Assembly: GCA_963794945.1 (NCBI GenBank)
Contig: CAWCFT010000001.1
Span: forward strand, 128,001-192,000
Source of the DNA: Endomicrobiales bacterium
Lineage (GTDB): Bacteria > Elusimicrobiota > Endomicrobiia > Endomicrobiales > CAWCFT01
Direction of reading: 5' to 3'
DNA: 64,000 bases
Notes under the pieces: model-generated
What the model was told of the DNA's origin: nothing
What the model saw: the letters and a program-made list of their open reading frames with translations, nothing else
Databases searched by the model: none
Translations under genes and position numbers: made by a program
Shown here: positions 1 through 64,000 of the stretch, in pieces
Position numbering within the stretch: the stretch's first letter is position 1
Layout of the letters: the number at the start of each line of letters is the position of its first letter

Positions 1-439
1 GTATCAGCGCGAAGCCGAGTGTGAAATAGTTATAGTTGTAAAGCCAGAAAGCTATCGTTGCCATAAACGATATCGTGATAAAATGTTTTATCATCCCGTA
101 GGTTATGGCCGCTGTAAGGAATTCAAAAGGGGACAAAGGCGATACAAAGATATTCAAAATATTTCGCGCCCAGACGTCTTCAAGGAACGTTACCGTTATA
201 GACTGCTGCGCGCGGAATAGTATGTCCCACGAGATGAGGGCGCCTACGAAGAGCAGCATATAATCGATCTTCCCCCCGCTGTGGCTGTTGAGATAAACCG
301 TGGTGTAGCCCCAAACCATCAGGTCCATCATCGGCCAGTAGAACATGTCCATCCAGCGGGTAAAATTGCGCGGCATAAGCGTAACATGCCGGACAACAAG
401 CCCGTATATGCGTTTCAATGCTTTCCTGAGATTATTCAT
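1..439 (-). CDS. ABC-2 type transporter permease (runs off window edge)
   Basis: Own translation MNNLRKALKRIYGLVVRH...WMDMFYWP...FLEDVWARNILNIFVSPL, hydrophobic; lies downstream of ABC ATPase. Confidence 0.85.
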   Translation of the reverse strand, partial: MNNLRKALKRIYGLVVRHVTLMPRNFTRWMDMFYWPMMDLMVWGYTTVYLNSHSGGKIDYMLLFVGALISWDILFRAQQSITVTFLEDVWARNILNIFVSPLSPFEFLTAAITYGMIKHFITISFMATIAFWLYNYNYFTLGFALI

Positions 440-500
440 TATGACTTGTCCTTTTTGTAATTCCTAATTCTTTCCTCTTGCTTCAGATGGTGCCACTTCT

Positions 501-565
501 TGTCATTTCGACCCACCGAAGAGGCGGGGAGAAATCTAGATCCCTCACATTCGTTCGGGATGACA
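501..565. repeat. REP-like palindromic element, TGTCATTTCG...GAAATCT/AGAT...ATGACA family
   Basis: Terminal TGTCAT/ATGACA inverted ends; related copies at 7657-7720, 7761-7888, 21817-21891. Confidence 0.75.
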
Positions 566-689
566 ATTTAAGTAGCGCTCGAGATGACAAAGAGAGAGTT
601 TTGGCATAGTCCCGTGTTACACCACACCGTTGTGGCGGCTCCCTTATTCTTCCTTCTTTTCTTCAGACTGTGCCGTAGTGCCACAAGAT

Positions 690-806
690 GGTCTTTGCGA
701 GGGAGTGAAGCGACCGAAGCAATCTCGTTGTTTCCGGAGAAGTAAGATTGCCGCGCTCCTCTCCAAACTACCGGTGAGCCCTAGGCTTTCAGTCGCCCGC
801 AATTAC
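690..806. repeat. REP-like element, GTCTTTGCGA...GCAATCT/AGATTGC family
   Basis: Related copies at 6094-6165, 21664-21800; half-copies at 8551, 8755, 9039. Confidence 0.7.
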
Positions 807-819
807 GGAAATTGAGTAA

Positions 820-1542
820 TTATTCATCCCTACTTAATTCCAAAAACGCGTCCTCAAGATTATTCTGCTTGGCCTGCGTTATAAGTTTTGCCGGGGTAGT
901 GCGGGCTTTTATTTTCCCGTGGTGCAGGAATATCACTTCTTCGCACACCTCTTCCACTTCGTGCATGTTGTGGGACGTGTAGAGGATAGTTACCCCGTCC
1001 TGCTTTGCTATCTGCTGCAGCTGGCGGCGCACAATGCGGGCCGAAGCGGGGTCAAGGCTCGCGGTCGGCTCGTCGAGGCAGAGGAAACACGGCGAATTAA
1101 GCAGCGATTTTACCATGTTCAGCCGGGTAGATTGCCCGGAAGAAAGTTCTCCGGCTTTTTTATATTTGAACTCGGAGAGCTCAAATATCTTTAAAAGGTA
1201 ATCGGCCCGGTCCTGCCAGTGCGGCACATCATATAGATAAGAAAAAAACCTCAGATTTTCCCATATCTTGAGGTTTGATGGGAGGCTCACGTAAGCGGTG
1301 GAAAAATTCAACTTCGCGAGTATCTCCTGCCTGTGGCGCTGAATATCTTTGCCAAACACTTTTATCTTGCCCCGGGTAGGGGTTATCAGGCCCAGTATCA
1401 TATAGATGGTGGTTGTTTTGCCGGCACCGTTCGGGCCAAGAAGCCCCGTGATGCGGCCTTCAGGCAGGTCAAAGCTTATATCGTCTACCGCCGTAAAATC
1501 GTTAAAACATTTTGTGAGTTTATCTATTTCCAGAATAGCCAT
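820..1542 (-). CDS. ABC transporter ATP-binding protein
   Basis: Walker A GPNGAGKTT, LSSGQ signature, LDEPT, SH switch. Confidence 0.95.
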   Translation of the reverse strand: MAILEIDKLTKCFNDFTAVDDISFDLPEGRITGLLGPNGAGKTTTIYMILGLITPTRGKIKVFGKDIQRHRQEILAKLNFSTAYVSLPSNLKIWENLRFFSYLYDVPHWQDRADYLLKIFELSEFKYKKAGELSSGQSTRLNMVKSLLNSPCFLCLDEPTASLDPASARIVRRQLQQIAKQDGVTILYTSHNMHEVEEVCEEVIFLHHGKIKARTTPAKLITQAKQNNLEDAFLELSRDE

Positions 1543-1597
1543 TGCATCATCTTACAAAAGTTTGACTTTACAGGCAATATCACAATGAACCTCCGCG

Positions 1598-2230
1598 TCA
1601 CACGTGATCTTTATTGTCCGCGCCTATCGTCCCGGTTTTGAGCGGTCCGGCGAACTCGTAGGTGGCTATGATAACGCCCGTCGTGGCGGTTTTGGACTCA
1701 ATAAGCTTGAACCCTTCCGCCCGGGTTCCTTCCGCGAAAAGCCGCTTGCCGCCGCCCACGGTTACCGGAAAGGTCCAGATATGCATCCGGTCCAGCAAAT
1801 GGTTTTTCAGCAGGGTTTGAATCAGGTTGCCGCTGCCGTGCACCCAGAGGTCCGGGGCGTTCTCTTCCTTGAGCTTCTTTATCTGGCCCGCGACGTCGCC
1901 CGTAACGCAAACGGAGTTTTTCCAGGAAGGGTTGAACTGCTTATCCGAGACCACATATTTTTTTACACTGTTAAATTTGTTTGCCACCACCATATCCGTC
2001 TTCGCGTCCGGCCAGTACGAGGCGAAAATGTCATAGGTGAACTTGCCGAGCAGAAGCTCGAATGGAAGCCCCATAAAACCGGCCATCACCCCGCGGCCCA
2101 TCACATCGTCCCAATAGTTCGCCGTCCAGCCGCCGTACGCAAACCCGCCCGACGTGTCTTCCGCGGGCCCTCCCGGCGCCTGCATAACCCCGTCCAGTGT
2201 TACAAAAGTAGTGCTGATTATCTTTCTCAT
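1598..2230 (-). CDS. Dihydrofolate reductase-like (RibD C-terminal) protein
   Basis: TLDGVMQAPGG, LLLGKFTY, VHGSGNL, GGGKRLF motifs; start trimmed to MRKIIS behind GGAG RBS. Confidence 0.9.
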   Translation of the reverse strand: MRKIISTTFVTLDGVMQAPGGPAEDTSGGFAYGGWTANYWDDVMGRGVMAGFMGLPFELLLGKFTYDIFASYWPDAKTDMVVANKFNSVKKYVVSDKQFNPSWKNSVCVTGDVAGQIKKLKEENAPDLWVHGSGNLIQTLLKNHLLDRMHIWTFPVTVGGGKRLFAEGTRAEGFKLIESKTATTGVIIATYEFAGPLKTGTIGADNKDHV

Positions 2231-2361
2231 ATGTTTCTCTCCTTGTATAACTTTTCCGGCAACCTTTTTAACTTGACGATCACGTCCTGCCCGCCAAGAA
2301 ACCGGCTGATTCCGCCGAGTGACAGTCGGATCTGCGACTTCGGCTTGCGGGGCAGTCAGTG

Positions 2362-2463
2362 CTTCCCCTCTTTTGTAAAGAGGGGATTGAGGGGAGTTAG
2401 AAAGTGAGAGGCAGTAACACATTTATAGAACTCCCCCCTGCCCCTCTTTGCACAAAAGAGGGG
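2362..2463. repeat. CCCCTCTTT...AAAGAGGGG double-hairpin REP-like element
   Basis: Two inverted hairpins; related copies at 5835-5964 and 8942-8979. Confidence 0.7.
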
Positions 2464-2722
2464 TGTAATCGGGTATATTTTAGCAATCTGTTCATAAAAA
2501 CGCCATCAGCGTATTCTCCTTTTCTTTGCTTTTTTTCCACTTTAAGCCCGATGTAAAAAGACTCACGAAGTGGAAAATAATAAGTAAATTGTAAATTCAG
2601 GCAATTGCGCGGTATTCCCTGCTTTGGTATTCTTTAACTGTTGAAAGCGTTATACAACGAGCAAGGTAAATTGAGGGAGGCGCGGCAAGCGGCCATCCCA
2701 AACGAACAAAGGAGTAATAAAA

Positions 2723-3856
2723 ATGAAGAACATCGTGTTGGTTCATGGAGCTTTTGCAGATGGGTCAGGATGGGAAGGTGTCTACAAGATCTTAAAGAAG
2801 GACGGGTACAACGTCAGCATAGTCCAAAATCCGACGGTATCGCTGGAAGATGATGTCGCCGCTACAAAGCGGGTGTTAGCCGACCAGGACGCACCGGCTA
2901 TCCTTGTCGGCCACTCCTACGGCGGTGCGGTGATCACTGAGGCGGGCAATGACCTCAAAGTCGCGGGGCTCGTCTATATTTCCGCCTTTGCTCCGGACAA
3001 AGGAGAGTCCGTTGGCTCGCTTATTAAAAATCCGGCGCCGGGAGCGGCGGTGCCCCCGATTTTGCCTCCCAAGGATGGGTACCTGTTGATCGATAAGGCG
3101 AAGTTCCCCGCGGCTTTCGCGGCGGACGTCGATGCCGATAAGGCCGCGTTCATGGCTAACTCCCAGGTGCCTTTTGGCGTGGAAGCGCTAAACGGCGCCA
3201 TAAGCGTGCCGGCGTGGAAATTCCGGCAGAGCTGGTACCTGGTGACCACGGACGACCAAATGATCCCGCCACCGGCTCAGCGCGCCATGGCCAAGCGGGC
3301 GGGCGCTGTCGTCGTCGAGGCAAAAGGCAGCCACGCGGCCTACATGTCGCAGCCCAAAGCTGTCGCGGCTATCATCGAACAGGCCGCCAAGGGTGTGAAG
3401 ACACCTGGATCAAGAACGGATCAGTTGAAACAATTGATTTCGCACATCGAGAAAAGGGAAACGAGCAAGGCAGACATGCTTTTGGCGGATGATTTCATGT
3501 TTTCGGGGCCAACGCCGGAACCGCTCTCAAAGAAAAGTTTCATGGAGTTTCATTCGTCCCTCGTAAGCGCGTTCCCGGATTTTTCGTTCAACGCTCACGA
3601 TTTTGAAGAGAGCGGCGATAAGGTTAAGTTCAAGGTCAGTATCACCGGAACTAATCAAAGAGAGCTTAACTTTCCCATGATGGGAATAAAAGCCGCCGCC
3701 ACCTATAAGCGCGTAGCGCTGCCCGAAGAGAAGATCGAGATCGAGTTCACCGGCAACCAGGTCTCCAGCTTCAAAGTGGAAAAGGCGGCTAATGGCGGTG
3801 TTCCCGGTATGCTTTCACAGCTTGGAATCCCGATGCCCGCGCCGGCTAAGGTGTAA
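2723..3856 (+). CDS. Alpha/beta hydrolase fused to C-terminal SnoaL/NTF2-like domain
   Basis: VLVHGAF, GHSYGG nucleophile elbow, GSH; C-terminal AFPDFSF...ITGT. Confidence 0.85.
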   Translation: MKNIVLVHGAFADGSGWEGVYKILKKDGYNVSIVQNPTVSLEDDVAATKRVLADQDAPAILVGHSYGGAVITEAGNDLKVAGLVYISAFAPDKGESVGSLIKNPAPGAAVPPILPPKDGYLLIDKAKFPAAFAADVDADKAAFMANSQVPFGVEALNGAISVPAWKFRQSWYLVTTDDQMIPPPAQRAMAKRAGAVVVEAKGSHAAYMSQPKAVAAIIEQAAKGVKTPGSRTDQLKQLISHIEKRETSKADMLLADDFMFSGPTPEPLSKKSFMEFHSSLVSAFPDFSFNAHDFEESGDKVKFKVSITGTNQRELNFPMMGIKAAATYKRVALPEEKIEIEFTGNQVSSFKVEKAANGGVPGMLSQLGIPMPAPAKV

Positions 3857-3881
3857 GCTCAGAAAACCAAATAGAGAACAG

Positions 3882-3919
3882 AAAAAGACAGATAAGATTT
3901 ATTTCTATCTGTCTTTTTT
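3882..3919. terminator. Bidirectional intrinsic terminator
   Basis: AAAAAGACAGATA-loop-TATCTGTCTTTTT between convergent genes. Confidence 0.8.
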
Positions 3920-3979
3920 ATGCACGGACGTGCGGGTTCAACGCGCGTTAGAAAAGAAGCTCATCCCCGGCTCGATATA

Positions 3980-4852
3980 TCAAAAGCTGTAAATACATAA
4001 CAATGAAACGCCTTCCCCGGAAACCATGGGGAAAAAAACCAGATCGGAGGATCCCAGGTTCGCTTTTGTAATTTTACGTTTTTGCATGGATTCTATTTCT
4101 TTCCCCGTATAATAGCCCAAAGCCGCTCCGGGAAGAACGTCCGAGCCCCAGTGTTCATTCTCATTCAGCATTGAGAGCGCGGTAAGGGTGGCAACTGAGT
4201 AAGCGATAACAGGCACAAGCGGAATATCGGAGAATTCGGTCGCGACGATCACCGAAGTGGCGAACGCGCAGGATGTATGCCCCGAAGGAAACGCCTGGTT
4301 GTCTATATTGGTCCACGAGACATGCCAGTCATTATAAGGAAGGCCTGAATCGGGCAGCGGCCTTTGCAGGGTAACCTTGATAGCGCTCGTCAGAATTGTG
4401 TTTACGACTACGCTTTCAGCGCCGAGCATACCCGCCCTCTTGTATTTATCATCATCGTTAAATTCTCCGTAGATATAGAGTGACGAAAGGATCGCGGCGG
4501 TAAACGAGCCGTCGCCAAAGTGTATGAAAAAGAGGGCGGCGGTATCGGATTGATATGACCTGTTCCTTTGAAAAAAGTTTCTTGTCGTAGTATCCTGAGT
4601 GTAGAGTAACCCCGTGCCGAGGGCTATAAGCCCGGCTTTACCCCAGTTTGTCGCGGTGAAATGAAACGGCGCGATAAACATAGATTTCAGGTAATCATAA
4701 GTTAGCGGGAATTGCCGCAGATTCAAATCGTAATTATCGTTGTAGTCGTCGGCATAACATTTACCGGCCGCGAATTGAACGTTCAGCGCTACCATTGCCG
4801 TCATTAATATAATTTTCAGCGGTTTGGCCGCGATGCCTGTTATTTGGATCAT
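3980..4852 (-). CDS. PAP2-family membrane phosphatase
   Basis: K-x4-R-P, FPSGH, HWGSDV motifs. Confidence 0.9.
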   Translation of the reverse strand: MIQITGIAAKPLKIILMTAMVALNVQFAAGKCYADDYNDNYDLNLRQFPLTYDYLKSMFIAPFHFTATNWGKAGLIALGTGLLYTQDTTTRNFFQRNRSYQSDTAALFFIHFGDGSFTAAILSSLYIYGEFNDDDKYKRAGMLGAESVVVNTILTSAIKVTLQRPLPDSGLPYNDWHVSWTNIDNQAFPSGHTSCAFATSVIVATEFSDIPLVPVIAYSVATLTALSMLNENEHWGSDVLPGAALGYYTGKEIESMQKRKITKANLGSSDLVFFPMVSGEGVSLLCIYSF

Positions 4853-5227
4853 ACTAGAGGATATACATTTGTGTCACCCCTTCCAATTACTTTCTTCCGT
4901 TTTGTACTGATAGTTTTCCACGTTTCCCCTTCATAAACAAAAAAAGACAGCTATAAAATGTTCTGCCTTTTTTCTTTTGCATCCAATTACATACGTGTCC
5001 AAATTGGACAGCATAGTTCGACAAAAGAGCCATACTGAGATTTTATCTTTTATTAATGGACATTTCAAGGTCAACTGCAATAGAGAAGCCTTCGTCTCTT
5101 CGCGATCGGTTCTCTAATAATAGGATGTTTAACTTTTAGTCAGCGGAACGTGGAATTCCGTCATAGCGCCTGGCCTCTATTTAAAATACAATCAATAGTG
5201 AAGTAACAAAATTCAAGGAGGTACACA

Positions 5228-5779
5228 ATGAAGAGATTTTATATGCTGCCGTTATTCGTTCTCCTGCTTTCAGCGGGAATGTCGTTCGCGGAAGAAGGGG
5301 GTTGTGAGCACGGCATGATGATGGAACGTCATATGTGCGGGCATTGCGGGATGGAAGGCAATGAGATGATGGAGCAGGGCAAGATTTGCCCGGAAAAGAT
5401 GATGCATCACATGATGGATTACACGCTGATGAACGTTGAGATGTACCTGGAGAACAAGGATGAGCTGGCTATAAGCCCCGACCAGAAGGACATGCTTAAG
5501 GGGATCAAGATCGGTTTCGAGAAGGCGGCGGTAAGTAAGGAGGCGGACATAAAGATCGCGATGATAGACCTCAAGGCCGCGGCGATGAGGGACACCCCCG
5601 ATTTCAGCGCCGTCAGACAGCAGGTACAGATGATCACCAAGCTCTACACGGACCTGTTCACGGCAAAGGTAGACGCCATGGAAAAAGGGTTCAACGTGTT
5701 GACCGACGCGCAGAAACAAAAGGTTCTGATGCTCAAGGAAGGAAAAAAGGAAAAGATGAAGGGCGAAATGAAGAGATAA
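5228..5779 (+). CDS. Spy/CpxP-like periplasmic protein with Met/His/Cys-rich N-terminus
   Basis: Signal peptide, ISPDQ and LTDAQ (LTXXQ) motifs, AAGGAGG RBS. Confidence 0.75.
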   Translation: MKRFYMLPLFVLLLSAGMSFAEEGGCEHGMMMERHMCGHCGMEGNEMMEQGKICPEKMMHHMMDYTLMNVEMYLENKDELAISPDQKDMLKGIKIGFEKAAVSKEADIKIAMIDLKAAAMRDTPDFSAVRQQVQMITKLYTDLFTAKVDAMEKGFNVLTDAQKQKVLMLKEGKKEKMKGEMKR

Positions 5780-6201
5780 TGGGGTAGCAAATCTTTGCCC
5801 CCCTATCCACTTCGTGAATGAAGAGGGAGACATATCTCCCCCCTCTTTATATACAAAGTTAAGAATCTCGAAGAGTCGCCTCTGGAGACCGACTTCTACG
5901 GAAGGGGCTGGAGGTGGCACATATTATCCCCCCTCTTTAAGTACAAAGAGGGGCTGGGGGAGTTCAGATCGGATTTATCTTCTGAAAATTGTAAAGGGAT
6001 TTTTGGGGACAGGTGGTTTCACGCGCATTAAACGGGGATAGTTAATGGCCTAACATATATTTTTCAACAAAGAAAACGCAGGAAGTATGGGGAGCGATCT
6101 CGTCTTTCGGCGAAACAACAGGATTGCCGCGTCGTCCCGCAAAGCGAGACTCCTCGCAAAGACACCTAAAAAAGGGTTTTTCAACACTCTCTATTTGTAA
6201 T

Positions 6202-6534
6202 TCAGCGGTTTCTGCGAGCTCTGAATGCGAAAGGCAGGAAATACTTTCTCCACAAGGTGTCGGAAGAAGAGAACCGGTTTGAACCGGCGAAGAAATCAAC
6301 AGCAGCTTCCCGTACACGGGCTACTTCTTTTACGCGTTTTACGTTCCTCGCGTCGTCAAGGGTCAGGTCAAGCAGTTCCAGCGCTCGTTCAAAAGCCTTC
6401 TGGCTGTAAGCGGCATTGTTTTTCGCCCGCCAATTCAGCGAACGTTCTATCTCACTGCCAATATTTGCCATCTGCTCAACAAACGTAAATTCGTTCCACC
6501 GCCCGGCGGCAAGTTCTTTGTGCTGAAAACTCAT
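6202..6534 (-). CDS. Conserved hypothetical helical protein
   Basis: HKELAAGRW...QMANIGSE...RALELLDLT, protein-like composition. Confidence 0.75.
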   Translation of the reverse strand: MSFQHKELAAGRWNEFTFVEQMANIGSEIERSLNWRAKNNAAYSQKAFERALELLDLTLDDARNVKRVKEVARVREAAVDFFAGSNRFSSSDTLWRKYFLPFAFRARRNR

Positions 6535-6658
6535 TTCTTCACCCTTTTCGATACTACCGAGGCGATCTTCCTGCGGATTTGCTCATCATCAGAATTTTGA
6601 CTCTATGCTGGCATCCGCCCGTCCGCCGAGATATATCGATCAATGTATGTCTTTCAGT

Positions 6659-7267
6659 TCAGTAACTTCTACTAACGCCGTCTATCGGAAGAAAATACCC
6701 TTTAATATTATTCAGGTTCCTTACACAAATTTGAATATGATTTTTCTCTCTAAAACCGGCATTAGGGTAAAGCAGTCTCCCCTCCCAAAAAGGGCTTCTA
6801 ACGGTATCATAAGGCTTTTCTTTAGATACGTCAATAATGGTGTGCAGTGTCTGTATCACGGCGCAATCCAACTTTCTTCTCAAAGGCACTTCTTCTTCTG
6901 ATTTAGAATTTTCTGGAATTTTTTCACCGCGTTTATTTAAGTCTTCAATTAAAAAATTATAAGTATCTTTAACAGCATCCAAAGCTTTCTGATCAAATAG
7001 ATTTAAACAGCGCCCCAAATCGATGATTGCCCCTATTACCGCAGGGTTATTGATCACTTCCGAACATCTTTCCGGATGGTCTCTCATTTCTTTAGCATAC
7101 TGCAATGCCCTGTGCGGGTCATTTTCCCAAAAGTACATACCGTGGCCGAGCCAATCATAATCATTTTTACTTGGATGCTGGCTTTCTTTTTTCAGCAATA
7201 GTTTGTCCGCTGTTTTCTGGTCACAACCATGAAACCCAAAAACAAAAGATGGTAAAATTGAATACAT
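6659..7267 (-). CDS. Hypothetical protein, ADP-ribosyltransferase-like fold candidate
   Basis: GFHGC, WLGHGMYFW, HIQICVRN motifs; AT-rich. Confidence 0.6.
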   Translation of the reverse strand: MYSILPSFVFGFHGCDQKTADKLLLKKESQHPSKNDYDWLGHGMYFWENDPHRALQYAKEMRDHPERCSEVINNPAVIGAIIDLGRCLNLFDQKALDAVKDTYNFLIEDLNKRGEKIPENSKSEEEVPLRRKLDCAVIQTLHTIIDVSKEKPYDTVRSPFWEGRLLYPNAGFREKNHIQICVRNLNNIKGYFLPIDGVSRSY

Positions 7268-7274
7268 AGGGGGG

Positions 7275-7409
7275 TTATTTATAGATCTTTTCGAGTTTGC
7301 CCGTAGATGTGAGGATCCCTGCTTGATGGAGAACTTTCAAGGATTCCTTCGGGGAGGAAGCTATTTTCTTTAATTCTTTTTGATAATTCTTCTTTTCTTT
7401 TTCAGTCAT
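7275..7409 (-). CDS. 44-aa small protein (missed by ORF track)
   Basis: GGAG RBS; MTEKEKKNYQKELKKIASSPKESLKVLHQAGILTSTGKLEKIYK; ends 7 bp before next start. Confidence 0.7.
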   Translation of the reverse strand: MTEKEKKNYQKELKKIASSPKESLKVLHQAGILTSTGKLEKIYK

Positions 7410-7899
7410 TGGGCAACTCCTTTCAATACTGATTATAGTTATTATTTAATATTTATGCAAGGTTTCAATTAAGGGTCTTTAGAGAGCTAACAAGCAATCA
7501 AAAGGAACATATAAATCATATATATCTGAAATCAATTTGTCAATATTTGTTCGGCAACACCCTTTCATGTGCAGTCTATGGTATTATTTTATACACTATA
7601 TTTTACTATGTCAATACACATCTGTCCGGTTAAATATCTTCTAAAGACCGTAAATCTGTCATTTCGATCCGCCTTAGGCGGAGAGAAATCTTGTCTTAGG
7701 TCGTACACAAAGATCTCTCCCGCCCACTACGATACGGCGGGCAAGCATCCCGCCCTCTCCGTCATTCCCGAAATCTTCAATCGGGAATCCACTTCCTTTA
7801 AAGACTTTTATACCATGCCTAAGGCGATCTGCCTCCGGCGGAAATGCTCTTGTTCTGGATGCCGGATTACCAATTTCCGGCATGACATCATTTTACTCG

Positions 7900-8457
7900 C
7901 TACTTCAACTCCGCGTCCAGCAGCGCGATGTACTGCTCCTTTGTCATCCCCATTTTACTAAGCTGGGCATCAACCATGGGCGCAAGGCCGGGGTTTTCCA
8001 TTGACGCCTTTATCATCTGCAGCGCCGTCTTGTTGCCCGTCAGGCCGAGGCTCTTTATGGTATCGGCAGGCGGCAAAGTAGCCGCACCTTGCGCGGGAGC
8101 CCCTGCATTGACTGCCTTGATCTTCCCGCCCTTGCCCGCGGAAGAGGAGGGCCCTGTTGAGTGTTTTTTGTGCGTGTTCGGCTTCAATGTCGCCTTCACT
8201 TCAAAGCCCGTATCTCCCACATTTTCAACCTTGAGAACCATAAGTTTATACGCCGCTCCCATGCTTCTCGCAAGCTTCGCAAGTTTCTTCACTTTACCAC
8301 CGGCTTCTTCCCTGCTTTTTGCTTCAATATCAAGCTTCAACCCAACCCCCGGCTTTGCCTTCAACTGCCCATAAACTTGCTTCAAAAACAGCTTCTCTTC
8401 CGCGCCGCTGTCAGCTTCCTTTGCCAGCTCAAACTCCCCTACGATTTTCATAGCCAT
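7900..8457 (-). CDS. Hypothetical Lys/Ala-rich protein
   Basis: AAGGAGG RBS, plausible composition; no family recognised. Confidence 0.7.
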   Translation of the reverse strand: MAMKIVGEFELAKEADSGAEEKLFLKQVYGQLKAKPGVGLKLDIEAKSREEAGGKVKKLAKLARSMGAAYKLMVLKVENVGDTGFEVKATLKPNTHKKHSTGPSSSAGKGGKIKAVNAGAPAQGAATLPPADTIKSLGLTGNKTALQMIKASMENPGLAPMVDAQLSKMGMTKEQYIALLDAELK

Positions 8458-8517
8458 TGTGGCCTCCTTTCAGCCCTGGTCCGCCTTCCCCCATCAGAAC
8501 TGTGCCGCAAATATTAT

Positions 8518-9160
8518 GCTTCCAATCCAGCTTCCGTTTTGCTTACATCTGTCTTCGCGAGGCCGCCTCTGGCGGGCGTGGCGATCTTGATGTTCGCCTT
8601 CCTTTCAGCTTCAATTCAAGATTCCAATTTGCTTCCAGTTAAGCTTCATGTTTGCTTCCAATTCAGCTTCCATTCTGCTTCCATCAAGCTTCCCTTAAGC
8701 TTCCTTTTTGCTTCTAGTTTAGCTTCCATTTCGGCTTCTATTTTGCTTCCATTCGTCTTCGCGAGTCCGCCTCTGGCGGGCGTGGCGATCTCGATGTTAG
8801 CCTTCCTTTCAGCTTCCATTCAAGCTTCCATTTTGCTTCCAGTTAAGCTTCATTTTCGCCAACATTCCGCGCATTAAACTCCTTCGCCCAGCAAGTCAAA
8901 TCCGCCGTGGTAGGCAGGTGGTATAAATGTTTGTCAAACTTCCTCTCCATTGATGGGAGAGGATTGAGGTGAGGGTGAGATTGACCAACTTTCAGCTTCC
9001 TATTTGCTTCCAATTAAGCTTCCGTTTTGCTTCCATCTGTCTTCGCGAGTCCGCCTCTGGCGGGCGTGGCGATCACGACGTTAGCCTTCCTTTCAGCTTC
9101 CATTCAAGCTTCCTTTTTGCTTCCAAATCAGCTTCCATTAATGCTTCCCTATCAGCTTCC
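8518..9160. repeat. Array of GCTTC(C) motifs at 11-12 bp spacing with three embedded REP half-elements
   Basis: 28 GCTTC counted; GTCTTCGCGAGKCCGCCTCTGGCGGGCGTGGCGATC at 8551, 8755, 9039. Confidence 0.85.
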
Positions 9161-9666
9161 CTGCCGGCAGTTTAAGCCCTTCCTATCAATGAGCACTGAA
9201 GCCCCTCAATCTTACACAAATAGCCCTGAAATCCGCCTTCTTGTGTTGCGGAATAATCATTCATAATACAACAACTTAATGCATTTGATGTTAAACCTGG
9301 TTAGTGAAAGCCTGACATCGTTTAGTTGTAAAGTCTTTGCCCGCGAACGACGAGCAACGAGATACGAACGACTGCCTCTAGGTTTTGCACAAATATTTAT
9401 AGCAGATTTTTTGAATATTTCAAGGTTTTGAGAGTTTTGAGCGGGAGGGTTAACCCCGTTAGAGGAAACGGGCACTTTGCGAATAAAGATGGCTACATTA
9501 CACCACCATCTAACAGCATTGATTCAAACCACCGACAGGAACCGGCGGCATCCTCTAACGTGGTGAAGATTAACACTGCGCAAGCAGAAACATTAGTGAA
9601 GTCGAGTGGCCTGACATCGGAAGAGTTATGTCTCTAATTCCCACAATAGGTTCAACAAGTCAAGCC

Positions 9667-11012
9667 TGATAATATGAAAGCAACCTCCATCTAGTTTTGT
9701 TAAACTTATTGTATCGAGCAATAAGACAAAACGAGGAGGTTGCCATGAATTATGTTGGTGTAGACTTGCACAAAGAGCGTTCTTGGTTTTACGTGACGAA
9801 CGAGCAGGGCAAACGGATTGACAGCCAGAGTATAGCAAATTTGCCAGAAGTGTTGCGATCATATTATAAAACGCTCCCACGACCATTTACACTTGCAGTT
9901 GAAACGACTTACAATTGGTACTATTTCGTTGATCTCGCCGAAGAATATGCTTACAAGGTGTATCTTGCGAATTCGTACGAGCTGAAAGCATTTGCAAAAC
10001 GAAACAAGAAAACAGAACAAGATAGATGCCCGGCTTATAGCCGATGTGCTCCGTAAGGGCTATTTACCTACAGTAGAGCTGCCAAACAAGAAGATACGAG
10101 CTATTAAAGAACTGTTGCATTGCCGGATGAGCATTGTCAGTGAACGAACGCGGAACACAGCACGGTTAAAGTCACTTCTTGATCGCCATGGACAGATGTC
10201 AACGGGTGACTATACTTCAATGAAGCAATTGAACGGTATTGCGGTGAACAAATTATCTGAACCGTGCCGGATTGCCGCAGAAAACTGGATTGAGCAAATA
10301 GGCGCTTTGAATGCGCGTGAAAACCGTATCGGGTGGCAACTACATGCAATAGCCGAAAGTGATCCCGACGCACGGAATCTTGAAAGTATTCCTGGGATCG
10401 GCAGTTTTAGTGCATTGCTTATTAAAAGCGAGATAGGCGATATTAGCCGTTTTACAACATTTAACCGCCTCTGCGCGTACGCAGGCCTTGCACCGAGAAC
10501 ATTCCAGAGCGCCGACAAAGAATATCACGGTTCTTTAAATAAGAATCGGCGTAAACACCTACAGTGGATATTGATTGAGGCAGTTCACCATTTTTCAAAG
10601 AGAGCGTTGAACGAACAGAAAAGTATGAAGCTATAGCCAAACGGAAAGCGCCCAACGTGGCGCGAGTGGCTCTTGCCAGAGATTTATTGAAAATTGTGTA
10701 TCGAGTTTTGAAAGATAAGCGGCCATATTATATACGGACTACGGCGTCCCTCGCGCTCAATGGTGCCTGAAGTGTCCGCCGCAAGGCTGACAGCTTCAAC
10801 AAGTCTGATTAGCGGAGGGGCGTCGCCCGATTCTATCATGCAGTCCGCCAAGTGCAGAGCTGCCAATAGGTGACTGAAGTCCGGATATTTTCGGAGCTTC
10901 TTACGATACAAAGCGGGCGAACGGCCAAAGAACTTGTTTAACAGAACAGATCAGTAGTTAGAAACTACTGCGGAGATACTTTTTGTCACCTTGACTTTTT
11001 CTTTCATAGGTG
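9667..11012 (+). mobile_element. IS110-family (IS1111-type) element, copy 1; transposase 9745-10770 frameshifted
   Basis: Near-identical to 14565-15910 and 43618-44964; ends TG-ATAA-TATGAAAG ... CTTTCATA-GG-TG. Confidence 0.95.
10744..10925 (+). ncRNA. Predicted bridge/seek RNA in IS right non-coding end (also in copies 2 and 3)
   Basis: Internal loop carrying AATGGTGCC and ACAAGTCTG matches insertion flanks; TATCA and ATAGGTGA match circle junction; 3' end uncertain. Confidence 0.8.
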
Positions 11013-11042
11013 ACACCGTTCATCGAATGGTAGTTTGGGGAA

Positions 11043-11124
11043 TCGCAAACTTGGAACAGTCACCTCAGGCAATCGCCGGCCTCTTGACGAGACCCGCCAG
11101 TTGTTTTTGGCGGGCCTGACTCCA
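11043..11124 (+). repeat. Structured ~100-bp repeat, diverged copy
   Basis: Homologous to reverse complement of 15951-16059 and 16938-17046. Confidence 0.85.
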
Positions 11125-11151
11125 CTTAATATTTTACTAACACCAATTTCT

Positions 11152-12258
11152 TTAGATTGCCAATACATTTCTTAAAGCTGAATCGATTTCATCCCAATCT
11201 TTAATCCAGCAAACAGCAACCCCTAAATGGTGAAGACCGCATTCCATAATATCACGCAACCATTTTTCTTTCGGTAAAACATTAACCCACACATGGTATG
11301 CAGGAATTTTAGCGCCTCCTGAAATAACGTCAATGTCATTAATATTATTTTTATGTGTCCAAGCCAACCATTTTCTGATATTTAAATCGCTTAGCGAATG
11401 CCCTATTATCAGCATTCTTGTTGTTTGAGCATAATATAGAAAAGTCGACTGAGTCCAGGAAGACATGTTACCAGCTATATCCAAATAATCTTTCTCTCGA
11501 AATACAAGTTTATCTCTTGAATCTCTTCGATGTTCCTTTAAGGCTACTTTAACGTTAGGCGCAATCGCACCATGACTATAAATGAATGGAATGCTCCCAT
11601 GCCATACATATTGTGACCTAAATACACTTTGATATTTCCTCTTCGGCCTCACGTGTTGCCCTATTTTTGTTTCATGTTCATTAATTGCTAGTACATCTGT
11701 AATTGTATATAAAAGAGTATCTGCATTAAAACTGAGTACCGCTGTTGGGGCTTTGGGTGTATCAACTAAGTCGTTTAATATCCGAGAAAGACTAAAGATT
11801 GTCGTTTGCTTAAATTCTTTTTCCAAAAATACATATAGCTTTTCCATTTGACGTAGTTTTAAATATCTCGGATCACTCAATGCTATAATCAGCTCTTTTG
11901 TTACATTATATGTGGTAGCCTTTTTGAATAGATCATTATAAAGAGCTGACCCAAGAATTGAAATAAACTTTCTCGCATCAGTGCTACTGGAGTCTATAAT
12001 ATTTTCGGCTGCTTGAATATAGGCATCTAGACCCCAGCCCGTATTTACACAAGCTTTTTTAAATTCATCAAATGCTATTTTTGTCTTAAAAGCATCCTGC
12101 AGTACATGCCAAGTCAATTCACTCCAATTAGGAACTAACCCAGTAGAAGTTCCGGCTCCAATGCATAAAGTCCAAGGAACATTGCTTACGCTTCCCCTAT
12201 ATTTAGTTTCCAGTCCAAAGAAGGACTCTTTCAATGGTCGTACACATTTGACAAGCAT
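11152..12258 (-). CDS. SIR2-like (SIR2_2) protein
   Basis: IGAGTS..PNW, SFNADTL, YSHG, IIGHSLSDLNIR. Confidence 0.8.
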   Translation of the reverse strand: MLVKCVRPLKESFFGLETKYRGSVSNVPWTLCIGAGTSTGLVPNWSELTWHVLQDAFKTKIAFDEFKKACVNTGWGLDAYIQAAENIIDSSSTDARKFISILGSALYNDLFKKATTYNVTKELIIALSDPRYLKLRQMEKLYVFLEKEFKQTTIFSLSRILNDLVDTPKAPTAVLSFNADTLLYTITDVLAINEHETKIGQHVRPKRKYQSVFRSQYVWHGSIPFIYSHGAIAPNVKVALKEHRRDSRDKLVFREKDYLDIAGNMSSWTQSTFLYYAQTTRMLIIGHSLSDLNIRKWLAWTHKNNINDIDVISGGAKIPAYHVWVNVLPKEKWLRDIMECGLHHLGVAVCWIKDWDEIDSALRNVLAI

Positions 12259-12318
12259 TGTTCGCTCCTTAAAATAGGAACTTTGACTTTAGTGAAAACG
12301 TTAGCCTGACACCATTTC

Positions 12319-14535
12319 TTATTCTTCTTGCCTGTTATTTTTTTGTATTGTATCTAAAATATTGTGTGTGTGCAACCGCAATTTCATTGCCTCTTCCGCT
12401 GTTAATTCGTCAGAGTGAGCAATTTTATTTCTTATCGATTGAAGCTCAATAAACTTCGAGTAAAATAGTTCCTTACTTGAAAATACTTCTTTAAACACTT
12501 CTTCCCAATTATCTCTCCTCGCAATTATTTTATAGTAATCCGGAAAATCAACTGATATCATTTTTGATTTTTCTTCAGGTATTGCCCATGGATATATATT
12601 TTCTTTTTTACTGTGCCTGTCTTCGGCATTTTCCTTCACATCTGAAGGTATCCTTTCATTCCACCAATTACTACTAATACCATTAAGCTTAGTTTCAACA
12701 AATGTTCTTAAATTGACCTCCAGGTCTTTCAAAATATTATAAGGCTCTGACTTTTGGTAAGCCATTTTCTTTCTCTTCTCAATATCCTTAATATATTCTA
12801 TGGCAAACAACTCATTTGACTTATTAATTGTTTCGATGATCATCAATGCAATGTTTGCTCGCCCAGCTTCATTACTTGTCATTGCACGGTATTCTTTAAT
12901 TTTTGAATAATTATTTAAAAAGAATGCAATAATCGGCTCTTTTATTAAATCTTCTACTTTTCTCTTATCCCATACACCTTTGAAATATTGCAACACCTCA
13001 ACCAAAACTCTTGTGAATATATTGAAACCATTGTTATGAAGAATAAAACCTTTTTTCCACTCATGATATTCCTCCGCAAATGAATCTATGAGGGTAAAAT
13101 ATTCATTAATGACTTTCTCGGGGAAGACAAGAATACTATCGGGAAAAGGAATCGTTTCGCTTACTTCTCCATTTTTTTGGTATAGGTTATACGTTCCCTT
13201 AACAAGCGGATCAATAATCTTTCTGTCATATAAAGTATTGCATATGTTAGCTAATTTTAGGGGATATGCCGATGCTTTGCGTTGTTGGTGTCTAGGAATA
13301 AGAATTTTACCCTTGAAATATCCAGTTTTATTAAGTTCTTTTGCTATTTTGGTTATTGCACCCTGAATAGAATTCGGATCAGTTTGTGAAAGCAAATCCC
13401 ATAACAAATTTGGATCTACAGATTTCTGTTTTTGATTAATATCAATAAAATCTCTAGCTTGTTGTTTTTTTCCAATATCTTGATATGCTGTAACACTAAT
13501 ACAATATTTTAGTTTCTCGGTATTAGCTTGGGTGTAGCCATAAATTCTATGTTGCCCATCGATGATCCAAACGCTACCATATATTTTGGGGATAGAAAGT
13601 ATCCCAAACGCCATATTGGTATCTTGCAGAAGTAATCCAGTATTTTTTGGCTCAAATGTCACTTGCTTTTCAAAACTACAAACCACATTGTTTTTAAAAA
13701 ACCCTCCATTGTCAATGTATTCAGCTATACCAGGCTCTTCTGTTGTTCCAAAAATACGTTTTTCATTAATAAATCTCTGGTAAGCATCTTCATTTCCAGA
13801 TTGAAGCCTGAACACGTAAACTAAATTCAATAGTTTTTCAACTGGTATATAAAAACTAAATATTTCTTGGTCTCCAATTGTTACTTTAAAACTTGGGACT
13901 TTATAATCAGCACTGCCTTCCTCATCTTTAATATACTTCGGTGTACAATTCAATTCTTTAAGAACATAATGAAATGTTAAAGAGCCAATTACTTTATATA
14001 ATCTTTCAAGAACATCAATATATCTACTGCACCACAAATATACATCGTTGACTCGTGCAGTCTCTATATCTTTAGGATCAATGTCAATATCATCAACCAC
14101 AAGAACATATCTTACCTCATTATATTTTGATCCGTATTTCTCAGCAATTGCCTTATTAATCTCTATTTGTTTTCCCTTAAAGATATCAATTTCATTTGCG
14201 ATACTTTTTTTCTTAGGCTGATCAGCACTTTTACATTCGACCACAAGCAACGTTCCATTCTTACCACCAACAGCATCTATTTGATATCTACCAAGCCAAG
14301 AATTATAGCCAGATTCAATATCATCAAAACCCAATATTTCAAGCAGAATTCTTACTCTTTCTTGAAATAATTCCCATTTTTTAAATTTTTTCTCTAAAAT
14401 AATCTTCCCATTATCAGTTTTTTTAATTAGGAAACCAACTTTCTTAAAAGATTCTATTTCATCCTTATTTTCCAACTCAATCTCAACTAATTTATTCTTT
14501 TGAGGACTAGGCACTTTCCATTTACTTTGCTTCAT
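12319..14535 (-). CDS. PD-(D/E)xK nuclease + DGQHR (DndB/ParB-like) + Swt1-like HEPN multidomain protein
   Basis: QIDAVG...VVECKS; YQR...IIDGQHR...FIDIN; WWNERIP...RNKIAH; start MKQSKW behind AAGGAG. Confidence 0.85.
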   Translation of the reverse strand: MKQSKWKVPSPQKNKLVEIELENKDEIESFKKVGFLIKKTDNGKIILEKKFKKWELFQERVRILLEILGFDDIESGYNSWLGRYQIDAVGGKNGTLLVVECKSADQPKKKSIANEIDIFKGKQIEINKAIAEKYGSKYNEVRYVLVVDDIDIDPKDIETARVNDVYLWCSRYIDVLERLYKVIGSLTFHYVLKELNCTPKYIKDEEGSADYKVPSFKVTIGDQEIFSFYIPVEKLLNLVYVFRLQSGNEDAYQRFINEKRIFGTTEEPGIAEYIDNGGFFKNNVVCSFEKQVTFEPKNTGLLLQDTNMAFGILSIPKIYGSVWIIDGQHRIYGYTQANTEKLKYCISVTAYQDIGKKQQARDFIDINQKQKSVDPNLLWDLLSQTDPNSIQGAITKIAKELNKTGYFKGKILIPRHQQRKASAYPLKLANICNTLYDRKIIDPLVKGTYNLYQKNGEVSETIPFPDSILVFPEKVINEYFTLIDSFAEEYHEWKKGFILHNNGFNIFTRVLVEVLQYFKGVWDKRKVEDLIKEPIIAFFLNNYSKIKEYRAMTSNEAGRANIALMIIETINKSNELFAIEYIKDIEKRKKMAYQKSEPYNILKDLEVNLRTFVETKLNGISSNWWNERIPSDVKENAEDRHSKKENIYPWAIPEEKSKMISVDFPDYYKIIARRDNWEEVFKEVFSSKELFYSKFIELQSIRNKIAHSDELTAEEAMKLRLHTHNILDTIQKNNRQEE

Positions 14536-14564
14536 TTTACTCTCCTTTGATAAAATAACGGTGT

Positions 14565-15910
14565 CACCTATGAAAGAAAAAGTCAAGGTGACAAAAAGTA
14601 TCTCCGCAGTAGTTTCTAACTACTGATCTGTTCTGTTAAACAAGTTCTTTGGCCGTTCGCCCGCTTTGTATCGTAAGAAGCTCCGAAAATATCCGGACTT
14701 CAGTCACCTATTGGCAGCTCTGCACTTGGCGGACTGCATGATAGAATCGGGCGACGCCCCTCCGCTAATCAGACTTGTTGAAGCTGTCAGCCTTGCGGCG
14801 GACACTTCAGGCACCATTGAGCGCGAGGGACGCCGTAGTCCGTATATAATATGGCCGCTTATCTTTCAAAACTCGATACACAATTTTCAATAAATCTCTG
14901 GCAAGAGCCACTCGCGCCACGTTGGGCGCTTTCCGTTTGGCTATAGCTTCATACTTTTCTGTTCGTTCAACGCTGCTCTTTGAAAAATGGTGAACTGCCT
15001 CAATCAATATCCACTGTAGGTGTTTACGCCGATTCTTATTTAAAGAACCGTGATATTCTTTGTCGGCGCTCTGGAATGTTCTCGGTGCAAGGCCTGCGTA
15101 CGCGCAGAGGCGGTTAAATGTTGTAAAACGGCTAATATCGCCTATCTCGCTTTTAATAAGCAATGCACTAAAACTGCCGATCCCAGGAATACTTTCAAGA
15201 TTCCGTGCGTCGGGATCACTTTCGGCTATTGCATGTAGTTGCCACCCGATACGGTTTTCACGCGCATTCAAAGCGCCTATTTGCTCAATCCAGTTTTCTG
15301 CGGCAATCCGGCACGGTTCAGATAATTTGTTCACCGCAATACCGTTCAATTGCTTCATTGAAGTATAGTCACCCGTTGACATCTGTCCATGGCGATCAAG
15401 AAGTGACTTTAACCGTGCTGTGTTCCGCGTTCGTTCACTGACAATGCTCATCCGGCAATGCAACAGTTCTTTAATAGCTCGTATCTTCTTGTCTGGCAGC
15501 TCTACTGTAGGTAAATAGCCCTTACGGAGCACATCGGCTATAAGCCGGGCATCTATCTTGTCTGTTTTCTTGTTTCGTTTTGCAAATGCTTTCAGCTCGT
15601 ACGAATTCGCAAGATACACCTTGTAAGCATATTCTTCGGCGAGATCAACGAAATAGTACCAATTGTAAGTCGTTTCAACTGCAAGTGTAAATGGTCGTGG
15701 GAGCGTTTTATAATATGATCGCAACACTTCTGGCAAATTTGCTATACTCTGGCTGTCAATCCGTTTGCCCTGCTCGTTCGTCACGTAAAACCAAGAACGC
15801 TCTTTGTGCAAGTCTACACCAACATAATTCATGGCAACCTCCTCGTTTTGTCTTATTGCTCGATACAATAAGTTTAACAAAACTAGATGGAGGTTGCTTT
15901 CATATTATCA
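14565..15910 (-). mobile_element. IS110-family (IS1111-type) element, copy 2 (intact)
   Basis: 1346 bp between TG cores; same ends as copies 1 and 3. Confidence 0.95.
14807..15832 (-). CDS. IS110 DEDD transposase/recombinase
   Basis: GVDLHK, AVET, KTDKIDA, SIPGIG, AYAGLAPRTFQSA; GGAGG RBS before MNYVG. Confidence 0.97.
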   Translation of the reverse strand: MNYVGVDLHKERSWFYVTNEQGKRIDSQSIANLPEVLRSYYKTLPRPFTLAVETTYNWYYFVDLAEEYAYKVYLANSYELKAFAKRNKKTDKIDARLIADVLRKGYLPTVELPDKKIRAIKELLHCRMSIVSERTRNTARLKSLLDRHGQMSTGDYTSMKQLNGIAVNKLSEPCRIAAENWIEQIGALNARENRIGWQLHAIAESDPDARNLESIPGIGSFSALLIKSEIGDISRFTTFNRLCAYAGLAPRTFQSADKEYHGSLNKNRRKHLQWILIEAVHHFSKSSVERTEKYEAIAKRKAPNVARVALARDLLKIVYRVLKDKRPYYIRTTASLALNGA

Positions 15911-15950
15911 GGCTTCACTAATTACACTAACTCTCTGTCAACCTTCAAAA

Positions 15951-16059
15951 ATGGTGTCAGGCCCGCCAAAGATAACCGGTGGATCTCGCCAAGAGGACGG
16001 CGGCTGCTTGAGGCAACTGTTCCAAGTCTGCGACTCCGACTTGACTTATTGTACTTATC
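15951..16059 (-). repeat. Structured 109-bp repeat
   Basis: Direct repeat of 16938-17046; the two bracket the KilA-N gene. Confidence 0.9.
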
Positions 16060-16083
16060 CTCCAAACCACACTAAAAGCTTTA

Positions 16084-16899
16084 TTATTTCAGACTTTTAA
16101 TCGAATTACTGGAAAGAAGCGAACGCATTTGTGCAATAGCGATTTCGTTCAGCTTTATTATTCTTTCCGATTGTTTCATCCCCTGGCGTATCAGCACAGA
16201 GTTTATGCTTTCAAGGTTGCTGAGCACTACTAGTTGTTCGAGAGTTGCACAATCGCGGATATTGCCCTCTTTGCCCGGATTTTCCGAACGCCACGCAGCC
16301 GCGGTTTTACCGAAAAGAGCGACATTAAGCAGGTCAGCTTCTGAGGCGTATATATTATTTACTTGTTGTTAGCTCAATTCTTTCGGCATAAGATTTTCTT
16401 TTATCGCGTCCGTATGAATGGTATAATTAATTTTGGCAAGAGTGCGTTGAAGGTTCCAACCAAGTTTTTTCGAGGATATTTCTTCGTCTTTTAAACGCTG
16501 AAATTCTTTTATCAGATATAGTTTGAATTCCACTGAAACCCAGGAAGCAAACTCAAAGGCTATATCTTTATGGGCGTACGTGCCCCCATACCTTCCCGGT
16601 TTTGAAATAAGGCCTCGCGCTCCGGTTTGTTCTATCCACTGCTTTGCGGTAAGAACAAAACTGTTGATCCCTGCCTGTTTTCTAAACCCCTCGAATTCGG
16701 TGGGTTTAAAAAGCGGGTTGTTAAGCTGTTCCCATATGCCGAGAAATTCTATTGTATTGCGGTTTCTAAGCCAATTCTGGATTATATAGTCTGTTCTGGC
16801 AGGATCTTTATAACGCGCTATATCTGTAATACATATATAATCATCCCGTTCTTTTGAGTAGAAAGACACAACAGTGTCCAATACTTTAATGTGGCTCAT
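16084..16899 (-). pseudogene. KilA-N domain DNA-binding protein with in-frame TAA at 16369-16371
   Basis: DYICITDIA, GRYGGTYAHKDIAFEFASW; frame continues after stop as YASEADLLNVALFG...GNIRD. Confidence 0.85.
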
Positions 16900-16937
16900 T
16901 TCAATTCTCCTTTTATGAGCTAAATTCTCCTCAATAA

Positions 16938-17046
16938 ATGGTGTCAGGCCCGCCAAAGATAACCGGCGTACCTCGCCAAGAGGCTGGCGGCTGCCTGAGG
17001 CGACTGTTCCAAGTCTGCGACTTCGACTTGACTTATTGTACTTATC
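16938..17046 (-). repeat. Structured 109-bp repeat
   Basis: See 15951-16059. Confidence 0.9.
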
Positions 17047-17103
17047 TTTAACTCAGTGCCCGGGCTCTCTAAATTCACTTACTTATAACATACCAATGGG
17101 ACG

Positions 17104-17249
17104 CAAAAAAACCACAGCTATCCTATGACAGCGGTGGTTTGAAGATCAATTCCCGATATACTATCAGATTCGATTTGGCCCATTTTCCATATCCCCTAAG
17201 ATTTGGCAGGCTATAAACGGATTCTAGCTCTTTGAAGTTTTTATGTCAA
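17104..17249 (-). ncRNA. Candidate small-RNA unit D (promoter + ~110 nt + terminator)
   Basis: TTGACA-17-TAGAAT, spacer AACTTCAAAGAG; ACCAC...GTGGT hairpin plus T-run. Confidence 0.55.
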
Positions 17250-17261
17250 GTTATTCAGCTT

Positions 17262-17777
17262 TTAGAACTTTTTTGAAAGAGTAAATCCCAGCGGGCACAT
17301 TTGCGTTCCGAGGGACAGTTTTAATCTGCCGGAATCCCTGTTGTACAGATCTACCGCCCTGATCTGGGCATCCTGGGCCGCTATTCCCGCGGCGCGGCTA
17401 TTGATGGCGCCTATTATGCCTATGGCCAAAAACCCCAGCCCTTCCGCCTGCCTTGTCGCGATACCGTTGCTGTCAGTTATGTCCCTGCTGCTTAAATACC
17501 TGTTATATCCCGTGATCAAAAACACCGCGCTGAAGATTCCGTCGAACACGGCCGAAACCCGCCTTTCGCCGCACAGATGTAACTGTTCAACAGCCGCGGG
17601 AGACTTCTCTATGCAGAGCTTACTGAAATCATCCAGCGTAAGCAGCTTTCCATCCACATTCACAAGATTTTGCCGAAAGCCGTCCCTCGAAACAAAATAA
17701 GCCGGATACCCCTCGGCGAACGCTACGTCCTTAAAACACAATAATACCAGACAAAATACAACCATCTTAATTTTCAT
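17262..17777 (-). CDS. Hypothetical exported/membrane protein
   Basis: Signal peptide, two hydrophobic segments, C-terminal F. Confidence 0.7.
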   Translation of the reverse strand: MKIKMVVFCLVLLCFKDVAFAEGYPAYFVSRDGFRQNLVNVDGKLLTLDDFSKLCIEKSPAAVEQLHLCGERRVSAVFDGIFSAVFLITGYNRYLSSRDITDSNGIATRQAEGLGFLAIGIIGAINSRAAGIAAQDAQIRAVDLYNRDSGRLKLSLGTQMCPLGFTLSKKF

Positions 17778-17791
17778 TCTTGTCTCCGATT

Positions 17792-17821
17792 AACCGTTAC
17801 AACCGCGTAGGTTGCAACGGT
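17792..17821. repeat. REP palindrome flanking RAYT
   Basis: AACCGTTACAACC-GCGTA-GGTTGCAACGGT. Confidence 0.85.
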
Positions 17822-18477
17822 CATTCCAACAACAAATCTTTTATTTTATGTAATTCCTGCTGATAAGATATTCTGTCTTCCACAAAGTTTTTATATTCAC
17901 CTGAGCTGATCGTGATAAGGTCGCGATGACTGGTTAAATTATTTCTATCGTAAATTCCGCTTAGGTATTCCTTGTAAGATGAGGCCTTCCATGATTCGGG
18001 TTTATCGGTTAATTCGGATGTAACAGGATTTAGATGGACGTATCTTGTTAAATGGAGTAAATATTCGTTTGTGTTGACCAGCACGCTTTTGAACCTGCTC
18101 TCCCATAGAGGCCCTTTTCTTTCGTGCTTTGTATTAAAATATCTAGTATAGCTGTTTAAAACGTTGTTCATGAAAACTGATATTCCTTTTCCAGTGTTCT
18201 GCTTCAACACAAAATGCACATGAGTCGGCATAATACAGTACGCGATTATTTGCACCAGATCATTTTTCGTATCATGGAATCCCATGAAATCAAGTTTATT
18301 TTCTCTTAAAAGCTTGTCGTATCTTGAAAAACTGATATCCGGTTTTTCCTTTTGATAGAACTTTACAGCTTCAAGCATCCTGAAATAATCCGTCTCCGTA
18401 TTAAATATAATGTACCGGGCTATACTTCTCGAAAACACGTGGTATACTTGTCCCTCAACTAACAAATCCTTTCTCAT
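17821..18477 (-). CDS. REP-associated tyrosine transposase (RAYT, Y1/HUH)
   Basis: YHVFSR, AYCIMPTHVH, GPLWESRF, RYVHLNPV, SSY. Confidence 0.92.
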   Translation of the reverse strand: MRKDLLVEGQVYHVFSRSIARYIIFNTETDYFRMLEAVKFYQKEKPDISFSRYDKLLRENKLDFMGFHDTKNDLVQIIAYCIMPTHVHFVLKQNTGKGISVFMNNVLNSYTRYFNTKHERKGPLWESRFKSVLVNTNEYLLHLTRYVHLNPVTSELTDKPESWKASSYKEYLSGIYDRNNLTSHRDLITISSGEYKNFVEDRISYQQELHKIKDLLLE

Positions 18478-18490
18478 CCTGATCCCTTTT

Positions 18491-18521
18491 AACCGTTACA
18501 ACCTACGCGGTTGTAACGGTT
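18491..18521. repeat. REP palindrome flanking RAYT (inverted copy)
   Basis: AACCGTTACAACC-TACGC-GGTTGTAACGGTT. Confidence 0.85.
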
Positions 18522-18855
18522 ACTTCTCAAGTTTAAGAATGTTGTAAAGGCCGTCACGCAGTTGTTCTTTGTCTACGGCGGTGCCGAACCTTATGCCGGC
18601 AACGTAGTAGCCGTTCCTGGAGGACACGTGCATTACCTTTCCCAGGGCGTGCTCAAACACGTGGTCGGTTCCCAGCGTGAAGCTCAAGTGGATCAATTCA
18701 TTGTCCCTTACCGGAAAGCGCGTTTCTATCTGCAGGCCGCCCAGGCTTACGTCGTAAATAACTCCCCATCCCTCGAAATTTTCCCTCTCGTAGAAGCGCA
18801 TAAGCACTGGGATGGAAGCGCTGAACCGGATATTGCTGCGGTATTCTTTTGTCAT
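18520..18855 (-). CDS. PilZ domain protein
   Basis: RSNIR (RxxxR), DVSLGG (DxSxxG). Confidence 0.9.
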   Translation of the reverse strand: MTKEYRSNIRFSASIPVLMRFYERENFEGWGVIYDVSLGGLQIETRFPVRDNELIHLSFTLGTDHVFEHALGKVMHVSSRNGYYVAGIRFGTAVDKEQLRDGLYNILKLEK

Positions 18856-19244
18856 TTATCGAGCTCACCGGAAATTTTCGGGAACAACGCGTCTTTGCCC
18901 GTGAATTCATCGTCGGACTTAAGCAGAAGGAACAGGCCGCCGCGCAGGCGCTCGCGTTCTATATCGCCTTCCGCGAAGGTTATGCCTACCACGAAATACC
19001 CGCCCCGAGATGACACGTGCACCACTTTACCCCGCACGTCCTCGAACTCGAACCCCTCGCCCAGCTTGAAGCTGAGCAAAACTTCGTCGTTTACCGAGAT
19101 GCGGCTTATTGTCTCAACCTTAAAGCCGCCCAGGCTCAGGTCGAACATCACGCCCCATATCTCAAAATCAATCGTGCCCTTGAACTTGAGCAGGACCGGT
19201 ATGGAACAGCTGATACGGGTATTCTTTCTGTGTTCTTTAGTCAT
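18852..19244 (-). CDS. PilZ domain protein
   Basis: RKNTR, DLSLGG; paralog of neighbour. Confidence 0.9.
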   Translation of the reverse strand: MTKEHRKNTRISCSIPVLLKFKGTIDFEIWGVMFDLSLGGFKVETISRISVNDEVLLSFKLGEGFEFEDVRGKVVHVSSRGGYFVVGITFAEGDIERERLRGGLFLLLKSDDEFTGKDALFPKISGELDK

Positions 19245-20366
19245 TTGTTTTCCTCAGGTTCCCGATAGACGTCAGCACGACAAAAGACGGCTCGTCGTCG
19301 TAGAGCAGGAACATTTTACCGTCCGCGGCGGCTATAGCCGAAAGGGCTCCCAAGCGCGGCGCCGGTATAACGTAGCGCTGCATCAGCGCGAGGCCGCCGA
19401 ACCCGTTCATTTTGAAGGCGTATAGGGTATTGTTCTTTAGATCGGCTATATACATTGTTTCGCCGTCCCAGCACGGGCCGACCGGGTTTGTTACGTCGCT
19501 TTTGAACTTGTTTACAAGCGACACCGAGCGGTCAACTGAGTACTGGCAAACCTCTCCCGTCACGGACAGCACAGCCACAAAGTGTTGTCGGCGAAGCTCA
19601 TGCCCGGAAGGGTGTACTTTGGCAGTGGTATTTTTTTGAGGACGTCGAGGTTCTTGTTTTGCGCGTGCTGGCGGAGGATAAAGTCGTTGCCGGCGGTCCA
19701 GATGAAGTTGTCGCGGCTGGCGAGCGCCATAGGGCCGAAATCGGCGAAGTATGAAGAATTAACAAGGTTTATCTTATCCTTGAAAATAATGTACTGGTAA
19801 ACCGTCTGCGTGTACCAGCTGGCCACCCACACGTTCTTGCCCGATACCGCCATTGACGTCGCGTGCGCGTACGGCAGGCCGATGCGCACGCTGGCAGGGC
19901 GGCCAAACACCGATACCCCTCCCCACACGAGAACCGCAAGAATAGCCGCGGCCGCGAGGGCGACCCAATGCTTCGGCAATTTTTTTAGCCTGGTAAAGGC
20001 ATCCTCTTCAGGCGCCCCGTAGTACGACAGCATGGCGTGGTCTACAACCTTTTTAACTTCGGAATTGGAGAAGGAAGAGCAGATGCAGTCCGAAGCGCCC
20101 GCGCGCATGAACTCCACGGCCAGGCGGGCGTTGTGTTCCTCCAGGAAACAGAGTATGGGTTTTTTCGGGAACGTTGATTTGATCTTGCTGAACACATCGT
20201 CTTTTAAGGACGAATCAACTATGACCATATCGATCGGCTGGCGCAGGTAAGCGTTCAGGGAAGTGATGTTTTCAGCGACTATAACGTCGTGCTTTTCATG
20301 CCGCAGTATGTCCGAGAGGCGCTTAGCGTCTTCCGTTTTAGTCAATACCAGCAGAATGGTGCTCAT
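19237..20366 (-). CDS. Receiver-like domain + TM + beta-propeller-like protein, frameshift near 19570
   Basis: IDMVIVD...AGASD receiver pattern, one TM, repeated G..VW/FIW/TLW strands continuing in overlapping ORF. Confidence 0.65.
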
Positions 20367-20410
20367 GTGGTTCCCCTTCTTTTGAGATCGTTGAAAAACC
20401 CCAACGATCT

Positions 20411-20532
20411 CTGATTACACAGATTAATTAACACAAGATTACGCAGATTAAGGCAAGATACACAAATTAAGGCTCGTGATGTAGGTGTAATCAATGTAAT
20501 CGGTGTAATCTCAGTTAAAATCTGTGTAATCA
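20411..20532. repeat. Inverted cluster of GATTACAC(AGATT)/(AATCT)GTGTAATC short repeats
   Basis: Left arm GATTACACAGATT, GATTACGCAGATT; right arm GGTGTAATC, AATGTAATC, ATCTGTGTAATC. Confidence 0.75.
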
Positions 20533-20534
20533 AA

Positions 20535-21641
20535 CTACGGTTCGGGAATAACAAAATCTTCGCCGGCTTTCGGAATGCCGCGGTCGGTTTTACCGGCGTT
20601 AGCGTTGTATATTACCTGCCACTTGTTGGAATTATTGTAAAATTTTTCCGCTATATCGCGGAGCGTGTCGCCTTCCTTTGCCGTATAATGCTGGGGCCAG
20701 GTGACCGGCGGCTGGGGCCTGGGTTTGGCTTGTCTCTTCGCGGCGGCTTCAATAGCGAGGCCGTCTTCCTTGTCGGGGCCCGGTTTTGGGGGCGGCGCTA
20801 CGGCTTTCACAAGGCTGCGGTCCATGTACCTATCCGAAAATCTTTCACCGTTGAACCGGTAGTGCACCGCGAACCGGAAAGAAGCATATTCCTTTGAGCC
20901 CGTCGGCCAGGAGAAGGCCGTGTCGAAACCTATCGGCCACAGGTAGGAGCTCAAGCCCGCGTTGAGGCTCGGCTCCGCGGAACTCGAGGAACCCGCGTAC
21001 CCCATGCGGAAAACCATCAGGCCGTCAAAGAACTGTTTCTCCCATCCGGCCGACAAGTACATCATCGATGACGAATATGAAAGGTCGGCGTTAAACTGCT
21101 TCTTATAGACTAACCCGGCGGAAGCGGCAGTATTGGCCTGAGGGCTGTTTCCCGAGAACATGTTGCGAGCGGCAAAGCCGAGGCTTAAATTTTCCCGGAT
21201 ATCCGCCTGCACGCCCGCGTCCGAAAGGAACTGCGTCGAGCCGTTGGTATCGCTAGACAATAGTTTTACCGTAGCGCCGTAGCGGAACGGCCGTTTCTTG
21301 AAAATAGTTTTCCTGGCGAAGGAAAAACCGGTCTGCTGGATCTTCGCGCCGTCAATTTCCCTGTCGGAAAATTGTATGCCCCAGCCGGGCCGGACATAAA
21401 CCGCGCTCCCTTCGAACCCCGGGTCGCCGAGGCTGTAAAAGCTGTTGACGCCGGCCTCCGCTTCCTCGTATTTTATATCCGCGAGGCCCGCCGGGTTCTG
21501 GTAAACGTCGTCGATGTCACCGCTTACTGCCGTAAACGCCCGCCCCACACCCTGCGCCCGTGTGCCGGTGAAATCATCGCTGGCTGACGCGGCCGCGCAA
21601 AAGCAAGCGCAAAAGGCAATAAATAGAATTATTTGTTTCAT
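20535..21641 (-). CDS. PorV/FadL-like outer-membrane barrel with C-terminal LysM
   Basis: GTRAQGVGRAFTA...YQNPAGL; KEGDTLRDIAEKFY...WQVIYNAN; start MKQIILF. Confidence 0.75.
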   Translation of the reverse strand: MKQIILFIAFCACFCAAASASDDFTGTRAQGVGRAFTAVSGDIDDVYQNPAGLADIKYEEAEAGVNSFYSLGDPGFEGSAVYVRPGWGIQFSDREIDGAKIQQTGFSFARKTIFKKRPFRYGATVKLLSSDTNGSTQFLSDAGVQADIRENLSLGFAARNMFSGNSPQANTAASAGLVYKKQFNADLSYSSSMMYLSAGWEKQFFDGLMVFRMGYAGSSSSAEPSLNAGLSSYLWPIGFDTAFSWPTGSKEYASFRFAVHYRFNGERFSDRYMDRSLVKAVAPPPKPGPDKEDGLAIEAAAKRQAKPRPQPPVTWPQHYTAKEGDTLRDIAEKFYNNSNKWQVIYNANAGKTDRGIPKAGEDFVIPEP

Positions 21642-21663
21642 AGAAGTTGAGTTAAACCGTGTC

Positions 21664-21891
21664 GTCTTTGCGAATCCCGCAAGGCGGGATGAAGCAATCT
21701 CGCTTTCCGACTTTACAGCAAGATTGCCGCCCGCCACTAAGTCTTCGGCGGGCAGGCGTCGCGGAGTTTATCCGCCTGGCGGGACTCCCCGCAATGACAC
21801 CTATTCATATAAACGCTGTCATTTCGATCCCGCCGAGGCGGGAGAGAAATCTTAAGATTCCTCGTCCCGCCTTGCGGGACTCGGAATGACA
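21664..21891. repeat. Tandem pair of REP-like elements (two families)
   Basis: Same families as 501-565 and 690-806. Confidence 0.75.
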
Positions 21892-21930
21892 ATTTAATTA
21901 CTGCCTTAACACGGCACTGCCGGCCAGCTT

Positions 21931-22479
21931 TTATTGTTTTGATTCAAAAACTATGTTCAGTTCACCGAAAACCACGTTCGCTTCAATAACGAGCGCGTTT
22001 GCCTTGTTATTGAAACTTTCCGTGCGATAAGTATATTTTCCGAACGCTATTTCATTATTGTCGGGCATATGCGCACCAGCGAACACGGAATTCACATTTA
22101 TGATCACCGGCATTTTGGGGTCGATTTTAATTGTAGTTGAACCAAACACAGTGTCAACTTTCTTGCTGACACTCCCGTTCGCGAGCGATATACCGGTAAA
22201 ATCAATGATCCTCTTTCCGAAAACCACGTTGTTCTCATTCTCAGGGTTAATGGTTGCCGTGCTGCGCGGTTCACATACGTGATGCCTGCCGCAGAAAGAA
22301 CGGCCTATAAGTATCCTGCAGCCGAAATAAATCATCATCAGTGCGAAAAATATCCTGAATATTGGAATGTGTATGCCTAATAAAATATTCAGTATAACCG
22401 ACAGCCCCAACAAAATTAACAATACACCCCAGAACAGCCCGCTCATAAAAAAACATCCCATACGCATTCCCTCCTCCAT
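21931..22479 (-). CDS. LiaF-like membrane protein
   Basis: N-terminal TMs; repeated VVFG/TVFG/SVFA strands. Confidence 0.6.
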   Translation of the reverse strand: MEEGMRMGCFFMSGLFWGVLLILLGLSVILNILLGIHIPIFRIFFALMMIYFGCRILIGRSFCGRHHVCEPRSTATINPENENNVVFGKRIIDFTGISLANGSVSKKVDTVFGSTTIKIDPKMPVIINVNSVFAGAHMPDNNEIAFGKYTYRTESFNNKANALVIEANVVFGELNIVFESKQ

Positions 22480-22489
22480 TCAAGAGAGC

Positions 22490-22984
22490 TTATTTCGCGC
22501 TATTACCCGCCCGGCGGTTACGGAACCAGGGGAATATCTCGTTGACTTCACTCTTGTAGCTGAGGTATTCCCCGCCGAATTTTTGTTCAAGATAATCGTC
22601 CTCTTCCCTTATCAGCAGTTTAAAAAGCGCGTACATGAAAATTGGTATGAGCAGCCACAAAACGCGCCCCGAGATAACAACCAGCCCGGGTATGATAAAG
22701 AATATCCAAGCGGCGTAGAGTGGATTGCGTGAAAATGAATACATGCCGTCGGTAGCCAGTTTCCCTTCTCTGAACGCCTTGGACACCCGCTTCCCCGACA
22801 GCACCAGCATGACTATACCGGCAGCTGTGAGCAACGCTCCGGTGGCCGTCATTAAAGTACCGTTAAGCACCAGTGAATGTGCCCGCTGAAAAAAGCGCTC
22901 GCTTACCGCGCCAAACGCGGCGGCAAAAAGTATGGTCCTTAACACTAATTTTATTCCTATTCCAGCTAGAGTCATATTTTTCAC
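22490..22984 (-). CDS. Isoprenylcysteine carboxylmethyltransferase/PEMT family membrane protein
   Basis: LATDGMYSFSRNPLY, EEDDYLEQKFGGEY. Confidence 0.9.
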   Translation of the reverse strand: MKNMTLAGIGIKLVLRTILFAAAFGAVSERFFQRAHSLVLNGTLMTATGALLTAAGIVMLVLSGKRVSKAFREGKLATDGMYSFSRNPLYAAWIFFIIPGLVVISGRVLWLLIPIFMYALFKLLIREEDDYLEQKFGGEYLSYKSEVNEIFPWFRNRRAGNSAK

Positions 22985-23008
22985 TCGTTGGCCCGCTCAG
23001 CCGCGGCC

Positions 23009-23212
23009 TCAAATACCGATATTGTTGTTTATTGACCTTACCGCCTGCTCGTGTTCGGTTGTATTTTTTCGTGTGTTTTTGGCTATCTCTTCAAGAAGAA
23101 GCAGGGCTTTGTTTATCTTCCAGTACCAGCATATAACTTCCCGGCAAACCAAAAAGAAAATTATCAAAAACAACAAAACGACTATGGCCGGCCCGAATAT
23201 TGAAGTGATCAT
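23009..23212 (-). CDS. Small single-pass membrane protein
   Basis: GGAGG RBS; REVICWYWKIN after TM. Confidence 0.7.
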   Translation of the reverse strand: MITSIFGPAIVVLLFLIIFFLVCREVICWYWKINKALLLLEEIAKNTRKNTTEHEQAVRSINNNIGI

Positions 23213-23315
23213 TAATGCCTCCGTTTAGAGCGCCAGCTACGCATTTTGAGGCCGCAATTTTGCGACCTCAAACTTAAAAACTCGGTTTCTATCAATTATC
23301 TCGCACCCCGCAAAT

Positions 23316-23474
23316 AAAAAACCACGCTGCGTGTGCAGAGTGGTACTGTTAGTGCTAATGCGCGTTCAAAATGATCGGAATACAACAGGATCTTTCCACG
23401 TCCCCAATTCTCCCGCCATCCGTTTTTAAATTAACAACTATTTTAAATATATCTCCCTGGAACTTAAACGTTAA
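23316..23474 (-). ncRNA. Candidate small-RNA unit B
   Basis: TTAACG-17-TATATT, spacer AAGTTCCAGGGAGA; homologous throughout to 30416-30572. Confidence 0.65.
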
Positions 23475-23800
23475 TATCGCGGGCTTTTCCAATATTCTCT
23501 TTGTCATGAGGCTACCGGGGGTATTTGCGGGGTTTTGACCTTCTGTCGTTTGGCCCGTCAGGGTACCTTACGGAATCAAAACTCCCAACCACCGTTCCAT
23601 GTGTCCCTTCAACATGCAAAGAGATGTGTTTCGGCGGAGTAATAGTTTTAAACTTGGACACATCGTCCAACAACGCAAGGTAAGTTACATGCACCAATTT
23701 AAGCATTGCGTACCCTCAGCAAAGAACAACCTTCAAACCAACAGCCATCAATATTAGTTCAATTCCCAGTCCAGTTTTGAAGTTTAGCTTTATGGCTTAA

Positions 23801-23829
23801 AATATAACTCTTTTGAACTGATTAGTCAA
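23801..23829 (-). promoter_or_regulatory. Sigma70 promoter with the family spacer (unit E)
   Basis: TTGACT-17-TATATT, spacer CAGTTCAAAAGAGT. Confidence 0.65.
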
Positions 23830-23856
23830 ATTATTCAACAATTTCAACAACATTTC

Positions 23857-24070
23857 TTATAAGCGGCAACTTATAAGCGGTAAGTGGTAAGTGATAGGTG
23901 GTAAGTAAAAACCTTACCTTTGTCTTACTTATTGACTTTTCTTATAACTTGTGTGTACGCCTCTTTAGCTATAAGCGGCAAGCTTTAAGTTGTAAGTGGT
24001 AAGTAAAAACCTATTTAGTGTCTTAGTTTTAAGACTTTTCTAATAACTTACAACTTGTGGCTTATAACTT
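23857..24070. repeat. Heptamer repeats (TAAGYGG and inverse CTTAYAA) in two ~100-bp blocks
   Basis: TAAGCGG TAAGTGG TAAGTGA TAGGTGG TAAGT; block repeated at ~23970. Confidence 0.75.
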
Positions 24071-24170
24071 GTTCATCATTCGCCGATTATTTCCCCCTGC
24101 GCATGCTCCTTCACAAAGGCTTTGGAGAATGAGCCTGCTTCGGTGGATTTCGCAGTAATGAGGGCTCAAT

Positions 24171-24590
24171 TTATTCACCGATTAATTTAATCAACACACG
24201 TTTCGGCCTTTTGCCGTCGAATTCACCGTAGAATATTTGTTCCCAGGGGCCGAAGTCCAGGCTGCCGCCCGTTACCGCCACCACCACCTCGCGGCCCATT
24301 ACCTGGCGTTTGAGGTGCGCGTCGCCGTTGTCTTCACCGCTTCTGTTGTGGCGGTAATGGCTGACCGGTTCGTGCGGGGCAAGCTGTTCCAGCCAATCCT
24401 TGTAATCCTGGTGGAGGCCGGTCTCGTTATCATTGATGAACACGCTCGCCGTTATGTGCATCGCGTTTACAAGGCAGAGTCCCTCTTTAATTTTGCTTTC
24501 TTTGAGGGCTACCTCCACATCATTTGTAATATTGACAAAACCCACCCTGTTGGGAATATTAAATGTCAGTTCTTTTTTGTAAGATCTCAT
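24171..24590 (-). CDS. yjbQ: YjbQ/UPF0047 family protein
   Basis: [33 protein letters not shown]. Confidence 0.93.
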
Positions 24591-24642
24591 TGGCTTCTCC
24601 TGGCCGGCGTTTTTCTCATCGGGTTTTAACAAACTTTATTTT

Positions 24643-25110
24643 CTAGATCTCTTTTTCTACAACGCGAAGCATGCTTTCGTCGGCTTTGGCGTCGGCAAGC
24701 GGGAAAAGATATTTATCTTCGTATTCCGCGTGTTTTATCAGAGTGTATATAGTCTCGTTGACCAGCGACATGAATTGTTCTCTCAGCTTGTTATCGCCTT
24801 TGGATATCTCGCCCGCCATCGCCTTTATCTTTTCGAAGCTCGCGGTAAGGACTTTATGCTCTTCCAATATGCTGTCGAGGCAGGCGCGCTCGTCTTTTGT
24901 AAGGGCCCTGCTTTTCAACAACTCATTTATGACAGTCTCTTCATAAGCGAAATGGAGCGGTATGTGTTTATAGAAGAAATCCAGCGTGTCGGCTGTATCT
25001 TCGCAAAAATTGGCCCTGTCATACTTGAGTATAAAATCCTGCATGAACACCGTTTTTTCCACCCCTTCGGTGTGGGTGTCGTAAATAAGGTCCAGTATCT
25101 TATTATTCAT
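24643..25110 (-). CDS. Hemerythrin-like (HHE) protein, paralog 1
   Basis: HFAYEE, EEH, HAEYED..LFP. Confidence 0.8.
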   Translation of the reverse strand: MNNKILDLIYDTHTEGVEKTVFMQDFILKYDRANFCEDTADTLDFFYKHIPLHFAYEETVINELLKSRALTKDERACLDSILEEHKVLTASFEKIKAMAGEISKGDNKLREQFMSLVNETIYTLIKHAEYEDKYLFPLADAKADESMLRVVEKEI

Positions 25111-25144
25111 GTTTCCTCCAAGACAGCCTGGCCCGATCATTAAT

Positions 25145-25588
25145 CTATTTCCCCAAATAATACTTTATCTTTATAGTTATTGTTTTTGTCCCGGTGTTAA
25201 CATCAAAGCTGGAAGCCTTATAAGACGGCGGGCCTATGATAGTTGAAGCGTTGTTCGACGTGCCAACGCCTTTTTTTGGTATGCCCAGCCAGTTAGTTTC
25301 CATTTTCCCGGTCCAATTGTCGTCGTGCAGGACGCTTACCGCGTATGAGCCCGGGGGCAGGCCTGTAAATTCAGCCTTGCTGGCGCCGTTGGTTATGGAG
25401 CTGGTAATTATCTGGTAAGTTTTTTTGTAGTCCTTGGGGAAACCGTCTTTGCCGCGGAACAGCAGAACCTGGGCGACACCGTCATCGTTCCGGAACCCGG
25501 CCATTTTAACGGTAAGCGCGCCCGGGCTGTCCGCGGCTGCCGCACGCGCGGCCCAAAGAATAAGGAAAAGACAAAATAATTTTTTCAT
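25145..25588 (-). CDS. DUF2141 family protein
   Basis: GSYAVSVLHDDN..GKM..NWLGIP..G.G.SNN. Confidence 0.9.
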   Translation of the reverse strand: MKKLFCLFLILWAARAAAADSPGALTVKMAGFRNDDGVAQVLLFRGKDGFPKDYKKTYQIITSSITNGASKAEFTGLPPGSYAVSVLHDDNWTGKMETNWLGIPKKGVGTSNNASTIIGPPSYKASSFDVNTGTKTITIKIKYYLGK

Positions 25589-25598
25589 GGTATTTAGC

Positions 25599-25736
25599 TC
25601 ATTTTGCCGTCTTGACAACGGCCTCCTCTTCAGGATGCCCGCGCGTCGCTCTTTTAATTTCCGAAAACAGGCTTAAGAGATACATGGTCGCCGCGGCGGA
25701 GATCAAAAATATTAATATCGTTGTCCGCTTTTTCAT
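25599..25736 (-). CDS. 45-aa membrane peptide (missed by ORF track)
   Basis: MKKRTTILIFLISAAATMYLLSLF...; fills intergenic gap closely. Confidence 0.5.
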   Translation of the reverse strand: MKKRTTILIFLISAAATMYLLSLFSEIKRATRGHPEEEAVVKTAK

Positions 25737-25741
25737 AACGC

Positions 25742-26558
25742 TTATTCCCCGTGAACTACCACGTCCTGTATCCTTAAGCCGTACTTTGCCTCAAGCTCCC
25801 GTGCCTGCTTCCTGATCTTGTCATGCCAGCTACGCTGGTTGGCCCGGGCCCATTCGAACTCGGCAAGTCTGTCCGGAAAATGCGTTCTGTAAACCGGCAG
25901 CATCTTGTCTATAGCAGAACCCCGCATGTTGAAGAGCTCCACCCAGAACAAAACCGGCGCCGGCCTCTTTTAGCGAGGAGAAAACATCGTCTAAATTACC
26001 CAGGCCCGGCAGGACGGGCGAAATGAAGCCGAAGGTCCTTATCCCTTTTTCACGGGCTTGTTTTAACGTCCCGAGGCGCTCGTCGGGAGAAGACGCGCGG
26101 GGCTCGAGTATCCGGGCGGTTTCCGCGTCTAGCTGGCTGATGCTCATCCCGAGCTCGATATCCAGCTCTTTCAGGAGGTCAAAATCCCTTTCGACGAGCG
26201 ACGACTTGGTAAGTATATCTATAGCGAACTTATCCCGGAACCCGGAAGCCGCAAAAACTTCCAATATCTTTCTCGTCAGGCGGAACTTGGCTTCCTCCGG
26301 CATGTAACAATCGCAAACGCTGGAGATGAATATTGACCCGGGCTTATGCTTTTCTATCTCGCCGCGCAAAAGCTCGGGGCAATTCGCCTTGGCGAAAACG
26401 AATTCGCCCCACTTGTCGGGTATATTCTGGAACTTCTTGATAAAGTCAGCGTAGCAGTACTTGCACGCGTGCGAGCACCCGGTGTACGGATTAATAACGT
26501 AATCCGAAAGCTTCGACCTGGTCATGCAGGTTTTTGACTGTATTTCCCTTATATTCAT
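25742..26558 (-). CDS. Radical SAM protein (SplB/Rv2578c-like), frameshift near 25946
   Basis: NPYTGCSHACKYCYA, ILTKS. Confidence 0.88.
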
Positions 26559-26576
26559 TGTATAAAAGTTTGAACA

Positions 26577-27059
26577 CTAATACACAATCCTGGATATGGC
26601 TTTTTTTACGGCGCCCAATACTTTATCGTCGGCTTTCGCGTCGGCCAGCGGGTACAGATATTTGTCCTCGAAATCTGCGTGCGCTATCAAAGCGTGGATC
26701 GCCTCGTTGACCAGTGCCATGAATTCTTCCCTCTGGCCTTTTCCGGCCTTGGCGGATTTTTCCGCCGTTTCTTTGATGTTCTCAAAATCCGCTAACAGCA
26801 TTTTATGCTCACTAAGTATCTTGTTCAGGCACAAGGCTTCATCTTTGGTAAGGGCCTTGCTTTTCAACAACTCATTTATCACCGTCTCTTCGTAAGCGAA
26901 ATGTAGCGGTATATGTTTGTAGAAGAAATCCAGCATGCTGAATATATCTTCGTTGAAACCGCCCTTTTCCTTCTTTAGGATAAAATCCTTTAAGAATACC
27001 GTCTTTTCCTTACCTTCGGTATGCTTGTGATAAATAATGTCCAGCACTTTTTCTTTCAC
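26577..27059 (-). CDS. Hemerythrin-like protein, paralog 2
   Basis: HFAYEE, SEH, HADFED..LYP. Confidence 0.8.
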   Translation of the reverse strand: MKEKVLDIIYHKHTEGKEKTVFLKDFILKKEKGGFNEDIFSMLDFFYKHIPLHFAYEETVINELLKSKALTKDEALCLNKILSEHKMLLADFENIKETAEKSAKAGKGQREEFMALVNEAIHALIAHADFEDKYLYPLADAKADDKVLGAVKKAISRIVY

Positions 27060-27108
27060 AGGCGCCTCCGTTGCGCGCGCAACCGCCGCGGCTTGTATCG
27101 CAATGTTT

Positions 27109-28188
27109 TTACTTGACTGTTTCTACCGACCAGTTTTCCTTATAACTCTGGCCCGAGTCGCTGCCTCCGTTCACGGTTATCCAGTAAAGCCAGCCCTGGC
27201 TTCCCCAGAATTCCGACTGGCCCCAATAGATCGTGTCAACCACGATATCCGTGTCCGTATGGAAAGTGATAAAATCGCCGTAGTCACGGCCGAAGAATTT
27301 ATCCCCGTTCTTAAACCCGCTGGTGAGGTCGACGGGGACCCAGCCGATACCTTTTGCCCAGAACTCCGCTTTTACATGGGTCTGCGGGCCTGACACGGCC
27401 CACCTGCCAACCAGCGCCCGCGCCGGGATCCCGTTGGCTCGCAGTACGGCGGTAAAAAGCAGGGCAAACCCGCCGCAATCTCCCGTTAAAGTCCTGCAAA
27501 TTATCGAAGGCTGGCTGTGCGAGTGCACAAAGCTTTCGGTGGAATATGTCCCTTTTTCGGTGATGTACCTGTAAACATTGTAAGCGAAAACAATATCCTT
27601 ATCCGAACCGTTCTTTACCATCCCGGGAGTTTCTTTGAGCCATGACTTAAACTCATCGCTGTCCCAATCAACTGTTTTAGACGCCCGAAGATAGAGGTTC
27701 CTTGAAGCCTCGTCCAGTTCTTCCACTGGCTGGTCATATTTGCCGGGGACAAGTTCCCTCGCGTAGAGGTCGAGCTGGTATTCAACCGCGAAATCGATAT
27801 TGTGGCAGGTCTGGGGGTCGGTCTTCACGCGTTCCAGGAACATCTCCCTTTTTGCGGGGCTCAACTCGTTGACTATAGACGCGCCGTCCGCGCTACCGCC
27901 GAGGAACGCCTGATAGTTAACAAGTGACTGTGTTTCGTGCGAGGGCGGTTTGGGCGTCAGCAATATCCATTCAGTTACGTTCATTGACGGCTTGCTTATG
28001 TTTACCGACAATCTTGCCTTTACCCTTTTGACTTTACGGGTCTTGATGATGTAATCCAGCGAGGGGTCGAATTTCCAGGGCGCTGGTTCTGAAGCGCGAG
28101 CACGTTTATTTACAATGTAATGGTTTAGAATAGATACCGCGCAGACGGCAGTTAATATAAATACTAAAACCGTTATCAGTTTCTTCAT
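27109..28188 (-). CDS. Transglutaminase-like protein
   Basis: GDCGGFA..F...LRANGIPAR, HVKAEF, GWVPVD. Confidence 0.9.
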   Translation of the reverse strand: MKKLITVLVFILTAVCAVSILNHYIVNKRARASEPAPWKFDPSLDYIIKTRKVKRVKARLSVNISKPSMNVTEWILLTPKPPSHETQSLVNYQAFLGGSADGASIVNELSPAKREMFLERVKTDPQTCHNIDFAVEYQLDLYARELVPGKYDQPVEELDEASRNLYLRASKTVDWDSDEFKSWLKETPGMVKNGSDKDIVFAYNVYRYITEKGTYSTESFVHSHSQPSIICRTLTGDCGGFALLFTAVLRANGIPARALVGRWAVSGPQTHVKAEFWAKGIGWVPVDLTSGFKNGDKFFGRDYGDFITFHTDTDIVVDTIYWGQSEFWGSQGWLYWITVNGGSDSGQSYKENWSVETVK

Positions 28189-28206
28189 GGGTTAAGTAAC
28201 TCTTTC

Positions 28207-29025
28207 TTATTTCCAGCTTACATCCATCTTGTTGCGTTTTGGTATCTGGTGGTATTTGTATTTTGGGAAGCCGACCATCATTGCTCCGGTGCAGGCGTCC
28301 TCTTCCGGTATGCCGAGCTCTTTTTTTACTTCCGGCGAATAGGTGGCTGCTATCCTTACGAAACCCGCCCAGCAGGTGCCGAGGCCAAAGGCCGGAGCGG
28401 CGAGGTCGAACGTGGCGAGTGTGATAGCCGAATCGCCCGCTGCCATCTGGTTATCTTTATTTGCGTGGGTTATTACAATATGCGGAGCGTTGCGGCAGAG
28501 AGCGTCGCAACCGTTGTCGTAATCTTTTATCAGCCACGAAAAATCCAGGGCGGCTGCTATGGGAAGGTTTTTTTCAACAGCGGAGCGCATCCAATCGATA
28601 ATCGTCTTTGTAAGCGCTTTTACTTTAGCCGTGTCATGCACCACTATCCAGCGCACAGGCTGGGCGTTCATGGCCGTAGGCGCGTAGCGGGCGGCGTCCA
28701 GCACTTCTTCTAAAGTTTTTTTGGGGACCGGTTTTTGAAGGTAGGCCCGCACTGAGCGCCTGAAGCGGATATAGCTGCCTATCTGCTCGGCAGGTACGGC
28801 GTGTATCTTGCCGGATGACATGGCCTTCTCGAGCAGCGGCGACGTTACGTTTGCCGCGCCATTGGGGCAGACGGCTTCGCAGTGCCCGCAGAACAGGCAG
28901 TTTACGGCGTCGTCCGGCAAAACCACAGGATAACCGCCCTTATCGATAGTTATGATCTCCGCCGGGCAAAGCTCCGTGCATGCCCCGCACCGGCTGCATT
29001 TTGTGTTGTCGAATACCGTCGTCAT
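28207..29025 (-). CDS. Nitroreductase with N-terminal 2x[4Fe-4S]
   Basis: Two CxxCxxCxxxCP, RRSVR, APTAMNAQP. Confidence 0.93.
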   Translation of the reverse strand: MTTVFDNTKCSRCGACTELCPAEIITIDKGGYPVVLPDDAVNCLFCGHCEAVCPNGAANVTSPLLEKAMSSGKIHAVPAEQIGSYIRFRRSVRAYLQKPVPKKTLEEVLDAARYAPTAMNAQPVRWIVVHDTAKVKALTKTIIDWMRSAVEKNLPIAAALDFSWLIKDYDNGCDALCRNAPHIVITHANKDNQMAAGDSAITLATFDLAAPAFGLGTCWAGFVRIAATYSPEVKKELGIPEEDACTGAMMVGFPKYKYHQIPKRNKMDVSWK

Positions 29026-29048
29026 GTTCTCTCCATATTTAAAAGCAT

Positions 29049-29879
29049 TTATTTAACCTTTATAAAACCCTGCTGGTCGACAATTTTCTGGCCGTTATCT
29101 CCGAGCACGAAGCCGAGGAAATCTTTGACAATACCCGACGGAGCGCCGTTTAGATACAAAAGCAGCGGGCGAGCGTACGGGTACTTGCCGGACAACACGA
29201 CCTCTTTGGAAGGGGCAATACCGTCTATCTTCATTGTTTTTACGGCTTCCGTTATGTTGCCTATGCCCACGTAGCCTATCGCTCCGGGTGTTTTAGAGAC
29301 CATGTCCGCAACCGACTGGTTGGAATCCTTTATAACAGCGCTCTGAACCACATTGTTCTTAAACAAAGCCAGCTCGCTGAACGACTCGTGCGTGCCTGAC
29401 TTCTCGTCACGCGACACAACCGATATTTTTTCGTTCGCCCCGCCAACCTGCGACCAGTTGGAAGTTTTGCCTGTGAATATCTCGAAAACCTGGATTTTAT
29501 TAAGCGATTCTACCGGGTTTTTCGCGTTCACTATCACCACTATCCCGTCCATGGCAATGACGTGCGCCTTGATGTCGATCTTCTTAGACAGGGCATCGCT
29601 CAGTTCGGCCTCTTTTAGTGGCCTGGAAGACGCGCCGATGTCGCACGTGCACGCTATCAGCGAATTTATACCGGCGCCGGAACCGCCGCCGATCACCTTG
29701 ATGTCCGCGCCGGGGTTCCCTTTTTTAAATTCCGCCGCGCAGGACTGCATTATAGGCAGTATTGTAGTTGAACCTTCGACGACCAGCGAATTTTGTTTGC
29801 CCGCGACCCCTGAAACGATACCGCTTAAAACCAGCACTACAAACAGAACCGACACGAACACGGCAGCAGCTTTTTTCAT
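29049..29879 (-). CDS. pstS: Phosphate ABC transporter substrate-binding protein
   Basis: GSTT, GGGSG.GI, SSR, R..SGT, GAIGY. Confidence 0.9.
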   Translation of the reverse strand: MKKAAAVFVSVLFVVLVLSGIVSGVAGKQNSLVVEGSTTILPIMQSCAAEFKKGNPGADIKVIGGGSGAGINSLIACTCDIGASSRPLKEAELSDALSKKIDIKAHVIAMDGIVVIVNAKNPVESLNKIQVFEIFTGKTSNWSQVGGANEKISVVSRDEKSGTHESFSELALFKNNVVQSAVIKDSNQSVADMVSKTPGAIGYVGIGNITEAVKTMKIDGIAPSKEVVLSGKYPYARPLLLYLNGAPSGIVKDFLGFVLGDNGQKIVDQQGFIKVK

Positions 29880-29913
29880 ACCCGGCCTCCCTTATTTATG
29901 ATGCAACTGTTAC

Positions 29914-30354
29914 TTAATGTTCAGGTGAATTTGAGAAAATTGACAGCGCTATCCCGGCCGTCAGCGCCAGCGCGCCGTATAGCGAACCCTTCCACGGAGC
30001 GCCGGCTTTAGTGCTTTTGTACAGCATATAATTATTGATTGCCAGCCCCGAGCAGTATATCAGCGCTATCGAAGGGACCGCGTACCTGTAAAACACGTTT
30101 TGAACATAATAATTTACTACGGTGCAAACGATGAGCAGAATCGAGACCACAAGGAAGCCCAGCCCGCCAAGCCTGAGCAGTGAGAGTATTACAGGCTTGA
30201 GCGAAGGGTCTATCTCGTTCCAGTGTTTGCCCGCCGCCTGCTCGTGAAAAGGAAGGTACTTGTCGGCGAGCAGGCTTTTAACCGCCATCACCATGCTTAC
30301 TGTTCCGGTTAAAATATACAGCGCGGCAGGAATAATTTTTAGAATTTCACGCAT
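29914..30354 (-). CDS. Hypothetical membrane protein
   Basis: Four hydrophobic segments. Confidence 0.7.
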   Translation of the reverse strand: MREILKIIPAALYILTGTVSMVMAVKSLLADKYLPFHEQAAGKHWNEIDPSLKPVILSLLRLGGLGFLVVSILLIVCTVVNYYVQNVFYRYAVPSIALIYCSGLAINNYMLYKSTKAGAPWKGSLYGALALTAGIALSIFSNSPEH

Positions 30355-30415
30355 TTTTTTTCCTGGGACTGGCTCCCCCCGACCCACCTGCGGGCCATTT
30401 TACCTCTCAGAAATC

Positions 30416-30572
30416 AAAAACCACGCTGCTAAACAGTGTGGTTTCGTACGGCGTTTATGTTCGTATTAAAATGGTCGGACTGCAACAGGATGCTTGCACG
30501 CCAAGGTTCTCCCTATACCCGTTTGAAGTGAACAACTAAATCAAATATATCTCTTTGGAACTTGCATGTCAA
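30416..30572 (-). ncRNA. Candidate small-RNA unit A
   Basis: TTGACA-17-TATATT, spacer AAGTTCCAAAGAGA; ACCAC...GTGGTTTTT terminator. Confidence 0.65.
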
Positions 30573-30582
30573 CACTGGAGGT

Positions 30583-31173
30583 TTACAGCACGCGGCAGAC
30601 CAGCTCACCTTTGCCTATGGGGATCACGACAGCGTCCACGCGCGCGTCCGCCAGGACCTTATCTATGAACAGTTTTAGTTCTTCACCGTGGCTTATCACG
30701 TTGTCGGCCACAAGCATGCCCCCCTTCACCATTTTCGGAATGACGATATCATAGATGTCGCTGTAAACCTCTTTCTCGGCATCCAGGAAGCAGAATGATA
30801 TTTTATCGAGGCCGGCAAGGTTTATCTTAGCGTCGCCTTCGGTAAGCTCTACGGCGTCTTCGACGCGGGCGAGCCTGAATGTTTCCCTGGCGAGGCTGGC
30901 CTTTTCGGGCAGTATCTCAAACGTGTGTATCTTCCTTTTTAACTGCCTGCAGGCAAGCGACAGCCACAAGGTTGAATAACCTGCGCTGGTGCCCACTTCG
31001 ACGGCTTTGCCTTCCGGCGAGGAGGCGAGCAGTATCGCAAGGAATTTGCCGGTTTCGGCCGGTACCTGCCTGAGCCGCTTTAGCTTCGGAGTGCCGTCCT
31101 TGCGGTCCCTGGCGTCTATAGCCGAAAGGTACTCCATGCGCTCGCGTATCTCCACAGATATGGACTTGAACAT
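30583..31173 (-). CDS. O-methyltransferase (YrrM-like)
   Basis: [24 protein letters not shown]. Confidence 0.92.
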
Positions 31174-31201
31174 TGGAACCTCTTTTTTGTGCGCTAACAG
31201 G

Positions 31202-31729
31202 TCATTTTCTCAGTATCTTCGGCAGGTGGTGTACGATTATTTTCTCAACAACCTTTCCTCCGGTCGCCGCGTCTTTGCCGGTCAGCTCCAGGTAGTGCAC
31301 TATAGGGAACGGAATCATTTCTGTCTCGTTAATATATATATCGCTAAGATATGCGGGCTTGCCGTTTATATCTGTCACCGCAGAAACGCCGTCCGGACTT
31401 TCAACAACTTTAATGTCCTTCTTCTTAAAACCCTTCACAACAAGCCGATACGCCTTAACGTTATCGTCGTAGCTGCACTTAAAACCGTATCCCAGCTTAT
31501 CGAAAGCGCCCAGCTCTTCCCTTCCGCCATTTTTTGCAAGCAGTACCCAGTAAGCCTCGACCGGCTTTTGGGGGTCGATCTTCCCATCGGGACCGATATT
31601 CACGTCGTAGTGGACCTCATTCGCGTTCTTGCTGCGGCGTATGACGAACAGCGGTTTTGACAGCGCGAAAGCGTCGGCTGCGTTTATAAGCAATACTAAG
31701 GCTAGTATTATATTTTTAACGTTCGCCAT
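31202..31729 (-). CDS. DUF4833-like exported protein
   Basis: [19 protein letters not shown]. Confidence 0.75.
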
Positions 31730-31732
31730 GGG

Positions 31733-32092
31733 TTATCTTTCTTCTATTTTCCTTACTTCAACGCTCGTACCTTTACCTTGAAGAATAGGGCAGTCTCTCG
31801 CTGTCTTTACGGCCTCACCAAAGTTAGCGGCTTTGATAAGTATGTAGCCGACGACGGATTTATTCTTTTTGGTGTAGGGCCCATCCTTGATAACGTTTTT
31901 CGGCTTTAACACTTTCCCTTCCGCCGACAAATGATGACCGCCGGTCGCAAGCCTGTTCTTTGACGCGATGCTCTTGACCCATTTGTCCCACTGCGCCATG
32001 TAAACCTTCATCTGTTCGGCTGAAGGCTGGGCCCCTTTTGTGGTAATGTCCATACGGAACAGCAGTATGTATTCAGCTAATGTTTTCTTCAT
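31733..32092 (-). CDS. YciI/DGPF family protein
   Basis: DGPY, VGYILI.A, CP, VEVR. Confidence 0.88.
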   Translation of the reverse strand: MKKTLAEYILLFRMDITTKGAQPSAEQMKVYMAQWDKWVKSIASKNRLATGGHHLSAEGKVLKPKNVIKDGPYTKKNKSVVGYILIKAANFGEAVKTARDCPILQGKGTSVEVRKIEER

Positions 32093-32174
32093 GGTTTCTT
32101 CCTTTTTATCAGATTTATGCGAGGAGATAAACATTTATATCTATTTGGCAGGGCCGTGTCAAGAAAAATGCTTT

Positions 32175-33131
32175 CTAAGCCTTTATCCCGAATTTTTCTT
32201 CAAGGTACGGCAGGTCGTTTAACACGTAGGTCATAACATAGCCGCGCCACTTGCCCCAGAGCTTTTCAGCGGCGCGGGTGGTTTTATCTATAAGCTCGCG
32301 CGGGTTACTGCCTTTCGGGACGGGCCTGCCGAATATGAGGCGGTGGAATATCTTCACGCTCCAGACGTCAAGCGAAAAGCTCGAGTGCGGGTCGGCGAAG
32401 CTGGCCGAGTATTCCCCAACGCCGAAAAGCTCCATCAGCCTGCGCTTGGACTCTTCGGGTGTCATTTCTGAAAGCTCCTCCGCGCTCGGGAACCCCTTTA
32501 CCAGCTGATTGGCAAGCTTGACGAGGTTCTTTGCCCTGTAGCCGAGCTTGCATTTTTCAAGCTCGCGCCTGGGCGCGGAGGCGATAGACTCTTCCGTGGG
32601 CCAGAGCTGTATCACGGCGTTGTCGAACTTTATCACCTCGCCGTATTTCCGTATCAGGCAGTCCCACATCGACTGCGAGCGCTTTATAGGCGCCATTTGC
32701 AGGAGCACGGCCAGAGTCAAAGACGGGAATATATCGCTGCCCCAGGCTTCCCTCATACCGTAAAGTCTGCGGACTAGGTGTTTGAGCACCCTGTCTTTGC
32801 GCATCATCTTATAGAGCTGGGTTATGTCTTCTTCGGCCCCCAGCGCCTTGACAAGCATGGCACGGATCTTCATGAGGTCCTTCATGCCAAGCTTTTTGGG
32901 TGCGAATACGTCGAAGGCTATCTCGTATTTCCCCGCGCACGCGCGGATGCCGAGAGGGAGCTTTTTGCCGTTTTCCAGCTTATACCAGAACCCGGTCCTC
33001 ACCGTGCCGTCTTTCCACTCTTCGAAAGGCGTGAACCAGTGCCAGCCCGCCGGCTTTTTAACCGTTAGCTCGAAGTTGTACGGCTGTACCGGCGTGATTT
33101 TAAAGCTTGCAGCGCGCCTAAGGTTATGCAT
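32175..33131 (-). CDS. HhH-GPD DNA glycosylase (AlkA-like)
   Basis: LGYRAK, LFGVGEYSA, DVW, WGKWRGY. Confidence 0.85.
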   Translation of the reverse strand: MHNLRRAASFKITPVQPYNFELTVKKPAGWHWFTPFEEWKDGTVRTGFWYKLENGKKLPLGIRACAGKYEIAFDVFAPKKLGMKDLMKIRAMLVKALGAEEDITQLYKMMRKDRVLKHLVRRLYGMREAWGSDIFPSLTLAVLLQMAPIKRSQSMWDCLIRKYGEVIKFDNAVIQLWPTEESIASAPRRELEKCKLGYRAKNLVKLANQLVKGFPSAEELSEMTPEESKRRLMELFGVGEYSASFADPHSSFSLDVWSVKIFHRLIFGRPVPKGSNPRELIDKTTRAAEKLWGKWRGYVMTYVLNDLPYLEEKFGIKA

Positions 33132-33801
33132 GTTGATTCAGGTTAAATTTGGTTGCCTTTATGAGCCTGGCCCCCATATCGAACGCTTTCTGGCAGTCTA
33201 ACGGAAATATATCCCTTCTGCGTTTTGATTTTTCAGCGCCATCGAAAGACATGACATTGTATTTTTCATAGTCGTCGAACTGCAGTGTGTCGGTAACGTA
33301 AAGCGACTGGACTTCCTTGCAGAGCAAGTTGCGCTTTATAGGCGCTTCTATCGCGCCGAGCGTGTCCTTGTAACCCCTGGCCTTAAGGCCCTCTTCGTTT
33401 ATGTTCATCGTGTATATTAGGCCCGCCTGGATAGGCTTCACCCGCGTGGTGGAATAATTGGTGTCGTAAAGCAAGTATTGGAATAAAAGCCGCTCGATGA
33501 ACGACCTCATTGCCCCAGTCACCATTCCGAAATAGATGGGTGAACCGAGTATGAGGGCGTCAGCTTCTTCGATCTTCGTCAATACAGGTTTAAGCCCGTC
33601 CTGCACGACGCAATGGCCGAAACTCCCACCGGACCTGAGCTTGCAGGCAAAACAGCTTATGCAGCCTTTGTAGTCTAGGTCATAGAGGTGGACAAGCTCG
33701 GACTCGGCGCCAGCAGAAGCGGCGCCTTCCAGTGCCTTCTCGAGCAGGGTGGCCGTGTTCCATTTTTTTCTCGGGCTTCCGTTAATGGCTATCGCTTTCA
33801 T
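33124..33801 (-). CDS. Iron-sulfur flavoprotein / flavodoxin-fold protein
   Basis: GSPRKKWNT, CISCFAC, GSPIYFG. Confidence 0.92.
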   Translation of the reverse strand: MKAIAINGSPRKKWNTATLLEKALEGAASAGAESELVHLYDLDYKGCISCFACKLRSGGSFGHCVVQDGLKPVLTKIEEADALILGSPIYFGMVTGAMRSFIERLLFQYLLYDTNYSTTRVKPIQAGLIYTMNINEEGLKARGYKDTLGAIEAPIKRNLLCKEVQSLYVTDTLQFDDYEKYNVMSFDGAEKSKRRRDIFPLDCQKAFDMGARLIKATKFNLNQHA

Positions 33802-33839
33802 TGTTGTCTCCTTATCATTTTACTGCGTGCCGGAAATTG

Positions 33840-33984
33840 AAAAGCCACGCTGCGATCCGCAGAGTGGCCTTGTTAAAAGGTTATTTAGTTATCCATGAGA
33901 TATATAACAAGACCATCAGCGCCTTACCCAAAACCCAGCGCGCGTCTTCAAGTTAAATATATCTCTTTGGAACTTATCTGTCAA
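33840..33984 (-). ncRNA. Candidate small-RNA unit C
   Basis: TTGACA-17-TATATT, spacer AAGTTCCAAAGAGA; GCCAC...GTGGC hairpin plus T-run. Confidence 0.6.
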
Positions 33985-34009
33985 CCATGCCTCTCTATAT
34001 ATGTTATCG

Positions 34010-34567
34010 TCACCTGTTTTTCATAACTTCTTCAAGTAGCGCCTTAGGAACAAAGGGCTTTGGCAGGAACGCGTCGGCCCCCGCCTGTATTACCTTACGT
34101 TTTGTAGCTTCGTTGTTGCTGCCTGAGATCGCAATAACCTTGATATTTGGGTCCCTTTGCTTGATTGCCCGGCACACTTCGTAGCCGTTAATGCCGGGGA
34201 GCTTGATGTCAAGTATAACTATGTCGGGTCCAAACTGATTGAGCTTGTCGCCGGCTTCGAACCCGGTGAGCGCGTTGTCCGTTTCATATTCAAAATCAAG
34301 GGCTTTAAGCACCCTTTCGATGTATTCAACTATGGGCTGTTCGTCATCCACTATCAATATTTTCTCAGCCATTCCGGAGATTTCTTCCGGAATAGGGAAC
34401 TTGTTCTTTTTAAGGAATTCTACAAGATCCTGCTTGGATATCCTTCTGTGACCGCCAAGCGTTTTATGAGCTTTCAGCTTACCCGACTCTACCCAGTCCA
34501 CGATAGTCGTAACCCCCACGCCACACATATCGCTAATGTCGAACGTCGTGTAAAATCTCTTTTCCAT
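34010..34567 (-). CDS. Excisionase-like (HTH_17) DNA-binding domain + receiver domain
   Basis: W..SG.L.A.KTLGGHRRI; ILIVDDE, LDI.LP, KP. Confidence 0.9.
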   Translation of the reverse strand: MEKRFYTTFDISDMCGVGVTTIVDWVESGKLKAHKTLGGHRRISKQDLVEFLKKNKFPIPEEISGMAEKILIVDDEQPIVEYIERVLKALDFEYETDNALTGFEAGDKLNQFGPDIVILDIKLPGINGYEVCRAIKQRDPNIKVIAISGSNNEATKRKVIQAGADAFLPKPFVPKALLEEVMKNR

Positions 34568-34770
34568 GGCTCACCTCGTTTAAGGTACATTTGTTGATTT
34601 AGTGGTTTTTGTTGTTTCCGCTATATTAATAGCAGACGAAAACGATGATGTCAATGCATTATTTCGCGAGAGGGACCAACCGCGCGGAAGATGTTAAGAA
34701 CAAAAATATAACCGTTACCACTTAACAGGTGATAACGGTCTTTATGATATGCTTTTAAAAGCCGTGAGGC

Positions 34771-35265
34771 CTACTCAACCGCAGCGAACGCAAGCTCATC
34801 GGCGAGTTTATCCAGCGACGTGCTCCAGCCTTCTCTTGTCATGGCGGCGTCGCCGTCGGTCGGGAAACCAGAGTGGCGCAGCGTGAGCTTTGTTTGTCCG
34901 TCTTGCTCTTCGAACGTTACGGTTACCACCAGTTCCTTCGGCCATATCCCCTTCATGCCGTAAAATGCCGCTGGTATTATATTGCCGGCACTGTCTGAAA
35001 AGCTGTCGGTGGCAACTATACGCTCGTTAGGGGTTATCTCTTTGTATTTACCAGTACTCCAGTATTCTTTGCCATCAGGCGAACGCTTGCAGTAGAGGTA
35101 AGAACCTCCGACCCGCAAGTCTATGTTCGCATAAGGAGCGGTAAACTCTTTCGGCCCCCACCAGCGCCGGACGTATTCGGGGTCCGTCCATGCCCTCCAG
35201 ACGACCTCTTTTGGCGCCGCGAAAACGCGCGTTATCAGTACCTCAGATTTTTTAGTTTCATTCAT
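34771..35265 (-). CDS. SRPBCC/AHSA1 family protein
   Basis: VWRAWTDPE...WWGP, DLRVGG, GW...LDKL. Confidence 0.92.
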   Translation of the reverse strand: MNETKKSEVLITRVFAAPKEVVWRAWTDPEYVRRWWGPKEFTAPYANIDLRVGGSYLYCKRSPDGKEYWSTGKYKEITPNERIVATDSFSDSAGNIIPAAFYGMKGIWPKELVVTVTFEEQDGQTKLTLRHSGFPTDGDAAMTREGWSTSLDKLADELAFAAVE

Positions 35266-35512
35266 ATGGCCATCCTTATTCGATTATTTTTGCCTGTATT
35301 TATATTTCCAGCCTGCTGCCTGCATAATGAGGAAATGGTCGCCTTCCATATCTTTGACTCCGGCAAACCGGGAAGCCTCCTCAAATCCATTAAATAATTT
35401 TATCCCGGAAGACGTCAATAGAAATGTAGAAAGCAGTTAGAACTTGTGCGAATCGGATTGCAGTGGGTGTTTTAAAAGGAAAGTGTTAAATTATCGAAAT
35501 AAACAGCTCTAC

Positions 35513-35998
35513 CTAGGAGACTATCTTGGACATCTCTTTTTCGACGGCGGTTAAGACGCTTTCGCCGGCTTTCGCTTCGATTATGGGATAGAGGCGCTCG
35601 TCTTCGTATTCTGCGTGTTTGATCAGAGCGAATATGGTATCATTGACCAGGTCCATAAAGCATTCTTTGAGCTCGCTGGTCTTACAAGTTTCCATTTTGG
35701 CGGCCGTTTCTTTTATCTTTTCAAAGCTGTTCTTCAGCTTTTTGTGTTCTTCCAGTATCCTTTCCATGCTTGAAATCTCTTCTGCGTTTAAGCTCCTGCT
35801 ATCCAATAAAGCGTTTATTAACACTTCTTCGTAAATGAAATGTACTGGTATATGCTTGTAGAAGAAGACCAGCGAATCGTATATATCTTCATAAAAATTG
35901 GATTTGTCGTGCCTGAGTATGAAATCCGTCAAGAACGCGGTTTTTTCTTTGCCTTCGTTGTGTGTCCTGTAAACAAGGTTCAGCGCTTTGTTCCCCAT
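35513..35998 (-). CDS. Hemerythrin-like protein, paralog 3
   Basis: HFIYEE, EEH, HAEYED..LYP. Confidence 0.8.
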   Translation of the reverse strand: MGNKALNLVYRTHNEGKEKTAFLTDFILRHDKSNFYEDIYDSLVFFYKHIPVHFIYEEVLINALLDSRSLNAEEISSMERILEEHKKLKNSFEKIKETAAKMETCKTSELKECFMDLVNDTIFALIKHAEYEDERLYPIIEAKAGESVLTAVEKEMSKIVS

Positions 35999-36173
35999 GA
36001 AAACCTCTCCGTTTTCCGGGCTCCAGCATTACGTTAGGCATATATCTTAGTAACCGGTCTGTCAAACAGACGGAGAAAGCCACAACACATCCGTCTTAAA
36101 ACACGGGTCCTCGTGACGCTGAAGAAAACTGCTAGCCTGACAGAAAGAATTTCAAGTAATGTTTTCTTCCTAT

Positions 36174-36854
36174 TTACTTCATCGCTATCTGCGTTACATC
36201 GTTCTGCTGGTCGAACTGCAATATTTCAACAAGATACACCCACCCGGCAGCACCCTTAAATGTTCCGTCGAGAACTCGAACCTTGGCGTATACCGCATCC
36301 TTATTAAGAACAAGTAGCTTGGTATTGTAATCCAGGTTAAGCATCCTTTTTTCCTTGAACATATTGCTTATTTCATACTTGTCGCCAATCTTATAGCTGT
36401 GGTAAAACAGTTTTACTTCATCGACATCCTTACAGAAAGGTATAAAGCTGTCCTTCGGCACGCTGACTGCGACCGTGCTCCCTTCGTGGTATTTCATGAA
36501 AGCTTTCGCTTGCAAAACAATTTCGTGTTGCTTGTTGTAATGCCATGACGCACCACCAACTGCCACCATCACTGCCATTACGAGCAGTATGGACACAGAT
36601 TTTTCCAATACATTCCGCATTGAAACACTATTCTTTGCGCCATCCATTTTTACTTTTGCTGCGAAGATATCCAGCTTAGGCTTAAGGTCGTCCGAGGACA
36701 TACCATGAGTGTGGTGCGTAAAACCCGCTTCCACTATCTTCGGCTGGAATTTTGAATCTTTACCCTGAGAAACCAACACGGCTTTGCACTGTGAGCAGTG
36801 TTTACTGCCTTCAGCATTAACCTTCTTGCACTTCGGGCACGTGATCTTCTCCAT
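36174..36854 (-). CDS. Zinc-ribbon single-pass membrane protein
   Basis: CPKC..CSQC, one TM, SH3-like C-terminus (GWV). Confidence 0.7.
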   Translation of the reverse strand: MEKITCPKCKKVNAEGSKHCSQCKAVLVSQGKDSKFQPKIVEAGFTHHTHGMSSDDLKPKLDIFAAKVKMDGAKNSVSMRNVLEKSVSILLVMAVMVAVGGASWHYNKQHEIVLQAKAFMKYHEGSTVAVSVPKDSFIPFCKDVDEVKLFYHSYKIGDKYEISNMFKEKRMLNLDYNTKLLVLNKDAVYAKVRVLDGTFKGAAGWVYLVEILQFDQQNDVTQIAMK

Positions 36855-36901
36855 AATTCCTCCTTAAATTATATATTTGCACGGTTGTGCATCCTAAAAA
36901 T

Positions 36902-37047
36902 AAAAAACACATCCTAAAAAAGCGATGTGTTCACCTATGATCGAAGCCCGCGCCGTGCACCGGGACTCCTTATTTCATCTCTACAACAGATACCGGGGTC
37001 ATGCTTTAGCACGGCTTTATTATACAATATAATTTTAAAAATGTAAA
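36902..37047 (-). promoter_or_regulatory. Promoter, structured leader and terminator (attenuator candidate)
   Basis: TTTACA-17-TATAAT; GCCGTGC/GCACGGC stem; AACACATC/GATGTGTT plus T-run. Confidence 0.55.
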
Positions 37048-37077
37048 CTTTATCTTAAATGTTGTTTATGGTACAGT

Positions 37078-37851
37078 CTATTTCAAACGGATGTCCGATA
37101 GCCTGACAAACCCGTAGCCTCGGGCCTTCAACTCGGGGATAGCAGCGATAATACCTTTTCCTGTTTCTTTTTCCGGGTGATTGACATGGAAGATAACTAT
37201 AGAACCCGGAGGAGAACTCAATAATGCTTTTTTGACCTGCGCTTTGTTGTATGTAGCGCCAGCGTCGCCCAGCACGCTGAAACCGGCTATTTTGTAGCCG
37301 AGCTGGTGTATTATCTCTACGGCGTATTCGTCGTAATAGGCCGTGCCCGAACGGTAATATTCGGGTTTTTTGCCGGTGAGTTTTTCTATTTTCTCGGAGT
37401 TAAGCTCAACCTCATCAACCAATTCTGCCGGCGATCCGGTGCCTTTGAGGCCGTAAACTGAATTCCCGTTTACCGAAGATGGCATATGGTTCATACCGTG
37501 GTTCTCTATTTCGAATAGGTTATTCGATGCTATCTTTTTGAACTCTTCGGGATGCCTGTCTATCCACCTGCCGCTTATAAAAAATGTTGCCGGGATCTTG
37601 TTTTTTACAAGGTAATCGAAAAGTTTCAAATCAAATCCATCGTTTTTCGAGCCGCATGCATCAAAGGTAAGTGCTATTACCTTGTCTTTCGTGTCAAGCT
37701 TTTTCAGGACGCCTTCGACGTTCTCACCCCACTGTTTTGGTGAAACACCGGCATATTGCTTGCTTATCCTGTCTTTAAGGATCGTATATTCTTCGCAGAA
37801 CGCAGGCATTATGAATGCAGCCATTAGTAGTGTTATCAGAACGCGCTTCAT
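37078..37851 (-). CDS. Polysaccharide deacetylase family protein
   Basis: ALTFDAC, ATFF, IENHG..H, VIFH. Confidence 0.9.
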   Translation of the reverse strand: MKRVLITLLMAAFIMPAFCEEYTILKDRISKQYAGVSPKQWGENVEGVLKKLDTKDKVIALTFDACGSKNDGFDLKLFDYLVKNKIPATFFISGRWIDRHPEEFKKIASNNLFEIENHGMNHMPSSVNGNSVYGLKGTGSPAELVDEVELNSEKIEKLTGKKPEYYRSGTAYYDEYAVEIIHQLGYKIAGFSVLGDAGATYNKAQVKKALLSSPPGSIVIFHVNHPEKETGKGIIAAIPELKARGYGFVRLSDIRLK

Positions 37852-38297
37852 CCGAGTATCACCTTGACGACCGCCTTGTGATGTTCGTACAACCCCGAAA
37901 GAGGCGCGTGGGCGTCTCCGGGGAATAATATCACAAAATCGCCGGGCTCAAGCTTTATATACCTTTCCGGCAAGTCATCGAAATATTTTATGTCCTTGGC
38001 TCTGTTATACCTTGTAAGTACCTTACGGCAGTCCTGAACCCTTTTTACCCCCATAAGCTCTGCACCGGCCACAACGTACTGGATATCGATATATTTCTCG
38101 TGGGCCTCCAGTTTGGCGCTCTTCTTACCTTTTCCGAAACCCTTTTGGACCATGGCATAAACGTTGTCGCCGGCTATCTCGAAGCGGCCGGGCTGAAGGC
38201 CGACAAGGTCTTTTCTCTCTAGAAAAACGAAAGCCTTTTCAAAATTAGGGTTAAGTTTAAGAAAATGTTTGTATTTCTTCAGGTTGCCTGTGATCAT
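37848..38297 (-). CDS. YhcH/YjgK/YiaL family protein
   Basis: EAHEKYIDIQY, FPGDAHAP, KAVVKV. Confidence 0.92.
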   Translation of the reverse strand: MITGNLKKYKHFLKLNPNFEKAFVFLERKDLVGLQPGRFEIAGDNVYAMVQKGFGKGKKSAKLEAHEKYIDIQYVVAGAELMGVKRVQDCRKVLTRYNRAKDIKYFDDLPERYIKLEPGDFVILFPGDAHAPLSGLYEHHKAVVKVILG

Positions 38298-40208
38298 CCG
38301 ATTTGAAGTTCCTCCGTTTGTTTGGGCATCAAACAGCAGTACCATTTATAAAGCATGTCGACAAGCGAGACGGCGGCGAGCGCGGCCATTAAGAAGACAA
38401 GGAAGGCGTCTATCCTGAAAGAAAGTATTTCCCCGGAAGTAATACCCGGCGACAAGGCCTTGTTCTGGAATATGTCGAACAGCTGCCAAGAAGCAGTAAA
38501 CGTTGTAACGAACATAAACGCCATAGGTATAAGCGTTACCCATGCGTATTTTATCTTTCCTTCCTTGATGATTATAGTTGTCCCGACACCCAATGCTATA
38601 GCCGCGAGTAATTGGTTTGAAACGCCGAACATTGGCCAGATAGTCGACACGCTGCCGGAATATATAAGGTAGCCCCATGCCACGACTACCACGGCGCTCA
38701 TGGCTATGTTGCCCGGCAGCCATGCCTGACGGGCAAGCGGCTTATAGAATAAACCGCCGAACTCCTGCAGGAGAAAACGCGCCACGCGCGTCCCGGCGTC
38801 AACCGTAGTAAGTATAAACAACGCTTCGAACATGAGCGCGAAATTGTACCAGTAAGGCATCAGCCCTCTCATGCCTGGAATGTTGCCGAGTATCGAAGAC
38901 ATACCCACGGCGAGAGAGACGGCCCCGCCGGGACGGCCTTGTACATTGACTCCTACCATCGCCGATAGTTCGGTTATCCTCTGCACGGGAAAGCCCAGCG
39001 CAGCCAGCTGGCCGAACGTGAGCTTTGAATTTATTGCGAAATAGTCGCCCGGGATAAGCACGGTGGCCGCGATAAGCGCCATCATGCCTACAAAACCTTC
39101 AGTGAGCATCGCGCCAAATCCGATGAACGGGATATCCCGTTCGACATTATCATTTTGGGTGTTGTGCCTGACGCGATAAGTGAATGGAAACCGGATATTG
39201 CACCGCAAGCGATCGTTATAAACATGAACGGGAACAGCTTCCCAGGTATGACGGGCCCGCCTCCGCCCACAAACTGGGTGATCCTCGGCATCTGGATGAT
39301 AGGTGCGATCATCATTACACCCAAAGCAAGCAGGGTGACCGTGCCTATCTTCATATACGTTGACAAATAGTCCCTCGGGCAAAGCAGCATCCACACCGGC
39401 AGAACAGAAGCGAAAAATCCGTAAACTGCTATAGCGACTACCATGTTGTTCCTGGAGAGGTTAAAAAAGGTTCAAGGAATGACCCGGGTATAAAGTGCCC
39501 GGTAATAACCGCGGAGACAAGAAGCAGGACGCCTATTACACTCATCTCCCCGACCTTACCGGGCCTGATGTTCCTGAGATAGAAACCCATTAGCAGCGCT
39601 ATTGGTATGGTTAGTGCTATAGTGAAAGTTCCCCAGGGGCTTTTTGTAAGGGCGTTCACTACGGCAAGTCCTAGCCCTGCTAGAGCAACGATTATGATAA
39701 AAAGTATTGCGATAGATGCCGCTATTCCGCCAATCGGGCCCACTTCTTCCTTGGCTATCTGGGCGAGCGATTTACCGTCGCGTTTTACCGATGCCGCGAG
39801 AACTACGATATCGTGCACGGACCCCGCGAGCGCTGCGCCTATCAGTATCCATAAAAATCCCGGCAGGTAACCGAATTGTGCCGCAAGCATCGGCCCTATC
39901 AATGGCCCCGCGCCGGCTATAGCCGCGAAATGGTGCCCGAACAGCACCCACTTGTTGGTAGGCTCATAATCCATGCCGTCTTTAAGCCTGATGGCAGGAG
40001 TTTCCGCTGTATCATCAAGCGATATGACCTTAGCCACCACGAATGCGCAGTAGAACCTGTAAACTACAACGTAAAAACATGCGGCAGCCAAGACCAGCCA
40101 GAGCGCATTGACTTTCTCTCCCGGGTTAAATATCCCGGTGGCAACTGCCGTTGCAACGGCCGCGGCCAGCGAAATCATTAACCAAAATATTTTTTTCAGC
40201 ATTTTCAT
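38294..40208 (-). CDS. cstA: Carbon starvation CstA/BtsT family transporter, two frameshifts
   Basis: [49 protein letters not shown] across three ORFs. Confidence 0.92.
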
Positions 40209-40510
40209 TCCAAAAAGCCCACGGCCTTTTCAACAGGCGAAATAAAAGCAAACCCCATCCCCCTTTCTTTCAACCCCCCGATAGAGACAACCGTATCAAA
40301 TATTGTCTCAAGCTGATCTTCTCCTGTAACAATAAGTATTACTTCTTTCTCGGCTTTTATGAACATACCCGATACACCTATCTTTTCCCTGACACCCCTG
40401 CCGCGAGCATCGTATATGGTTGCTGCCTGCGCGCCCTTGCGGATAGCTTCATCGATTATCCTGTCGCCTTTACCTTTTTCAACGATACAAGTGATGAGTT
40501 TCGCGTTCAT
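40205..40510 (-). CDS. P-II-like signal protein
   Basis: LI.CIV..G.G, AT...ARGRG, G.GFAFI.PV. Confidence 0.85.
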   Translation of the reverse strand: MNAKLITCIVEKGKGDRIIDEAIRKGAQAATIYDARGRGVREKIGVSGMFIKAEKEVILIVTGEDQLETIFDTVVSIGGLKERGMGFAFISPVEKAVGFLE

Positions 40511-40603
40511 TTACGCTCCTTTCAATGAGGTAACTATAGCGATAAACAGCCCCTGACTTTAAAACCTCTTGATATGTGCAAATTATATTAAACATCGGAA
40601 GGG

Positions 40604-40984
40604 TCAGCCTTTTAAAGCTTTAGCGACGAGATCAATCAGTTCTTGTATTTCGAAGGGTTTTTTAAGGAACATGGCGTTTAAATTCTTGGTGTCTATTAGT
40701 TTGGCCGAATCCTCAAGTATTAGGCCGGAAACTATTATTATCGGTATTTTCTTCCCGCTGGCTTTTGAGTTTAAATCGAAAGCAACAGAAGCGCCGTCCA
40801 TCTCCGGCATCATGAGGTCGAGTATCAGAAGGTCCGGCGACTCCTCACTGATCTTATCCATGGTCTCTTCGCCGTTCTCGGCGGTCACGACATCGTAGCC
40901 TTCTATGGAAAGTATGCTGGCCAGTGAGGACCGGATATTCTCGTCATCGTCTGCGACAAGTATCTTCTTTGCTTGGTTTTCCAT
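40604..40984 (-). CDS. Single-domain response regulator
   Basis: ILVADDD, LDLMMP.MDG, KP; encoded on minus strand (track label + is wrong). Confidence 0.92.
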   Translation of the reverse strand: MENQAKKILVADDDENIRSSLASILSIEGYDVVTAENGEETMDKISEESPDLLILDLMMPEMDGASVAFDLNSKASGKKIPIIIVSGLILEDSAKLIDTKNLNAMFLKKPFEIQELIDLVAKALKG

Positions 40985-41195
40985 TGAAATATCTCCGCTC
41001 AATAATCAGAACCTCTACCCACCGAGCTCGCGTTTTATACCCAGATATTGTGAATTATATCATAATTTTTAGTTAAATTGAAATTAAATAGCTATCTGAT
41101 TGAATCTGAAGTCCGTTAATTGTATAATACATATCAACTTAAATTTTAAATGCCTTAACTCAACTGATGAAGAGATTACCTAAAGGATACAAACA

Positions 41196-41987
41196 ATGTT
41201 AGTAGACTTCCATACCCACTTTTTTCCGGACAATATCGCAAGGCAAGGCTGCGACAACATGGCGAACAACGCGAACGTTACATATTACGGGGACGGCTCG
41301 CTGGGAAGCCTTTTGGAGTTCATGAAAACGGACTGTGTCGACATTTCGGTCAATCAGCCGGTGGCAACGAAGCCCGGGCAGGTACCCGGAATAAACCGCA
41401 GGATGGTAGAGATCAACAAGGCCAACAAATCAGTGATATGCTTCGGCGCCATGCATCCTGGTTTTGAAGATTTTGCAGAGCAGGTTAGCTTTCTTAAAGA
41501 AAACGGTATAAAAGGCATCAAGCTCCATCCTGAATACCAGCAGTTTCGTCCTGAAGATAAAAGGATGTTCAAATTTTATGAAGCCTGCGCCGAGGCCGGC
41601 ATAGCCGTTCTGTTCCACTCGGGAGTTGACCTGGGATACAAAAGTGTTCACAGCGCGCCTGAAGGTGTCAAACAAATACTCGGGATAAAAGGGCTGACTG
41701 TGATACTGGCGCATATGGGAGCCTACAGAATGTGGGATGATGTTGAGAAACTACTGGTTGGAGAGAATGTATATTTTGACTTAGCCTATTGTGCAGAGAT
41801 GGACAACGCTCAACTTAAGCGTATGATTCTGGCCCATGGATCCGACAAGATACTCTTCGCAACGGATTTTCCATGGGAGCGAGCGGAAGTCATAAAGAGA
41901 AAGATTGACACCCTGGCACTCGCAAAGGGAGATATAGACAACATCTGCTTTAAGAATGCCTCTAAATTATTGAACCTGAAATTCTGA
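41196..41987 (+). CDS. Amidohydrolase_2 family metallohydrolase
   Basis: DFHTH, GIKLHPEYQ, AHMG, ILFATDFPW. Confidence 0.92.
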   Translation: MLVDFHTHFFPDNIARQGCDNMANNANVTYYGDGSLGSLLEFMKTDCVDISVNQPVATKPGQVPGINRRMVEINKANKSVICFGAMHPGFEDFAEQVSFLKENGIKGIKLHPEYQQFRPEDKRMFKFYEACAEAGIAVLFHSGVDLGYKSVHSAPEGVKQILGIKGLTVILAHMGAYRMWDDVEKLLVGENVYFDLAYCAEMDNAQLKRMILAHGSDKILFATDFPWERAEVIKRKIDTLALAKGDIDNICFKNASKLLNLKF

Positions 41988-42034
41988 CCCTGCCTGACAT
42001 GTCTTTTGAATACTAAGATGAGCCCCTTAAGAGT

Positions 42035-42364
42035 TCAAGCCCGTTGCCTCTGCCCGGCGATATTCTTTACTTCAAAAAAGTTATATATCCTTACCATATC
42101 GAACTTTACCGCAGCTTCCCATTTATCTCTAGTTACTTGAATACGAAGTATTTTTCCTTTTACATAAAACGGAGTTATATCAGGATAAATATCTATTTTA
42201 CAGAATACTTCGGAACCAGGGCCGGCATATTCAGGCAACAGCACCCTCATACCACCTGGCCCGACGTCCAACACCCTTACCTTTTGTCTCTTATTATTAA
42301 CAATGAAATCGTCCGCATATCCAGGCTGTATGACACGGCGCATCACCCTTCTTTTTTCGCCCAT
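42035..42364 (-). CDS. PilZ domain protein
   Basis: KRRVMR, DVGPGG. Confidence 0.75.
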   Translation of the reverse strand: MGEKRRVMRRVIQPGYADDFIVNNKRQKVRVLDVGPGGMRVLLPEYAGPGSEVFCKIDIYPDITPFYVKGKILRIQVTRDKWEAAVKFDMVRIYNFFEVKNIAGQRQRA

Positions 42365-42417
42365 AAGACACCTTCTTTATAAAGTGACTTAGAGTAACAT
42401 CGGTTTTACGACACGGG

Positions 42418-43138
42418 TCAGCCCGCAAGTTTTTCAAAGTACCTTGAGAGCAAACTGAAATTTCCGGAAATAAGTATTACCCCGACGATAATAAGTATTA
42501 TACCCGACGTTGTTTCTATGTAACCAAAATATTTTTTTATCACAGAGAACATACCCAGCGCCCAATTAACAAAAAGTGCTGTTAGAAGAAAAGGAATACC
42601 CATTCCCAAAAGAGTAAAGGAAAAGCAACAGCATTCCTTTGTAGATAGTTCCCTGCGCCGACGCTAGTATAAGTATAGAGGAAAGTACAGGGCCGATACA
42701 TGGAGTCCATCCTGCGGCAAAGGCAAGTCCTATTAAAAATGAGCCCAGGTAGCCGCCCGAAAATTTGCCTGCATCAAGCCTTTTTTCCGCGTATAGGAAC
42801 TTTATCCTGTACACACCGCTCAAATGAATCCCGAAAATTATTACGGCTATCCCTCCCACCCATCTTATTAAAGCTTTGTGCGTGCCGAGAAGAGCTCCGA
42901 AATAACTGGCCGATGCTCCAAGCAGAACGAAAACCGCACTGAAGCCGATCACGAAAGCCAGGGCGTTCAAAAATGTTTTGAGGAGCGCCGATCCTTCAGC
43001 TCCTTTGAGCTCTGAAACAGACACGCCAGTGATGAACGATATATATATTGGGATAAGCGGCAGGACACATGGGCTGGCGAAGGTCAAAAGGCCGGCGGCA
43101 AAACTTACTAAGTAAGGGAATTTACCAAGCGTTGTCAT
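42418..43138 (-). CDS. ccdA: CcdA/DsbD-type thiol:disulfide membrane protein, frameshift near 42610
   Basis: SPCVLPLIP, WTPCIGP. Confidence 0.9.
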
Positions 43139-43608
43139 TTTTTTAGGGCTTTTTTCATGTTTGCCGCGAAATCAGGCGCGGGGTTATAGCCGACCATCTT
43201 GTCTATGACTGTCCCATCAGGATTTATGAATACTATAGTAGGAAGGCCCTGCACACCGTATTTAGACGCGTCCTGTCCGTACTTGTCCGTGTCAACCTTA
43301 ACGCACACGAAATTCTTTGAAAGCGCAATGACCTCAGGGTCCGTATAAACATCCTTGTCAAGTTTCTTGCACCAGCCGCACCATTCCGCAAAAAAGTCAA
43401 CCATGAGCGGTTTTTTTGACGATTGGCCAAGTGCCAGACCGCCGGCTAGCGTGTAAGACCAGTTTATTGAGCCTTCCGCCGCGTTAACAGCAGCAGTTTT
43501 CTGTGTGTTTGCAGAAGCGTTTTCGGCTTTTCCTTCCCTGCAGCCGACAAGCATAACAGCGCAAAATACCGCGAACGCGAACAGTTTCATTTTCATAATT
43601 GCCTCCAT
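43135..43608 (-). CDS. Thioredoxin-like lipoprotein
   Basis: LVGC lipobox, WCGWC, GLPT. Confidence 0.9.
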   Translation of the reverse strand: MEAIMKMKLFAFAVFCAVMLVGCREGKAENASANTQKTAAVNAAEGSINWSYTLAGGLALGQSSKKPLMVDFFAEWCGWCKKLDKDVYTDPEVIALSKNFVCVKVDTDKYGQDASKYGVQGLPTIVFINPDGTVIDKMVGYNPAPDFAANMKKALKK

Positions 43609-43617
43609 CTAAGGTAC

Positions 43618-44964
43618 CACCTATGAAAGAAAAAGTCAAGGTGACAAAAAGTATCTCCGCAGTAGTTTCTAACTACTGATCTGTTCTGTTAAACAAGTTC
43701 TTTGGCCGTTCGCCCGCTTTGTATCGTAAGAAGCTCCGAAAATATCCGGACTTCAGTCACCTATTGGCAGCTCTGCACTTGGCGGACTGCATGATAGAAT
43801 CGGGCGACGCCCCTCCGCTAATCAGACTTGTTGAAGCTGTCAGCCTTGCGGCGGACACTTCAGGCACCATTGAGCGCGAGGGACGCCGTAGTCCGTATAT
43901 AATATGGCCGCTTATCTTTCAAAACTCGATACACAATTTTCAATAAATCTCTGGCAAGAGCCACTCGCGCCACGTTGGGCGCTTTCCGTTTGGCTATAGC
44001 TTCATACTTTTCTGTTCGTTCAACGCTGCTCTTTGAAAAATGGTGAACTGCCTCAATCAATATCCACTGTAGGTGTTTACGCCGATTCTTATTTAAAGAA
44101 CCGTGATATTCTTTGTCGGCGCTCTGGAATGTTCTCGGTGCAAGGCCTGCGTACGCGCAGAGGCGGTTAAATGTTGTAAAACGGCTAATATCGCCTATCT
44201 CGCTTTTAATAAGCAACGCACCAAAACTGCCTATCCCAGGAATACTTTCAAGATTCCGCGCGTCGGGATCACTTTCGGCTATTGCATGTAGTTGCCACCC
44301 GATACGGTTTTCACGCGCATTCAAAGCGCCTATTTGCTCAATCCAGTTTTCTGCGGCAATCCGGCACGGTTCAGATAATTTGTTCACCGCAATACCGTTC
44401 AATTGCTTCATTGAAGTATAGTCACCCGTTGACATCTGTCCATGGCGATCAAGAAGTGACTTTAACCGTGCTGTGTTCCGCGTTCGTTCACTGACAATGC
44501 TCATCCGGCAATGCAACAGTTCTTTAATAGCTCGTATCTTCTTGTTCTGGCAGCTCTACTGTAGGTAAATAGCCCTTACGGAGCACATCGGCTATAAGCC
44601 GGGCATCTATCTTGTTTGTTTTCTTGTTTCGTTTTGCAAATGCTTTCAGCTCGTACGAATTCGCAAGATACACCTTGTAAGCATATTCTTCGGCGAGATC
44701 AACGAAATAGTACCAATTGTAAGTCGTTTCAACTGCAAGTGTAAATGGTCGTGGGAGCGTTTTATAATATGATCGCAACACTTCTGGCAAATTTGCTATA
44801 CTCTGGCTGTCAATCCGTTTGCCCTGCTCGTTCGTCACGTAAAACCAAGAACGCTCTTTGTGCAAGTCTACACCAACATAATTCATGGCAACCTCCTCGT
44901 TTTGTCTTATTGCTCGATACAATAAGTTTAACAAAACTAGATGGAGGTTGCTTTCATATTATCA
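43618..44964 (-). mobile_element. IS110-family (IS1111-type) element, copy 3; transposase frameshifted
   Basis: 1347 bp, near-identical to copy 2; inserted between nadA and thioredoxin gene. Confidence 0.95.
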
Positions 44965-44985
44965 GACTTGTTTTTCATCTATACG

Positions 44986-45888
44986 CTATATTTTTTCAAG
45001 CATCCTGTCAATTGCTTTTTTTGCCCCTGCACTGACAGCTTCTTCAACCCTGACAACGTTTTTCATGTCTTCAAGGCACCATAGGACTTTTTCAAGGCTG
45101 TTCTTTTTCATGTTCACGCAAACCGCCCGCGCGGAAACCGGATAGAACTTCTTAGAAGGGTTCTCTTTGTTCAGCCTGTGTATAATGCCTACCTCGGTAC
45201 ACATTATGAATTCATTTTTTCCTGGAGTTTTAGCGTATTCGCACATACCGCTGGTTGAAAGGACCTTGTCGGCAAGCGCCGTTACTTCGGGCCGGCATTC
45301 GGGATGAGCCAGCACTTCGGCTTCCGGATGCGCCTGTTTAGCTACAGCGACATCATTCTGGTTTATCCGTTCGTGGACTATGCAATAACCGTCAGTAAGA
45401 ATAAGTATTTTTCCGGTCTTGGAAGCCACATATGCCCCCAGGTTCCTGTCAGGGACGAAAATTATAGTGTCTTCTTTCATTTTCCTTACTATATTTTCGG
45501 CGTTGGCGGACGTGCAGCAGATATCCGACTCAGCTTTTACGGCAGCCGATGTGTTGACGTAACAAACCACCGGCACCCCGGGGTTCTCTTTCTTTAATTG
45601 ACGCAGTTGATCGGCCGTGATCATGTCGGCCATGGGGCATCCAGCGGGTTCCGGCAGAAGAACGGTTTTATCGGGGCTCAACATGGCCGCGGTCTCGGCC
45701 ATGAAATGTACGCCGCAGAACACTATAACATCCGCCTTCGTCTCCGAGGCCCTGCCTGCGAGGTCAAGTGAATCTCCGATGAAATCGGCTATATCCTGCA
45801 CCTCGCCGGACTGGTAATTGTGTACCAGTATCACGGCGTTGCGCTTTTTCTTTAACGCGTTGATCCTTTCTGCTAAAATTTCAGTCAT
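44986..45888 (-). CDS. nadA: Quinolinate synthase
   Basis: HNYQ, GDSL, FCGVHFMAETA, GCPMAD, YVNT, HPEC. Confidence 0.97.
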   Translation of the reverse strand: MTEILAERINALKKKRNAVILVHNYQSGEVQDIADFIGDSLDLAGRASETKADVIVFCGVHFMAETAAMLSPDKTVLLPEPAGCPMADMITADQLRQLKKENPGVPVVCYVNTSAAVKAESDICCTSANAENIVRKMKEDTIIFVPDRNLGAYVASKTGKILILTDGYCIVHERINQNDVAVAKQAHPEAEVLAHPECRPEVTALADKVLSTSGMCEYAKTPGKNEFIMCTEVGIIHRLNKENPSKKFYPVSARAVCVNMKKNSLEKVLWCLEDMKNVVRVEEAVSAGAKKAIDRMLEKI

Positions 45889-45893
45889 CTGAT

Positions 45894-46526
45894 TTATATC
45901 CTTTTTGAACGGTTAGGGAAAAGCTCCTGAAATTTTCGCATCTCCGCGGTAGTATCTTTCTTTGTGATGACACAGGAAATAGCGCAGACCGAATCTGCCC
46001 CGGCATCTATAACGCTTCCGGCATTCGACATGTCTATACCGCCAATGGCTACAATTGGCACCAAGGCAAATTTCTTGATTTCCGATATAAGGCCGGTACC
46101 CGAAGGCGATCCCGCGTCTTTCTTTGTGCCGGTCTTAAAGATCGGCGAAACAGCTATATAATCTGCCCCGTCTAATATCGCCTGCCTCGCTTCAGCGACG
46201 TTGTGCACCGTGACACCAATTATCTTATTTGAACCGATCAGTTTCCTTGCGGCAAGGCACGGCAGATCATCCTGCCCCACGTGAACACCGTCCGCGCCAC
46301 AAGCGATGGCAACGTCTACCCTATCGTTTACAACGAACAAAGCGTTGCCGCAGAGATGTTTTAAACGCGAGGCTCTTTCCAGCATGTCTTTGCCGACAGC
46401 GTTTTTGGCCCTGTACTGGATCATGCTTACGCCTGCTTTGACAGCAGACTTCACGTCTTCTTCATCGCCCGCGAGGCTTAGCCCCGAGTCCGTTACAAAA
46501 TAATATCCTTGAATTCTATTATCCAT
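45894..46526 (-). CDS. thiE: Thiamine-phosphate synthase
   Basis: QYRAK, VNDRVD, GVHVGQDD, TGTK, AIGGI. Confidence 0.96.
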   Translation of the reverse strand: MDNRIQGYYFVTDSGLSLAGDEEDVKSAVKAGVSMIQYRAKNAVGKDMLERASRLKHLCGNALFVVNDRVDVAIACGADGVHVGQDDLPCLAARKLIGSNKIIGVTVHNVAEARQAILDGADYIAVSPIFKTGTKKDAGSPSGTGLISEIKKFALVPIVAIGGIDMSNAGSVIDAGADSVCAISCVITKKDTTAEMRKFQELFPNRSKRI

Positions 46527-46532
46527 AAACTT

Positions 46533-47329
46533 TCATCCGGTTACAGTTATCTTTGCCATCTTGTCTGCAGTCGCGCCTTCAAGTTGGTATATGGCGTCAA
46601 AGAAGTTTTCCTTAAATGTTCCAGGCCCCTTAGAAAAGGCCGCGGTGATCTCAGCGGCTGCCTCATAGCACACGAGCCCGCAGGCAGCTGCCAAAGCAAA
46701 ATCTTTTTCCACAGCGCAGAAGGTCCCAATTACGGAGGCGGCCATGCATCCAGTTCCAACTATGTGCGCCATCATGGGGTCGCCGTTCTTGACAATATAG
46801 GTTTTACGCCCGTTTGTAATTATATCTTCGGCACCGGTAATGACCACAGTGCACGCTCTTTTTACAGCAAGTTCTTTTGCAAGGTTCACCAGATCCTTTT
46901 CAACACTCGACGCGTCAACACCTTTTGTGCGGACGTCCTCTCCGGCTATCCTTGCTACTTCAGAAGAATTCCCTTTTATCACGTCAACTTTGACTTTATC
47001 AAGTATTTCAAAACTCTTGTCGTCTCTGAGCTTAGTGGCGCCGACACCGCACACGTCCAGCACAACTGGTATGCCCTTTTTGTTCGCCGCTCCGGCCGTG
47101 ATTATCATCGACTCCACGAAGTCCGGAGTAAGCGTGCCTATGTTTAGCACCAGAGCGGAGGCGATACCCGTCATATCCGCGGCCTTCTCTCTTTCGCGTG
47201 CGCCATGACAGGTGAGGCGCCGAATACCTTTACGACGTTCGCGCAGTCATAGATAGTCACCCAGTTAGTCAGGTGATGGATGACCGGCTTCTGGCTTCTT
47301 ACTTTTTCAAGCAGTGCGGATACCTTCAT
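46533..47329 (-). CDS. thiM: Hydroxyethylthiazole kinase, frameshift near 47190
   Basis: [34 protein letters not shown]. Confidence 0.93.
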
Positions 47330-47344
47330 TTTGCCAGACCTCCC

Positions 47345-47382
47345 AAAATATAAATTCCCCGAAGCGATAACAGCGGGGAATT
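47345..47382 (-). terminator. Riboswitch expression-platform terminator
   Basis: AATTCCCCG...CGGGGAATT followed by TATATTTT. Confidence 0.7.
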
Positions 47383-47394
47383 AGTAACGAAATC

Positions 47395-47492
47395 TGACAA
47401 TTCCCTCCGCTGGCATTACCCAGATCAGGTTCATAAGGTAATCCCGCTCTACGGGAACTCTCAGAGCCGTCCTACGGCCCTCCCTTTTTGAC
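47395..47492 (-). ncRNA. TPP riboswitch
   Basis: GGG...CTGAGA...ACCTTATGAACCTGATCTGGGTAATGCCAGCGGAGGGAA upstream of thiM; promoter TTGACA-17-TAAAAT upstream. Confidence 0.96.
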
Positions 47493-47541
47493 ACAGCAAT
47501 TTTACCACAAAGCCCGGCGGTTGTCAAATTGAGTAATGAAA

Positions 47542-48057
47542 CTACCGCGGCTTCCAGAAATACCACGTAAGATAGAACGCTATAGCGCTTTTATTTTGTT
47601 CGGAATCGTTTGGGAACCAGGTCATGTTTACTGACAGGTTTTTGAGGTATGGAACGGTCAATGGCCTAAAAGAAATGATCGGCAGGGGCCCGAAGTGTAT
47701 GCTGTATGAAGGTGTGTCAAAATAAACAAGCGCGATGCCAGCGCTCAATGAAGGGCAGAAGCCGAATTTATATTTATATTCAACAGCCGCGTATTTTGCC
47801 GTATAGTAAAGAGAATCCTTAAAAAAACCCAATTCATAAGCCAGAATACTGTTTGAACTTTCTTCTGTAATGAACTCCAGCCCTAACCCGGAATTAGTGC
47901 CGTTTAGCGGGCGCTGCATGCCATTGTCATCATAAAAATATTTCGTATTGTAATGATAGGAGAGCCCGTTAATGTTAAGGCCCAGCTCGCCCGCGCGTGC
48001 GGGCACCGTAAAGTATACGCACAATAACAGAGCCGCGAATGGGATAAATTTCTTCAT
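47542..48057 (-). CDS. Hypothetical small outer-membrane beta-barrel
   Basis: Signal peptide, LSYH, N.GLGLE, alternating strands. Confidence 0.6.
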   Translation of the reverse strand: MKKFIPFAALLLCVYFTVPARAGELGLNINGLSYHYNTKYFYDDNGMQRPLNGTNSGLGLEFITEESSNSILAYELGFFKDSLYYTAKYAAVEYKYKFGFCPSLSAGIALVYFDTPSYSIHFGPLPIISFRPLTVPYLKNLSVNMTWFPNDSEQNKSAIAFYLTWYFWKPR

Positions 48058-48647
48058 TTCGTGACTAGGAACACCGCGTTCTCGGCCAGGAGGTTAGGAA
48101 GCAGGTTTAACTCGGAATCTACACCGAGGTATCGTTCCTTTAGGATCTTTATGTTTTTCTGCGAGCAGAACCTTTTAAAATCGTTAATGCTTAGCGAACG
48201 TATGTTGGGCGTGTTATACCATTCATACGGCAGGGATTTCGTGACAGGGACATTTCCGTGGAAAGAAAGCATAAGCCTTGCCTTTATGTTCGCAAAGTTA
48301 GGGAAACCAACAATAGCCTTCGCGCCTACCCTCAAAGCCTCCCCGATAACGAGATCGATCTTCTTGACCTGCTGCAGGCTCTGGTTGAGTATCGCGTAAT
48401 CGAACGATTTGTCGGGATAACTGGAGAGCCCCGAATCTATGTCCGTATGAAAAACGCTCAGCCCCTTTTCCACGCACTTATAGATGGCCTCTTCCGAGAG
48501 CTCTATACCCTGAACTTTCGCGCCTTTGTTGGTCTCTAGGTATTTCATAAGCTCACCGTCTCCGCAGCCAAGGTCCAGCACGCGCGAGCCGGGCTCTATC
48601 ATGTCCAGTATTATCTTATAATCCAGCCTTAAACCGTTATCTGCCAT
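48054..48647 (-). CDS. metW: Methionine biosynthesis protein MetW
   Basis: [25 protein letters not shown]; follows metX. Confidence 0.95.
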
Positions 48648-49773
48648 TTACCTCTCCCGAAACTTTTTCTAAGAAATGTTTTATCAACCGGCTTTCAGAT
48701 TCGGCTTCCAGAAGGAACGCGTCGTGGCCGTAAGTGGACTTTATCTCGCAGTAAGTTACATCCACTCCCTTCAACTTAAGGTTCTGCGCGATATCCTTGG
48801 ACTGGTACGACGGATAAAGCCAGTCCGACTGGAAAGATATCACCAGAAACTTCGTTTCCACCTTCACGCCTATTGGAAGAAGCTTCTCGCCCGAGACGTC
48901 GAAATAGTCCATCGCCTTTGTTATGTAAAGATACGAGTTAGCATCGAATCTTTTAACAAAGTTGTCGCCTTTGTACCTGAGGTAACCTTCCACCTGGAAA
49001 TCGGTTTTGAAACTAAAAGAAAAATCCTTATCATTTAGTTTCCTTGAAAATTTTTCTTCCATGGACTGGTCACTCATATACGTTATGTGTCCTATCATAC
49101 GCGCCATTGCCAGCCCGCGTTCCGGCTGGCCTTTTCCGTAGTAATTTCCTTTGTTCCACACTGGGTCGGCCATAACCGCCTGCCGGCCTACTTCGTCGAA
49201 AGCTATCTGCTGCGGTGAATGTTTGGAAGTAGTCGCTATAGGTATGGCGCTCGCGACACGGTGCGGGAAGTTCGCAACCCACTGGAGCGCCTGCATACCG
49301 CCCATAGAGCCCCCCGCAACGCAGAGAAGCTTTTCAATGCCAAGGTGCGTTATGAGTTTTTCCTGAGCGTTGACCATGTCTGAGATTGTGATTATGGGAA
49401 AATCCAGGCCGAACGGCTGTCCAGTGACTGGGTCGATCGAAGACGGGCCGGTGCTCCCTTTGCACCCGCCTATGCTGTTAGAGCATATAACGAAATATTT
49501 ATCCGTATCGAAAGCCTTTCCCGGGCCTATTATCGTATCCCACCATCCCGGTTTCTCATCGTCTTTATGATAGCCAGCCGCGTGCGCGTCTCCTGAGAAA
49601 GCGTGAAGGATAAGCACAGCATTAGACTTGTCGTGGTTAAGCTTTCCGTATGTCTCATAAGCGAGTGTCACTGGCCCAAGCGTTTTGCCGGACTCAAGGC
49701 CAAGCGGCTCCTTGAACGTAAAATATTTTGGCTCAACTACGCCTAAACTGCTGCTCTTCTCTTTATCAGTCAT
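48637..49773 (-). CDS. metX: Homoserine O-acetyltransferase
   Basis: [29 protein letters not shown]. Confidence 0.96.
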
Positions 49774-49782
49774 TTAATTTCC

Positions 49783-50232
49783 TTATATGCTGTAATCGAT
49801 AGTATCAGTAACTTGTAGCTTGCGCGACTTATCGGCTATGTCTTGGAATGTGGTTTTGTCTACTACATTGTTTACTGCATCCCTCGCCTCTTCAAAATAG
49901 CCCTTCAGCGCGCACTTCTTCTCGTAATTGCATTTGTTGTAACATGACTTGCTTACGCACGCTATTGAAGAAGTCGGGCCTTCCATGAGCCGTATTATCT
50001 CGCCCATGGTAATCTTTGAAGGCGGCTTGGAAAGGTAAACTCCGCCCTTAGGGCCTCTTACGGTCTTTACATAGCCAGCGCCCTTGAGTATGGTTATAAT
50101 CTGCTCAAGAAATTTAGTCGGGATATCCTGCCTTTTCGAAATATCCTTTATCTGGTCGATGCCCTTATCGTAGTTCAGCGCCAGGTCAAGTATTATTTTG
50201 AGCGCGTAGTCGCCTTTGAAAGTTATCTTCAT
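49783..50232 (-). CDS. Rrf2 family regulator (CymR/IscR-like, three Cys)
   Basis: FLEQI...L...G...RG..GG..L, C-x4-C..C..C. Confidence 0.93.
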   Translation of the reverse strand: MKITFKGDYALKIILDLALNYDKGIDQIKDISKRQDIPTKFLEQIITILKGAGYVKTVRGPKGGVYLSKPPSKITMGEIIRLMEGPTSSIACVSKSCYNKCNYEKKCALKGYFEEARDAVNNVVDKTTFQDIADKSRKLQVTDTIDYSI

Positions 50233-50259
50233 TGTTTTTCCCTATAATGTCTATATTGA

Positions 50260-51405
50260 TTATATAATATTCTTAAGAGCTTTTTCAAGGTCTACAAGCA
50301 AATCTTTTTTATGTTCTATTCCAACAGAAAGCCGTATAAGGTTATCCTTTATACCCCTGCTAAAGCGTTCTTTTTGAGGGATCGAGGCATGGGTCATTTC
50401 TGAAGGATAGCAAACAAGAGATTCCACACCCCCAAGGCTTTCCGCCAAGGTAAATATTTTCAACCCGGCAATGAATTTCTTTGCTTCAGCCTTGCCGCCT
50501 TTTATCTCAAGGCTTACGATACCACCGTAGCCATCCATCTGGAGTTTTGCCGTTCCATGGCCTTTGTGCGATGTGAGGCCAGGATAATAAACTCTCTCAA
50601 CATTTTTGCTGCCTTCAAGGAAACGTGCGATGGAAGAAGCGTTCTTTTCATGTTCCCTCATTCTAACCGACAAGGTCTTTACTCCTCTTAGCGTCAGCCA
50701 TGAGTCCCAAGGGCCCGGCACGGCGCCTATAGCGTTTTGATAAAACTTGATATTCTGGAAGAAAGATTCATTCGAGGTTATAACCGCTCCCCCGATAACG
50801 TCGCTGTGCCCGGCGATATATTTAGTGGTGCTATGAACCACGATGTCGGCTCCCAGTTCAATCGGCCTTTGAAAATACGGGCTGGCGAATGTGTTATCTA
50901 CTGCAAGCAATATTCCATTTTTCTTGGCTGTGTTCGCGAGATTCTTTATATCAATAATTTTTAGCAATGGATTTGTGGGAGTCTCTACCCAAATAAGTTT
51001 TGTATTCTTCTTGATCGCTTTTTCAAAAGAATGACCATCATCTATGTCCGCGTAAGTTACATCCAAACCCCATTGCTTGAAAACTTTTTCGAAGAGGCGG
51101 TAAGTGCCGCCGTAAATGTCGCTGCCGGAAACAACATCGTCGCCCACTTTCAACACACTCAAAATAGCGGCCGTCGCCGCCACACCAGAAGCGAAGGCAA
51201 GCCCGTATTTCCCGTTTTCCAGAGAAGCCAAAGCCTGCTCCAGAGCCTTCCTTGTAGGATTCCCGGTTCTTGAATATTCAAAACCTTTATGCTTTCCGAC
51301 TTCTTCCTGCTCGTAAGTCGATGTCTGGTACACCGGCACGATCACGGCGCCTGTAGCCGGGTCAGGTTCCTGGCCTTCGTGTATAGCCCTTGTTTCAAAT
51401 TTCAT
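50260..51405 (-). CDS. Cystathionine gamma-lyase/synthase
   Basis: YSRTGNPTR, ETPTNP, DNTF, HSTTKY.AGHSD, AESLGGVESL. Confidence 0.95.
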   Translation of the reverse strand: MKFETRAIHEGQEPDPATGAVIVPVYQTSTYEQEEVGKHKGFEYSRTGNPTRKALEQALASLENGKYGLAFASGVAATAAILSVLKVGDDVVSGSDIYGGTYRLFEKVFKQWGLDVTYADIDDGHSFEKAIKKNTKLIWVETPTNPLLKIIDIKNLANTAKKNGILLAVDNTFASPYFQRPIELGADIVVHSTTKYIAGHSDVIGGAVITSNESFFQNIKFYQNAIGAVPGPWDSWLTLRGVKTLSVRMREHEKNASSIARFLEGSKNVERVYYPGLTSHKGHGTAKLQMDGYGGIVSLEIKGGKAEAKKFIAGLKIFTLAESLGGVESLVCYPSEMTHASIPQKERFSRGIKDNLIRLSVGIEHKKDLLVDLEKALKNII

Positions 51406-52771
51406 AAATATGCTCCTCTTTTTGTGTTATCAGATAGTCTATTATATCGGACCTTGTAAGAATAGCTGATGGCGATCCGCTATCATTTAATACGATTATC
51501 CCGGTGTTCCCCGCGAGCAGCCTGTAGGCTTCGGAAATGTCGCTGTCATCATGAAGCTGCGGAAGCGGTTTGCCCATCACCGCCCTTATCTGTTGTTTAG
51601 AAAAATCAATTCCGTCGGAAAGATTTTTCATTACGGAAGCATCATTTAGGCTTCCGGCCAGCTTACCGCCGTCAATTACCGGAAGCTGCGAGATATTGAA
51701 ACGGTGCATAAGCTTAACCGCGCTCGCAAGCTTATCCTGGGAACTCACAGAAATTAGCGACGGCAGGTTCCTCTTGGAGGCGAATATATCCTTGAGCTTT
51801 ACCGGGCGATTCTCCCTGCCTTCCCAGAATCCGTTTTCCTGCATCCAGGGATCTGAAAATATCTTGCTTAAGTAATTCCTGCCCGTATCAGGCAGTATAG
51901 CGACTATGAACTTTGGGATATCAAGCCGTTTTGCGTATTTCACCGCGGCGGCAAAAGCTGTCCCTGCCGACCCCCCGGCAAGGATACCTTCTTCCCTGGC
52001 AAGCCTGCGGGCCGCGTTGAAGGACTCCTTATCGCTCACGCGTATCATTTCATCCACAATTTGCCTGTTAAATGTTTTTGGTATAAAATCTTCGCCTATC
52101 CCCTCAACCTTATATGATTTCGGCGAATCACCTGACAAGATAGAGCCTTCCGGGTCCGCACCCACAACAATGATGTCCGGATTTTTCTCTTTAAGATATT
52201 TCGCGGTTCCGGATATAGTACCGCCAGTTCCCATGCCTGCCACGAGCACGTCAATTTTCCGGTCAGAATCTATCCATATCTCAGGCCCTGTGGTCTGGTA
52301 GTGCGCCTGGGGGTTATTGGGGTTCTCAAATTGATTCGGCCTATAAGCCCCGGATATCTCTGTAGCGAGCCTGTTGGCCACGCCGTTATAGCTTTCAGGT
52401 GAATCCGGCGGAACCGACGTGGGCGTTATTACAACCTCGGCCCCATAGGCTTTCAAAAGATTTATCTTGTCCTGGCTCATCTTGTCGGGCATTACAAATA
52501 TGCAGCGATAGCCCTTGACCGCGGCCACCATCGCAAGCCCGACACCCGTATTGCCGGCGGTTGCCTCGACAATGGTTCCCCCGGGTTTCAGCAGTCCGAC
52601 CTTTTCCGCCGCTTCTATCATGGTAAGCCCAACCCTGTCTTTTATGCTTCCGCCCGGATTTAAGTATTCGACTTTAACATAGATCTCGGATTTAATATCT
52701 TTCGTGATATTATTTACTCTTATCAAAGGCGTCCTTCCAATCGATTCTAAAATATTGTTGTATTTTGTCAT
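51395..52771 (-). CDS. cbs: Cystathionine beta-synthase with CBS domains
   Basis: NPGGSIKDR, GTGGT, VEGIGEDF, C-terminal ISQLPV. Confidence 0.93.
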   Translation of the reverse strand: MTKYNNILESIGRTPLIRVNNITKDIKSEIYVKVEYLNPGGSIKDRVGLTMIEAAEKVGLLKPGGTIVEATAGNTGVGLAMVAAVKGYRCIFVMPDKMSQDKINLLKAYGAEVVITPTSVPPDSPESYNGVANRLATEISGAYRPNQFENPNNPQAHYQTTGPEIWIDSDRKIDVLVAGMGTGGTISGTAKYLKEKNPDIIVVGADPEGSILSGDSPKSYKVEGIGEDFIPKTFNRQIVDEMIRVSDKESFNAARRLAREEGILAGGSAGTAFAAAVKYAKRLDIPKFIVAILPDTGRNYLSKIFSDPWMQENGFWEGRENRPVKLKDIFASKRNLPSLISVSSQDKLASAVKLMHRFNISQLPVIDGGKLAGSLNDASVMKNLSDGIDFSKQQIRAVMGKPLPQLHDDSDISEAYRLLAGNTGIIVLNDSGSPSAILTRSDIIDYLITQKEEHIYEI

Positions 52772-52784
52772 AAAACCTCCTCTT

Positions 52785-53282
52785 TCATTTCAATATTTTC
52801 TGTAAATATACGACATCCAGCACTTTTCCGAATTTTTTTCCGCACCTGCACAAAACACCGACCTCTGAAAACCCAGAACTTCGGGCAAGCCGCAAACTAG
52901 CCTCATTATCAGCCGTAATGCGAAGTATTATTGTGAATAGATTCGTAGTTTTTGCAAGTTCAAGAATATGATCGTTCAATGCACGGCCTACCCCTTTTCT
53001 GCGGTTTTTGCAATCGATATATAACGCCAATTCCGCGGATATATCATAGGCCTTGCGGTCTGACCACCTATTGAGCGCGGCATAACCGACGACAACCCCG
53101 GATATTTCCGCAACTAAAACGGTAAAATCGCTTGTCCTGTTATTGAACCATGCCTGCCGGTTTTCGAGGCTCAGCGGTTCAGTATCGAATGTTGCCGTAG
53201 TTGTAAGAATCGCTTCGTTGTATATAGCGGTAATAGCAGGGACATCTTCGGCGCGCGCAAGCCTGATCTGTAATTGTTCCAT
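52785..53282 (-). CDS. GNAT N-acetyltransferase (phosphinothricin/methionine sulfoximine type)
   Basis: IYN.AI...TATF, N.AS..L, G.KFG..LD. Confidence 0.9.
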   Translation of the reverse strand: MEQLQIRLARAEDVPAITAIYNEAILTTTATFDTEPLSLENRQAWFNNRTSDFTVLVAEISGVVVGYAALNRWSDRKAYDISAELALYIDCKNRRKGVGRALNDHILELAKTTNLFTIILRITADNEASLRLARSSGFSEVGVLCRCGKKFGKVLDVVYLQKILK

Positions 53283-53286
53283 AATT

Positions 53287-54030
53287 TCAATTCTCCTTAT
53301 ATCGCAGGAATCGTTTCCCTGCATATTCGACAGCCATATCGCTTATTTTGCCGCATATCGCAAAAAGCACGATGCTGGCAATAATGATAGCGGGACGGCC
53401 CGTCATCTGCCCGTCATTCATAAGGAAACCCAAACCGCTGCTTGCGCCCATAAGCTCGGCTGCAACAACAAACATCCACCCAAGCCCCAGTCCGCTTCTA
53501 AGCCCCGTGATATAGGCTGGCATCGTAGCTGGCAAAACGACCCTTCGCACCAATTCAAAACCTTTCAGGTTAAAGACTTGCCCTACCTCGACCAGCTTTA
53601 CATCAAGATGCCGTATCCCGCTCATAAGATTCAAATAAACTGGAAAGAGGACGCCGACTGCAATAAGCGTAATTTTTGATGCTTCCTGTATCCCAAGCCA
53701 TAACAGGAACAGCGGCACCCATGCCATTGAAGGTATATTGCGCAAAGCCTGCAATAGTGGGTCGACAAGTTCCCGAAACCGCTTTGAACATCCCGACAAG
53801 ACACCAAGCGCTGTCGCCACTACGACCCCTATGGCAAAACCGGCGGCTACGCGGTAAACTGTAACACTTATGTGTTTGATCAATTCCCCTTGCTTCGCCA
53901 ATTCGGTTGCAGTCGCAAGAACGACCGTCGGCGCTGGAAGCCAATTTGGCGGAAAGTACCCGGCACGCGACAACAGTTCCCATATTACTATTAAAATGGT
54001 CGGTAAGATAAATCCGACCAATACGTTCAT
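53287..54030 (-). CDS. ssuC: Sulfonate ABC transporter permease
   Basis: IP..AW.PL..LW.GI.E, W..VVAAEL. Confidence 0.88.
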   Translation of the reverse strand: MNVLVGFILPTILIVIWELLSRAGYFPPNWLPAPTVVLATATELAKQGELIKHISVTVYRVAAGFAIGVVVATALGVLSGCSKRFRELVDPLLQALRNIPSMAWVPLFLLWLGIQEASKITLIAVGVLFPVYLNLMSGIRHLDVKLVEVGQVFNLKGFELVRRVVLPATMPAYITGLRSGLGLGWMFVVAAELMGASSGLGFLMNDGQMTGRPAIIIASIVLFAICGKISDMAVEYAGKRFLRYKEN

Positions 54031-54998
54031 TTCACTGCCTCCCTGGCATATTTCGGCTCAATGAGTTCGTCTGCCGTCTTATTCACATCAATATTTTCGG
54101 CTATAACGGCGTTCTTTTTAAGAACATCGCCAGCCGCCGCTATGGCTTTTTTCTGCTCACTGCCGATGCGCGATTTCGTAATGTCCGTGCGTTCTCCAAG
54201 AACTTTGTCAGCGACCTTATCGCTTACTTTTGACTGAGCTATATAGATCGCTTTGAAGTCTGAAGGATTCGCGATGGCCCAAAGGCGCGCCTTTTCATAA
54301 GCTTTAAGAACACGCAGAATTATTTTTGGCCTATTCTTTATGACGTCTTCCCTGGTGTTAAGTACACCGTATGTATTCAAATTCACGTCGCGTTTAAAAA
54401 GCACTGCTCCGTTATCAACCTCAGCCTGGCCAAGAAGCGGGTCAAGCCCTGCCCATGCATCCACATCTCCGCGAAGGAAGGCATTCTTTCCATCCGCATG
54501 TTGAAGAGCGACGTATTCAATATCCTTGAGCGTCAGCCCCGCCTGATCAAGCGAACGTACAAGGAATACAAACGGATCCGTTCCTCTGGTTGCCGCAACC
54601 TTTTTTCCTTTCAAGTCAGCTACTGTTTTTATTCCGCTGCCAGCCCGAGTTACAAGAGCCGTCCATTCTGGTTTTGAATACACATATATCGATTTCACGG
54701 GATTGCCGTTTGCCCTTGAAATAAACGCGGCCACACCAGCCGTAGAACCAAAATCGATGCTTTTGCTATTTAAATATTCAAGCGCCTTATTACTGCCCTG
54801 GCTGAACACCCATTCCACCTTGATACCGTCTTTCGCCAGGTCTTCCTCTAGATAACCTTTCTCCTTCAAAACAAGGCTGACAGGATTATAGTACGCGTAA
54901 TCCAGCTTTATCGTATTGATATCTTCCTGCGCAAATAAGCTGATTGCCGAAACTGCCAGCACACTCAACACCAGTACTGCATTTTGTATTTTATTCAT
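54027..54998 (-). CDS. ssuA: Aliphatic sulfonate ABC substrate-binding protein
   Basis: DYAYYNP.SLV, GSNKALE.L, RGTDP, DAWAGLDP. Confidence 0.88.
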   Translation of the reverse strand: MNKIQNAVLVLSVLAVSAISLFAQEDINTIKLDYAYYNPVSLVLKEKGYLEEDLAKDGIKVEWVFSQGSNKALEYLNSKSIDFGSTAGVAAFISRANGNPVKSIYVYSKPEWTALVTRAGSGIKTVADLKGKKVAATRGTDPFVFLVRSLDQAGLTLKDIEYVALQHADGKNAFLRGDVDAWAGLDPLLGQAEVDNGAVLFKRDVNLNTYGVLNTREDVIKNRPKIILRVLKAYEKARLWAIANPSDFKAIYIAQSKVSDKVADKVLGERTDITKSRIGSEQKKAIAAAGDVLKKNAVIAENIDVNKTADELIEPKYAREAVK

Positions 54999-55097
54999 TT
55001 TAGTCTCCTGATGATATTTTTAATTTCAATCAAACCGATATATTTTCCCTGCTTTAGGCCACATTTGGCAACTTACATCGATAATTTCTTATATATA

Positions 55098-55949
55098 TCA
55101 TCTTTTTACCTCCTCAGAACCATGTTCTCTGAGATGTTCCCATTCGCCGTATGGAGCCGGTCTGCGATTGCTTTCGGGAATACCTGCCGGTAATTTGCCT
55201 TCTCTCAAATATCTTACATTGCTACGTTTATACAATACCCTGTCTTTGCCTATAGGGCATACTTTGGCGCATATCCCGCACGGCCAGCAGCTTTGTTTTC
55301 TCAAATCCTGATGCCTTTTTGTGCATCTATTTTTATTCATCTCCGCAATAACCCTGTCTTTATCCGGTTTAAACGCATCCACCGGGCATAATCTGGCGCA
55401 TAAACCGCATTTCGGGCACAACTCTTTCTTTATTACAGGCAGGCCTTCGATTTTGGCTTCTGTAAACACAAACACAAGCCGCACTCTTGGCCCAAATTCA
55501 GGTGTAAGCAGCATATTATTTAAACCAATTGTGCCCAGACCCGCGTATTTACCGGCATATACATGTCCGAATCCCGCGATGGGTTTTCGCCATAGTATTT
55601 CAAGGTTTCCATAACCGTCACGCGGCAAAAATATTGACGCAAACCCCTGATTGTTCAAAAATACTGAAAGCTGATATGCTGTCCTGTCAAGCAGTTGATT
55701 TGTCGTATTATATAGCTCCTGATAATTTATGGACGGCGTGCTTTCAATTATAGGCAAAAGAATAGGGACACCAAGAACAATAACGGTTTGAGCTTCAGTC
55801 CATACTGATTTCGGCCTGTATGGCTCCGGCACTTCGTTGAACTTGTCCCACCGCGAGACTGGCGCAAAACCTACCAGTTCTGCTCCAAGACGCTTAGCTT
55901 CTTTGATTACCTTCGATTTGATATTTTTAACAGCCATATTCTTCTCCAT
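55098..55949 (-). CDS. QueG/reductive-dehalogenase-like Fe-S protein
   Basis: H..AG.YAGLG.IG.N..LLTPEFGPRVR, CxxCxxCxxxCP, CGIC..VCP. Confidence 0.85.
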   Translation of the reverse strand: MEKNMAVKNIKSKVIKEAKRLGAELVGFAPVSRWDKFNEVPEPYRPKSVWTEAQTVIVLGVPILLPIIESTPSINYQELYNTTNQLLDRTAYQLSVFLNNQGFASIFLPRDGYGNLEILWRKPIAGFGHVYAGKYAGLGTIGLNNMLLTPEFGPRVRLVFVFTEAKIEGLPVIKKELCPKCGLCARLCPVDAFKPDKDRVIAEMNKNRCTKRHQDLRKQSCWPCGICAKVCPIGKDRVLYKRSNVRYLREGKLPAGIPESNRRPAPYGEWEHLREHGSEEVKR

Positions 55950-55950
55950 A

Positions 55951-56733
55951 TTATATTGTGTACTCTAACAATGTCTTAGCCTGAGCGAAAAACTCATTGA
56001 AAATGCGTTTTCTGTAATCAATAAAACCCGCACTGTGCCTATCTCTGGGCCGCGTAAGATCTATACTGTAAATATTTCGTATCGTACCAGGCCTGTTGGA
56101 CATAACTACTACGCGATCGCCAAGATATACTGCCTCATCTATATCATGCGTAACCAGAATAACTGTTGTTTCTTCAGCCGTACGAATACGCTGGATTTCT
56201 TCATGCATCTGTATTTTGGTAAAAGCATCCAAAGCGCCGAATGGTTCGTCCATAAGCAGAATTTTCGGGCGGTTCACTATCGCCCGGGCTATCGCTGCGC
56301 GCTGAGCCATGCCGCCCGAAAGCTGGTGCGGATAGGATCTCTCAAAACCCTTTAAACCGACCAACTTAATATGTTCCATTATCGAACTATTAGCTTCTGT
56401 ATTACGCTCAGGTAATCCAAATGCGATATTTTCTTCGATCGTAAGCCATGGGAATAACCTGTGCTCCTGAAATACAAATCCACGGTTTGTTCCCGGCCCT
56501 TGTATTGAGCGTCCGTCAATAAGCACTGATCCAGAATACCCATTCTCCAGACCTGCTATAATCCTGAGCAGAGTACTCTTCCCGCACCCGCTTCCGCCAA
56601 CAATGCATATGAACTCTCCCCGCCCGATTTCAAGATTCAAGGACCGAAGCGCGGGCAGAATTTGTTTACGAATGAAAAAATCTTTATTGAGTCCTGAAAT
56701 TGACAATACTGATTGAACTTCATTGTTGGACAT
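55951..56733 (-). CDS. ssuB: Sulfonate ABC transporter ATP-binding protein
   Basis: GGSGCGKST, FQEHRLFPW, LSGGM, DEPFGALD. Confidence 0.9.
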   Translation of the reverse strand: MSNNEVQSVLSISGLNKDFFIRKQILPALRSLNLEIGRGEFICIVGGSGCGKSTLLRIIAGLENGYSGSVLIDGRSIQGPGTNRGFVFQEHRLFPWLTIEENIAFGLPERNTEANSSIMEHIKLVGLKGFERSYPHQLSGGMAQRAAIARAIVNRPKILLMDEPFGALDAFTKIQMHEEIQRIRTAEETTVILVTHDIDEAVYLGDRVVVMSNRPGTIRNIYSIDLTRPRDRHSAGFIDYRKRIFNEFFAQAKTLLEYTI

Positions 56734-56745
56734 ATATGACCACCC

Positions 56746-57570
56746 TCATATTTTCTTTTGCTTTGCTACAGGATTTAACAAATACTCTGCATTCTTATAA
56801 TATATTTTGTTTTTAGTTTCTTTACACGGCACTGCTCTTTCTATTATTGTTTTGATCGTTTCTGCTCGCGCCCACGGAAAATCCGTTCCAAAAAGAATTT
56901 TATCTTCGCCGTGCTTCGTGATTATTTCCAGCAGTGAAGAACTTTCTATTCCCTCGATAAACGCAGTATCAAAATACGCTCCTGTTCCCACGAGATATTT
57001 TAGAACCTCGTCCCACATTCTGTATCCGCCCAGGTGAGCGAAAACAAGCTTCAGCCCTTCTATTTTCGTAACTTCTTTAAGGCGCTCAGGAGTGGAACGT
57101 ATGTGGTCCGGGTACGGAAAATCAAAACCCGCGTGGAACGTTACGATTATACCGAACCGTTTGCACGCTTCGTATATCTCGTAAACATCCGGATCATCAG
57201 GATAGAATCTCTGGTATTCGGGATGAAGTTTTATTCCCTTAATCCCATTCTCAGCTAGAAACTGCAGCTCTTCCAAAACGTTGCCTACTTTTCTATATTC
57301 AGGATGCATTGCCCCGAAACAGATAACATCTCCCGGGCTGCCGGCATTAAATTCGATCATTTTCCTGTTTATGCCGCACACCTGCTCCTTCTTGGTAGCC
57401 ACCGGCAAATTCACGGAAATTGAAACCTCATCCTTATCCATAAATTCCCGCAAAGCGGCAACTGTACCGTCGCTGCATGCCTCAAACTTGCCTTCTTTCC
57501 ATAATGCGGCTAAGCTCTGCTGCGCTATCGCGTCAGGGAAATGATGAGTGTGAATATCAATAATTTTCAT
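56746..57570 (-). CDS. Amidohydrolase_2 family metallohydrolase (paralog of 41196-41987)
   Basis: DIHTH, GIKLHPEYQ, ILFGTDFPW. Confidence 0.92.
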   Translation of the reverse strand: MKIIDIHTHHFPDAIAQQSLAALWKEGKFEACSDGTVAALREFMDKDEVSISVNLPVATKKEQVCGINRKMIEFNAGSPGDVICFGAMHPEYRKVGNVLEELQFLAENGIKGIKLHPEYQRFYPDDPDVYEIYEACKRFGIIVTFHAGFDFPYPDHIRSTPERLKEVTKIEGLKLVFAHLGGYRMWDEVLKYLVGTGAYFDTAFIEGIESSSLLEIITKHGEDKILFGTDFPWARAETIKTIIERAVPCKETKNKIYYKNAEYLLNPVAKQKKI

Positions 57571-57585
57571 ATCACTGCCAGTTCA

Positions 57586-58395
57586 TTATTTTACCGCGAA
57601 CGGCACAACAGCGCCTTTGTAACGCGTTTTAATGAAATCTCTGATCTCTTGTGAACACAGGACCGCTAGCAATTCTTTTACCGCGGGGCGTCCAGTGTCT
57701 CCCTCGCGCACGGCCACAATATTGGCATAATTTCTCGCAGCAACCGAATCAGCCTCTTCCCGCGCAAGAGCATCTTTGTAAGGAGAAAAACCCGCGTCTA
57801 TCGCATAATTGCCGTTGATCACGGCGGCTGATACACTGTCCAAAACCCGGGACAATTGCGCGGCTTCTATCTCAATAAGCGTCACTTTAACGAAATAACT
57901 CTGTATGTCCTTTATTGTCGCATTCAAATTATGTGAATCCTTTAGTTTTATGATGCCTTTATCCTGCAAAAGAATAAGCGCCCGCGCCTCATTGGTTACA
58001 TCGTTGGGTATGGCTATCTTATCGCCAGCACGCAATTCTTTTAGAGACTTTATCTTCTTTGAATATACCCCCAGCGGTTCGTAATGGACAGCTCCCGCGG
58101 AAACCAAAGAAGCGCTATTAGCCTCGTTAAAATTCTTCAGGTATGGGAGATGCTGAAAATAATTCGCGTCAAGGCTCTTGTTCTTAAGCGCTAAATTCGG
58201 TGTCATATAATCGGTAAATACTTTAATTTGAAGGTCTATGCCTTTCGCCTTTAACAAGATCTTTACCTTCTCAAGGATCTCGGCGTGCGGAACAGGTGTT
58301 GCTCCTATAACCAGCACTTCATCCCCTGCGTGTGCGCGAAACACGAATAGAAATAAACTCAATATCATCCAAACTAGATTAAGTTTAACTTTCAT
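57586..58395 (-). CDS. metQ: MetQ/NlpA methionine-binding protein
   Basis: GATPVPHAEIL, DANYFQH.PYL, PND.TN.ARAL. Confidence 0.93.
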   Translation of the reverse strand: MKVKLNLVWMILSLFLFVFRAHAGDEVLVIGATPVPHAEILEKVKILLKAKGIDLQIKVFTDYMTPNLALKNKSLDANYFQHLPYLKNFNEANSASLVSAGAVHYEPLGVYSKKIKSLKELRAGDKIAIPNDVTNEARALILLQDKGIIKLKDSHNLNATIKDIQSYFVKVTLIEIEAAQLSRVLDSVSAAVINGNYAIDAGFSPYKDALAREEADSVAARNYANIVAVREGDTGRPAVKELLAVLCSQEIRDFIKTRYKGAVVPFAVK

Positions 58396-58417
58396 ATTAT
58401 GTGCCTGCCTATGCGCA

Positions 58418-59356
58418 TCATATCCATGCCGCCGGATCTACTTTCCCTTTAATATGCCATGTGCCGCGCACTTTTTTCCAGTATTCATCCCGTTCCAATT
58501 CTATAAGCGCGATATCATGGTCATTTAAATGCTTAAATCTGCCTTGTTTGCTTAAATAGTCTTTAACCGGAATAAATGCAGCCGGCCCTTTGTTTAAAAT
58601 GTATTCTCCGTCATAATATTCGCCTAAGATCCATAAACCTGAATCTACCGCTTCGCGGGCGACTTTAACGCATTCTTTTTCACTGAAGCCCCAGCCAGTC
58701 GGGCACGGAGACAGCACATGCAGGTATGAAGTTCCGTTAACCGAAGCGGCGCGCGCAACTTTATTCAGATAATCCTCGGGATACCCGATACTCGCGGTAG
58801 CGGCATAGTCGACACCGTTTGCCGCGGCTATTTCGAACATGTTCTTTTTGCCGGTTGCCGACCCCTTCATCTGAACGCCAACCGGAGAAGTTGTTGTTCT
58901 CGCACCCCTTGGAGTAGCCCCGCTTTTCTGGACACCGGTATTCATGTAGCCTTCATTGTCGTAACAGATATAGATTATCTTCTCGTGCCTGTCTATCGCG
59001 CCGGAAAGAGCCTGTATACCGATGTCGGCTGTCCCACCGTCGCCCGCAAAACCTACCACATGTATATTCTCAAGGCCCAAAGCCCTAGCTCCAGCGGCCA
59101 TACCTGAAAGCATTGAAGCCGTTCCGGCAAAAGTGGAGATAATGGAGTTCACGCCAAATGCCATTTGCGGATAAAGGAACGATACCGCTGAAATACAACC
59201 CGCCGGCACAGCCACAAGAGAACGGCTGCCAAGCACTTTCAAAGCAAGCCGGACAGCCACGCACCCGCCGCAGCCGGCGCAAGCCTTATGCCCTATAAAA
59301 TACTCTTCATCCGGTAATTTAGCCGGAGATACTCTGATATTCGTTAAGTCATTCAT
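58418..59356 (-). CDS. porB: 2-oxoacid:ferredoxin oxidoreductase beta subunit
   Basis: GH.ACAGCG, GDGGT.DIG, DNE.YMNTG.Q, PCPTGW. Confidence 0.92.
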   Translation of the reverse strand: MNDLTNIRVSPAKLPDEEYFIGHKACAGCGGCVAVRLALKVLGSRSLVAVPAGCISAVSFLYPQMAFGVNSIISTFAGTASMLSGMAAGARALGLENIHVVGFAGDGGTADIGIQALSGAIDRHEKIIYICYDNEGYMNTGVQKSGATPRGARTTTSPVGVQMKGSATGKKNMFEIAAANGVDYAATASIGYPEDYLNKVARAASVNGTSYLHVLSPCPTGWGFSEKECVKVAREAVDSGLWILGEYYDGEYILNKGPAAFIPVKDYLSKQGRFKHLNDHDIALIELERDEYWKKVRGTWHIKGKVDPAAWI

Positions 59357-60541
59357 AATTTTTTTAGCCCAATAAAATGGATCCTTTCTTTGTCATTGCT
59401 GCTCTCCGCTGAACCCAATATCTTGAACATCTTTTCAATATCTTCTTTTGATATATCCCGGCCTCCCAGGCCTGCCACAAAATTATGCGAAAGTTTTACT
59501 GCCCCAGCGTCAAAGAGAGCGGATTTTACGTTAGTATACACTGTCCCCTCGTATCCGAAAGAAATGTCTTTTTCAAGCACTCCTATCGCTTTCGCGTTCA
59601 GGCACGCTGAAGAAACCTCTAACGCGGGGAACGGCCTGACATACCTAAGCCTTAAGAGACCTGCCTTTACGCCTTGCGACCGCAGTTTTTCAATAACCGG
59701 TTTAACCGTACCCGCAACGCTCCCTAAAGTTATCAATATATATTCAGCGTCTTCAGTTCTGTATGTTTCTATGAGACCAGGGTATTTACGTTTGAATATA
59801 TTTTCAAACCTGGCTTCTGTTTCCTTGATAACTCTAGCCGATGACAGCATTGCTTTATGCTGAAGATATTTAAATTCCGTGTTGTCCGTGGCCCCAGCCG
59901 TAAAACCAAGAGACTTTGGCGATTTAATATCCATTTTGTTCGTTGTAATGAACTTGGGCAGGAACTCATCAACTTCCTTCTGATCGGGAATATCAACGGC
60001 CTCATAAGTGTGCGTCAGCACAAAACCGTCAAGGTTCACCATGAACGGGGTAAGAACATCTGAATGTTCCGCTATCGCGAAGGCCTTTATCGTCAGGTCC
60101 AGCGCTTCCTGGGCGTCCGCGGCATAGGCCTGTATCCAGCCGCAGTCCAGCAGGGAAAGAGAATCACGCTGGTCGCCAAGTATATTCCAGGGCAGCGCCA
60201 CTGCACGGTTAGCATTCATCATTACTATCGGGAACCTGCCGCCGGAGGCATAATGCAGGCATTCGGCCATATATAATAGCCCTTGGGACGAAGTTGCCGT
60301 AAAAGTCCGCGCGCCAAGAGCAGATGCCCCTATAAGTGCGGAAAGCGCTGAATGTTCCGATTCCACATACATAAATTCGGTTTTTAACCTTCCATCCGAA
60401 ACCATCTCGGCAAGTCTTTCAACTACAGTTGTCTGAGGAGTAATTGGATATGCCGATATAACGTGCGGGCGCGACAAAAGCGCGCCTTCGGCTACCGCCT
60501 CGTTCCCGAGACATGAATCGCTTATTTATGTTTGCGCTCAT
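59353..60541 (-). CDS. porA: 2-oxoacid:ferredoxin oxidoreductase alpha subunit, frameshift near 60508
   Basis: GNEAVA (other frame), AYPITPQT, ESEHSA, TATSSQGL. Confidence 0.92.
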
Positions 60542-60837
60542 TTCTTTTCTTTCTCCATTTTTATAGCACCAAATTTACATTCAACAGAACATATTCCGCA
60601 GCCTTTACAGAAGCGCAGGTCAACTCTTACTTTCCTGCCGTCTTTTTCAATGCTCGCATCCGGGCAAAACAGATAGCATCTCATGCAGCCTTTGCAAAGA
60701 TCGCTATCCAGCACCGGCCTCTCGGTTCTCCAGCCTGAACTATCCGAAACCAGATAACCCGACTGAACCACTATCCCTTTCGGATAATCTGACACAGCTG
60801 AATGCGGTTTATGTTTTCTTATTTCAGGCTTTGCCAT
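60538..60837 (-). CDS. porD: 2-oxoacid:ferredoxin oxidoreductase delta subunit
   Basis: WR..RP, CKGCMRC...CPD, CKGCGIC..EC. Confidence 0.9.
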   Translation of the reverse strand: MAKPEIRKHKPHSAVSDYPKGIVVQSGYLVSDSSGWRTERPVLDSDLCKGCMRCYLFCPDASIEKDGRKVRVDLRFCKGCGICSVECKFGAIKMEKEKK

Positions 60838-61365
60838 TTTTAAAAACGCTCCACGAGTATTTCAGCAGTTCAACATTTTTTCCCGCCTGTTTGATCCCAG
60901 AATCTTCTAAAATTGCCTTTGCCGCGCTATCTATGTCGACAATACCAGAAACGGCGATCAAAGCGCCAAGCAAAGCGGTGTTAACAATAGGTTTTCCAAA
61001 GAATTTAACACCGGCTTCGACCCCGTTAAAACTTATAACCCTGACCTCATCGCTTAGAACCGGGAACAGATCAAGCTCAGTGTTGACAATAAGAATGCCG
61101 CCTGGTTTTAACCCTCTTGCTACATTTTCATCCAGAATAGAATCGTCCAACACTACCACGTATTCACAGGATTTAATTTCACTGCGGTCTGTAACGGGTT
61201 GATTGTCGATGCGGGTAAAACCGACCATGGGCGCGCCCCTTCTTTCAGGTCCGAATGACGGGAAGGCAAGCGCGTGAAGGCCTTCGCGCACCGCGCCGCC
61301 CCCAATATCCTTGCGGCAGTAAAACATCCCTGCCCCCCTCTGCCGTGCCATCTGACCGAGATCAT
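60824..61365 (-). CDS. porC: 2-oxoacid:ferredoxin oxidoreductase gamma subunit, frameshift near 61295
   Basis: HGRGGQG, FP.FGPERRGAP, NT..LGA. Confidence 0.92.
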
Positions 61366-62519
61366 ATTTTTGCCTTTAATTTCAAAAGTTTTATGCCCGC
61401 CAGGTCGAGCGTCTCAAGTTTTTTCGCAAAATGGAACCTTACAAGATTTTTAACTGGCTCTTTAAAGAAGCTTGAGCCGGGTACACCTGCAACACCTATT
61501 TCCTTAACAAGCCACTCAGCGAACTTTACATCATCGTTCCAGCCCAGTGGGTTTATATCAACAAGAACATAGTAAGCTCCCTGAGGTTCGGTATATTTCA
61601 ACCCTGTTCCATCAAGATACCACAGGAACCTTTTCTTGAGGTTTGTATACTTCTCCCTTAATTCCTCATAATATGAAGCCGGCAGCTCAAGCCCTGGAAC
61701 AACAGCCTCCTGCAATGGCGCCGCGCTTCCACGGTTAAAAAATCGTGTACCTTTTTGGCGCCGTCAATTATTTCTTTTGGCGCTATGATATAACCCAAAC
61801 GCCAGCCGGTTATCGCGTAAGTTTTTGAAAGAGAACTACAGGAAATAGTTCTTTTGAACATATCAGGCAATGTTGAAATGTAATGGTGCCTGTGCCGGCT
61901 CGTAGATAATATGTTCATAAACTTCGTCGGTTATTACGAACGCGTCATACTCTTTGGCAAGGCCGGCGATAAATTCCAGTTCTTCTTTTGTAAACACCTT
62001 GCCTGTCGGGTTTGAAGGGTTGCACAGAATAAGGGCTTTGACACCCTGTTTGAAAGCCTGCCTCAACTCCTCTTTATCAAAACCAAAATTTGGCGGATAC
62101 AAAGGAACATAAACCGGTTCGGCCCCTGATAAGATAGCGTCCGCGGCATAGTTCTCGTAAAATGGCGAGAACACTATAACTTTATCTCCGGGGTTGCAGG
62201 CCGTCATCATCGCGGCCATCATGGCTTCCGTGCTGCCGCAGGTTACGACTATGTTTTCATCAGGGTCAATTTCGAGCCCCGTAAACTTATAATGTTTTTT
62301 AGCCAGCGCCTTTCTAAAATTCTCGGCGCCCCAGGTAACGGCATACTGATGAGGCCCTTTTCTTGCGCCTTTCCCCAGAGCCCGAACGATTACCTGCGGA
62401 GGATCAAAATCAGGGAATCCCTGTGAAAGATTTATAGCTCCATACCTGTTTGAGAGGCGCGTCATTGACCTTATCACTGATTCTGTAAATCCCTGGAGCC
62501 TCCTGCTTGTATTCGGCAT
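61362..62519 (-). CDS. Class I/II aminotransferase (YbdL/MtnE-like), two frameshifts
   Basis: AINLSQGFPDF, NPSNPTG, DEVYEH, SLSKT...TGWRLG, RFHFAK. Confidence 0.9.
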
Positions 62520-62523
62520 ATTC

Positions 62524-63855
62524 CTATATCCCTCCGCCTAAATTATCCCTTGTATCGATCACTCGTTTCGCCTTGTGCGTCGCGCGGGGAATTTCACCGG
62601 AGTTAAGAATTTTGACTTCCTTGGGCCTTACACCAAGCCGGACCTTCACTTTTTGCAGGACTTCCTGCGCGAGCGATTCATCGGTTATTGAAGTACCAGG
62701 AGTACGTTCCACTTCAATATCAAATTTCGTAAGCCTGTCTTCCGTATATATGCGTATGCGGTATTCTCCGGTAAGCCCCTGAATCCCGCGGACAATGAAT
62801 TCAATATCGCTTGGGAACACATTGACGCCTGAAACGATGAACATATCGTCGATCCTTCCAATAACTTTGATGCGCACATGCGTCCTTCCGCACGCGCAGG
62901 GTGAACGATCAGCGGTTATAATGTCTCCTGTGCGAAAACGTATAAGGGGCCTGGCTTTCTTTCTTTGCGTGGTCAGTACCATTTCTCCTGGAGAGCCATC
63001 TTTAACTGGTTCCCCTGTTTTTATGTCCAACACCTCAAGATAAATATGGTCTTCCAAAAGATGCAGCCCGTCTTTTTGCGGGCACATACCGGCGCAAGCT
63101 CCAAATATATCCGAAATACCGTAAAAATCATACAGCTCGGCGTTCCAAAGCTCTTCAATAGCTTTTCTTGTTGCTGGAATAGAGCCGCCTGGCTCACCGG
63201 CAACTATTATACGGCGTATAGCAAGATCTTTTGCAGGGTCTATCCCGCTGTTGCGGGCAGTTTCACCCAGGTACCAGGCGTATGAAGGCGTGGTCCAAGT
63301 TACAGTCGGCTTGAATTCTTTCAATATATGAAGCAGCCTGTCGGACGGAATGCTGCCAGCCCACAGACACAAAGCTCCGAGATTTTGCGCCCCTATGACA
63401 TCCGGCCCGCCGACAAAAAGCGTGAAATTGAGCGCGTGCACATAACGATCGTGCGGCCTGACACCCGCGGCCCAGAAAAGGCGCGACTGGGCGTCCTGGA
63501 ACTCATCAAAATCCTGTTTAGTGAATGGACTTAAGGTCGGCACACCTGTGGAACCGCTTGAAGCCGATACGAACACAACATCACGCTCGGGAACAGCTGT
63601 CAGATCACCTAAGATAGGATGGGCTATTTGCCTGTCGCGTTCTATCTTTTTATTCGTAAAAGGAAGTTTTCGCAGGTCGCTTAGTTTCTTGAAGTCTCCC
63701 GGTTCGAATCCGATGTCTTTAAAAGTGCTTTTGTAGTACGGCGAATTCTCATAAGCGAATGTTATGTGTTCCTTTAATTGCTTAAGCTGAAGCTCCTCAA
63801 GCTTTTTCACCGGCAGTGTTTCAATTTCTTCGTTCCAAAACTTTTTTTCACTCAT
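62524..63855 (-). CDS. Phenylacetate-CoA ligase-like acyl-CoA ligase
   Basis: SSGSTG.P, TPSY, AGEPGG, R.RTGD, GR.DDM...GVNVFP. Confidence 0.92.
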   Translation of the reverse strand: MSEKKFWNEEIETLPVKKLEELQLKQLKEHITFAYENSPYYKSTFKDIGFEPGDFKKLSDLRKLPFTNKKIERDRQIAHPILGDLTAVPERDVVFVSASSGSTGVPTLSPFTKQDFDEFQDAQSRLFWAAGVRPHDRYVHALNFTLFVGGPDVIGAQNLGALCLWAGSIPSDRLLHILKEFKPTVTWTTPSYAWYLGETARNSGIDPAKDLAIRRIIVAGEPGGSIPATRKAIEELWNAELYDFYGISDIFGACAGMCPQKDGLHLLEDHIYLEVLDIKTGEPVKDGSPGEMVLTTQRKKARPLIRFRTGDIITADRSPCACGRTHVRIKVIGRIDDMFIVSGVNVFPSDIEFIVRGIQGLTGEYRIRIYTEDRLTKFDIEVERTPGTSITDESLAQEVLQKVKVRLGVRPKEVKILNSGEIPRATHKAKRVIDTRDNLGGGI

Positions 63856-64000
63856 CTTATTCCTCTCTTATTTAAGCTTTATCCGCTTTTTTAGCGCTAT
63901 AATCGCCTAATGTCTGAATTATCTGTACCAGTATTATCAATACTATGACCGTTGCGGACATCACATCCATCTGGTAACGATAATATCCATATCGAATGGC

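Follow-up and report, generated by a model that had tools for sequence, protein, structure and literature searches.

A candidate guide RNA at the downstream end of an IS1111-type insertion sequence in an Endomicrobiales bacterium

The segment from 10743 to about 10920 of the window (the whole stretch of 64,000 nucleotides that was analysed) is, with a probability of roughly 80%, the guide RNA (also called bridge RNA or 'long seekRNA') of an element belonging to the IS1111 type within the IS110 family, acting as follows. The RNA shares 27 nt with the end of the transposase gene; most likely the two are co-transcribed, and the RNA would then be cut out. In the first module (10743-10824), the 5′ strand of the loop would bind the top strand immediately to the right of the TG core, and the 3′ strand would bind the bottom strand just left of and across TG. 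In the second module (about 10825-10920), with two hairpins, UAUCA and AUAGGUGA would pair likewise with the joined ends of the circular element (...ATAGG-TG-ATAAT...). On the model of the solved IS621 complex, four molecules of the DEDD/serine recombinase would keep the two DNAs in place on the RNA, with strand exchange at TG. By analogy with its family, the recombinase may be 'programmable'.

The insertion sequence is 1342 bp long. Three copies are present in the window and five in the genome, 98.7-100% identical (repeat search, alignment and BLAST); the two copies outside the window lie one on contig 2 and one on contig 3 (BLAST of the genome). The features of the element are listed below; the two repeat arms and TTGACT were read from the sequence.

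9669..11010, + strand: copy 1, 1342 bp, ATAATATG... to ...CATAGG; TG at 9667-9668 and 11011-12
14567..15908, - strand: copy 2, intact 341-aa transposase; RNA region about 14657-14834 (by mapping)
43620..44962, - strand: copy 3, transposase frameshifted; RNA region about 43710-43887 (by mapping)
9673..9680, + strand: left arm of the subterminal inverted repeat, TATGAAAG, 8 bp, 4 nt in from the end
11001..11008: right arm of the subterminal inverted repeat, CTTTCATA, 8 bp, 2 nt in from the end
10991..10996, + strand: TTGACT near the right end; TTGACA at the same place in relatives

All five copies start with ATAATATG and end with CATAGG, and their last 268 nt (the 3′ region) are identical. TG flanks each of the five on both sides, as the preliminary description had it for the core, and the flanks form one site family. 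A shared core dinucleotide without further duplication is an insertion feature of the IS110 family and is present in all five copies. The non-coding ends are unequal: 76 nt upstream of the transposase gene (9669-9744) and 240 nt downstream (10771-11010). Subterminal inverted repeats of the IS1111 group measure 7-17 bp according to PMC11208160, and the 8-bp repeats fall within this range. The element thus carries the IS1111-group hallmarks named in PMC11187229 and PMC11208160, namely a short upstream end, a long downstream end and subterminal inverted repeats.

The left flanks with TG read, at the five sites, TCAAGCCTG, ACAAGTCTG, TGAAGCCTG, TCAAGCCTG and CTAAGCCTG; G with the right flank reads GACACCGTT, GGTACCTTA, GACACCGTT, GACACCATT and GACTCCATG. 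The flanks of the three window copies are as written earlier, and two further genomic sites are added here. Four of the five sites are members of a short dispersed repeat, approximately TTAGTTCAATAAGTnAAGCC-TG-ACACC. Uninterrupted AAGCCTGACACC sites, five in the genome, are empty members of this target repeat.

The circle junction ATAGG-TG-ATA is deduced from the ends ...CATAGG and ATAATATG... No joint (circle junction or empty site) was seen among contigs from 4 of 14 sequencing runs, in which uncovered parts are uninformative. Once the ends are joined, TTGACT (10991-10996) would stand upstream of TAATAT (9670-9675) at a distance of 17 nt, and the TG core would act as an extended -10. Junction promoters are known in this family (PMC11187229).

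The protein is, by its domains and motifs, an IS110-family DEDD recombinase. The coordinates of the gene in copies 1 and 2 are as follows.

9745..10770, + strand: transposase gene of copy 1, disrupted by frameshifts near 10017 (+1) and 10602 (-1)
14807-15832, - strand: intact transposase of copy 2, 341 aa

Copy 2 and the contig-3 copy keep the 341-aa frame open; it is frameshifted in copy 1, copy 3 and the contig-2 copy. The 341-aa recombinase of the preliminary description stands as to family and length, but the frame of copy 1 has two frameshifts. The intact protein contains PF01548 (E=8e-25) and PF02371 (E=2e-19) by Pfam, and its score for NCBIfam NF033542, 'IS110 family RNA-guided transposase', is 221.8 bits, the cut-off being 140. 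D7, E53, D91, D94 and G247-L-x-P-x4-S255 are unchanged in 15/15 full-length relatives (50-100% identity), and in the alignment with ISCro4 the residues opposite D7, D91/D94 and S255 are D, D/D and S. Judged by motif, not by structure, these residues are the equivalents of the catalytic D11/E60/D102/D105/S241 (D-E-D-D plus serine) of IS621. The nearest solved relatives are ISCro4 and IS621, both distant; the alignment with IS621 covers the C-terminal half only (E=3.7e-13). By tblastn against ISEc11 (25.0%), IS4321 (21.1%) and IS5075 (20.8%) family genes on plasmids, 95% of the query is covered at these low identities. The IS1111 motif sought was GL-P----S(T)G; the motif found reads GLAPRTFQSA, ending in SA in 13/15 relatives and in SG in 2/15. 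The published description of the group lists SG, TG or occasionally TA as the ending of this motif, without SA, and gives the transposase as 330-350 aa.

The RNA consists of the following parts.

10743..10757, + strand: P1, 5′ strand (outer stem of the target loop), within the last transposase codons; 10/14 pairs compensatory (helices 1-2)
10759..10767, + strand: right-target guide AAUGGUGCC (DNA AATGGTGCC), 5′ side of the loop, complementary to the top strand of G + right flank
10769..10797, + strand: P2 hairpin (inner stem); 5/9 pairs compensatory (helix 3)
10799..10807, + strand: left-target guide ACAAGUCUG (DNA ACAAGTCTG), 3′ side of the loop, same sense as left flank + TG
10811..10824, + strand: P1, 3′ strand (RNAfold and covariation)
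10834..10838, + strand: candidate right-donor guide UAUCA, complementary to TG+ATA (core and start of the left end)
10840..10863, + strand: P4 hairpin, between the donor-guide strands; 5/8 pairs compensatory (helix 4)
10866..10873, + strand: candidate left-donor guide AUAGGUGA (DNA ATAGGTGA), same sense as right-end ATAGG + TG + first base of the left end
10876..10900, + strand: P5 hairpin, directly after the left-donor guide; 5/9 pairs compensatory (helix 5)
10901..10920, + strand: conserved single strand UUACGAUAC..., then CGGGCGA; probable 3′ limit of the long RNA

The strings quoted in the preliminary description, AATGGTGCC at 10759-10767 followed by TGA, ACAAGTCTG at 10799-10807, TATCA at 10834-10838 and ATAGGTGA at 10866-10873, are all in place. 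RNAfold gives an outer stem, an internal loop and an inner hairpin between 10742 and 10825, which reproduces the stems drawn earlier. The first module is 82 nt long (10743-10824) and the long form about 178 nt. P5 and P2 have a common CUGAAG...GCUUC frame. UCGCCCG (10823-10829) can pair with CGGGCGA (10914-10920) in a 7-bp helix that closes the donor junction in this clade and is compensatory in one relative (L083). Family-wide this helix is weak (5.04 bp in own pairs vs 4.59 bp in cross pairs; at least 5 bp in 18/28 own pairs vs 41% of cross pairs), and it is retained for this clade alone. Because a conserved strand and the closing helix lie beyond P5, the 3′ limit is set near 10920; the end first proposed, 10880, is probably too short.

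Relatives were collected at three depths. A protein scan of species genomes gave 4 loci. A few more, 55-59% identical, came from a search of 401 genomes of the phylum. The 3′ ends of the protein-scan relatives have a 17-mer in common, which lies inside the donor loop. Metagenome contigs scanned with this 17-mer yielded at least 120 stretches, many of them chance matches, and flanks were fetched for 80. Among the matches listed, 131 loci have the motif, 60 also have a UAUCAUG-like string upstream, and 39 of these 60 have a complete first module. Four loci (L055, L086, L060, L073) have the donor motif without the target module and look like truncated right-end remnants. The 3′ end of a distant homologue (L008, 34% identity) could not be aligned to the guide RNA. 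Rfam 15 has no model that matches the guide RNA: in the window no family reaches its gathering score save a TPP riboswitch elsewhere, and none reaches E<=1 in 10650-11060.

The fold was tested on alignment A4, which holds 28 distinct RNAs; L033 and L095 (long inserts), L056 and L145 are left out. P1, P2, P4 and P5 comprise 40 pairs, 25 of them with compensatory changes. Paired cells amount to 95.1%, vs 81.4% in column shuffles and 37-49% with partners slid, and 0/500 shuffles match the real fold on any of five measures. The loop strands behave otherwise: those of the second module are invariant, and those of the first vary without a partner. Extra pairs proposed by RNAalifold (26-28/75-77 and 111-114/149-152) were left out of the tested structure, because the columns are invariant or variable on one side only and such pairing follows from both guides covering the core.

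The donor guides are plausible from exact matches, conservation and one covarying position, and use of the donor loop is the least certain part of the explanation. ATAGGTGA matches the junction at 8/8 positions (end, core and first base), a result reached in 0.22% of 5000 dinucleotide shuffles. TATCA matches at 5/5 (TGATA), as do 11% of shuffles, and is not significant alone. The earlier claim that both strings match the circle junction holds as to the matches, with little covariation and a 5-mer of no weight by itself. UAUCAUG is invariant in 28/28 RNAs, and most relatives have AUUAUCA, matching TGATAAT. The strand with AUAGGUGA is identical in the 28 RNAs except at one A/G position, and the adjoining stems vary. 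This invariance is partly a product of selection: relatives were chosen by a 17-mer inside the donor loop, which leaves little variation. At the one variable position, elements whose guide has G for A (AAUGGG) have the right end ATGGG in 3/7 cases, vs 0/32 for those with A (Fisher p=0.004; L073 dropped).

These data bear on a rival reading, in which only the first module (10743-10824) is a guide, as a short seekRNA. The second module would then be a scaffold, a processing signal or a regulator, TATCA and ATAGGTGA would not be guides, and recognition of the ends would depend on contacts of the protein with the subterminal inverted repeats and on target-like flanks. For ISEc11, PMC11187229 reports 42% transposition with the 82-nt RNA alone, above the 154-nt form, and its authors call the role of the long seekRNA form unknown; since the short RNA sufficed there without a second module, the donor loop may be dispensable. 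The frequency of TGATA in shuffles, the single covarying donor-loop position and the family-wide weakness of the closing helix also speak for it. Against it stand the 8/8 match of AUAGGUGA and the tracking of the right end by the A/G variant. UAUCA and AUAGGUGA moreover lie on either side of a covarying hairpin, P4, arranged and oriented as the target guides are, and stay invariant across transposases 50-59% identical while neighbouring stems change. Donor loops have also been proposed for three IS1111-group elements (Durrant et al., PMC11208160). The one-module reading is held to be unlikely, though it is the best placed of the alternatives, and the two-module guide RNA is preferred.

A guide RNA is also supported by the target loop, whose strands match both target strands on either side of the core and vary as the target varies. 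When the 3′ region was shuffled 5000 times with dinucleotides preserved, ACAAGTCTG was matched at 9/9 in 0.16% of shuffles and the right flank at 8/9 in 1.1%; 9/9 left, 8/8 junction and 8/9 right together occur in 0/5000. The left flank of copy 3 matches its guide at 9/9, as first noted, and the right-flank counts of 7/9, 6/9 and 8/9 are reproduced. The five insertion sites have 12-15 of 18 Watson-Crick matches to the two 9-mers. Among 336,121 genomic TG sites, 1343 reach 12, so that the IS sites lie in the top 0.4% or better; 31 reach 14, most of them unoccupied, and this equal-weight 18-position score does not single out the target repeat family.

In relatives, the element ends were located by terminus patterns, which resemble the donor guide; in L006 both ends, and in L140 the right end, were picked by hand among candidates. 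The flanks were compared with the nine nucleotides that precede UGAAG (5′ strand) and with the nine that precede AUUAG (3′ strand). On the right, own flanks give 6.50 matches of 9 vs 5.70 for others' (26 distinct pairs, permutation p=0.00015); on the left, 6.84 vs 4.96 (19 pairs, p=0.00005). With one pair per distinct guide, p=0.00045 (right) and 0.00005 (left). Covariation of loop and target had been set beforehand as the check on the preliminary description, and it is found: own flanks exceed others' (permutation p of about 1e-4) next to the 25/40 compensatory stem pairs.

When positions are taken singly, the five bases preceding TG carry the signal on the left, and one variable position, the fourth, carries most of it on the right. 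In the outer 2-3 positions of each 9-mer, own flanks agree no more than others'. Own-flank agreement is supported for about 10762-10767 of the right guide and for 10801-10807 of the left guide, that is, for G + 5 nt right and about 5 nt + TG left. The 9 + 9 guide and preferred target first proposed are thereby reduced to about 7 nt left (with TG) and 6 nt right, the outer 2-3 nt being unsupported, and the supported optimal target is limited to about AAGTC-TG-GCACC. In the five bases left of TG, 95 cells comprise 80 Watson-Crick pairs, 15 wobbles and 0 mismatches. All 15 wobbles have RNA G or U opposite top-strand A or C, with 0 of the reverse type (binomial p=7e-8 vs one third), a direction that fits pairing of the RNA with the bottom strand. 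In positions 1-6 on the right, 156 cells comprise 137 Watson-Crick pairs, 9 wobbles and 10 mismatches. In four of the five genomic sites, the second base left of TG forms a U.G wobble and the first base on the right a C.A mismatch, which is among the mismatches just counted; this is in line with the mismatch tolerance noted earlier. Changed loops occur with changed sites: in L045 the right guide matches at 9/9, and in L096 the left guide matches at 8/9 with one wobble. All targets of the subfamily resemble AAG-R-Y-Y-TG-ACCCC, and related elements are not independent; because the targets are alike, the range of the covariation is narrow.

That the protein chooses the target, and that loop and flank are alike through a shared RNA and a preferred repeat or through a flank copied into the element, is very unlikely. 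Subfamily targets are indeed alike and related elements share guides, so the correlation could reflect descent. Identity and complementarity are, however, letter-for-letter and on the correct strands, which goes beyond association. The 15/15 left departures are wobble-compatible and one-directional, as neither recognition by protein nor copying of DNA predicts; the changed loops of L045 and L096 sit in correspondingly changed sites; and family members show RNA-determined targeting by experiment, as reported in PMC11187229 and PMC11208160. Least probable of all, and already contradicted, is an ordinary terminator or mRNA-stability element with chance matches, to which the location at the 3′ end of the gene and single 7/9 matches (chance level within 268 nt, with about 0.7 expected by estimate) would be open, but P1 is followed by no T-run, the three strong matches are never found together in shuffles, and the loops vary with the flanks while the stems covary.

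The guide RNA preferred here overlaps the transposase gene. The right-target guide (10759-10767) is also the last three codons (N-G-A), followed by the TGA stop at 10768-10770, in agreement with the overlap described earlier. The invariant UGAAG start of P2 (from 10768) contains this stop codon. In relatives with an intact frame, the transposase ends at the UGA of the invariant CUGAAG that starts P2, and the protein tail varies with the right guide (C-terminal tripeptide NGA, SGV, CGV, QGV, YGV ...). In L045 and L065 the guide starts with UAA, which ends the transposase three residues early. A promoter scan gave no sigma-70-like promoter just upstream of the RNA, and co-transcription with the transposase is therefore assumed. 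A 194-nt metatranscriptome contig is identical to 10809-11001 (copy-1 coordinates); this is a weak hint of transcription, as DNA carry-over is possible and the contig gives no ends or strand. GAUA at 10905-10908 (GAUA(AU) in relatives) has the same sense as G+ATA of the left end.

A wider proposal is offered tentatively, and it may well be wrong. The guide RNA of this IS1111 subfamily would be partly translated: the P1 5′ strand and the right guide would be the last nine or so codons, and retargeting would rewrite the C-terminal tripeptide. The guide would be cut from the transposase mRNA, and the making of guide and of protein would compete. The donor module would form a three-way junction, with the GAUA... 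strand as a further donor contact. As far as the text of the literature on IS1111 bridge RNA and stop codons goes, an overlap of guide and gene is not described for ISPpu9; figures or supplements of the 2024 papers may show such overlaps.

According to PMC11187229, IS1111-type seekRNAs carry the top-strand-complementary strand on the 5′ side and the same-sense strand after it, an order also seen in the target loop here. Published lengths are 82-96 nt for short and 145-172 nt for long IS1111 seekRNAs (PMC11187229; PMC13604230), and the sizes of 82 nt and about 178 nt proposed here fit them. The ISEc11/IS1111 seekRNAs of Siddiquee et al. (2024, PMC11187229) share with the present case, as described there, a downstream non-coding end, subterminal inverted repeats, a transposase of about 340 aa, an RNA of about 82 nt made of an outer stem, an internal loop and a hairpin, with a longer form besides, and guide strands in the same order that overlap at the insertion point. 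At an ISEc11 locus (L149), ACAGTATTTT (1818-1827) and GTGAAAATA (1844-1852) likewise flank a hairpin, the target being that given in PMC13604230. Unlike in ISEc11, whose transposase is only 25% identical over 95% of the length, the RNA here starts inside the gene, with the stop in the inner stem, whereas the ISEc11 RNA starts about 95 nt after the stop; core and target differ too, being here TG inside AAGYC-TG-RCACC.

The IS621 bridge RNA (Durrant et al. 2024, PMC11208160; Hiraizumi et al. 2024, PMC11208158), as these sources present it, has in common with the RNA proposed here two loops, a left guide for the bottom strand and a right guide for the top strand, coverage of the dinucleotide core by both loops, a DEDD + serine recombinase, and tolerance of wobble pairs at the left target. 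It differs in lying in the left end upstream of the gene, whereas the RNA here lies downstream with the guide order reversed within each loop, and in its core, CT instead of TG. Handshake guides are known in IS621 and were not identified here. The IS621 donor loop is a simple internal loop; the donor module here resembles a three-way junction (P4, P5 and the weak closing helix). ISCARN28, ISAzs32 and ISPa11, the IS1111-group predictions of Durrant et al. (PMC11208160), also have the bridge RNA in the right end; according to that source, their target loops, donor loops and cores were assigned by inspecting the element boundaries.

ISPpu10 (bioRxiv 10.64898/2026.03.19.712850) is reported to have a natural U.G wobble at the left-target interface, and to tolerate mismatches far from the core and not next to it. 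It differs as an IS110-group element with an upstream RNA and a CT core, and its pattern comes from mutagenesis, that described here from natural sites. The same preprint reports natural wobbles at the left-target interface for both IS621 and ISPpu10. A bridge RNA is predicted in 93% of IS1111 elements according to PMC11208160. RNA-guided targeting by IS110/IS1111 elements has been established since 2024 (Durrant 2024; Siddiquee 2024); the present element is a further case and leaves the established picture unchanged.

The element adds a well-documented natural example to the RNA-guided recombinases of the IS1111 branch, on which less work exists than on IS621. About 40 related RNAs, among the matches listed, give a covariation-backed fold that Rfam lacks. 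The natural sites indicate which guide positions count, about 12-13 bp in all, with G.T and U.G wobbles freely used next to the core on the left. The element lends itself to tests of how guide and coding sequence overlap and of what the second module does in elements of the IS1111 type.

The transposase gene is frameshifted in three of the five IS1111-type copies of this genome: copy 1, copy 3 (near 44500) and the copy on contig C2. The guide RNA regions are perfectly intact. Copy 1 carries a +1 shift (10017) and a -1 shift (10602), spaced 586 nt. Assembly error may account for these frameshifts.

The RNA varies in loci of related elements. In L001 it is without the left-target guide, owing to a deletion between CTTCC repeats; in L095 the 3' strand of the loop is interrupted by a 32-nt insert, and in L033 and L056 inserts separate the target and putative donor modules. 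Four metagenomic loci (L055, L086, L060, L073) contain only the second module, which is the putative donor module, and the right end, with transposase gene and target module absent; they appear to be either remnants left by truncation or non-autonomous elements of small size. At the ISEc11 locus (L149), ATATAAAGCTG in the non-coding end (1915-1925) resembles the putative joined ends of ISEc11 (...CATATAAA + ACTGG...), and this likeness hints at a donor-matching strand there as well.

The short dispersed target repeat, into which four of the five copies inserted at TG, also occurs uninterrupted (...TTAGTTCAATAAGTAAAGCCTGACACC...) on contigs of the same genome:
C2, position 125528
C2, position 51356, minus strand
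C5, position 111346, minus strand
C9, position 112598
C15, position 89176

A contig from DNA sequencing run X1, ending at window position 14559, leaves the right end across TGACACCG, and the flank that it then enters agrees with none of the five genomic sites. This suggests an additional insertion site, either in that sample or in an unassembled part of the genome.

Further features of the window are as follows:
8518-9143, 138-nt unit (family D4) in three tandem-like copies, 84-100% identical, directly upstream of copy 1
10952-10970, 8-bp hairpin CAGTAGTT-AGA-AACTACTG, flagged by the scan on the minus strand only
47385-47496, minus strand, TPP riboswitch at 66 bits, above its gathering score of 54.3

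The hairpin is situated between the guide RNA and the right end of copy 1. The right ends of copies 2 and 3, bearing the string TTGACT, point toward a DndB-like gene and a gene for a thioredoxin-like lipoprotein, respectively. The regions concerned are:
14530-14566, copy 2 to the DndB-like gene, start codon about 20-30 nt downstream
43600-43620, copy 3 to the thioredoxin-like lipoprotein gene, start codon about 20-30 nt downstream

Copies 1 and 2 lie in inverted orientation, their right ends pointing inward at each other, and bracket one segment:
11013-14566, 3.5 kb, two minus-strand genes

One of these genes codes for a protein of 368 aa, whose SIR2_2 match is weak (23.8 bits, under the cut-off of 24.5). 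The other is a frame of 755 aa in which DndB and HEPN_Swt1 domains occur. The SIR2_2-like and DndB-HEPN_Swt1 genes are possibly a defence pair, in a setting like that of a composite transposon.

Follow-up and report, generated by a model that had tools for sequence, protein, structure and literature searches.

The window analysed here, a stretch of 64,000 nucleotides from an Endomicrobiales bacterium (GCA_963794945.1, contig CAWCFT010000001.1, positions 128,001 to 192,000), contains two minus-strand open reading frames separated by 60 bp, which we call gene A and gene B (Table 1). The first-pass annotation had described them as co-oriented and AT-rich, in agreement with what was observed: the G+C content of the pair is 33.5% (31.9% for gene A and 36.5% for gene B) against 46.5% for the genome. 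Gene A starts at an ATG preceded by an AAGGAG ribosome site, and its 738 aa are counted from that ATG. Another sequencing run yielded one contig spanning positions 12237-12387 with zero differences, so the junction between the genes is not an assembly artefact; coverage by the contigs of the sequencing runs was sparse and they contained no joints. The terminator scan revealed no terminator in the gap, and the two genes, being co-oriented and so close, may be co-transcribed. Promoter-like sites were found near chance level (20 observed, 14.5 expected). The pair is flanked by two inverted IS110 copies, which had not been mentioned before. In addition, an adjacent KilA-N gene matches only positions 6-178 of a 281-position profile, which indicates that the island includes decayed pieces.

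Table 1. Coordinates of the genes, domains and repeats discussed in the text (positions in the window).
Feature	Position	Strand	Evidence
Gene B, single-domain defence-type SIR2 protein, 368 aa; GAGxS 34-38, N178, H229-G230, GxSxxDxN 286-293	11152..12258	-	motifs, fold
Gene A, nuclease-DGQHR(ParB)-helical-HEPN protein, 738 aa	12319..14535	-	profiles, alignment, structural comparison
Gene A, PD-(D/E)xK nuclease domain, residues ~50-200 (E59, D87, E100, K102)	13936..14388	-	VIA-align and invariant residues
Gene A, DGQHR/ParB-like domain, residues ~214-417 (QR 253-254, DGQHR 326-330, FxxxN 363-367)	13285..13896	-	TIGR03187, motifs
Gene A, Swt1-type HEPN domain, residues ~590-738, RNKIAH 702-707	12322..12768	-	PF18731, 4pqz
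Transposase end-repeat motif GCCTGACACC between the genes, 5 bp past the gene A stop; empty IS110-type target	12304..12313	-	sequence match
89-bp repeat opening with a motif variant (11114-11123), downstream of gene B	11039..11127	-	repeat listing
IS110 copy inserted into the same motif family; transposase frameshifted	9667..11012	+	repeats, ORFs
IS110 copy, intact transposase (14807-15832), in a motif 25 bp upstream of the gene A start	14565..15910	-	repeats, profiles
118-bp repeat with motif at 15953-15962	15942..16059	+	repeat listing
Second 118-bp repeat with motif at 16940-16949	16929..17046	+	repeat listing

The three domains that had been proposed for gene A are borne out by profiles, folds and invariant residues. 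The DGQHR profile TIGR03187 was matched with 103.9 bits (cut-off 58.85) and PF14072 with 48.5 bits; the QR pair, the DGQHR pentapeptide and the FxxxN motif, as defined in PMC4619093, are all present. The C-terminal region matched HEPN_Swt1 (PF18731) with 43.8 bits, above the cut-off of 27.5, and its HEPN fold with an intact RxxxxH predicts a Swt1-like RNase. Residues Q85/D87/E100/K102, D326-R330 and R702/H707 were unchanged in 26/26 aligned homologues; a clear RxxxxH is missing in 21 of 70 full-length relatives. By VIA-align, the nuclease domain gave Z 13.1 to 1y88 (rmsd 3.0, 115 aligned), 10.3 to Can2 and 9.8 to 2vld, while the HEPN domain gave Z 8.0 to 4pqz, the Swt1 C-terminal domain, and the DGQHR domain a weak Z 6.2 to the ParB-like PadC. 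The full gene A model had no Foldseek match at E < 0.001, the PDB sequence search returned nothing for this protein, and an Atlas search with the helical middle domain produced only leads below 0.9.

Fusions of ParB/DGQHR domains with PD-(D/E)xK and HEPN domains were noted computationally in 2013 (Makarova 2013, PMC3632139; Anantharaman 2013, PMC3710099), and the second of these works lists a Swt1-like HEPN 'ParB (Saro_3948)'. Plasmid pNL1 of Novosphingobium aromaticivorans encodes a gene A homologue with DndB and Swt1-HEPN matches, which is probably Saro_3948. The domain types of gene A are the same as in those fusions, and so is the proposal of an immunity linked to restriction-modification (R-M) with a suicidal RNase as backup; however, the available portions of both works contain neither a description of the three-domain family nor an experiment, and the clade of the window lacks an abutting modifier. 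In the open-access literature we found no experimental study of the nuclease-DGQHR-HEPN family. In SspE, GmrSD/BrxU and Menshen NsnA, too, a helical domain follows a nucleotide-binding core of ParB fold, and a nuclease is coupled to them (PMC12065111, PMC4619093); this DUF262 sensor-nuclease of the SspE/GmrSD type is our working model for gene A. Gene A differs from them in having DGQHR instead of DGQQR, an N-terminal PD-(D/E)xK instead of a C-terminal HNH domain, and an extra HEPN domain; Pfam showed DndB and HEPN_Swt1 in it, and neither DUF262 nor DUF1524. The DGQHR domain is likewise common to DndB and DpdB, but gene A carries two additional nuclease domains and scored 44.7 bits with the full-length DndB profile (TIGR04172) and 49.7 bits with DpdB (NF041060), far under the respective cut-offs of 450 and 300. 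In a PADLOC 2.0.0 profile scan no named or candidate system was matched at full length: gene A had partial matches only, to PDC-M34B and DpdB, and gene B had none at E 0.1.

The neighbourhoods of the gene A relatives connect this family with R-M. A methyltransferase or radical SAM gene adjoins the relatives in 39 of 82 loci (within 400 bp, a DNA methyltransferase in 29 and a radical SAM gene in 10), and in 22 of the 36 loci with 1.2 kb or more on each side. The partners comprise Dam-like, N4/N6, C5 and MT-A70 methylases as well as the radical SAM enzyme, and R-M genes such as DpnI, AlwI, TdeIII and Mrr are also found adjoining. The neighbours of gene A itself are the SIR2 gene and IS110, with no adjacent cognate methyltransferase. 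The claim that the window lacks dnd modification genes and methyltransferases was sustained, and extended to the genome (85.9% complete) for DndC and DndD, with no match to TIGR03185 or TIGR03183. Gene A could alternatively be an orphan, the restriction subunit of a methyltransferase-coupled system whose modifier was lost in transfer and which now relies on a methylation mark of the host, or else is silent or latent; gene B would then be an unrelated passenger. The abundance of methyltransferases beside the relatives agrees with this, as do the N6/N4, N6 and C5 methyltransferases encoded on other contigs of the genome, and the IS110 insertion 25 bp upstream of the start codon may have severed gene A from its promoter. 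Nevertheless, no D12/Dam-type enzyme was found in the genome, and in the family tree (FastTree, 81 rows, locus proteins < 600 aa excluded) the clade of 17 rows to which gene A belongs showed an abutting methyltransferase in 0 of 8 loci, several of them with short flanks. The absence throughout the clade suggests a stable solitary state and not one single loss, and we regard the orphan explanation as unlikely.

Close relatives of gene A were limited to three loci (L001-L003, 56-57%), the last of which stops 18 bp past the gene. In the host phylum, 2 of 400 genomes carried it, both as 515-aa forms that stop before the HEPN region; the searches gave 2 of 400 other genomes in the phylum of G401 and 0 of 400 other genomes in the class of G402.

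Gene B presents a SIR2 fold over residues 8-368 with the GAGxS, Asn, HG and GxSxxDxN motifs, and NADase activity is predicted. Which motif serves which catalytic role (the catalytic Asn among them) we take to be as in the ThsA and SPARSA work. The SIR2_2 assignment made before stands: the score of 23.8 bits is slightly below the cut-off of 24.5, but 12/12 members of the gene B family match this profile and the predicted model resembles KomC and ThsA (Z 19.1, 18.6 and 18.5), with rmsd 3.6 over 266 aligned residues for 9v0g (Z 19.1) and 3.5 over 255 for ThsA (Z 18.6). In the PDB sequence search, KomC appeared at E 0.0015. Fold and motifs are shared with KomC (Kongming), ThsA (Thoeris), Sir2-HerA, DSR2 and SPARSA, from which gene B differs in its 12-17% identity, in being ~90 residues longer than KomC, and in having no SLOG, Macro or pAgo domain. 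Moreover, no TIR (ThsB) neighbour and no KomAB, HerA or pAgo gene lies beside it, its flanks being gene A and IS110. The family is uniform in length (350-370 aa, 188 clusters at E 1e-30). The best 150 SIR2-family matches do not exceed 476 aa, so none among them is fused to gene A, and no fused long form was found, which is weak evidence. Gene B went unmatched in 400 host-phylum genomes and in 301 genomes around G402 (a search without positive control); there was one weak partial match in plasmids and none in phages, and four viral scans returned the same 2 records with the gene B family each time.

The first-pass annotation had treated both genes as a single system, with the DGQHR domain as sensor and DNase, RNase and NADase activities as its outputs. 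The genes are adjacent, co-oriented and alike in their low G+C; furthermore, no sensor domain is obvious in gene B, and SIR2 effectors often rely on a sensor partner. Against this proposal, none of 131 DGQHR loci contained the gene B family in searches with profiles A2, A3 and A4, for which the protein of the window served as positive control. These loci are the 82 already mentioned, 53 of which have at least 1.2 kb downstream and hence room to show gene B, plus 49 further loci. Reciprocally, gene A was absent from both viral records carrying the gene B family, one of them rated 100% complete, and the A2 profile had no match in either of the two incomplete genomes that carry the nearest homologues of gene A. 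The repeat of a mobile element lies, in addition, between the genes. For this lack of co-occurrence, which the first-pass annotation had itself named as a refuting result, the two-gene system was dropped, and we consider it very improbable; the alternative that the same annotation had admitted, two independent cassettes, is the better supported part of it, since the intergenic site belongs to a transposase end-repeat family. From the SIR2 side the comparison is thin, the context of the gene B family being that of the 2 viral records, and some other conserved partner of gene B may exist.

The counterpart of this site was found elsewhere in the genome. On contig C15, a Y1 (TIRYT-type) transposase gene is bracketed by inverted repeats of the motif family, and the repeat of the window matches them as a TIRtron end repeat would: after removal of the IS in silico, the site upstream of gene A is identical to the C15 end repeat in 31 of 35 bases, while the intergenic motif matches in 18 of 35 only. 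The enclosure of the C15 Y1 gene within inverted repeats is like that of the TIRtron/TIRYT elements (Di Nocera 2013, PMC3733652; Quentin 2018, 10.1101/279083). However, the motif is here GGTGTCAG, as against GGGGWSAS in published work, and its copies face outward on either side of cargo genes, an arrangement that does not appear in the accessible text of those two works. Unrelated cargo elsewhere, among it a Type II R-M locus on C5, is flanked by the same motif. Beside homologous genes in other genomes the motif occurred in 2 of 80 upstream and 0 of 74 downstream flanks; with no enrichment, it is silent on the usual mode of spread of the family. The IS110 transposase (DEDD and Transposase_20 domains; 221.8 bits with NF033542) uses a site-specific target, and all 5 IS110 copies are inserted in this motif family. 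A composite transposon was considered because the two copies around the pair are near-identical and inverted, yet each of them occupies a separate target copy, which two independent insertions suffice to explain.

The reading that we favour, with reasonable rather than high confidence, is that two independent, horizontally acquired defence genes were joined at a transposase end repeat. Gene A would be a one-protein restriction-like enzyme in which the DGQHR domain likely gates a DNase and, as backup, a HEPN RNase; gene B would be a separate SIR2 effector predicted to destroy NAD+. The independence is argued from the co-occurrence counts and the repeat at the junction. Gene A may act as a dimer. 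Like DUF262 in SspE/GmrSD, its DGQHR domain, together with the helical region that follows, would read DNA and bind a nucleotide, and the PD-(D/E)xK domain would nick or cut DNA that is foreign. Should this cutting fail, or the enzyme be inhibited, cleavage of host or phage RNA by the HEPN dimer would halt the infected cell. Self DNA may be marked, in the relatives, by the methyltransferase or radical SAM enzyme encoded alongside. Since the clade of the window has no abutting modifier, the most likely target of gene A is modified or otherwise foreign DNA, read directly in a Type IV manner, a trigger proposed for the solitary clade from the missing partners. Gene B would oligomerise on some phage cue and deplete NAD+ in the way of ThsA or KomC, with no need of gene A.

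A defence role, as initially suggested, is likely for each gene. We find it quite unlikely that they are not anti-phage in this host, being instead selfish cargo of a toxin-like or anti-plasmid kind, or idle cargo brought by Y1/IS110 activity. The same repeat does bracket non-defence cargo on C2 and C11, and the incomplete KilA-N gene and decayed pieces of the island would fit; but both open reading frames are intact with every catalytic motif present, and the relatives of gene A adjoin R-M genes. A bolder extension, which we advance with considerable doubt, is that the island is a gene-capture array of the Y1 (TIRYT) transposase, where single defence genes were inserted one by one between end repeats. 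Gene A would then be a methylase-free nuclease-ParB-HEPN enzyme sensing foreign DNA alone, gene B would be the founder of a partnerless SIR2 NADase family, and the RNA-guided IS110, homing to the same repeats, could repackage the block.

In summary, the pairing of gene A and gene B looks incidental, and its ingredients are known defence domains. The gene A family is widespread and ties ParB-type nucleotide sensing to predicted DNase and RNase activities, and a solitary member such as gene A offers the simplest route to what the DGQHR domain senses.

The first-pass annotation had read the two neighbouring genes as one anti-phage system with DNase, RNase and NADase outputs. Its description of two co-oriented, AT-rich genes was borne out: gene B, coding for a single-domain SIR2 protein, and gene A, coding for a nuclease-DGQHR(ParB)-HEPN protein, are separated by 60 bp, both are preceded by the ribosome site AAGGAG, and their G+C contents are 36.5% and 31.9%, respectively, versus 46.5% for the genome. 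One contig from an independent run spans 12237-12387 with zero differences, and therefore the junction is real DNA.

Features in and around the window and at related loci (window positions unless a contig or locus is named)
Feature	Location	Strand	Size	Remarks
AT-rich ORF	6659-7267		202 aa	Matches PD-T4-9_A (E 1e-5) and PARP (E 0.06) weakly; possibly an ADP-ribosyltransferase-like defence gene
Three imperfect repeats	8517-9160		138 bp each	Internal periodicity 11-12 bp; parts recur across many metagenome contigs
Left IS110 transposase	9697-10636			Split by frameshifts (decay or assembly error); C2 copy appears split too
Gene B	11152-12258	minus	368 aa	ORF
Gene A	12319-14535	minus	738 aa	ORF
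KilA-N protein	16369-16896			Between two 118-bp repeats
Second Y1 gene, RAYT-like	17790-18522 (gene 17821-18477)			Between 31-bp palindromic inverted repeats of another family than the island's repeat
Y1 transposase	G000:C15:88209-89191 (L094:3213-4189)		294 aa	Island's repeat on both sides, copies pointing inward
Type II R-M locus	G000:C5:277-4612 (L091)			AAA ATPase, Type II nuclease and C5 methyltransferase beside one repeat copy; a further ORF is presumably Vsr-like
Repeat-bracketed cargo	L089:2041-6714, L090:1935-5162, L093:3020-6261			Outward-pointing repeats around a split gene (presumably CheB/CheR-like) and a two-gene block; IS-filled repeat copy after a PDC-M38/AbiLi-like ATPase pair
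Plasmid modules	L097:3854-9482, L098:3890-10034			Nuclease-DGQHR-HEPN, second DGQHR protein, radical SAM, ATPase; Novosphingobium and Agrobacterium/Rhizobium
DGQHR proteins without HEPN region	L087:1054-3223, L088:1057-3155		515 aa	Next gene codes for a Type II nuclease; seen in two host-phylum genomes
Closer gene A relative	L144:1444-4097			ORF directly after the gene, which we take to be Vsr-like

The three domains proposed for gene A were all recovered. The TIGR03187 DGQHR domain scored 103.9 bits, over its cut-off, and Pfam DndB and HEPN_Swt1 each scored over theirs. A protein search gave 123 matches; those that are nearly full-length share 49-60% or 30-35% identity with gene A. In 26 aligned sequences, the nuclease residues Q85, D87, E100 and K102, the HEPN residues R702 and H707, and R254, D326-R330, F363 and N367, which form the three DGQHR motifs as defined in the available text of PMC4619093, were invariant. 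In the AlphaFold model (pLDDT 83.4, pTM 0.58), residues ~50-200 resemble PD-(D/E)xK folds (Z 13.1, rmsd 3.0, 115 aligned to 1y88), residues 590-738 resemble Swt1-C (Z 8.0) and residues 222-371 weakly match the ParB-like PadC (Z 6.2). The nuclease domain has no Pfam match, so its assignment is based on motif and fold.

According to the accessible part of PMC3632139, the DUF262/DGQHR ParB-like core is often joined to HNH, PD-(D/E)xK and HEPN domains and is tied to DNA modification systems. PMC3710099, in the portion available, names a Swt1-like HEPN-ParB fusion, Saro_3948; a gene A homologue on plasmid pNL1 of the same organism matches DndB and Swt1-HEPN and is probably this protein. DndB, ParB and HEPN were not found in the main text of two recent discovery papers, nor did the literature search find an experimental study of the three-domain family. 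By analogy with the sensing model for SspE and GmrSD (PMC12065111, in part) and proposals for DndB (PMC10853773, in part), the ParB-fold core would sense nucleotide and DNA; the DNase may act first and the RNase as backup, an order suggested by passages of PMC3710099.

The reading of gene B as a SIR2 protein also held. Its SIR2_2 score (23.8 bits) is slightly below the cut-off and all 12 family members examined match the profile. The model (pLDDT 82.9) aligns to a KomBC-complex chain, ThsA and KomC (Z 19.1, 18.6 and 18.5, respectively), with classical sirtuins far below (Z 10.9 or less). Depletion of NAD+ by SIR2 domains is established, as is catalysis by dimers for HEPN domains. The family is large and uniform, with 188 clusters at E 1e-30; its best 150 matches are at most 476 aa long, and 115 of them measure 330-400 aa. 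The members from Vibrio vulnificus come from contigs 0.8-6.5 kb long, a shortness that would fit repeat-bounded cassettes. Among PADLOC profiles, PDC-M34B and DpdB cover parts of gene A only, gene B has no match, and 4/8 of its relatives match ThsA weakly.

Co-occurrence of the pair was evaluated in 82 genomic and metagenomic loci that carry members of gene A's family (downstream flank of at least 1.2 kb in 53), and in 49 further DGQHR loci, of which 4 are genomic, 2 are on plasmids and 43 are viral, most of the viral ones being short matches to DGQHR alone. The gene B-family profiles A2, A3 and A4 matched none of these 131 loci, while the window's own protein, as positive control, was recovered by A3 and A4 at E 1e-83 or better; a generic SIR2 motif scan of the collected loci was also empty. 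Gene B's family had context in two viral records only, neither of which carries gene A. These results thus give no support to the pair, although sampling from the SIR2 side, at these two records, is weak. The domain calls of the first-pass annotation stand, but its single system is not supported: a true two-gene system, for which the close co-oriented arrangement could be cited, is very improbable given that the pair did not recur in the loci examined. We consider that gene A and gene B are probably two independent defence genes.

The usual neighbours of gene A bear on another explanation, that it is an orphaned restriction subunit. Within 400 bp, and with labels taken from clusters and Pfam matches of representatives, the 82 loci showed a D12/Dam-like methyltransferase (18), an N6/N4 (4), a C5 (4) or an MT-A70 or EcoRI-type one (3), or a radical SAM gene (10); such an abutting gene is present in 39/82 loci in total and in 22/36 with long flanks on both sides, counts that are not independent, since partner types track clades in a FastTree tree. 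That tree places the window's gene A in a clade of 17 rows (support 100) where none of 8 loci, several with short flanks, has an abutting modifier. The window's genome, 85.9% complete, gave zero matches to DndC, DndD and D12, and its N6/N4, N6 and C5 methyltransferases are all on other contigs, in agreement with the earlier statement that the window has no dndCDE or methyltransferase. We regard the orphaned subunit as unlikely. Within the window's clade, the gene lies amid housekeeping genes in L002 and adjoins DpnI in L008 and an AlwI-type nuclease in L009. That both genes are non-defence or idle cargo seems quite unlikely, and independent defence genes remain our preferred reading. On plasmids, relatives are accompanied by genes for another DGQHR protein, a radical SAM enzyme and an ATPase, a module that is a candidate for an unknown DNA modification system. 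The ORF in L144 may point to a C5 methyltransferase that has been lost or lies close by.

The pair is flanked by two inverted IS110 copies, 99.7% identical. All five IS110 copies of the genome are inserted in one motif family, with a 2-base core inferred from their ends, and GCCTGACACC, between the two genes, is an unoccupied member of this family. Where 6.6 occurrences of the 10-mer were expected, 17 were counted; with a preceding T, the count was 8 versus 1.5 expected. Flipping 11021-14556 between the IS110 copies would bring all three repeats of 89-118 bp (at 11039, 15942 and 16929) into direct orientation, and a past inversion is possible. The match of the nearby KilA-N protein to PDC-S22 (297 bits) covers only positions 6-178 out of 281, so that the protein is apparently truncated.

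The repeat family probably derives from the Y1 transposase on contig C15. Compared with its repeat, the site upstream of gene A, with the IS removed, matches at 31/35 bases, the left outer site at 23/35 and the intergenic site at 18/35. The motif showed no enrichment at homologous gene A loci (2/80 upstream, 0/74 downstream), and is thus a feature of the window's genome. Outward-pointing copies stand 25 bp ahead of the gene A start and 5 bp past its stop, and also bracket other cargo on contigs C2 and C11, while one copy each is found next to a Type II R-M locus (C5) and a pair of ATPase genes (C2). Y1 genes with terminal repeats correspond to the TIRtrons of PMC3733652 and to subclass 2.1 of 10.1101/279083, as far as the available text of both describes them. 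That the intergenic site belongs to this end-repeat family supports the early suggestion that the two genes may be independent cassettes. As a hypothesis, the Y1 enzyme may capture cargo genes; that it builds single-gene defence cassettes is unlikely.

Follow-up and report, generated by a model that had tools for sequence, protein, structure and literature searches.

A dispersed family of promoter-terminator cassettes, possible cis-acting attenuators, in an Endomicrobiales genome

Along 17 kb of an Endomicrobiales genome, five minus-strand units (U1 to U5) share a family of sigma70-type promoters, and four of them also share a terminator hairpin. We interpret them not as guide-like sRNAs but as promoter-proximal attenuators that act in cis and were spread by duplication of the cassette, and give this interpretation about an even chance of being right. 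The units lie in a contiguous stretch of 64,000 nt, called here the window, whose initial annotation had proposed a family of sibling small RNAs or mobile attenuators. Below we describe the anatomy of the cassettes, their family relations and their gene context.

Results

Shared promoters and hairpins

A promoter consensus scan recovered all five minus-strand sigma70-type promoters, each with a 17-nt spacer and scoring between 9/12 and 11/12 (Table 1). The initial annotation had listed the same five, its -35 coordinates being the low ends of the same hexamers. They have in common the motif AGTTC(C/A)A(A/G)(A/G)GAG(A/T)TATATT. The partial sixth promoter of that annotation is present as well; it has no hairpin and precedes a YCII-domain gene. 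U2 has an orphan 64-aa ORF downstream (23706-23512). By repeat search, a single 36-nt family unites the U1-U5 promoters and the weak sixth. In the 2.9-Mb genome the 19-mer AGTTCCAAAGAGATATATT occurs with zero to two mismatches only at U4 and U5 (both exact), U3 and U2, and the remaining 16 of 20 fuzzy matches have four mismatches each. In a look for a sigma-dependent, promoter-proximal pause element, TA-rich hexamers were noticed between about +5 and +15; in AT-rich DNA they are not evidence for one.

Four of the five units carry, 83-102 nt past the -10 box, a hairpin of the form CCAC-N-CUG...CAG-N-GUGG followed by a T-run, with position 5 unpaired. Counted from the start of the -35 box, the hairpin comes after 112-131 nt; the 110-125 nt given earlier was slightly short. 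Searched genome-wide, the strict pattern CCAC-N(1-2)-CTG...YAGC-N-GTGG plus T-run matches exactly four sites, those of U1, U3, U4 and U5. The mismatch at one fixed stem position was also correctly noticed: the four strict hairpins oppose U.C, A.C, U.C and C.U there, and a weak position-5 pair is kept in all five family-A hairpins. Stem sequence and mismatch are thus constant, with variable loops. With stabilities of -8.8 to -13.2 kcal/mol and four to seven T, these hairpins correspond to the intrinsic terminator that leader-peptide attenuators have between leader ORF and structural gene. Within this genome, the family promoter motif and the strict hairpin motif are confined to this cluster; a sixth, diverged unit is found on contig C11. 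The family is real at the level of both promoter and hairpin.

Table 1 Features of the units and their surroundings (window coordinates)
Feature	Positions	Strand	Remarks
U1 terminator	17105..17137	-	Hairpin 17137-17112 (CCAC-C-GCUGUC...GAUAGC-U-GUGG), -13.2 kcal/mol, then T7
U1 candidate leader ORF	17118..17183	-	SD-like GGGG, 9-nt spacer, ATG, 21 codons
U1 promoter	17221..17249	-	TTGACA-N17-TAGAAT, spacer with AAAGAGC end; 11/12
U3 terminator	23316..23343	-	Hairpin 23343-23322, U.C at position 5, -11.1 kcal/mol, then T6
U3 candidate leader ORF	23355..23399	-	GTG start, 14 codons, tandem Cys codons
U3 promoter	23446..23474	-	TTAACG-N17-TATATT, spacer with AGGGAGA end; 9/12
U2 promoter	23801..23829	-	TTGACT-N17-TATATT, same family; 10/12; without hairpin
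U4 terminator	30416..30441	-	Hairpin 30441-30421, A.C at position 5, -8.8 kcal/mol, then T5
U4 candidate leader ORF	30455..30499	-	14 codons, homologous to U3 ORF
U4 promoter	30544..30572	-	TTGACA-N17-TATATT; 11/12
Weak sixth promoter	32134..32162	-	TTGACA-N17-TATAAA, spacer with AAATAGA end
U5 terminator	33840..33867	-	Hairpin 33867-33845, U.C at position 5, then short T4
U5 predicted antiterminator	33865..33915	-	33915-33905 pairs with 33875-33865 (11 bp)
U5 candidate leader ORF	33881..33916	-	SD-like AAGG, 5-nt spacer, ATG, 11 codons + stop
U5 promoter	33956..33984	-	TTGACA-N17-TATATT; 11/12
HTH_17 + receiver response regulator	34010..34567	-	Directly upstream of U5

The annotation had recognised no known family, and none emerged from Rfam. 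At gathering thresholds the 64-kb window yielded only a TPP riboswitch at 47385-47496; at an E-value threshold, positions 16900-34100 gave only a chance-level FMN match outside the units (19 bits against the 66.2 needed, E 1.7), and sixteen sister loci returned nothing real. REP/RAYT elements, in which many copies of an imperfect palindrome go with a RAYT gene, do not describe the units: a RAYT-like gene lies at 17821-18477, flanked by a palindrome other than the unit hairpin, which has only four strict copies.

Leader bodies and candidate leader ORFs

U3 and U4 are homologous throughout (89/122 aligned positions identical, 73%; score z 9.4 against shuffles), and every other pair of bodies aligns at chance level (z -0.2 to 1.6), in agreement with the divergent middles noted before. 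U4 and U5 agree in all of the final 14 spacer bases and in the -10 box, with bodies at chance similarity, so the ends are what has been conserved or re-used, not the middle. A check for covariation gave little: the U3/U4 consensus fold contains a single compensatory pair.

An SD-like motif, a start codon and an ORF of at least eight codons occur in all five family-A leaders, and in 24-58% of shuffling trials for each. The candidate ORFs are not uniform. Their stops lie 11 nt (U3) and 13 nt (U4, U5) short of the hairpin, a placement seen in 1.5-4.3% of shuffles each, in a distance window chosen post hoc. The U1 ORF ends inside the hairpin loop (24% of shuffled leaders give any such ORF), and that of the C11 unit passes through the hairpin. 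The only cluster of regulatory codons is the Cys-Cys pair of the U3 and U4 ORFs, whose coding signal comes from two sequences only; the downstream genes are mixed, and clustered codons matching a controlled pathway were not found.

U5 has a strong predicted antiterminator that reaches into the 5' arm of its terminator (duplex -20.2 kcal/mol; z -3.55, with 0 of 300 shuffles as good). Alternative folds of U1 (z +1.06), U3 (-0.53), U4 (-0.27) and the C11 unit (+0.56) are no better than chance. Dual hexaloop hairpins of the kind found in ANTAR-regulated terminators, the second overlapping the terminator, were not noted in the leaders on inspection by eye.

A promoter class typical of the lineage

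U1 to U5 do not form a closed family. Promoters with AAAGAG ahead of the -10 box and terminators of the CCAC...GTGG+U style are typical of this lineage. AAAGAGA-class promoters number 24 in this genome and occur in 8 of 14 larger-genome relatives, in some of which AAAGAG promoters drive tRNA or housekeeping operons, including ferredoxin-oxidoreductase. CCAC-footed terminators are likewise common in this genome (28 loose matches; a CCAC start in 13 of 649 hairpin+T sites), and a terminator scan of the region found no excess of generic terminators (24 against 23.8 expected). The shared spacer and constant 3' handle described initially are real and in part lineage-typical, and are weaker evidence of co-regulation than they first seemed; since both elements are ordinary here, sharing them is in itself no proof of it.

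Promoter class and hairpin are nevertheless linked: a CCA(C/T)...GTGG-T4 hairpin follows within 190 nt at 11 of 24 AAAGAGA-class promoters versus 3 of 590 other promoter-like sites (Fisher 8e-15, with the caveat that paralogous copies are not independent). This bears on a reading without any switch, in which duplicated strong promoters landed in the 3' UTRs of upstream genes, before the ordinary terminators of these genes, the similarity reflects recent copying plus convergence on lineage-optimal forms, and read-through is constitutive leak. Prokaryotes commonly have families of upstream regions that are nearly identical but precede unrelated genes (PMC3575422). The two conserved ends look like consensus forms found across the lineage, and four of five leaders have no significant alternative fold. 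However, the promoter-then-terminator order recurs at 14 or more sites, 11 of which belong to a single promoter class, and this is unexpected for chance landing; the constancy of the weak fifth pair and the strong U5 antiterminator also count against such re-use, and we consider it unlikely.

The sister cassettes of this genome and of three relatives (G004, G005 and G006) have an ATG 9 nt after the -10 box, which opens an ORF of 7-14 codons. A CCAC-footed terminator comes next in the G005, G006 and G000 copies, and there the ORF stops 1-10 nt before it; none is present in the 90 nt examined for the G004 cassette. Two sister copies keep the nucleotide motif in another reading frame, which argues for a constraint on the RNA rather than on the peptide. 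The sister cassettes, which stand in front of restriction-type and ParB-like genes and are conserved across families, carry leaderless mini-ORFs and may be the more rewarding target.

Gene context

All 19 cassettes with downstream sequence lie between co-directional genes, directly upstream of a long same-strand ORF that starts +18 to +359 nt from the hairpin start. On the other side, the nearest long same-strand ORF ends 85-190 nt before the hairpin in 13 of 20 cassettes (full range 85-827 nt). The U4 -35 box begins 11 nt past the stop of an O-methyltransferase gene, and the U5 promoter 26 nt past that of the HTH_17-REC response-regulator gene. As stated in the annotation, the downstream genes are unrelated: KilA-N; a 67-aa membrane ORF with PEMT/ICMT; an unknown 146-aa protein with a PBP-like protein; and FMN reductase. 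Counted on the sequence, only 43 nt separate the U5 T-run from the FMN-reductase start codon, too little for a separate promoter, and about 60 nt separate U4 from its likely downstream start.

This arrangement weighs against trans-acting sibling sRNAs, which would be co-induced by one promoter type and combine a variable targeting body with a constant, protein-binding or stabilising 3' hairpin. An independent sRNA gene would equally present a discrete promoter and terminator, here delimiting predicted RNAs of ~105-125 nt, and the constant mismatched stem with variable loops and the lack of Rfam matches fit that picture too. But every testable cassette (19/19) is co-oriented with, and abuts, a downstream gene; in U5 and U4 a promoter belonging to the gene itself would have little or no space; no common seed is present in the bodies, U3/U4 being the only related pair; and the 3' handle is a variant of the lineage's ordinary terminator form. 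Hfq, ProQ/FinO and CsrA (PF17209, PF04352, PF02599) were not found in this 86%-complete genome. Guide-like siblings therefore seem improbable, and the initial alternative of mobile attenuators comes close to what the gene context shows.

A factor-dependent antitermination regulon would instead have a dedicated protein read the conserved promoter spacer, the CCAC-N-CUG hairpin with its unpaired base, or both, with joint read-through of all units. Spacer and stem are indeed conserved far beyond the bodies, and the extension AAGTTCC together with the stem CUG/CAG is limited to this cluster and one diverged copy. The HTH_17-REC response regulator next to U5 is a candidate regulator by position, and one ANTAR protein is encoded elsewhere in the genome (C1:352113). 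Against this, the response-regulator homologues of five relatives have no such cassette adjoining or downstream, and AAAGAG is a promoter element general to this order, where the promoters for tRNA and ferredoxin-oxidoreductase have it too. Genome searches found no lambda-Q-type protein (PF03589, PF06530), which if divergent could escape them, and a single NusG with no second protein of its type. We doubt that such a regulon explains the units.

Discussion

We infer termination, read-through and any translational control from the features above. As attenuators, the units would be paralogues of one portable cassette: a strong sigma70-type promoter comes first, then a leader of ~85-105 nt, then an intrinsic terminator. 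Every copy is set into a short gap between two co-directional genes. RNA polymerase would initiate at the cassette promoter, most transcripts would stop at the hairpin after ~105-125 nt, and the downstream gene or operon would be expressed only through read-through. The same hairpin would terminate the upstream operon, and the cassettes would divide these 17 kb of stress and accessory genes into operons that are each gated separately. Weak or absent pairing at the fifth stem position may leave the terminators leaky or open to tuning. Read-through would most likely be modulated by translation of the short leader ORF; in U5, the first codons of this ORF are predicted to form one strand of the antiterminator helix, so translation would favour termination.

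A bolder version of gating, specific to a lineage of Elusimicrobiota-like bacteria, would have the cassettes switched jointly by a factor reading the hairpin with its obligatory weak fifth pair, the spacer extension AAGTTCC or both, with leader bodies adding inputs. We regard it as a long shot. If it were true, a single signal could open the entire island of redox and stress genes, the variable bodies would each contribute a separate input, for instance the occupancy of the mini-ORF by ribosomes, and the sister family would extend control to restriction, ParB-like and other accessory genes.

Should the attenuator interpretation be correct, this uncultivated lineage controls many of its accessory and stress genes with promoter-attenuator cassettes that can be used repeatedly, which would be a compact means to rewire and gate newly acquired genes. 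It would also supply about 20 candidate conditional terminators in a phylum without transcript maps.

Among known systems, phage lambda offers one parallel: Q binds between the -35 and -10 boxes, and late genes are expressed by antitermination in the PR'-tR' arrangement. The units resemble it in the conserved element within the promoter spacer and, as proposed, in a short terminated transcript with genes that need read-through. They differ in being several and chromosomal, where the phage has one, and no Q-family protein was detected.

Sibling sRNAs are exemplified by LhrC1-5 under LisR (PMC5880928). Here too, one genome has several short transcription units whose promoters and terminators are related; siblings, however, share bodies or seed motifs, which these units do not, and the units always abut a co-oriented gene.

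Putative mobile promoters (Nijveen, Matus-Garcia & van Passel 2012, PMC3575422) were defined by an identity of 80% or more across 50 nt or more, located between -150 and -50. Like them, the cassettes are homologous non-coding regions upstream of unrelated genes in one genome, with no known RNA family. Their similarity stays below that threshold: only U3 and U4 are alike throughout (73% over 122 positions), the other copies sharing just the hairpin and a promoter block of 29-36 nt. Unlike mobile promoters, each cassette copy has its own terminator.

A further comparison is with leader-peptide attenuators such as those of trp, his and pyrBI. No sensor domain is conserved in the units, which instead conserve promoter and terminator; four of five leaders have no significant antiterminator; and apart from Cys-Cys in U3/U4 there is no run of regulatory codons, the downstream genes forming no biosynthetic pathway. 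The general principle of 5' leader attenuators and conditional intrinsic terminators, which are riboregulators, is summarised in PMC5314783. The units share with leader attenuators a promoter, a short leader and an intrinsic terminator directly upstream of genes, a candidate SD with a short ORF in every leader and, in U5, mutually exclusive predicted antiterminator and terminator folds.

Genomic setting

The assembly holding the window (G000) comprises 2.9 Mb in 19 contigs, with 46% G+C and 86% completeness. Between 16 and 35 kb the window is chromosomal rather than phage, and minus-strand genes follow one another in an almost unbroken series: KilA-N, a RAYT-like Y1 transposase, two PilZ proteins, PEMT/ICMT, hemerythrin-domain proteins, a radical-SAM enzyme, a nitroreductase with Fe-S domains, a PBP-like binding protein, an O-methyltransferase, YCII, HhH-GPD, an FMN reductase and an HTH_17+receiver response regulator. 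The PilZ genes (18585-18779 and 18974-19168, 70-74% identical) and two hemerythrin-domain genes (24651-25109 and 26600-27058, 73% identical) are diverged tandem duplicates.

A 60-nt direct repeat (16000-16059 and 16987-17046, 95% identical) stands on either side of the KilA-N gene, possibly marking the end of an element or a target duplication, and is adjoined by an IS110-family transposase gene (14807-15880). On the minus strand at 11152-14586, in a stretch of 33-42% G+C, genes for a SIR2-like protein and for a 755-aa protein combining DndB and Swt1-type HEPN form a defence-island-like group. CstA (38294-40208, minus strand) is split by a frameshift or an assembly indel into two ORFs covering Pfam positions 1-221 and 325-560, and a TPP riboswitch lies at 47385-47496 on the minus strand (66 bits; gathering score 54.3).

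A family of promoter-terminator cassettes

A consensus scan returned five minus-strand promoters with 17-nt spacers, and a repeat search placed them, together with a weak sixth, in one 36-nt family. We call the five units U1-U5 and, with a diverged unit on contig C11, family A. Across the whole genome, the 19-mer AGTTCCAAAGAGATATATT with at most two mismatches is limited to U2-U5 and the strict hairpin plus T-run pattern to U1, U3, U4 and U5, whose stem position 5 reads C.U in U1, U.C in U3 and U5, and A.C in U4. These searches bear out the promoter, spacer and hairpin family described in the initial annotation; its statement that no known family is recognised also stands, with no Rfam match at gathering or relaxed thresholds.

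The bodies of U3 and U4 share 73% identity across 122 positions (z 9.4); every other pair is at chance. A U3/U4 profile recovers U5 (E 2e-8) and the C11 unit, whose promoter is related and whose 108-nt leader leads to a hairpin with G.U as the fifth stem pair. Outside G000, family A was not found in 60 same-order genomes or in scans of genome and metagenome contigs, collections that may lack records of the source genome and its nearest kin: the 19-mer with at most two mismatches has seven places in the same-order genomes, none with a -35 box or hairpin, and a degenerate promoter pattern has one match in genome contigs (L012, in an unrelated MAG) and none in metagenome contigs.

The intergenic region 5' of U2 (23872-24028) holds a 59-nt repeat (76% identical) and several CTTATAAG palindromes, which may be protein-binding sites. 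A search of proteins of 35-112 aa gave no homologue of the 64-aa ORF behind U2, which also matches no family; it was dropped as a candidate regulator and may not be a gene.

Coordinates of cassettes and associated features (window positions unless a contig is named)
Feature	Position	Strand	Remarks
Family A promoter	33984	-	11 of 12
Family A promoter	30572	-	11 of 12
Family A promoter	17249	-	11 of 12
Family A promoter	23829	-	10 of 12
Family A promoter	23474	-	9 of 12
Weak sixth promoter	32162		
Family A, diverged unit	C11:50680-50510		
RAYT-like Y1 transposase gene	17821-18477		NCBIfam REP_Tyr_transpos 58.6 bits, below cut-off 80
B-type cassette	4936-5069	-	CTTGAAA-N17-TAAAAT, ATG 6 nt later; GGCAG...CTGTC hairpin with T7 near 4975-4938; upstream of 290-aa gene 4852-3980
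Family B copy	C8:91743-91630		G000
Family B copy	C9:113573-113440		G000
Family B copy	C9:66207-66070		G000
Family B copy	C2:123470-123610		G000
Family B copy	C17:23860-23745		G000
Family B copy	C17:317-175		G000
Family B copy	C11:47750-47560		G000
Family B copy	C11:15390-15290		G000
Family B copy	C3:67450-67570		G000
Family B copy	C4:153531-153415		G000
Family B copies in relatives	L071, L076, L063		G004, G005 and G006, respectively

Lineage-typical elements and a second family

Family A is part of a larger promoter-terminator set. Among 614 sigma70-like sites in G000, the spacer end matches AAAGAGA at 6 or 7 of the 7 positions in 24; a CCA(C/T)...GTGG-T4 hairpin lies within 190 nt downstream of 11 of these 24, against 3 of the 590 others (Fisher 8e-15, a value inflated by paralogy). 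The pattern TTGAMA-N10-AAAGAGnTAnAWT occurs nine times in G000 and one to five times per genome in 8 of 14 same-order relatives from larger-genome families, and in none of 46 genomes of a small-genome family (f10); the reversed pattern, used as control, gives 0-1 matches per genome. Promoters of the AAAGAG type precede a tRNA gene in one relative (G001) and, in another (G011), a ferredoxin/oxidoreductase operon orthologous to that at C4:219401 of G000. Ordinary genes in relatives are likewise closed by CCAC/CYAC-footed terminators with long T-runs. Both the AAAGAG element and the CCAC terminator style typify the lineage, so the shared spacer and constant handle are partly the normal grammar of the order. 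Features peculiar to family A are the AAGTTCC extension, the TATATT -10 box, and a stem with CUG/CAG and a weak fifth pair; part of the extension is possibly lineage-wide too, (T)TC ahead of AAAGAG having been noticed by eye in several unrelated promoters.

A sister family, B, has roughly twelve copies spread over nine contigs of G000 and is conserved in four or more families of the order. Its promoter (CTTGAAA...TCAAAAAGAGATAGAAT) is followed by a 55-130-nt leader and the terminator CCACATTGCGC...GCGCGGTGTGG-T7, of general form CCACAT...ATGTGG-T in mini-ORF copies; the genes behind it encode ParB-like, RhuM-family, N6-methylase-type or HsdR-like, papain-like protease, NHL-repeat and other proteins. 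In most copies an ATG exactly 9 nt past the -10 box opens an ORF of 7-14 codons, often reading M-A-(L/F)-D-x-x-W..., and because of this spacing the transcript is probably leaderless. Where a terminator is present (copies in G005, G006 and G000), the mini-ORF stop lies 1-10 nt ahead of it; the G004 copy has no terminator visible within the 90 nt covered. Two copies keep the nucleotide motif in a different reading frame, which makes an RNA-level constraint possible. Judged from its sequence, family B looks like an undescribed leader-ORF attenuator, and its promoter-ATG-terminator spacing makes ribosome-coupled control more probable a priori in this lineage. In a small-genome relative (L085; G092:C158:11659-11702 and downstream), a promoter of this type, its -10 box 9 nt ahead of an ATG, heads a full-length, leaderless oxidoreductase-like gene, which suggests that leaderless mRNAs from such promoters are normal in the order.

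Gene context and control of read-through

In all 19 cassettes with downstream sequence, a long same-strand ORF starts between +18 and +359 nt, counted from where the hairpin begins. Upstream, a same-strand ORF ends 85-190 nt before the hairpin, just before the promoter, in 13 of 20 cassettes (full range 85-827 nt). The O-methyltransferase stop lies 11 nt before the -35 box of U4 and the response-regulator stop 26 nt before that of U5, whose T-run is 43 nt from the FMN-reductase start codon (hand count). These spacings place a promoter behind the stop codon, followed after about 100 nt by a terminator and then by the next gene, which on sequence grounds is the anatomy of a promoter-proximal attenuator. 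A single hairpin would terminate the upstream operon and also intercept transcripts from the cassette's own promoter, and expression of the downstream genes would depend on read-through. The initial annotation had proposed either a co-regulated family of guide-like or sibling sRNAs or mobile attenuators; the gene context of the 19 cassettes favours the latter, to which we give an even chance.

Every family A leader has a candidate ORF: an SD-like G-run and, 5-11 nt on, a start codon that opens 11-41 codons. The ORF stops 11-13 nt ahead of the hairpin in U3, U4 and U5. Among shuffled leaders, 24-58% of trials contain an ORF of this sort and 1.5-4.3% a stop 8-16 nt ahead of the hairpin, the interval having been picked post hoc and U3/U4 being one event. 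In U5, the first ORF codons (33915-33905) are predicted to pair with 33875-33865 in a helix continuing into the terminator 5' arm (-20.2 kcal/mol, z -3.55, 0 of 300 shuffles as good). Since one strand of this antiterminator consists of those codons, translation would melt it and favour termination. Tested against shuffles, the four other leaders have no antiterminator better than chance, and in U1 and the C11 unit the leader ORF runs into or through the hairpin, so the units do not share one mechanism.

Alternatively, a dedicated factor could set read-through. In the 86%-complete genome we found no lambda-Q-type protein, a single copy of NusG and one ANTAR protein, away from the units; response-regulator homologues (38-47% identical) in G003, G012, G011, G004, G014 and G008 have no cassette in their flanks. 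These results weigh neither for nor against such a factor.

Free-standing guide-like sRNAs are unlikely: they fit poorly with the stop codon-promoter-terminator-gene order, the bodies share no seed, and Hfq, ProQ and CsrA were not detected in G000 at its 86% completeness. The G-rich leaders had suggested CsrA-titrating GGA-rich RNAs, a reading that was dropped when CsrA was not found.

IS110 bridge RNA, integron attC, MITE ends and REP were ruled out on the anatomy of the units. Family A copies number four to six, all on one strand, and inspection by eye showed no terminal inverted repeats. REP was also rejected because the RAYT-like gene is flanked by another palindrome: a 32-nt ACCGTTrCAACC...GGTTGyAACGGTTAA sequence at 17790-17821 and 18489-18520, with a third copy at 34708-34739 upstream of the response regulator. 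By its sequence, this palindrome represents a REP-like family that has no relation to the hairpins of the cassettes.

Comparison with known systems

Two established kinds are comparable: 5' conditional terminators and attenuators (PMC5314783), and upstream regions re-used ahead of unrelated genes (PMC3575422). Family A falls outside the strict definition of each named class compared. Its kind is known, and the family itself is absent from Rfam; the cassettes belong with attenuators and re-used upstream regions, acting by a putative mechanism.
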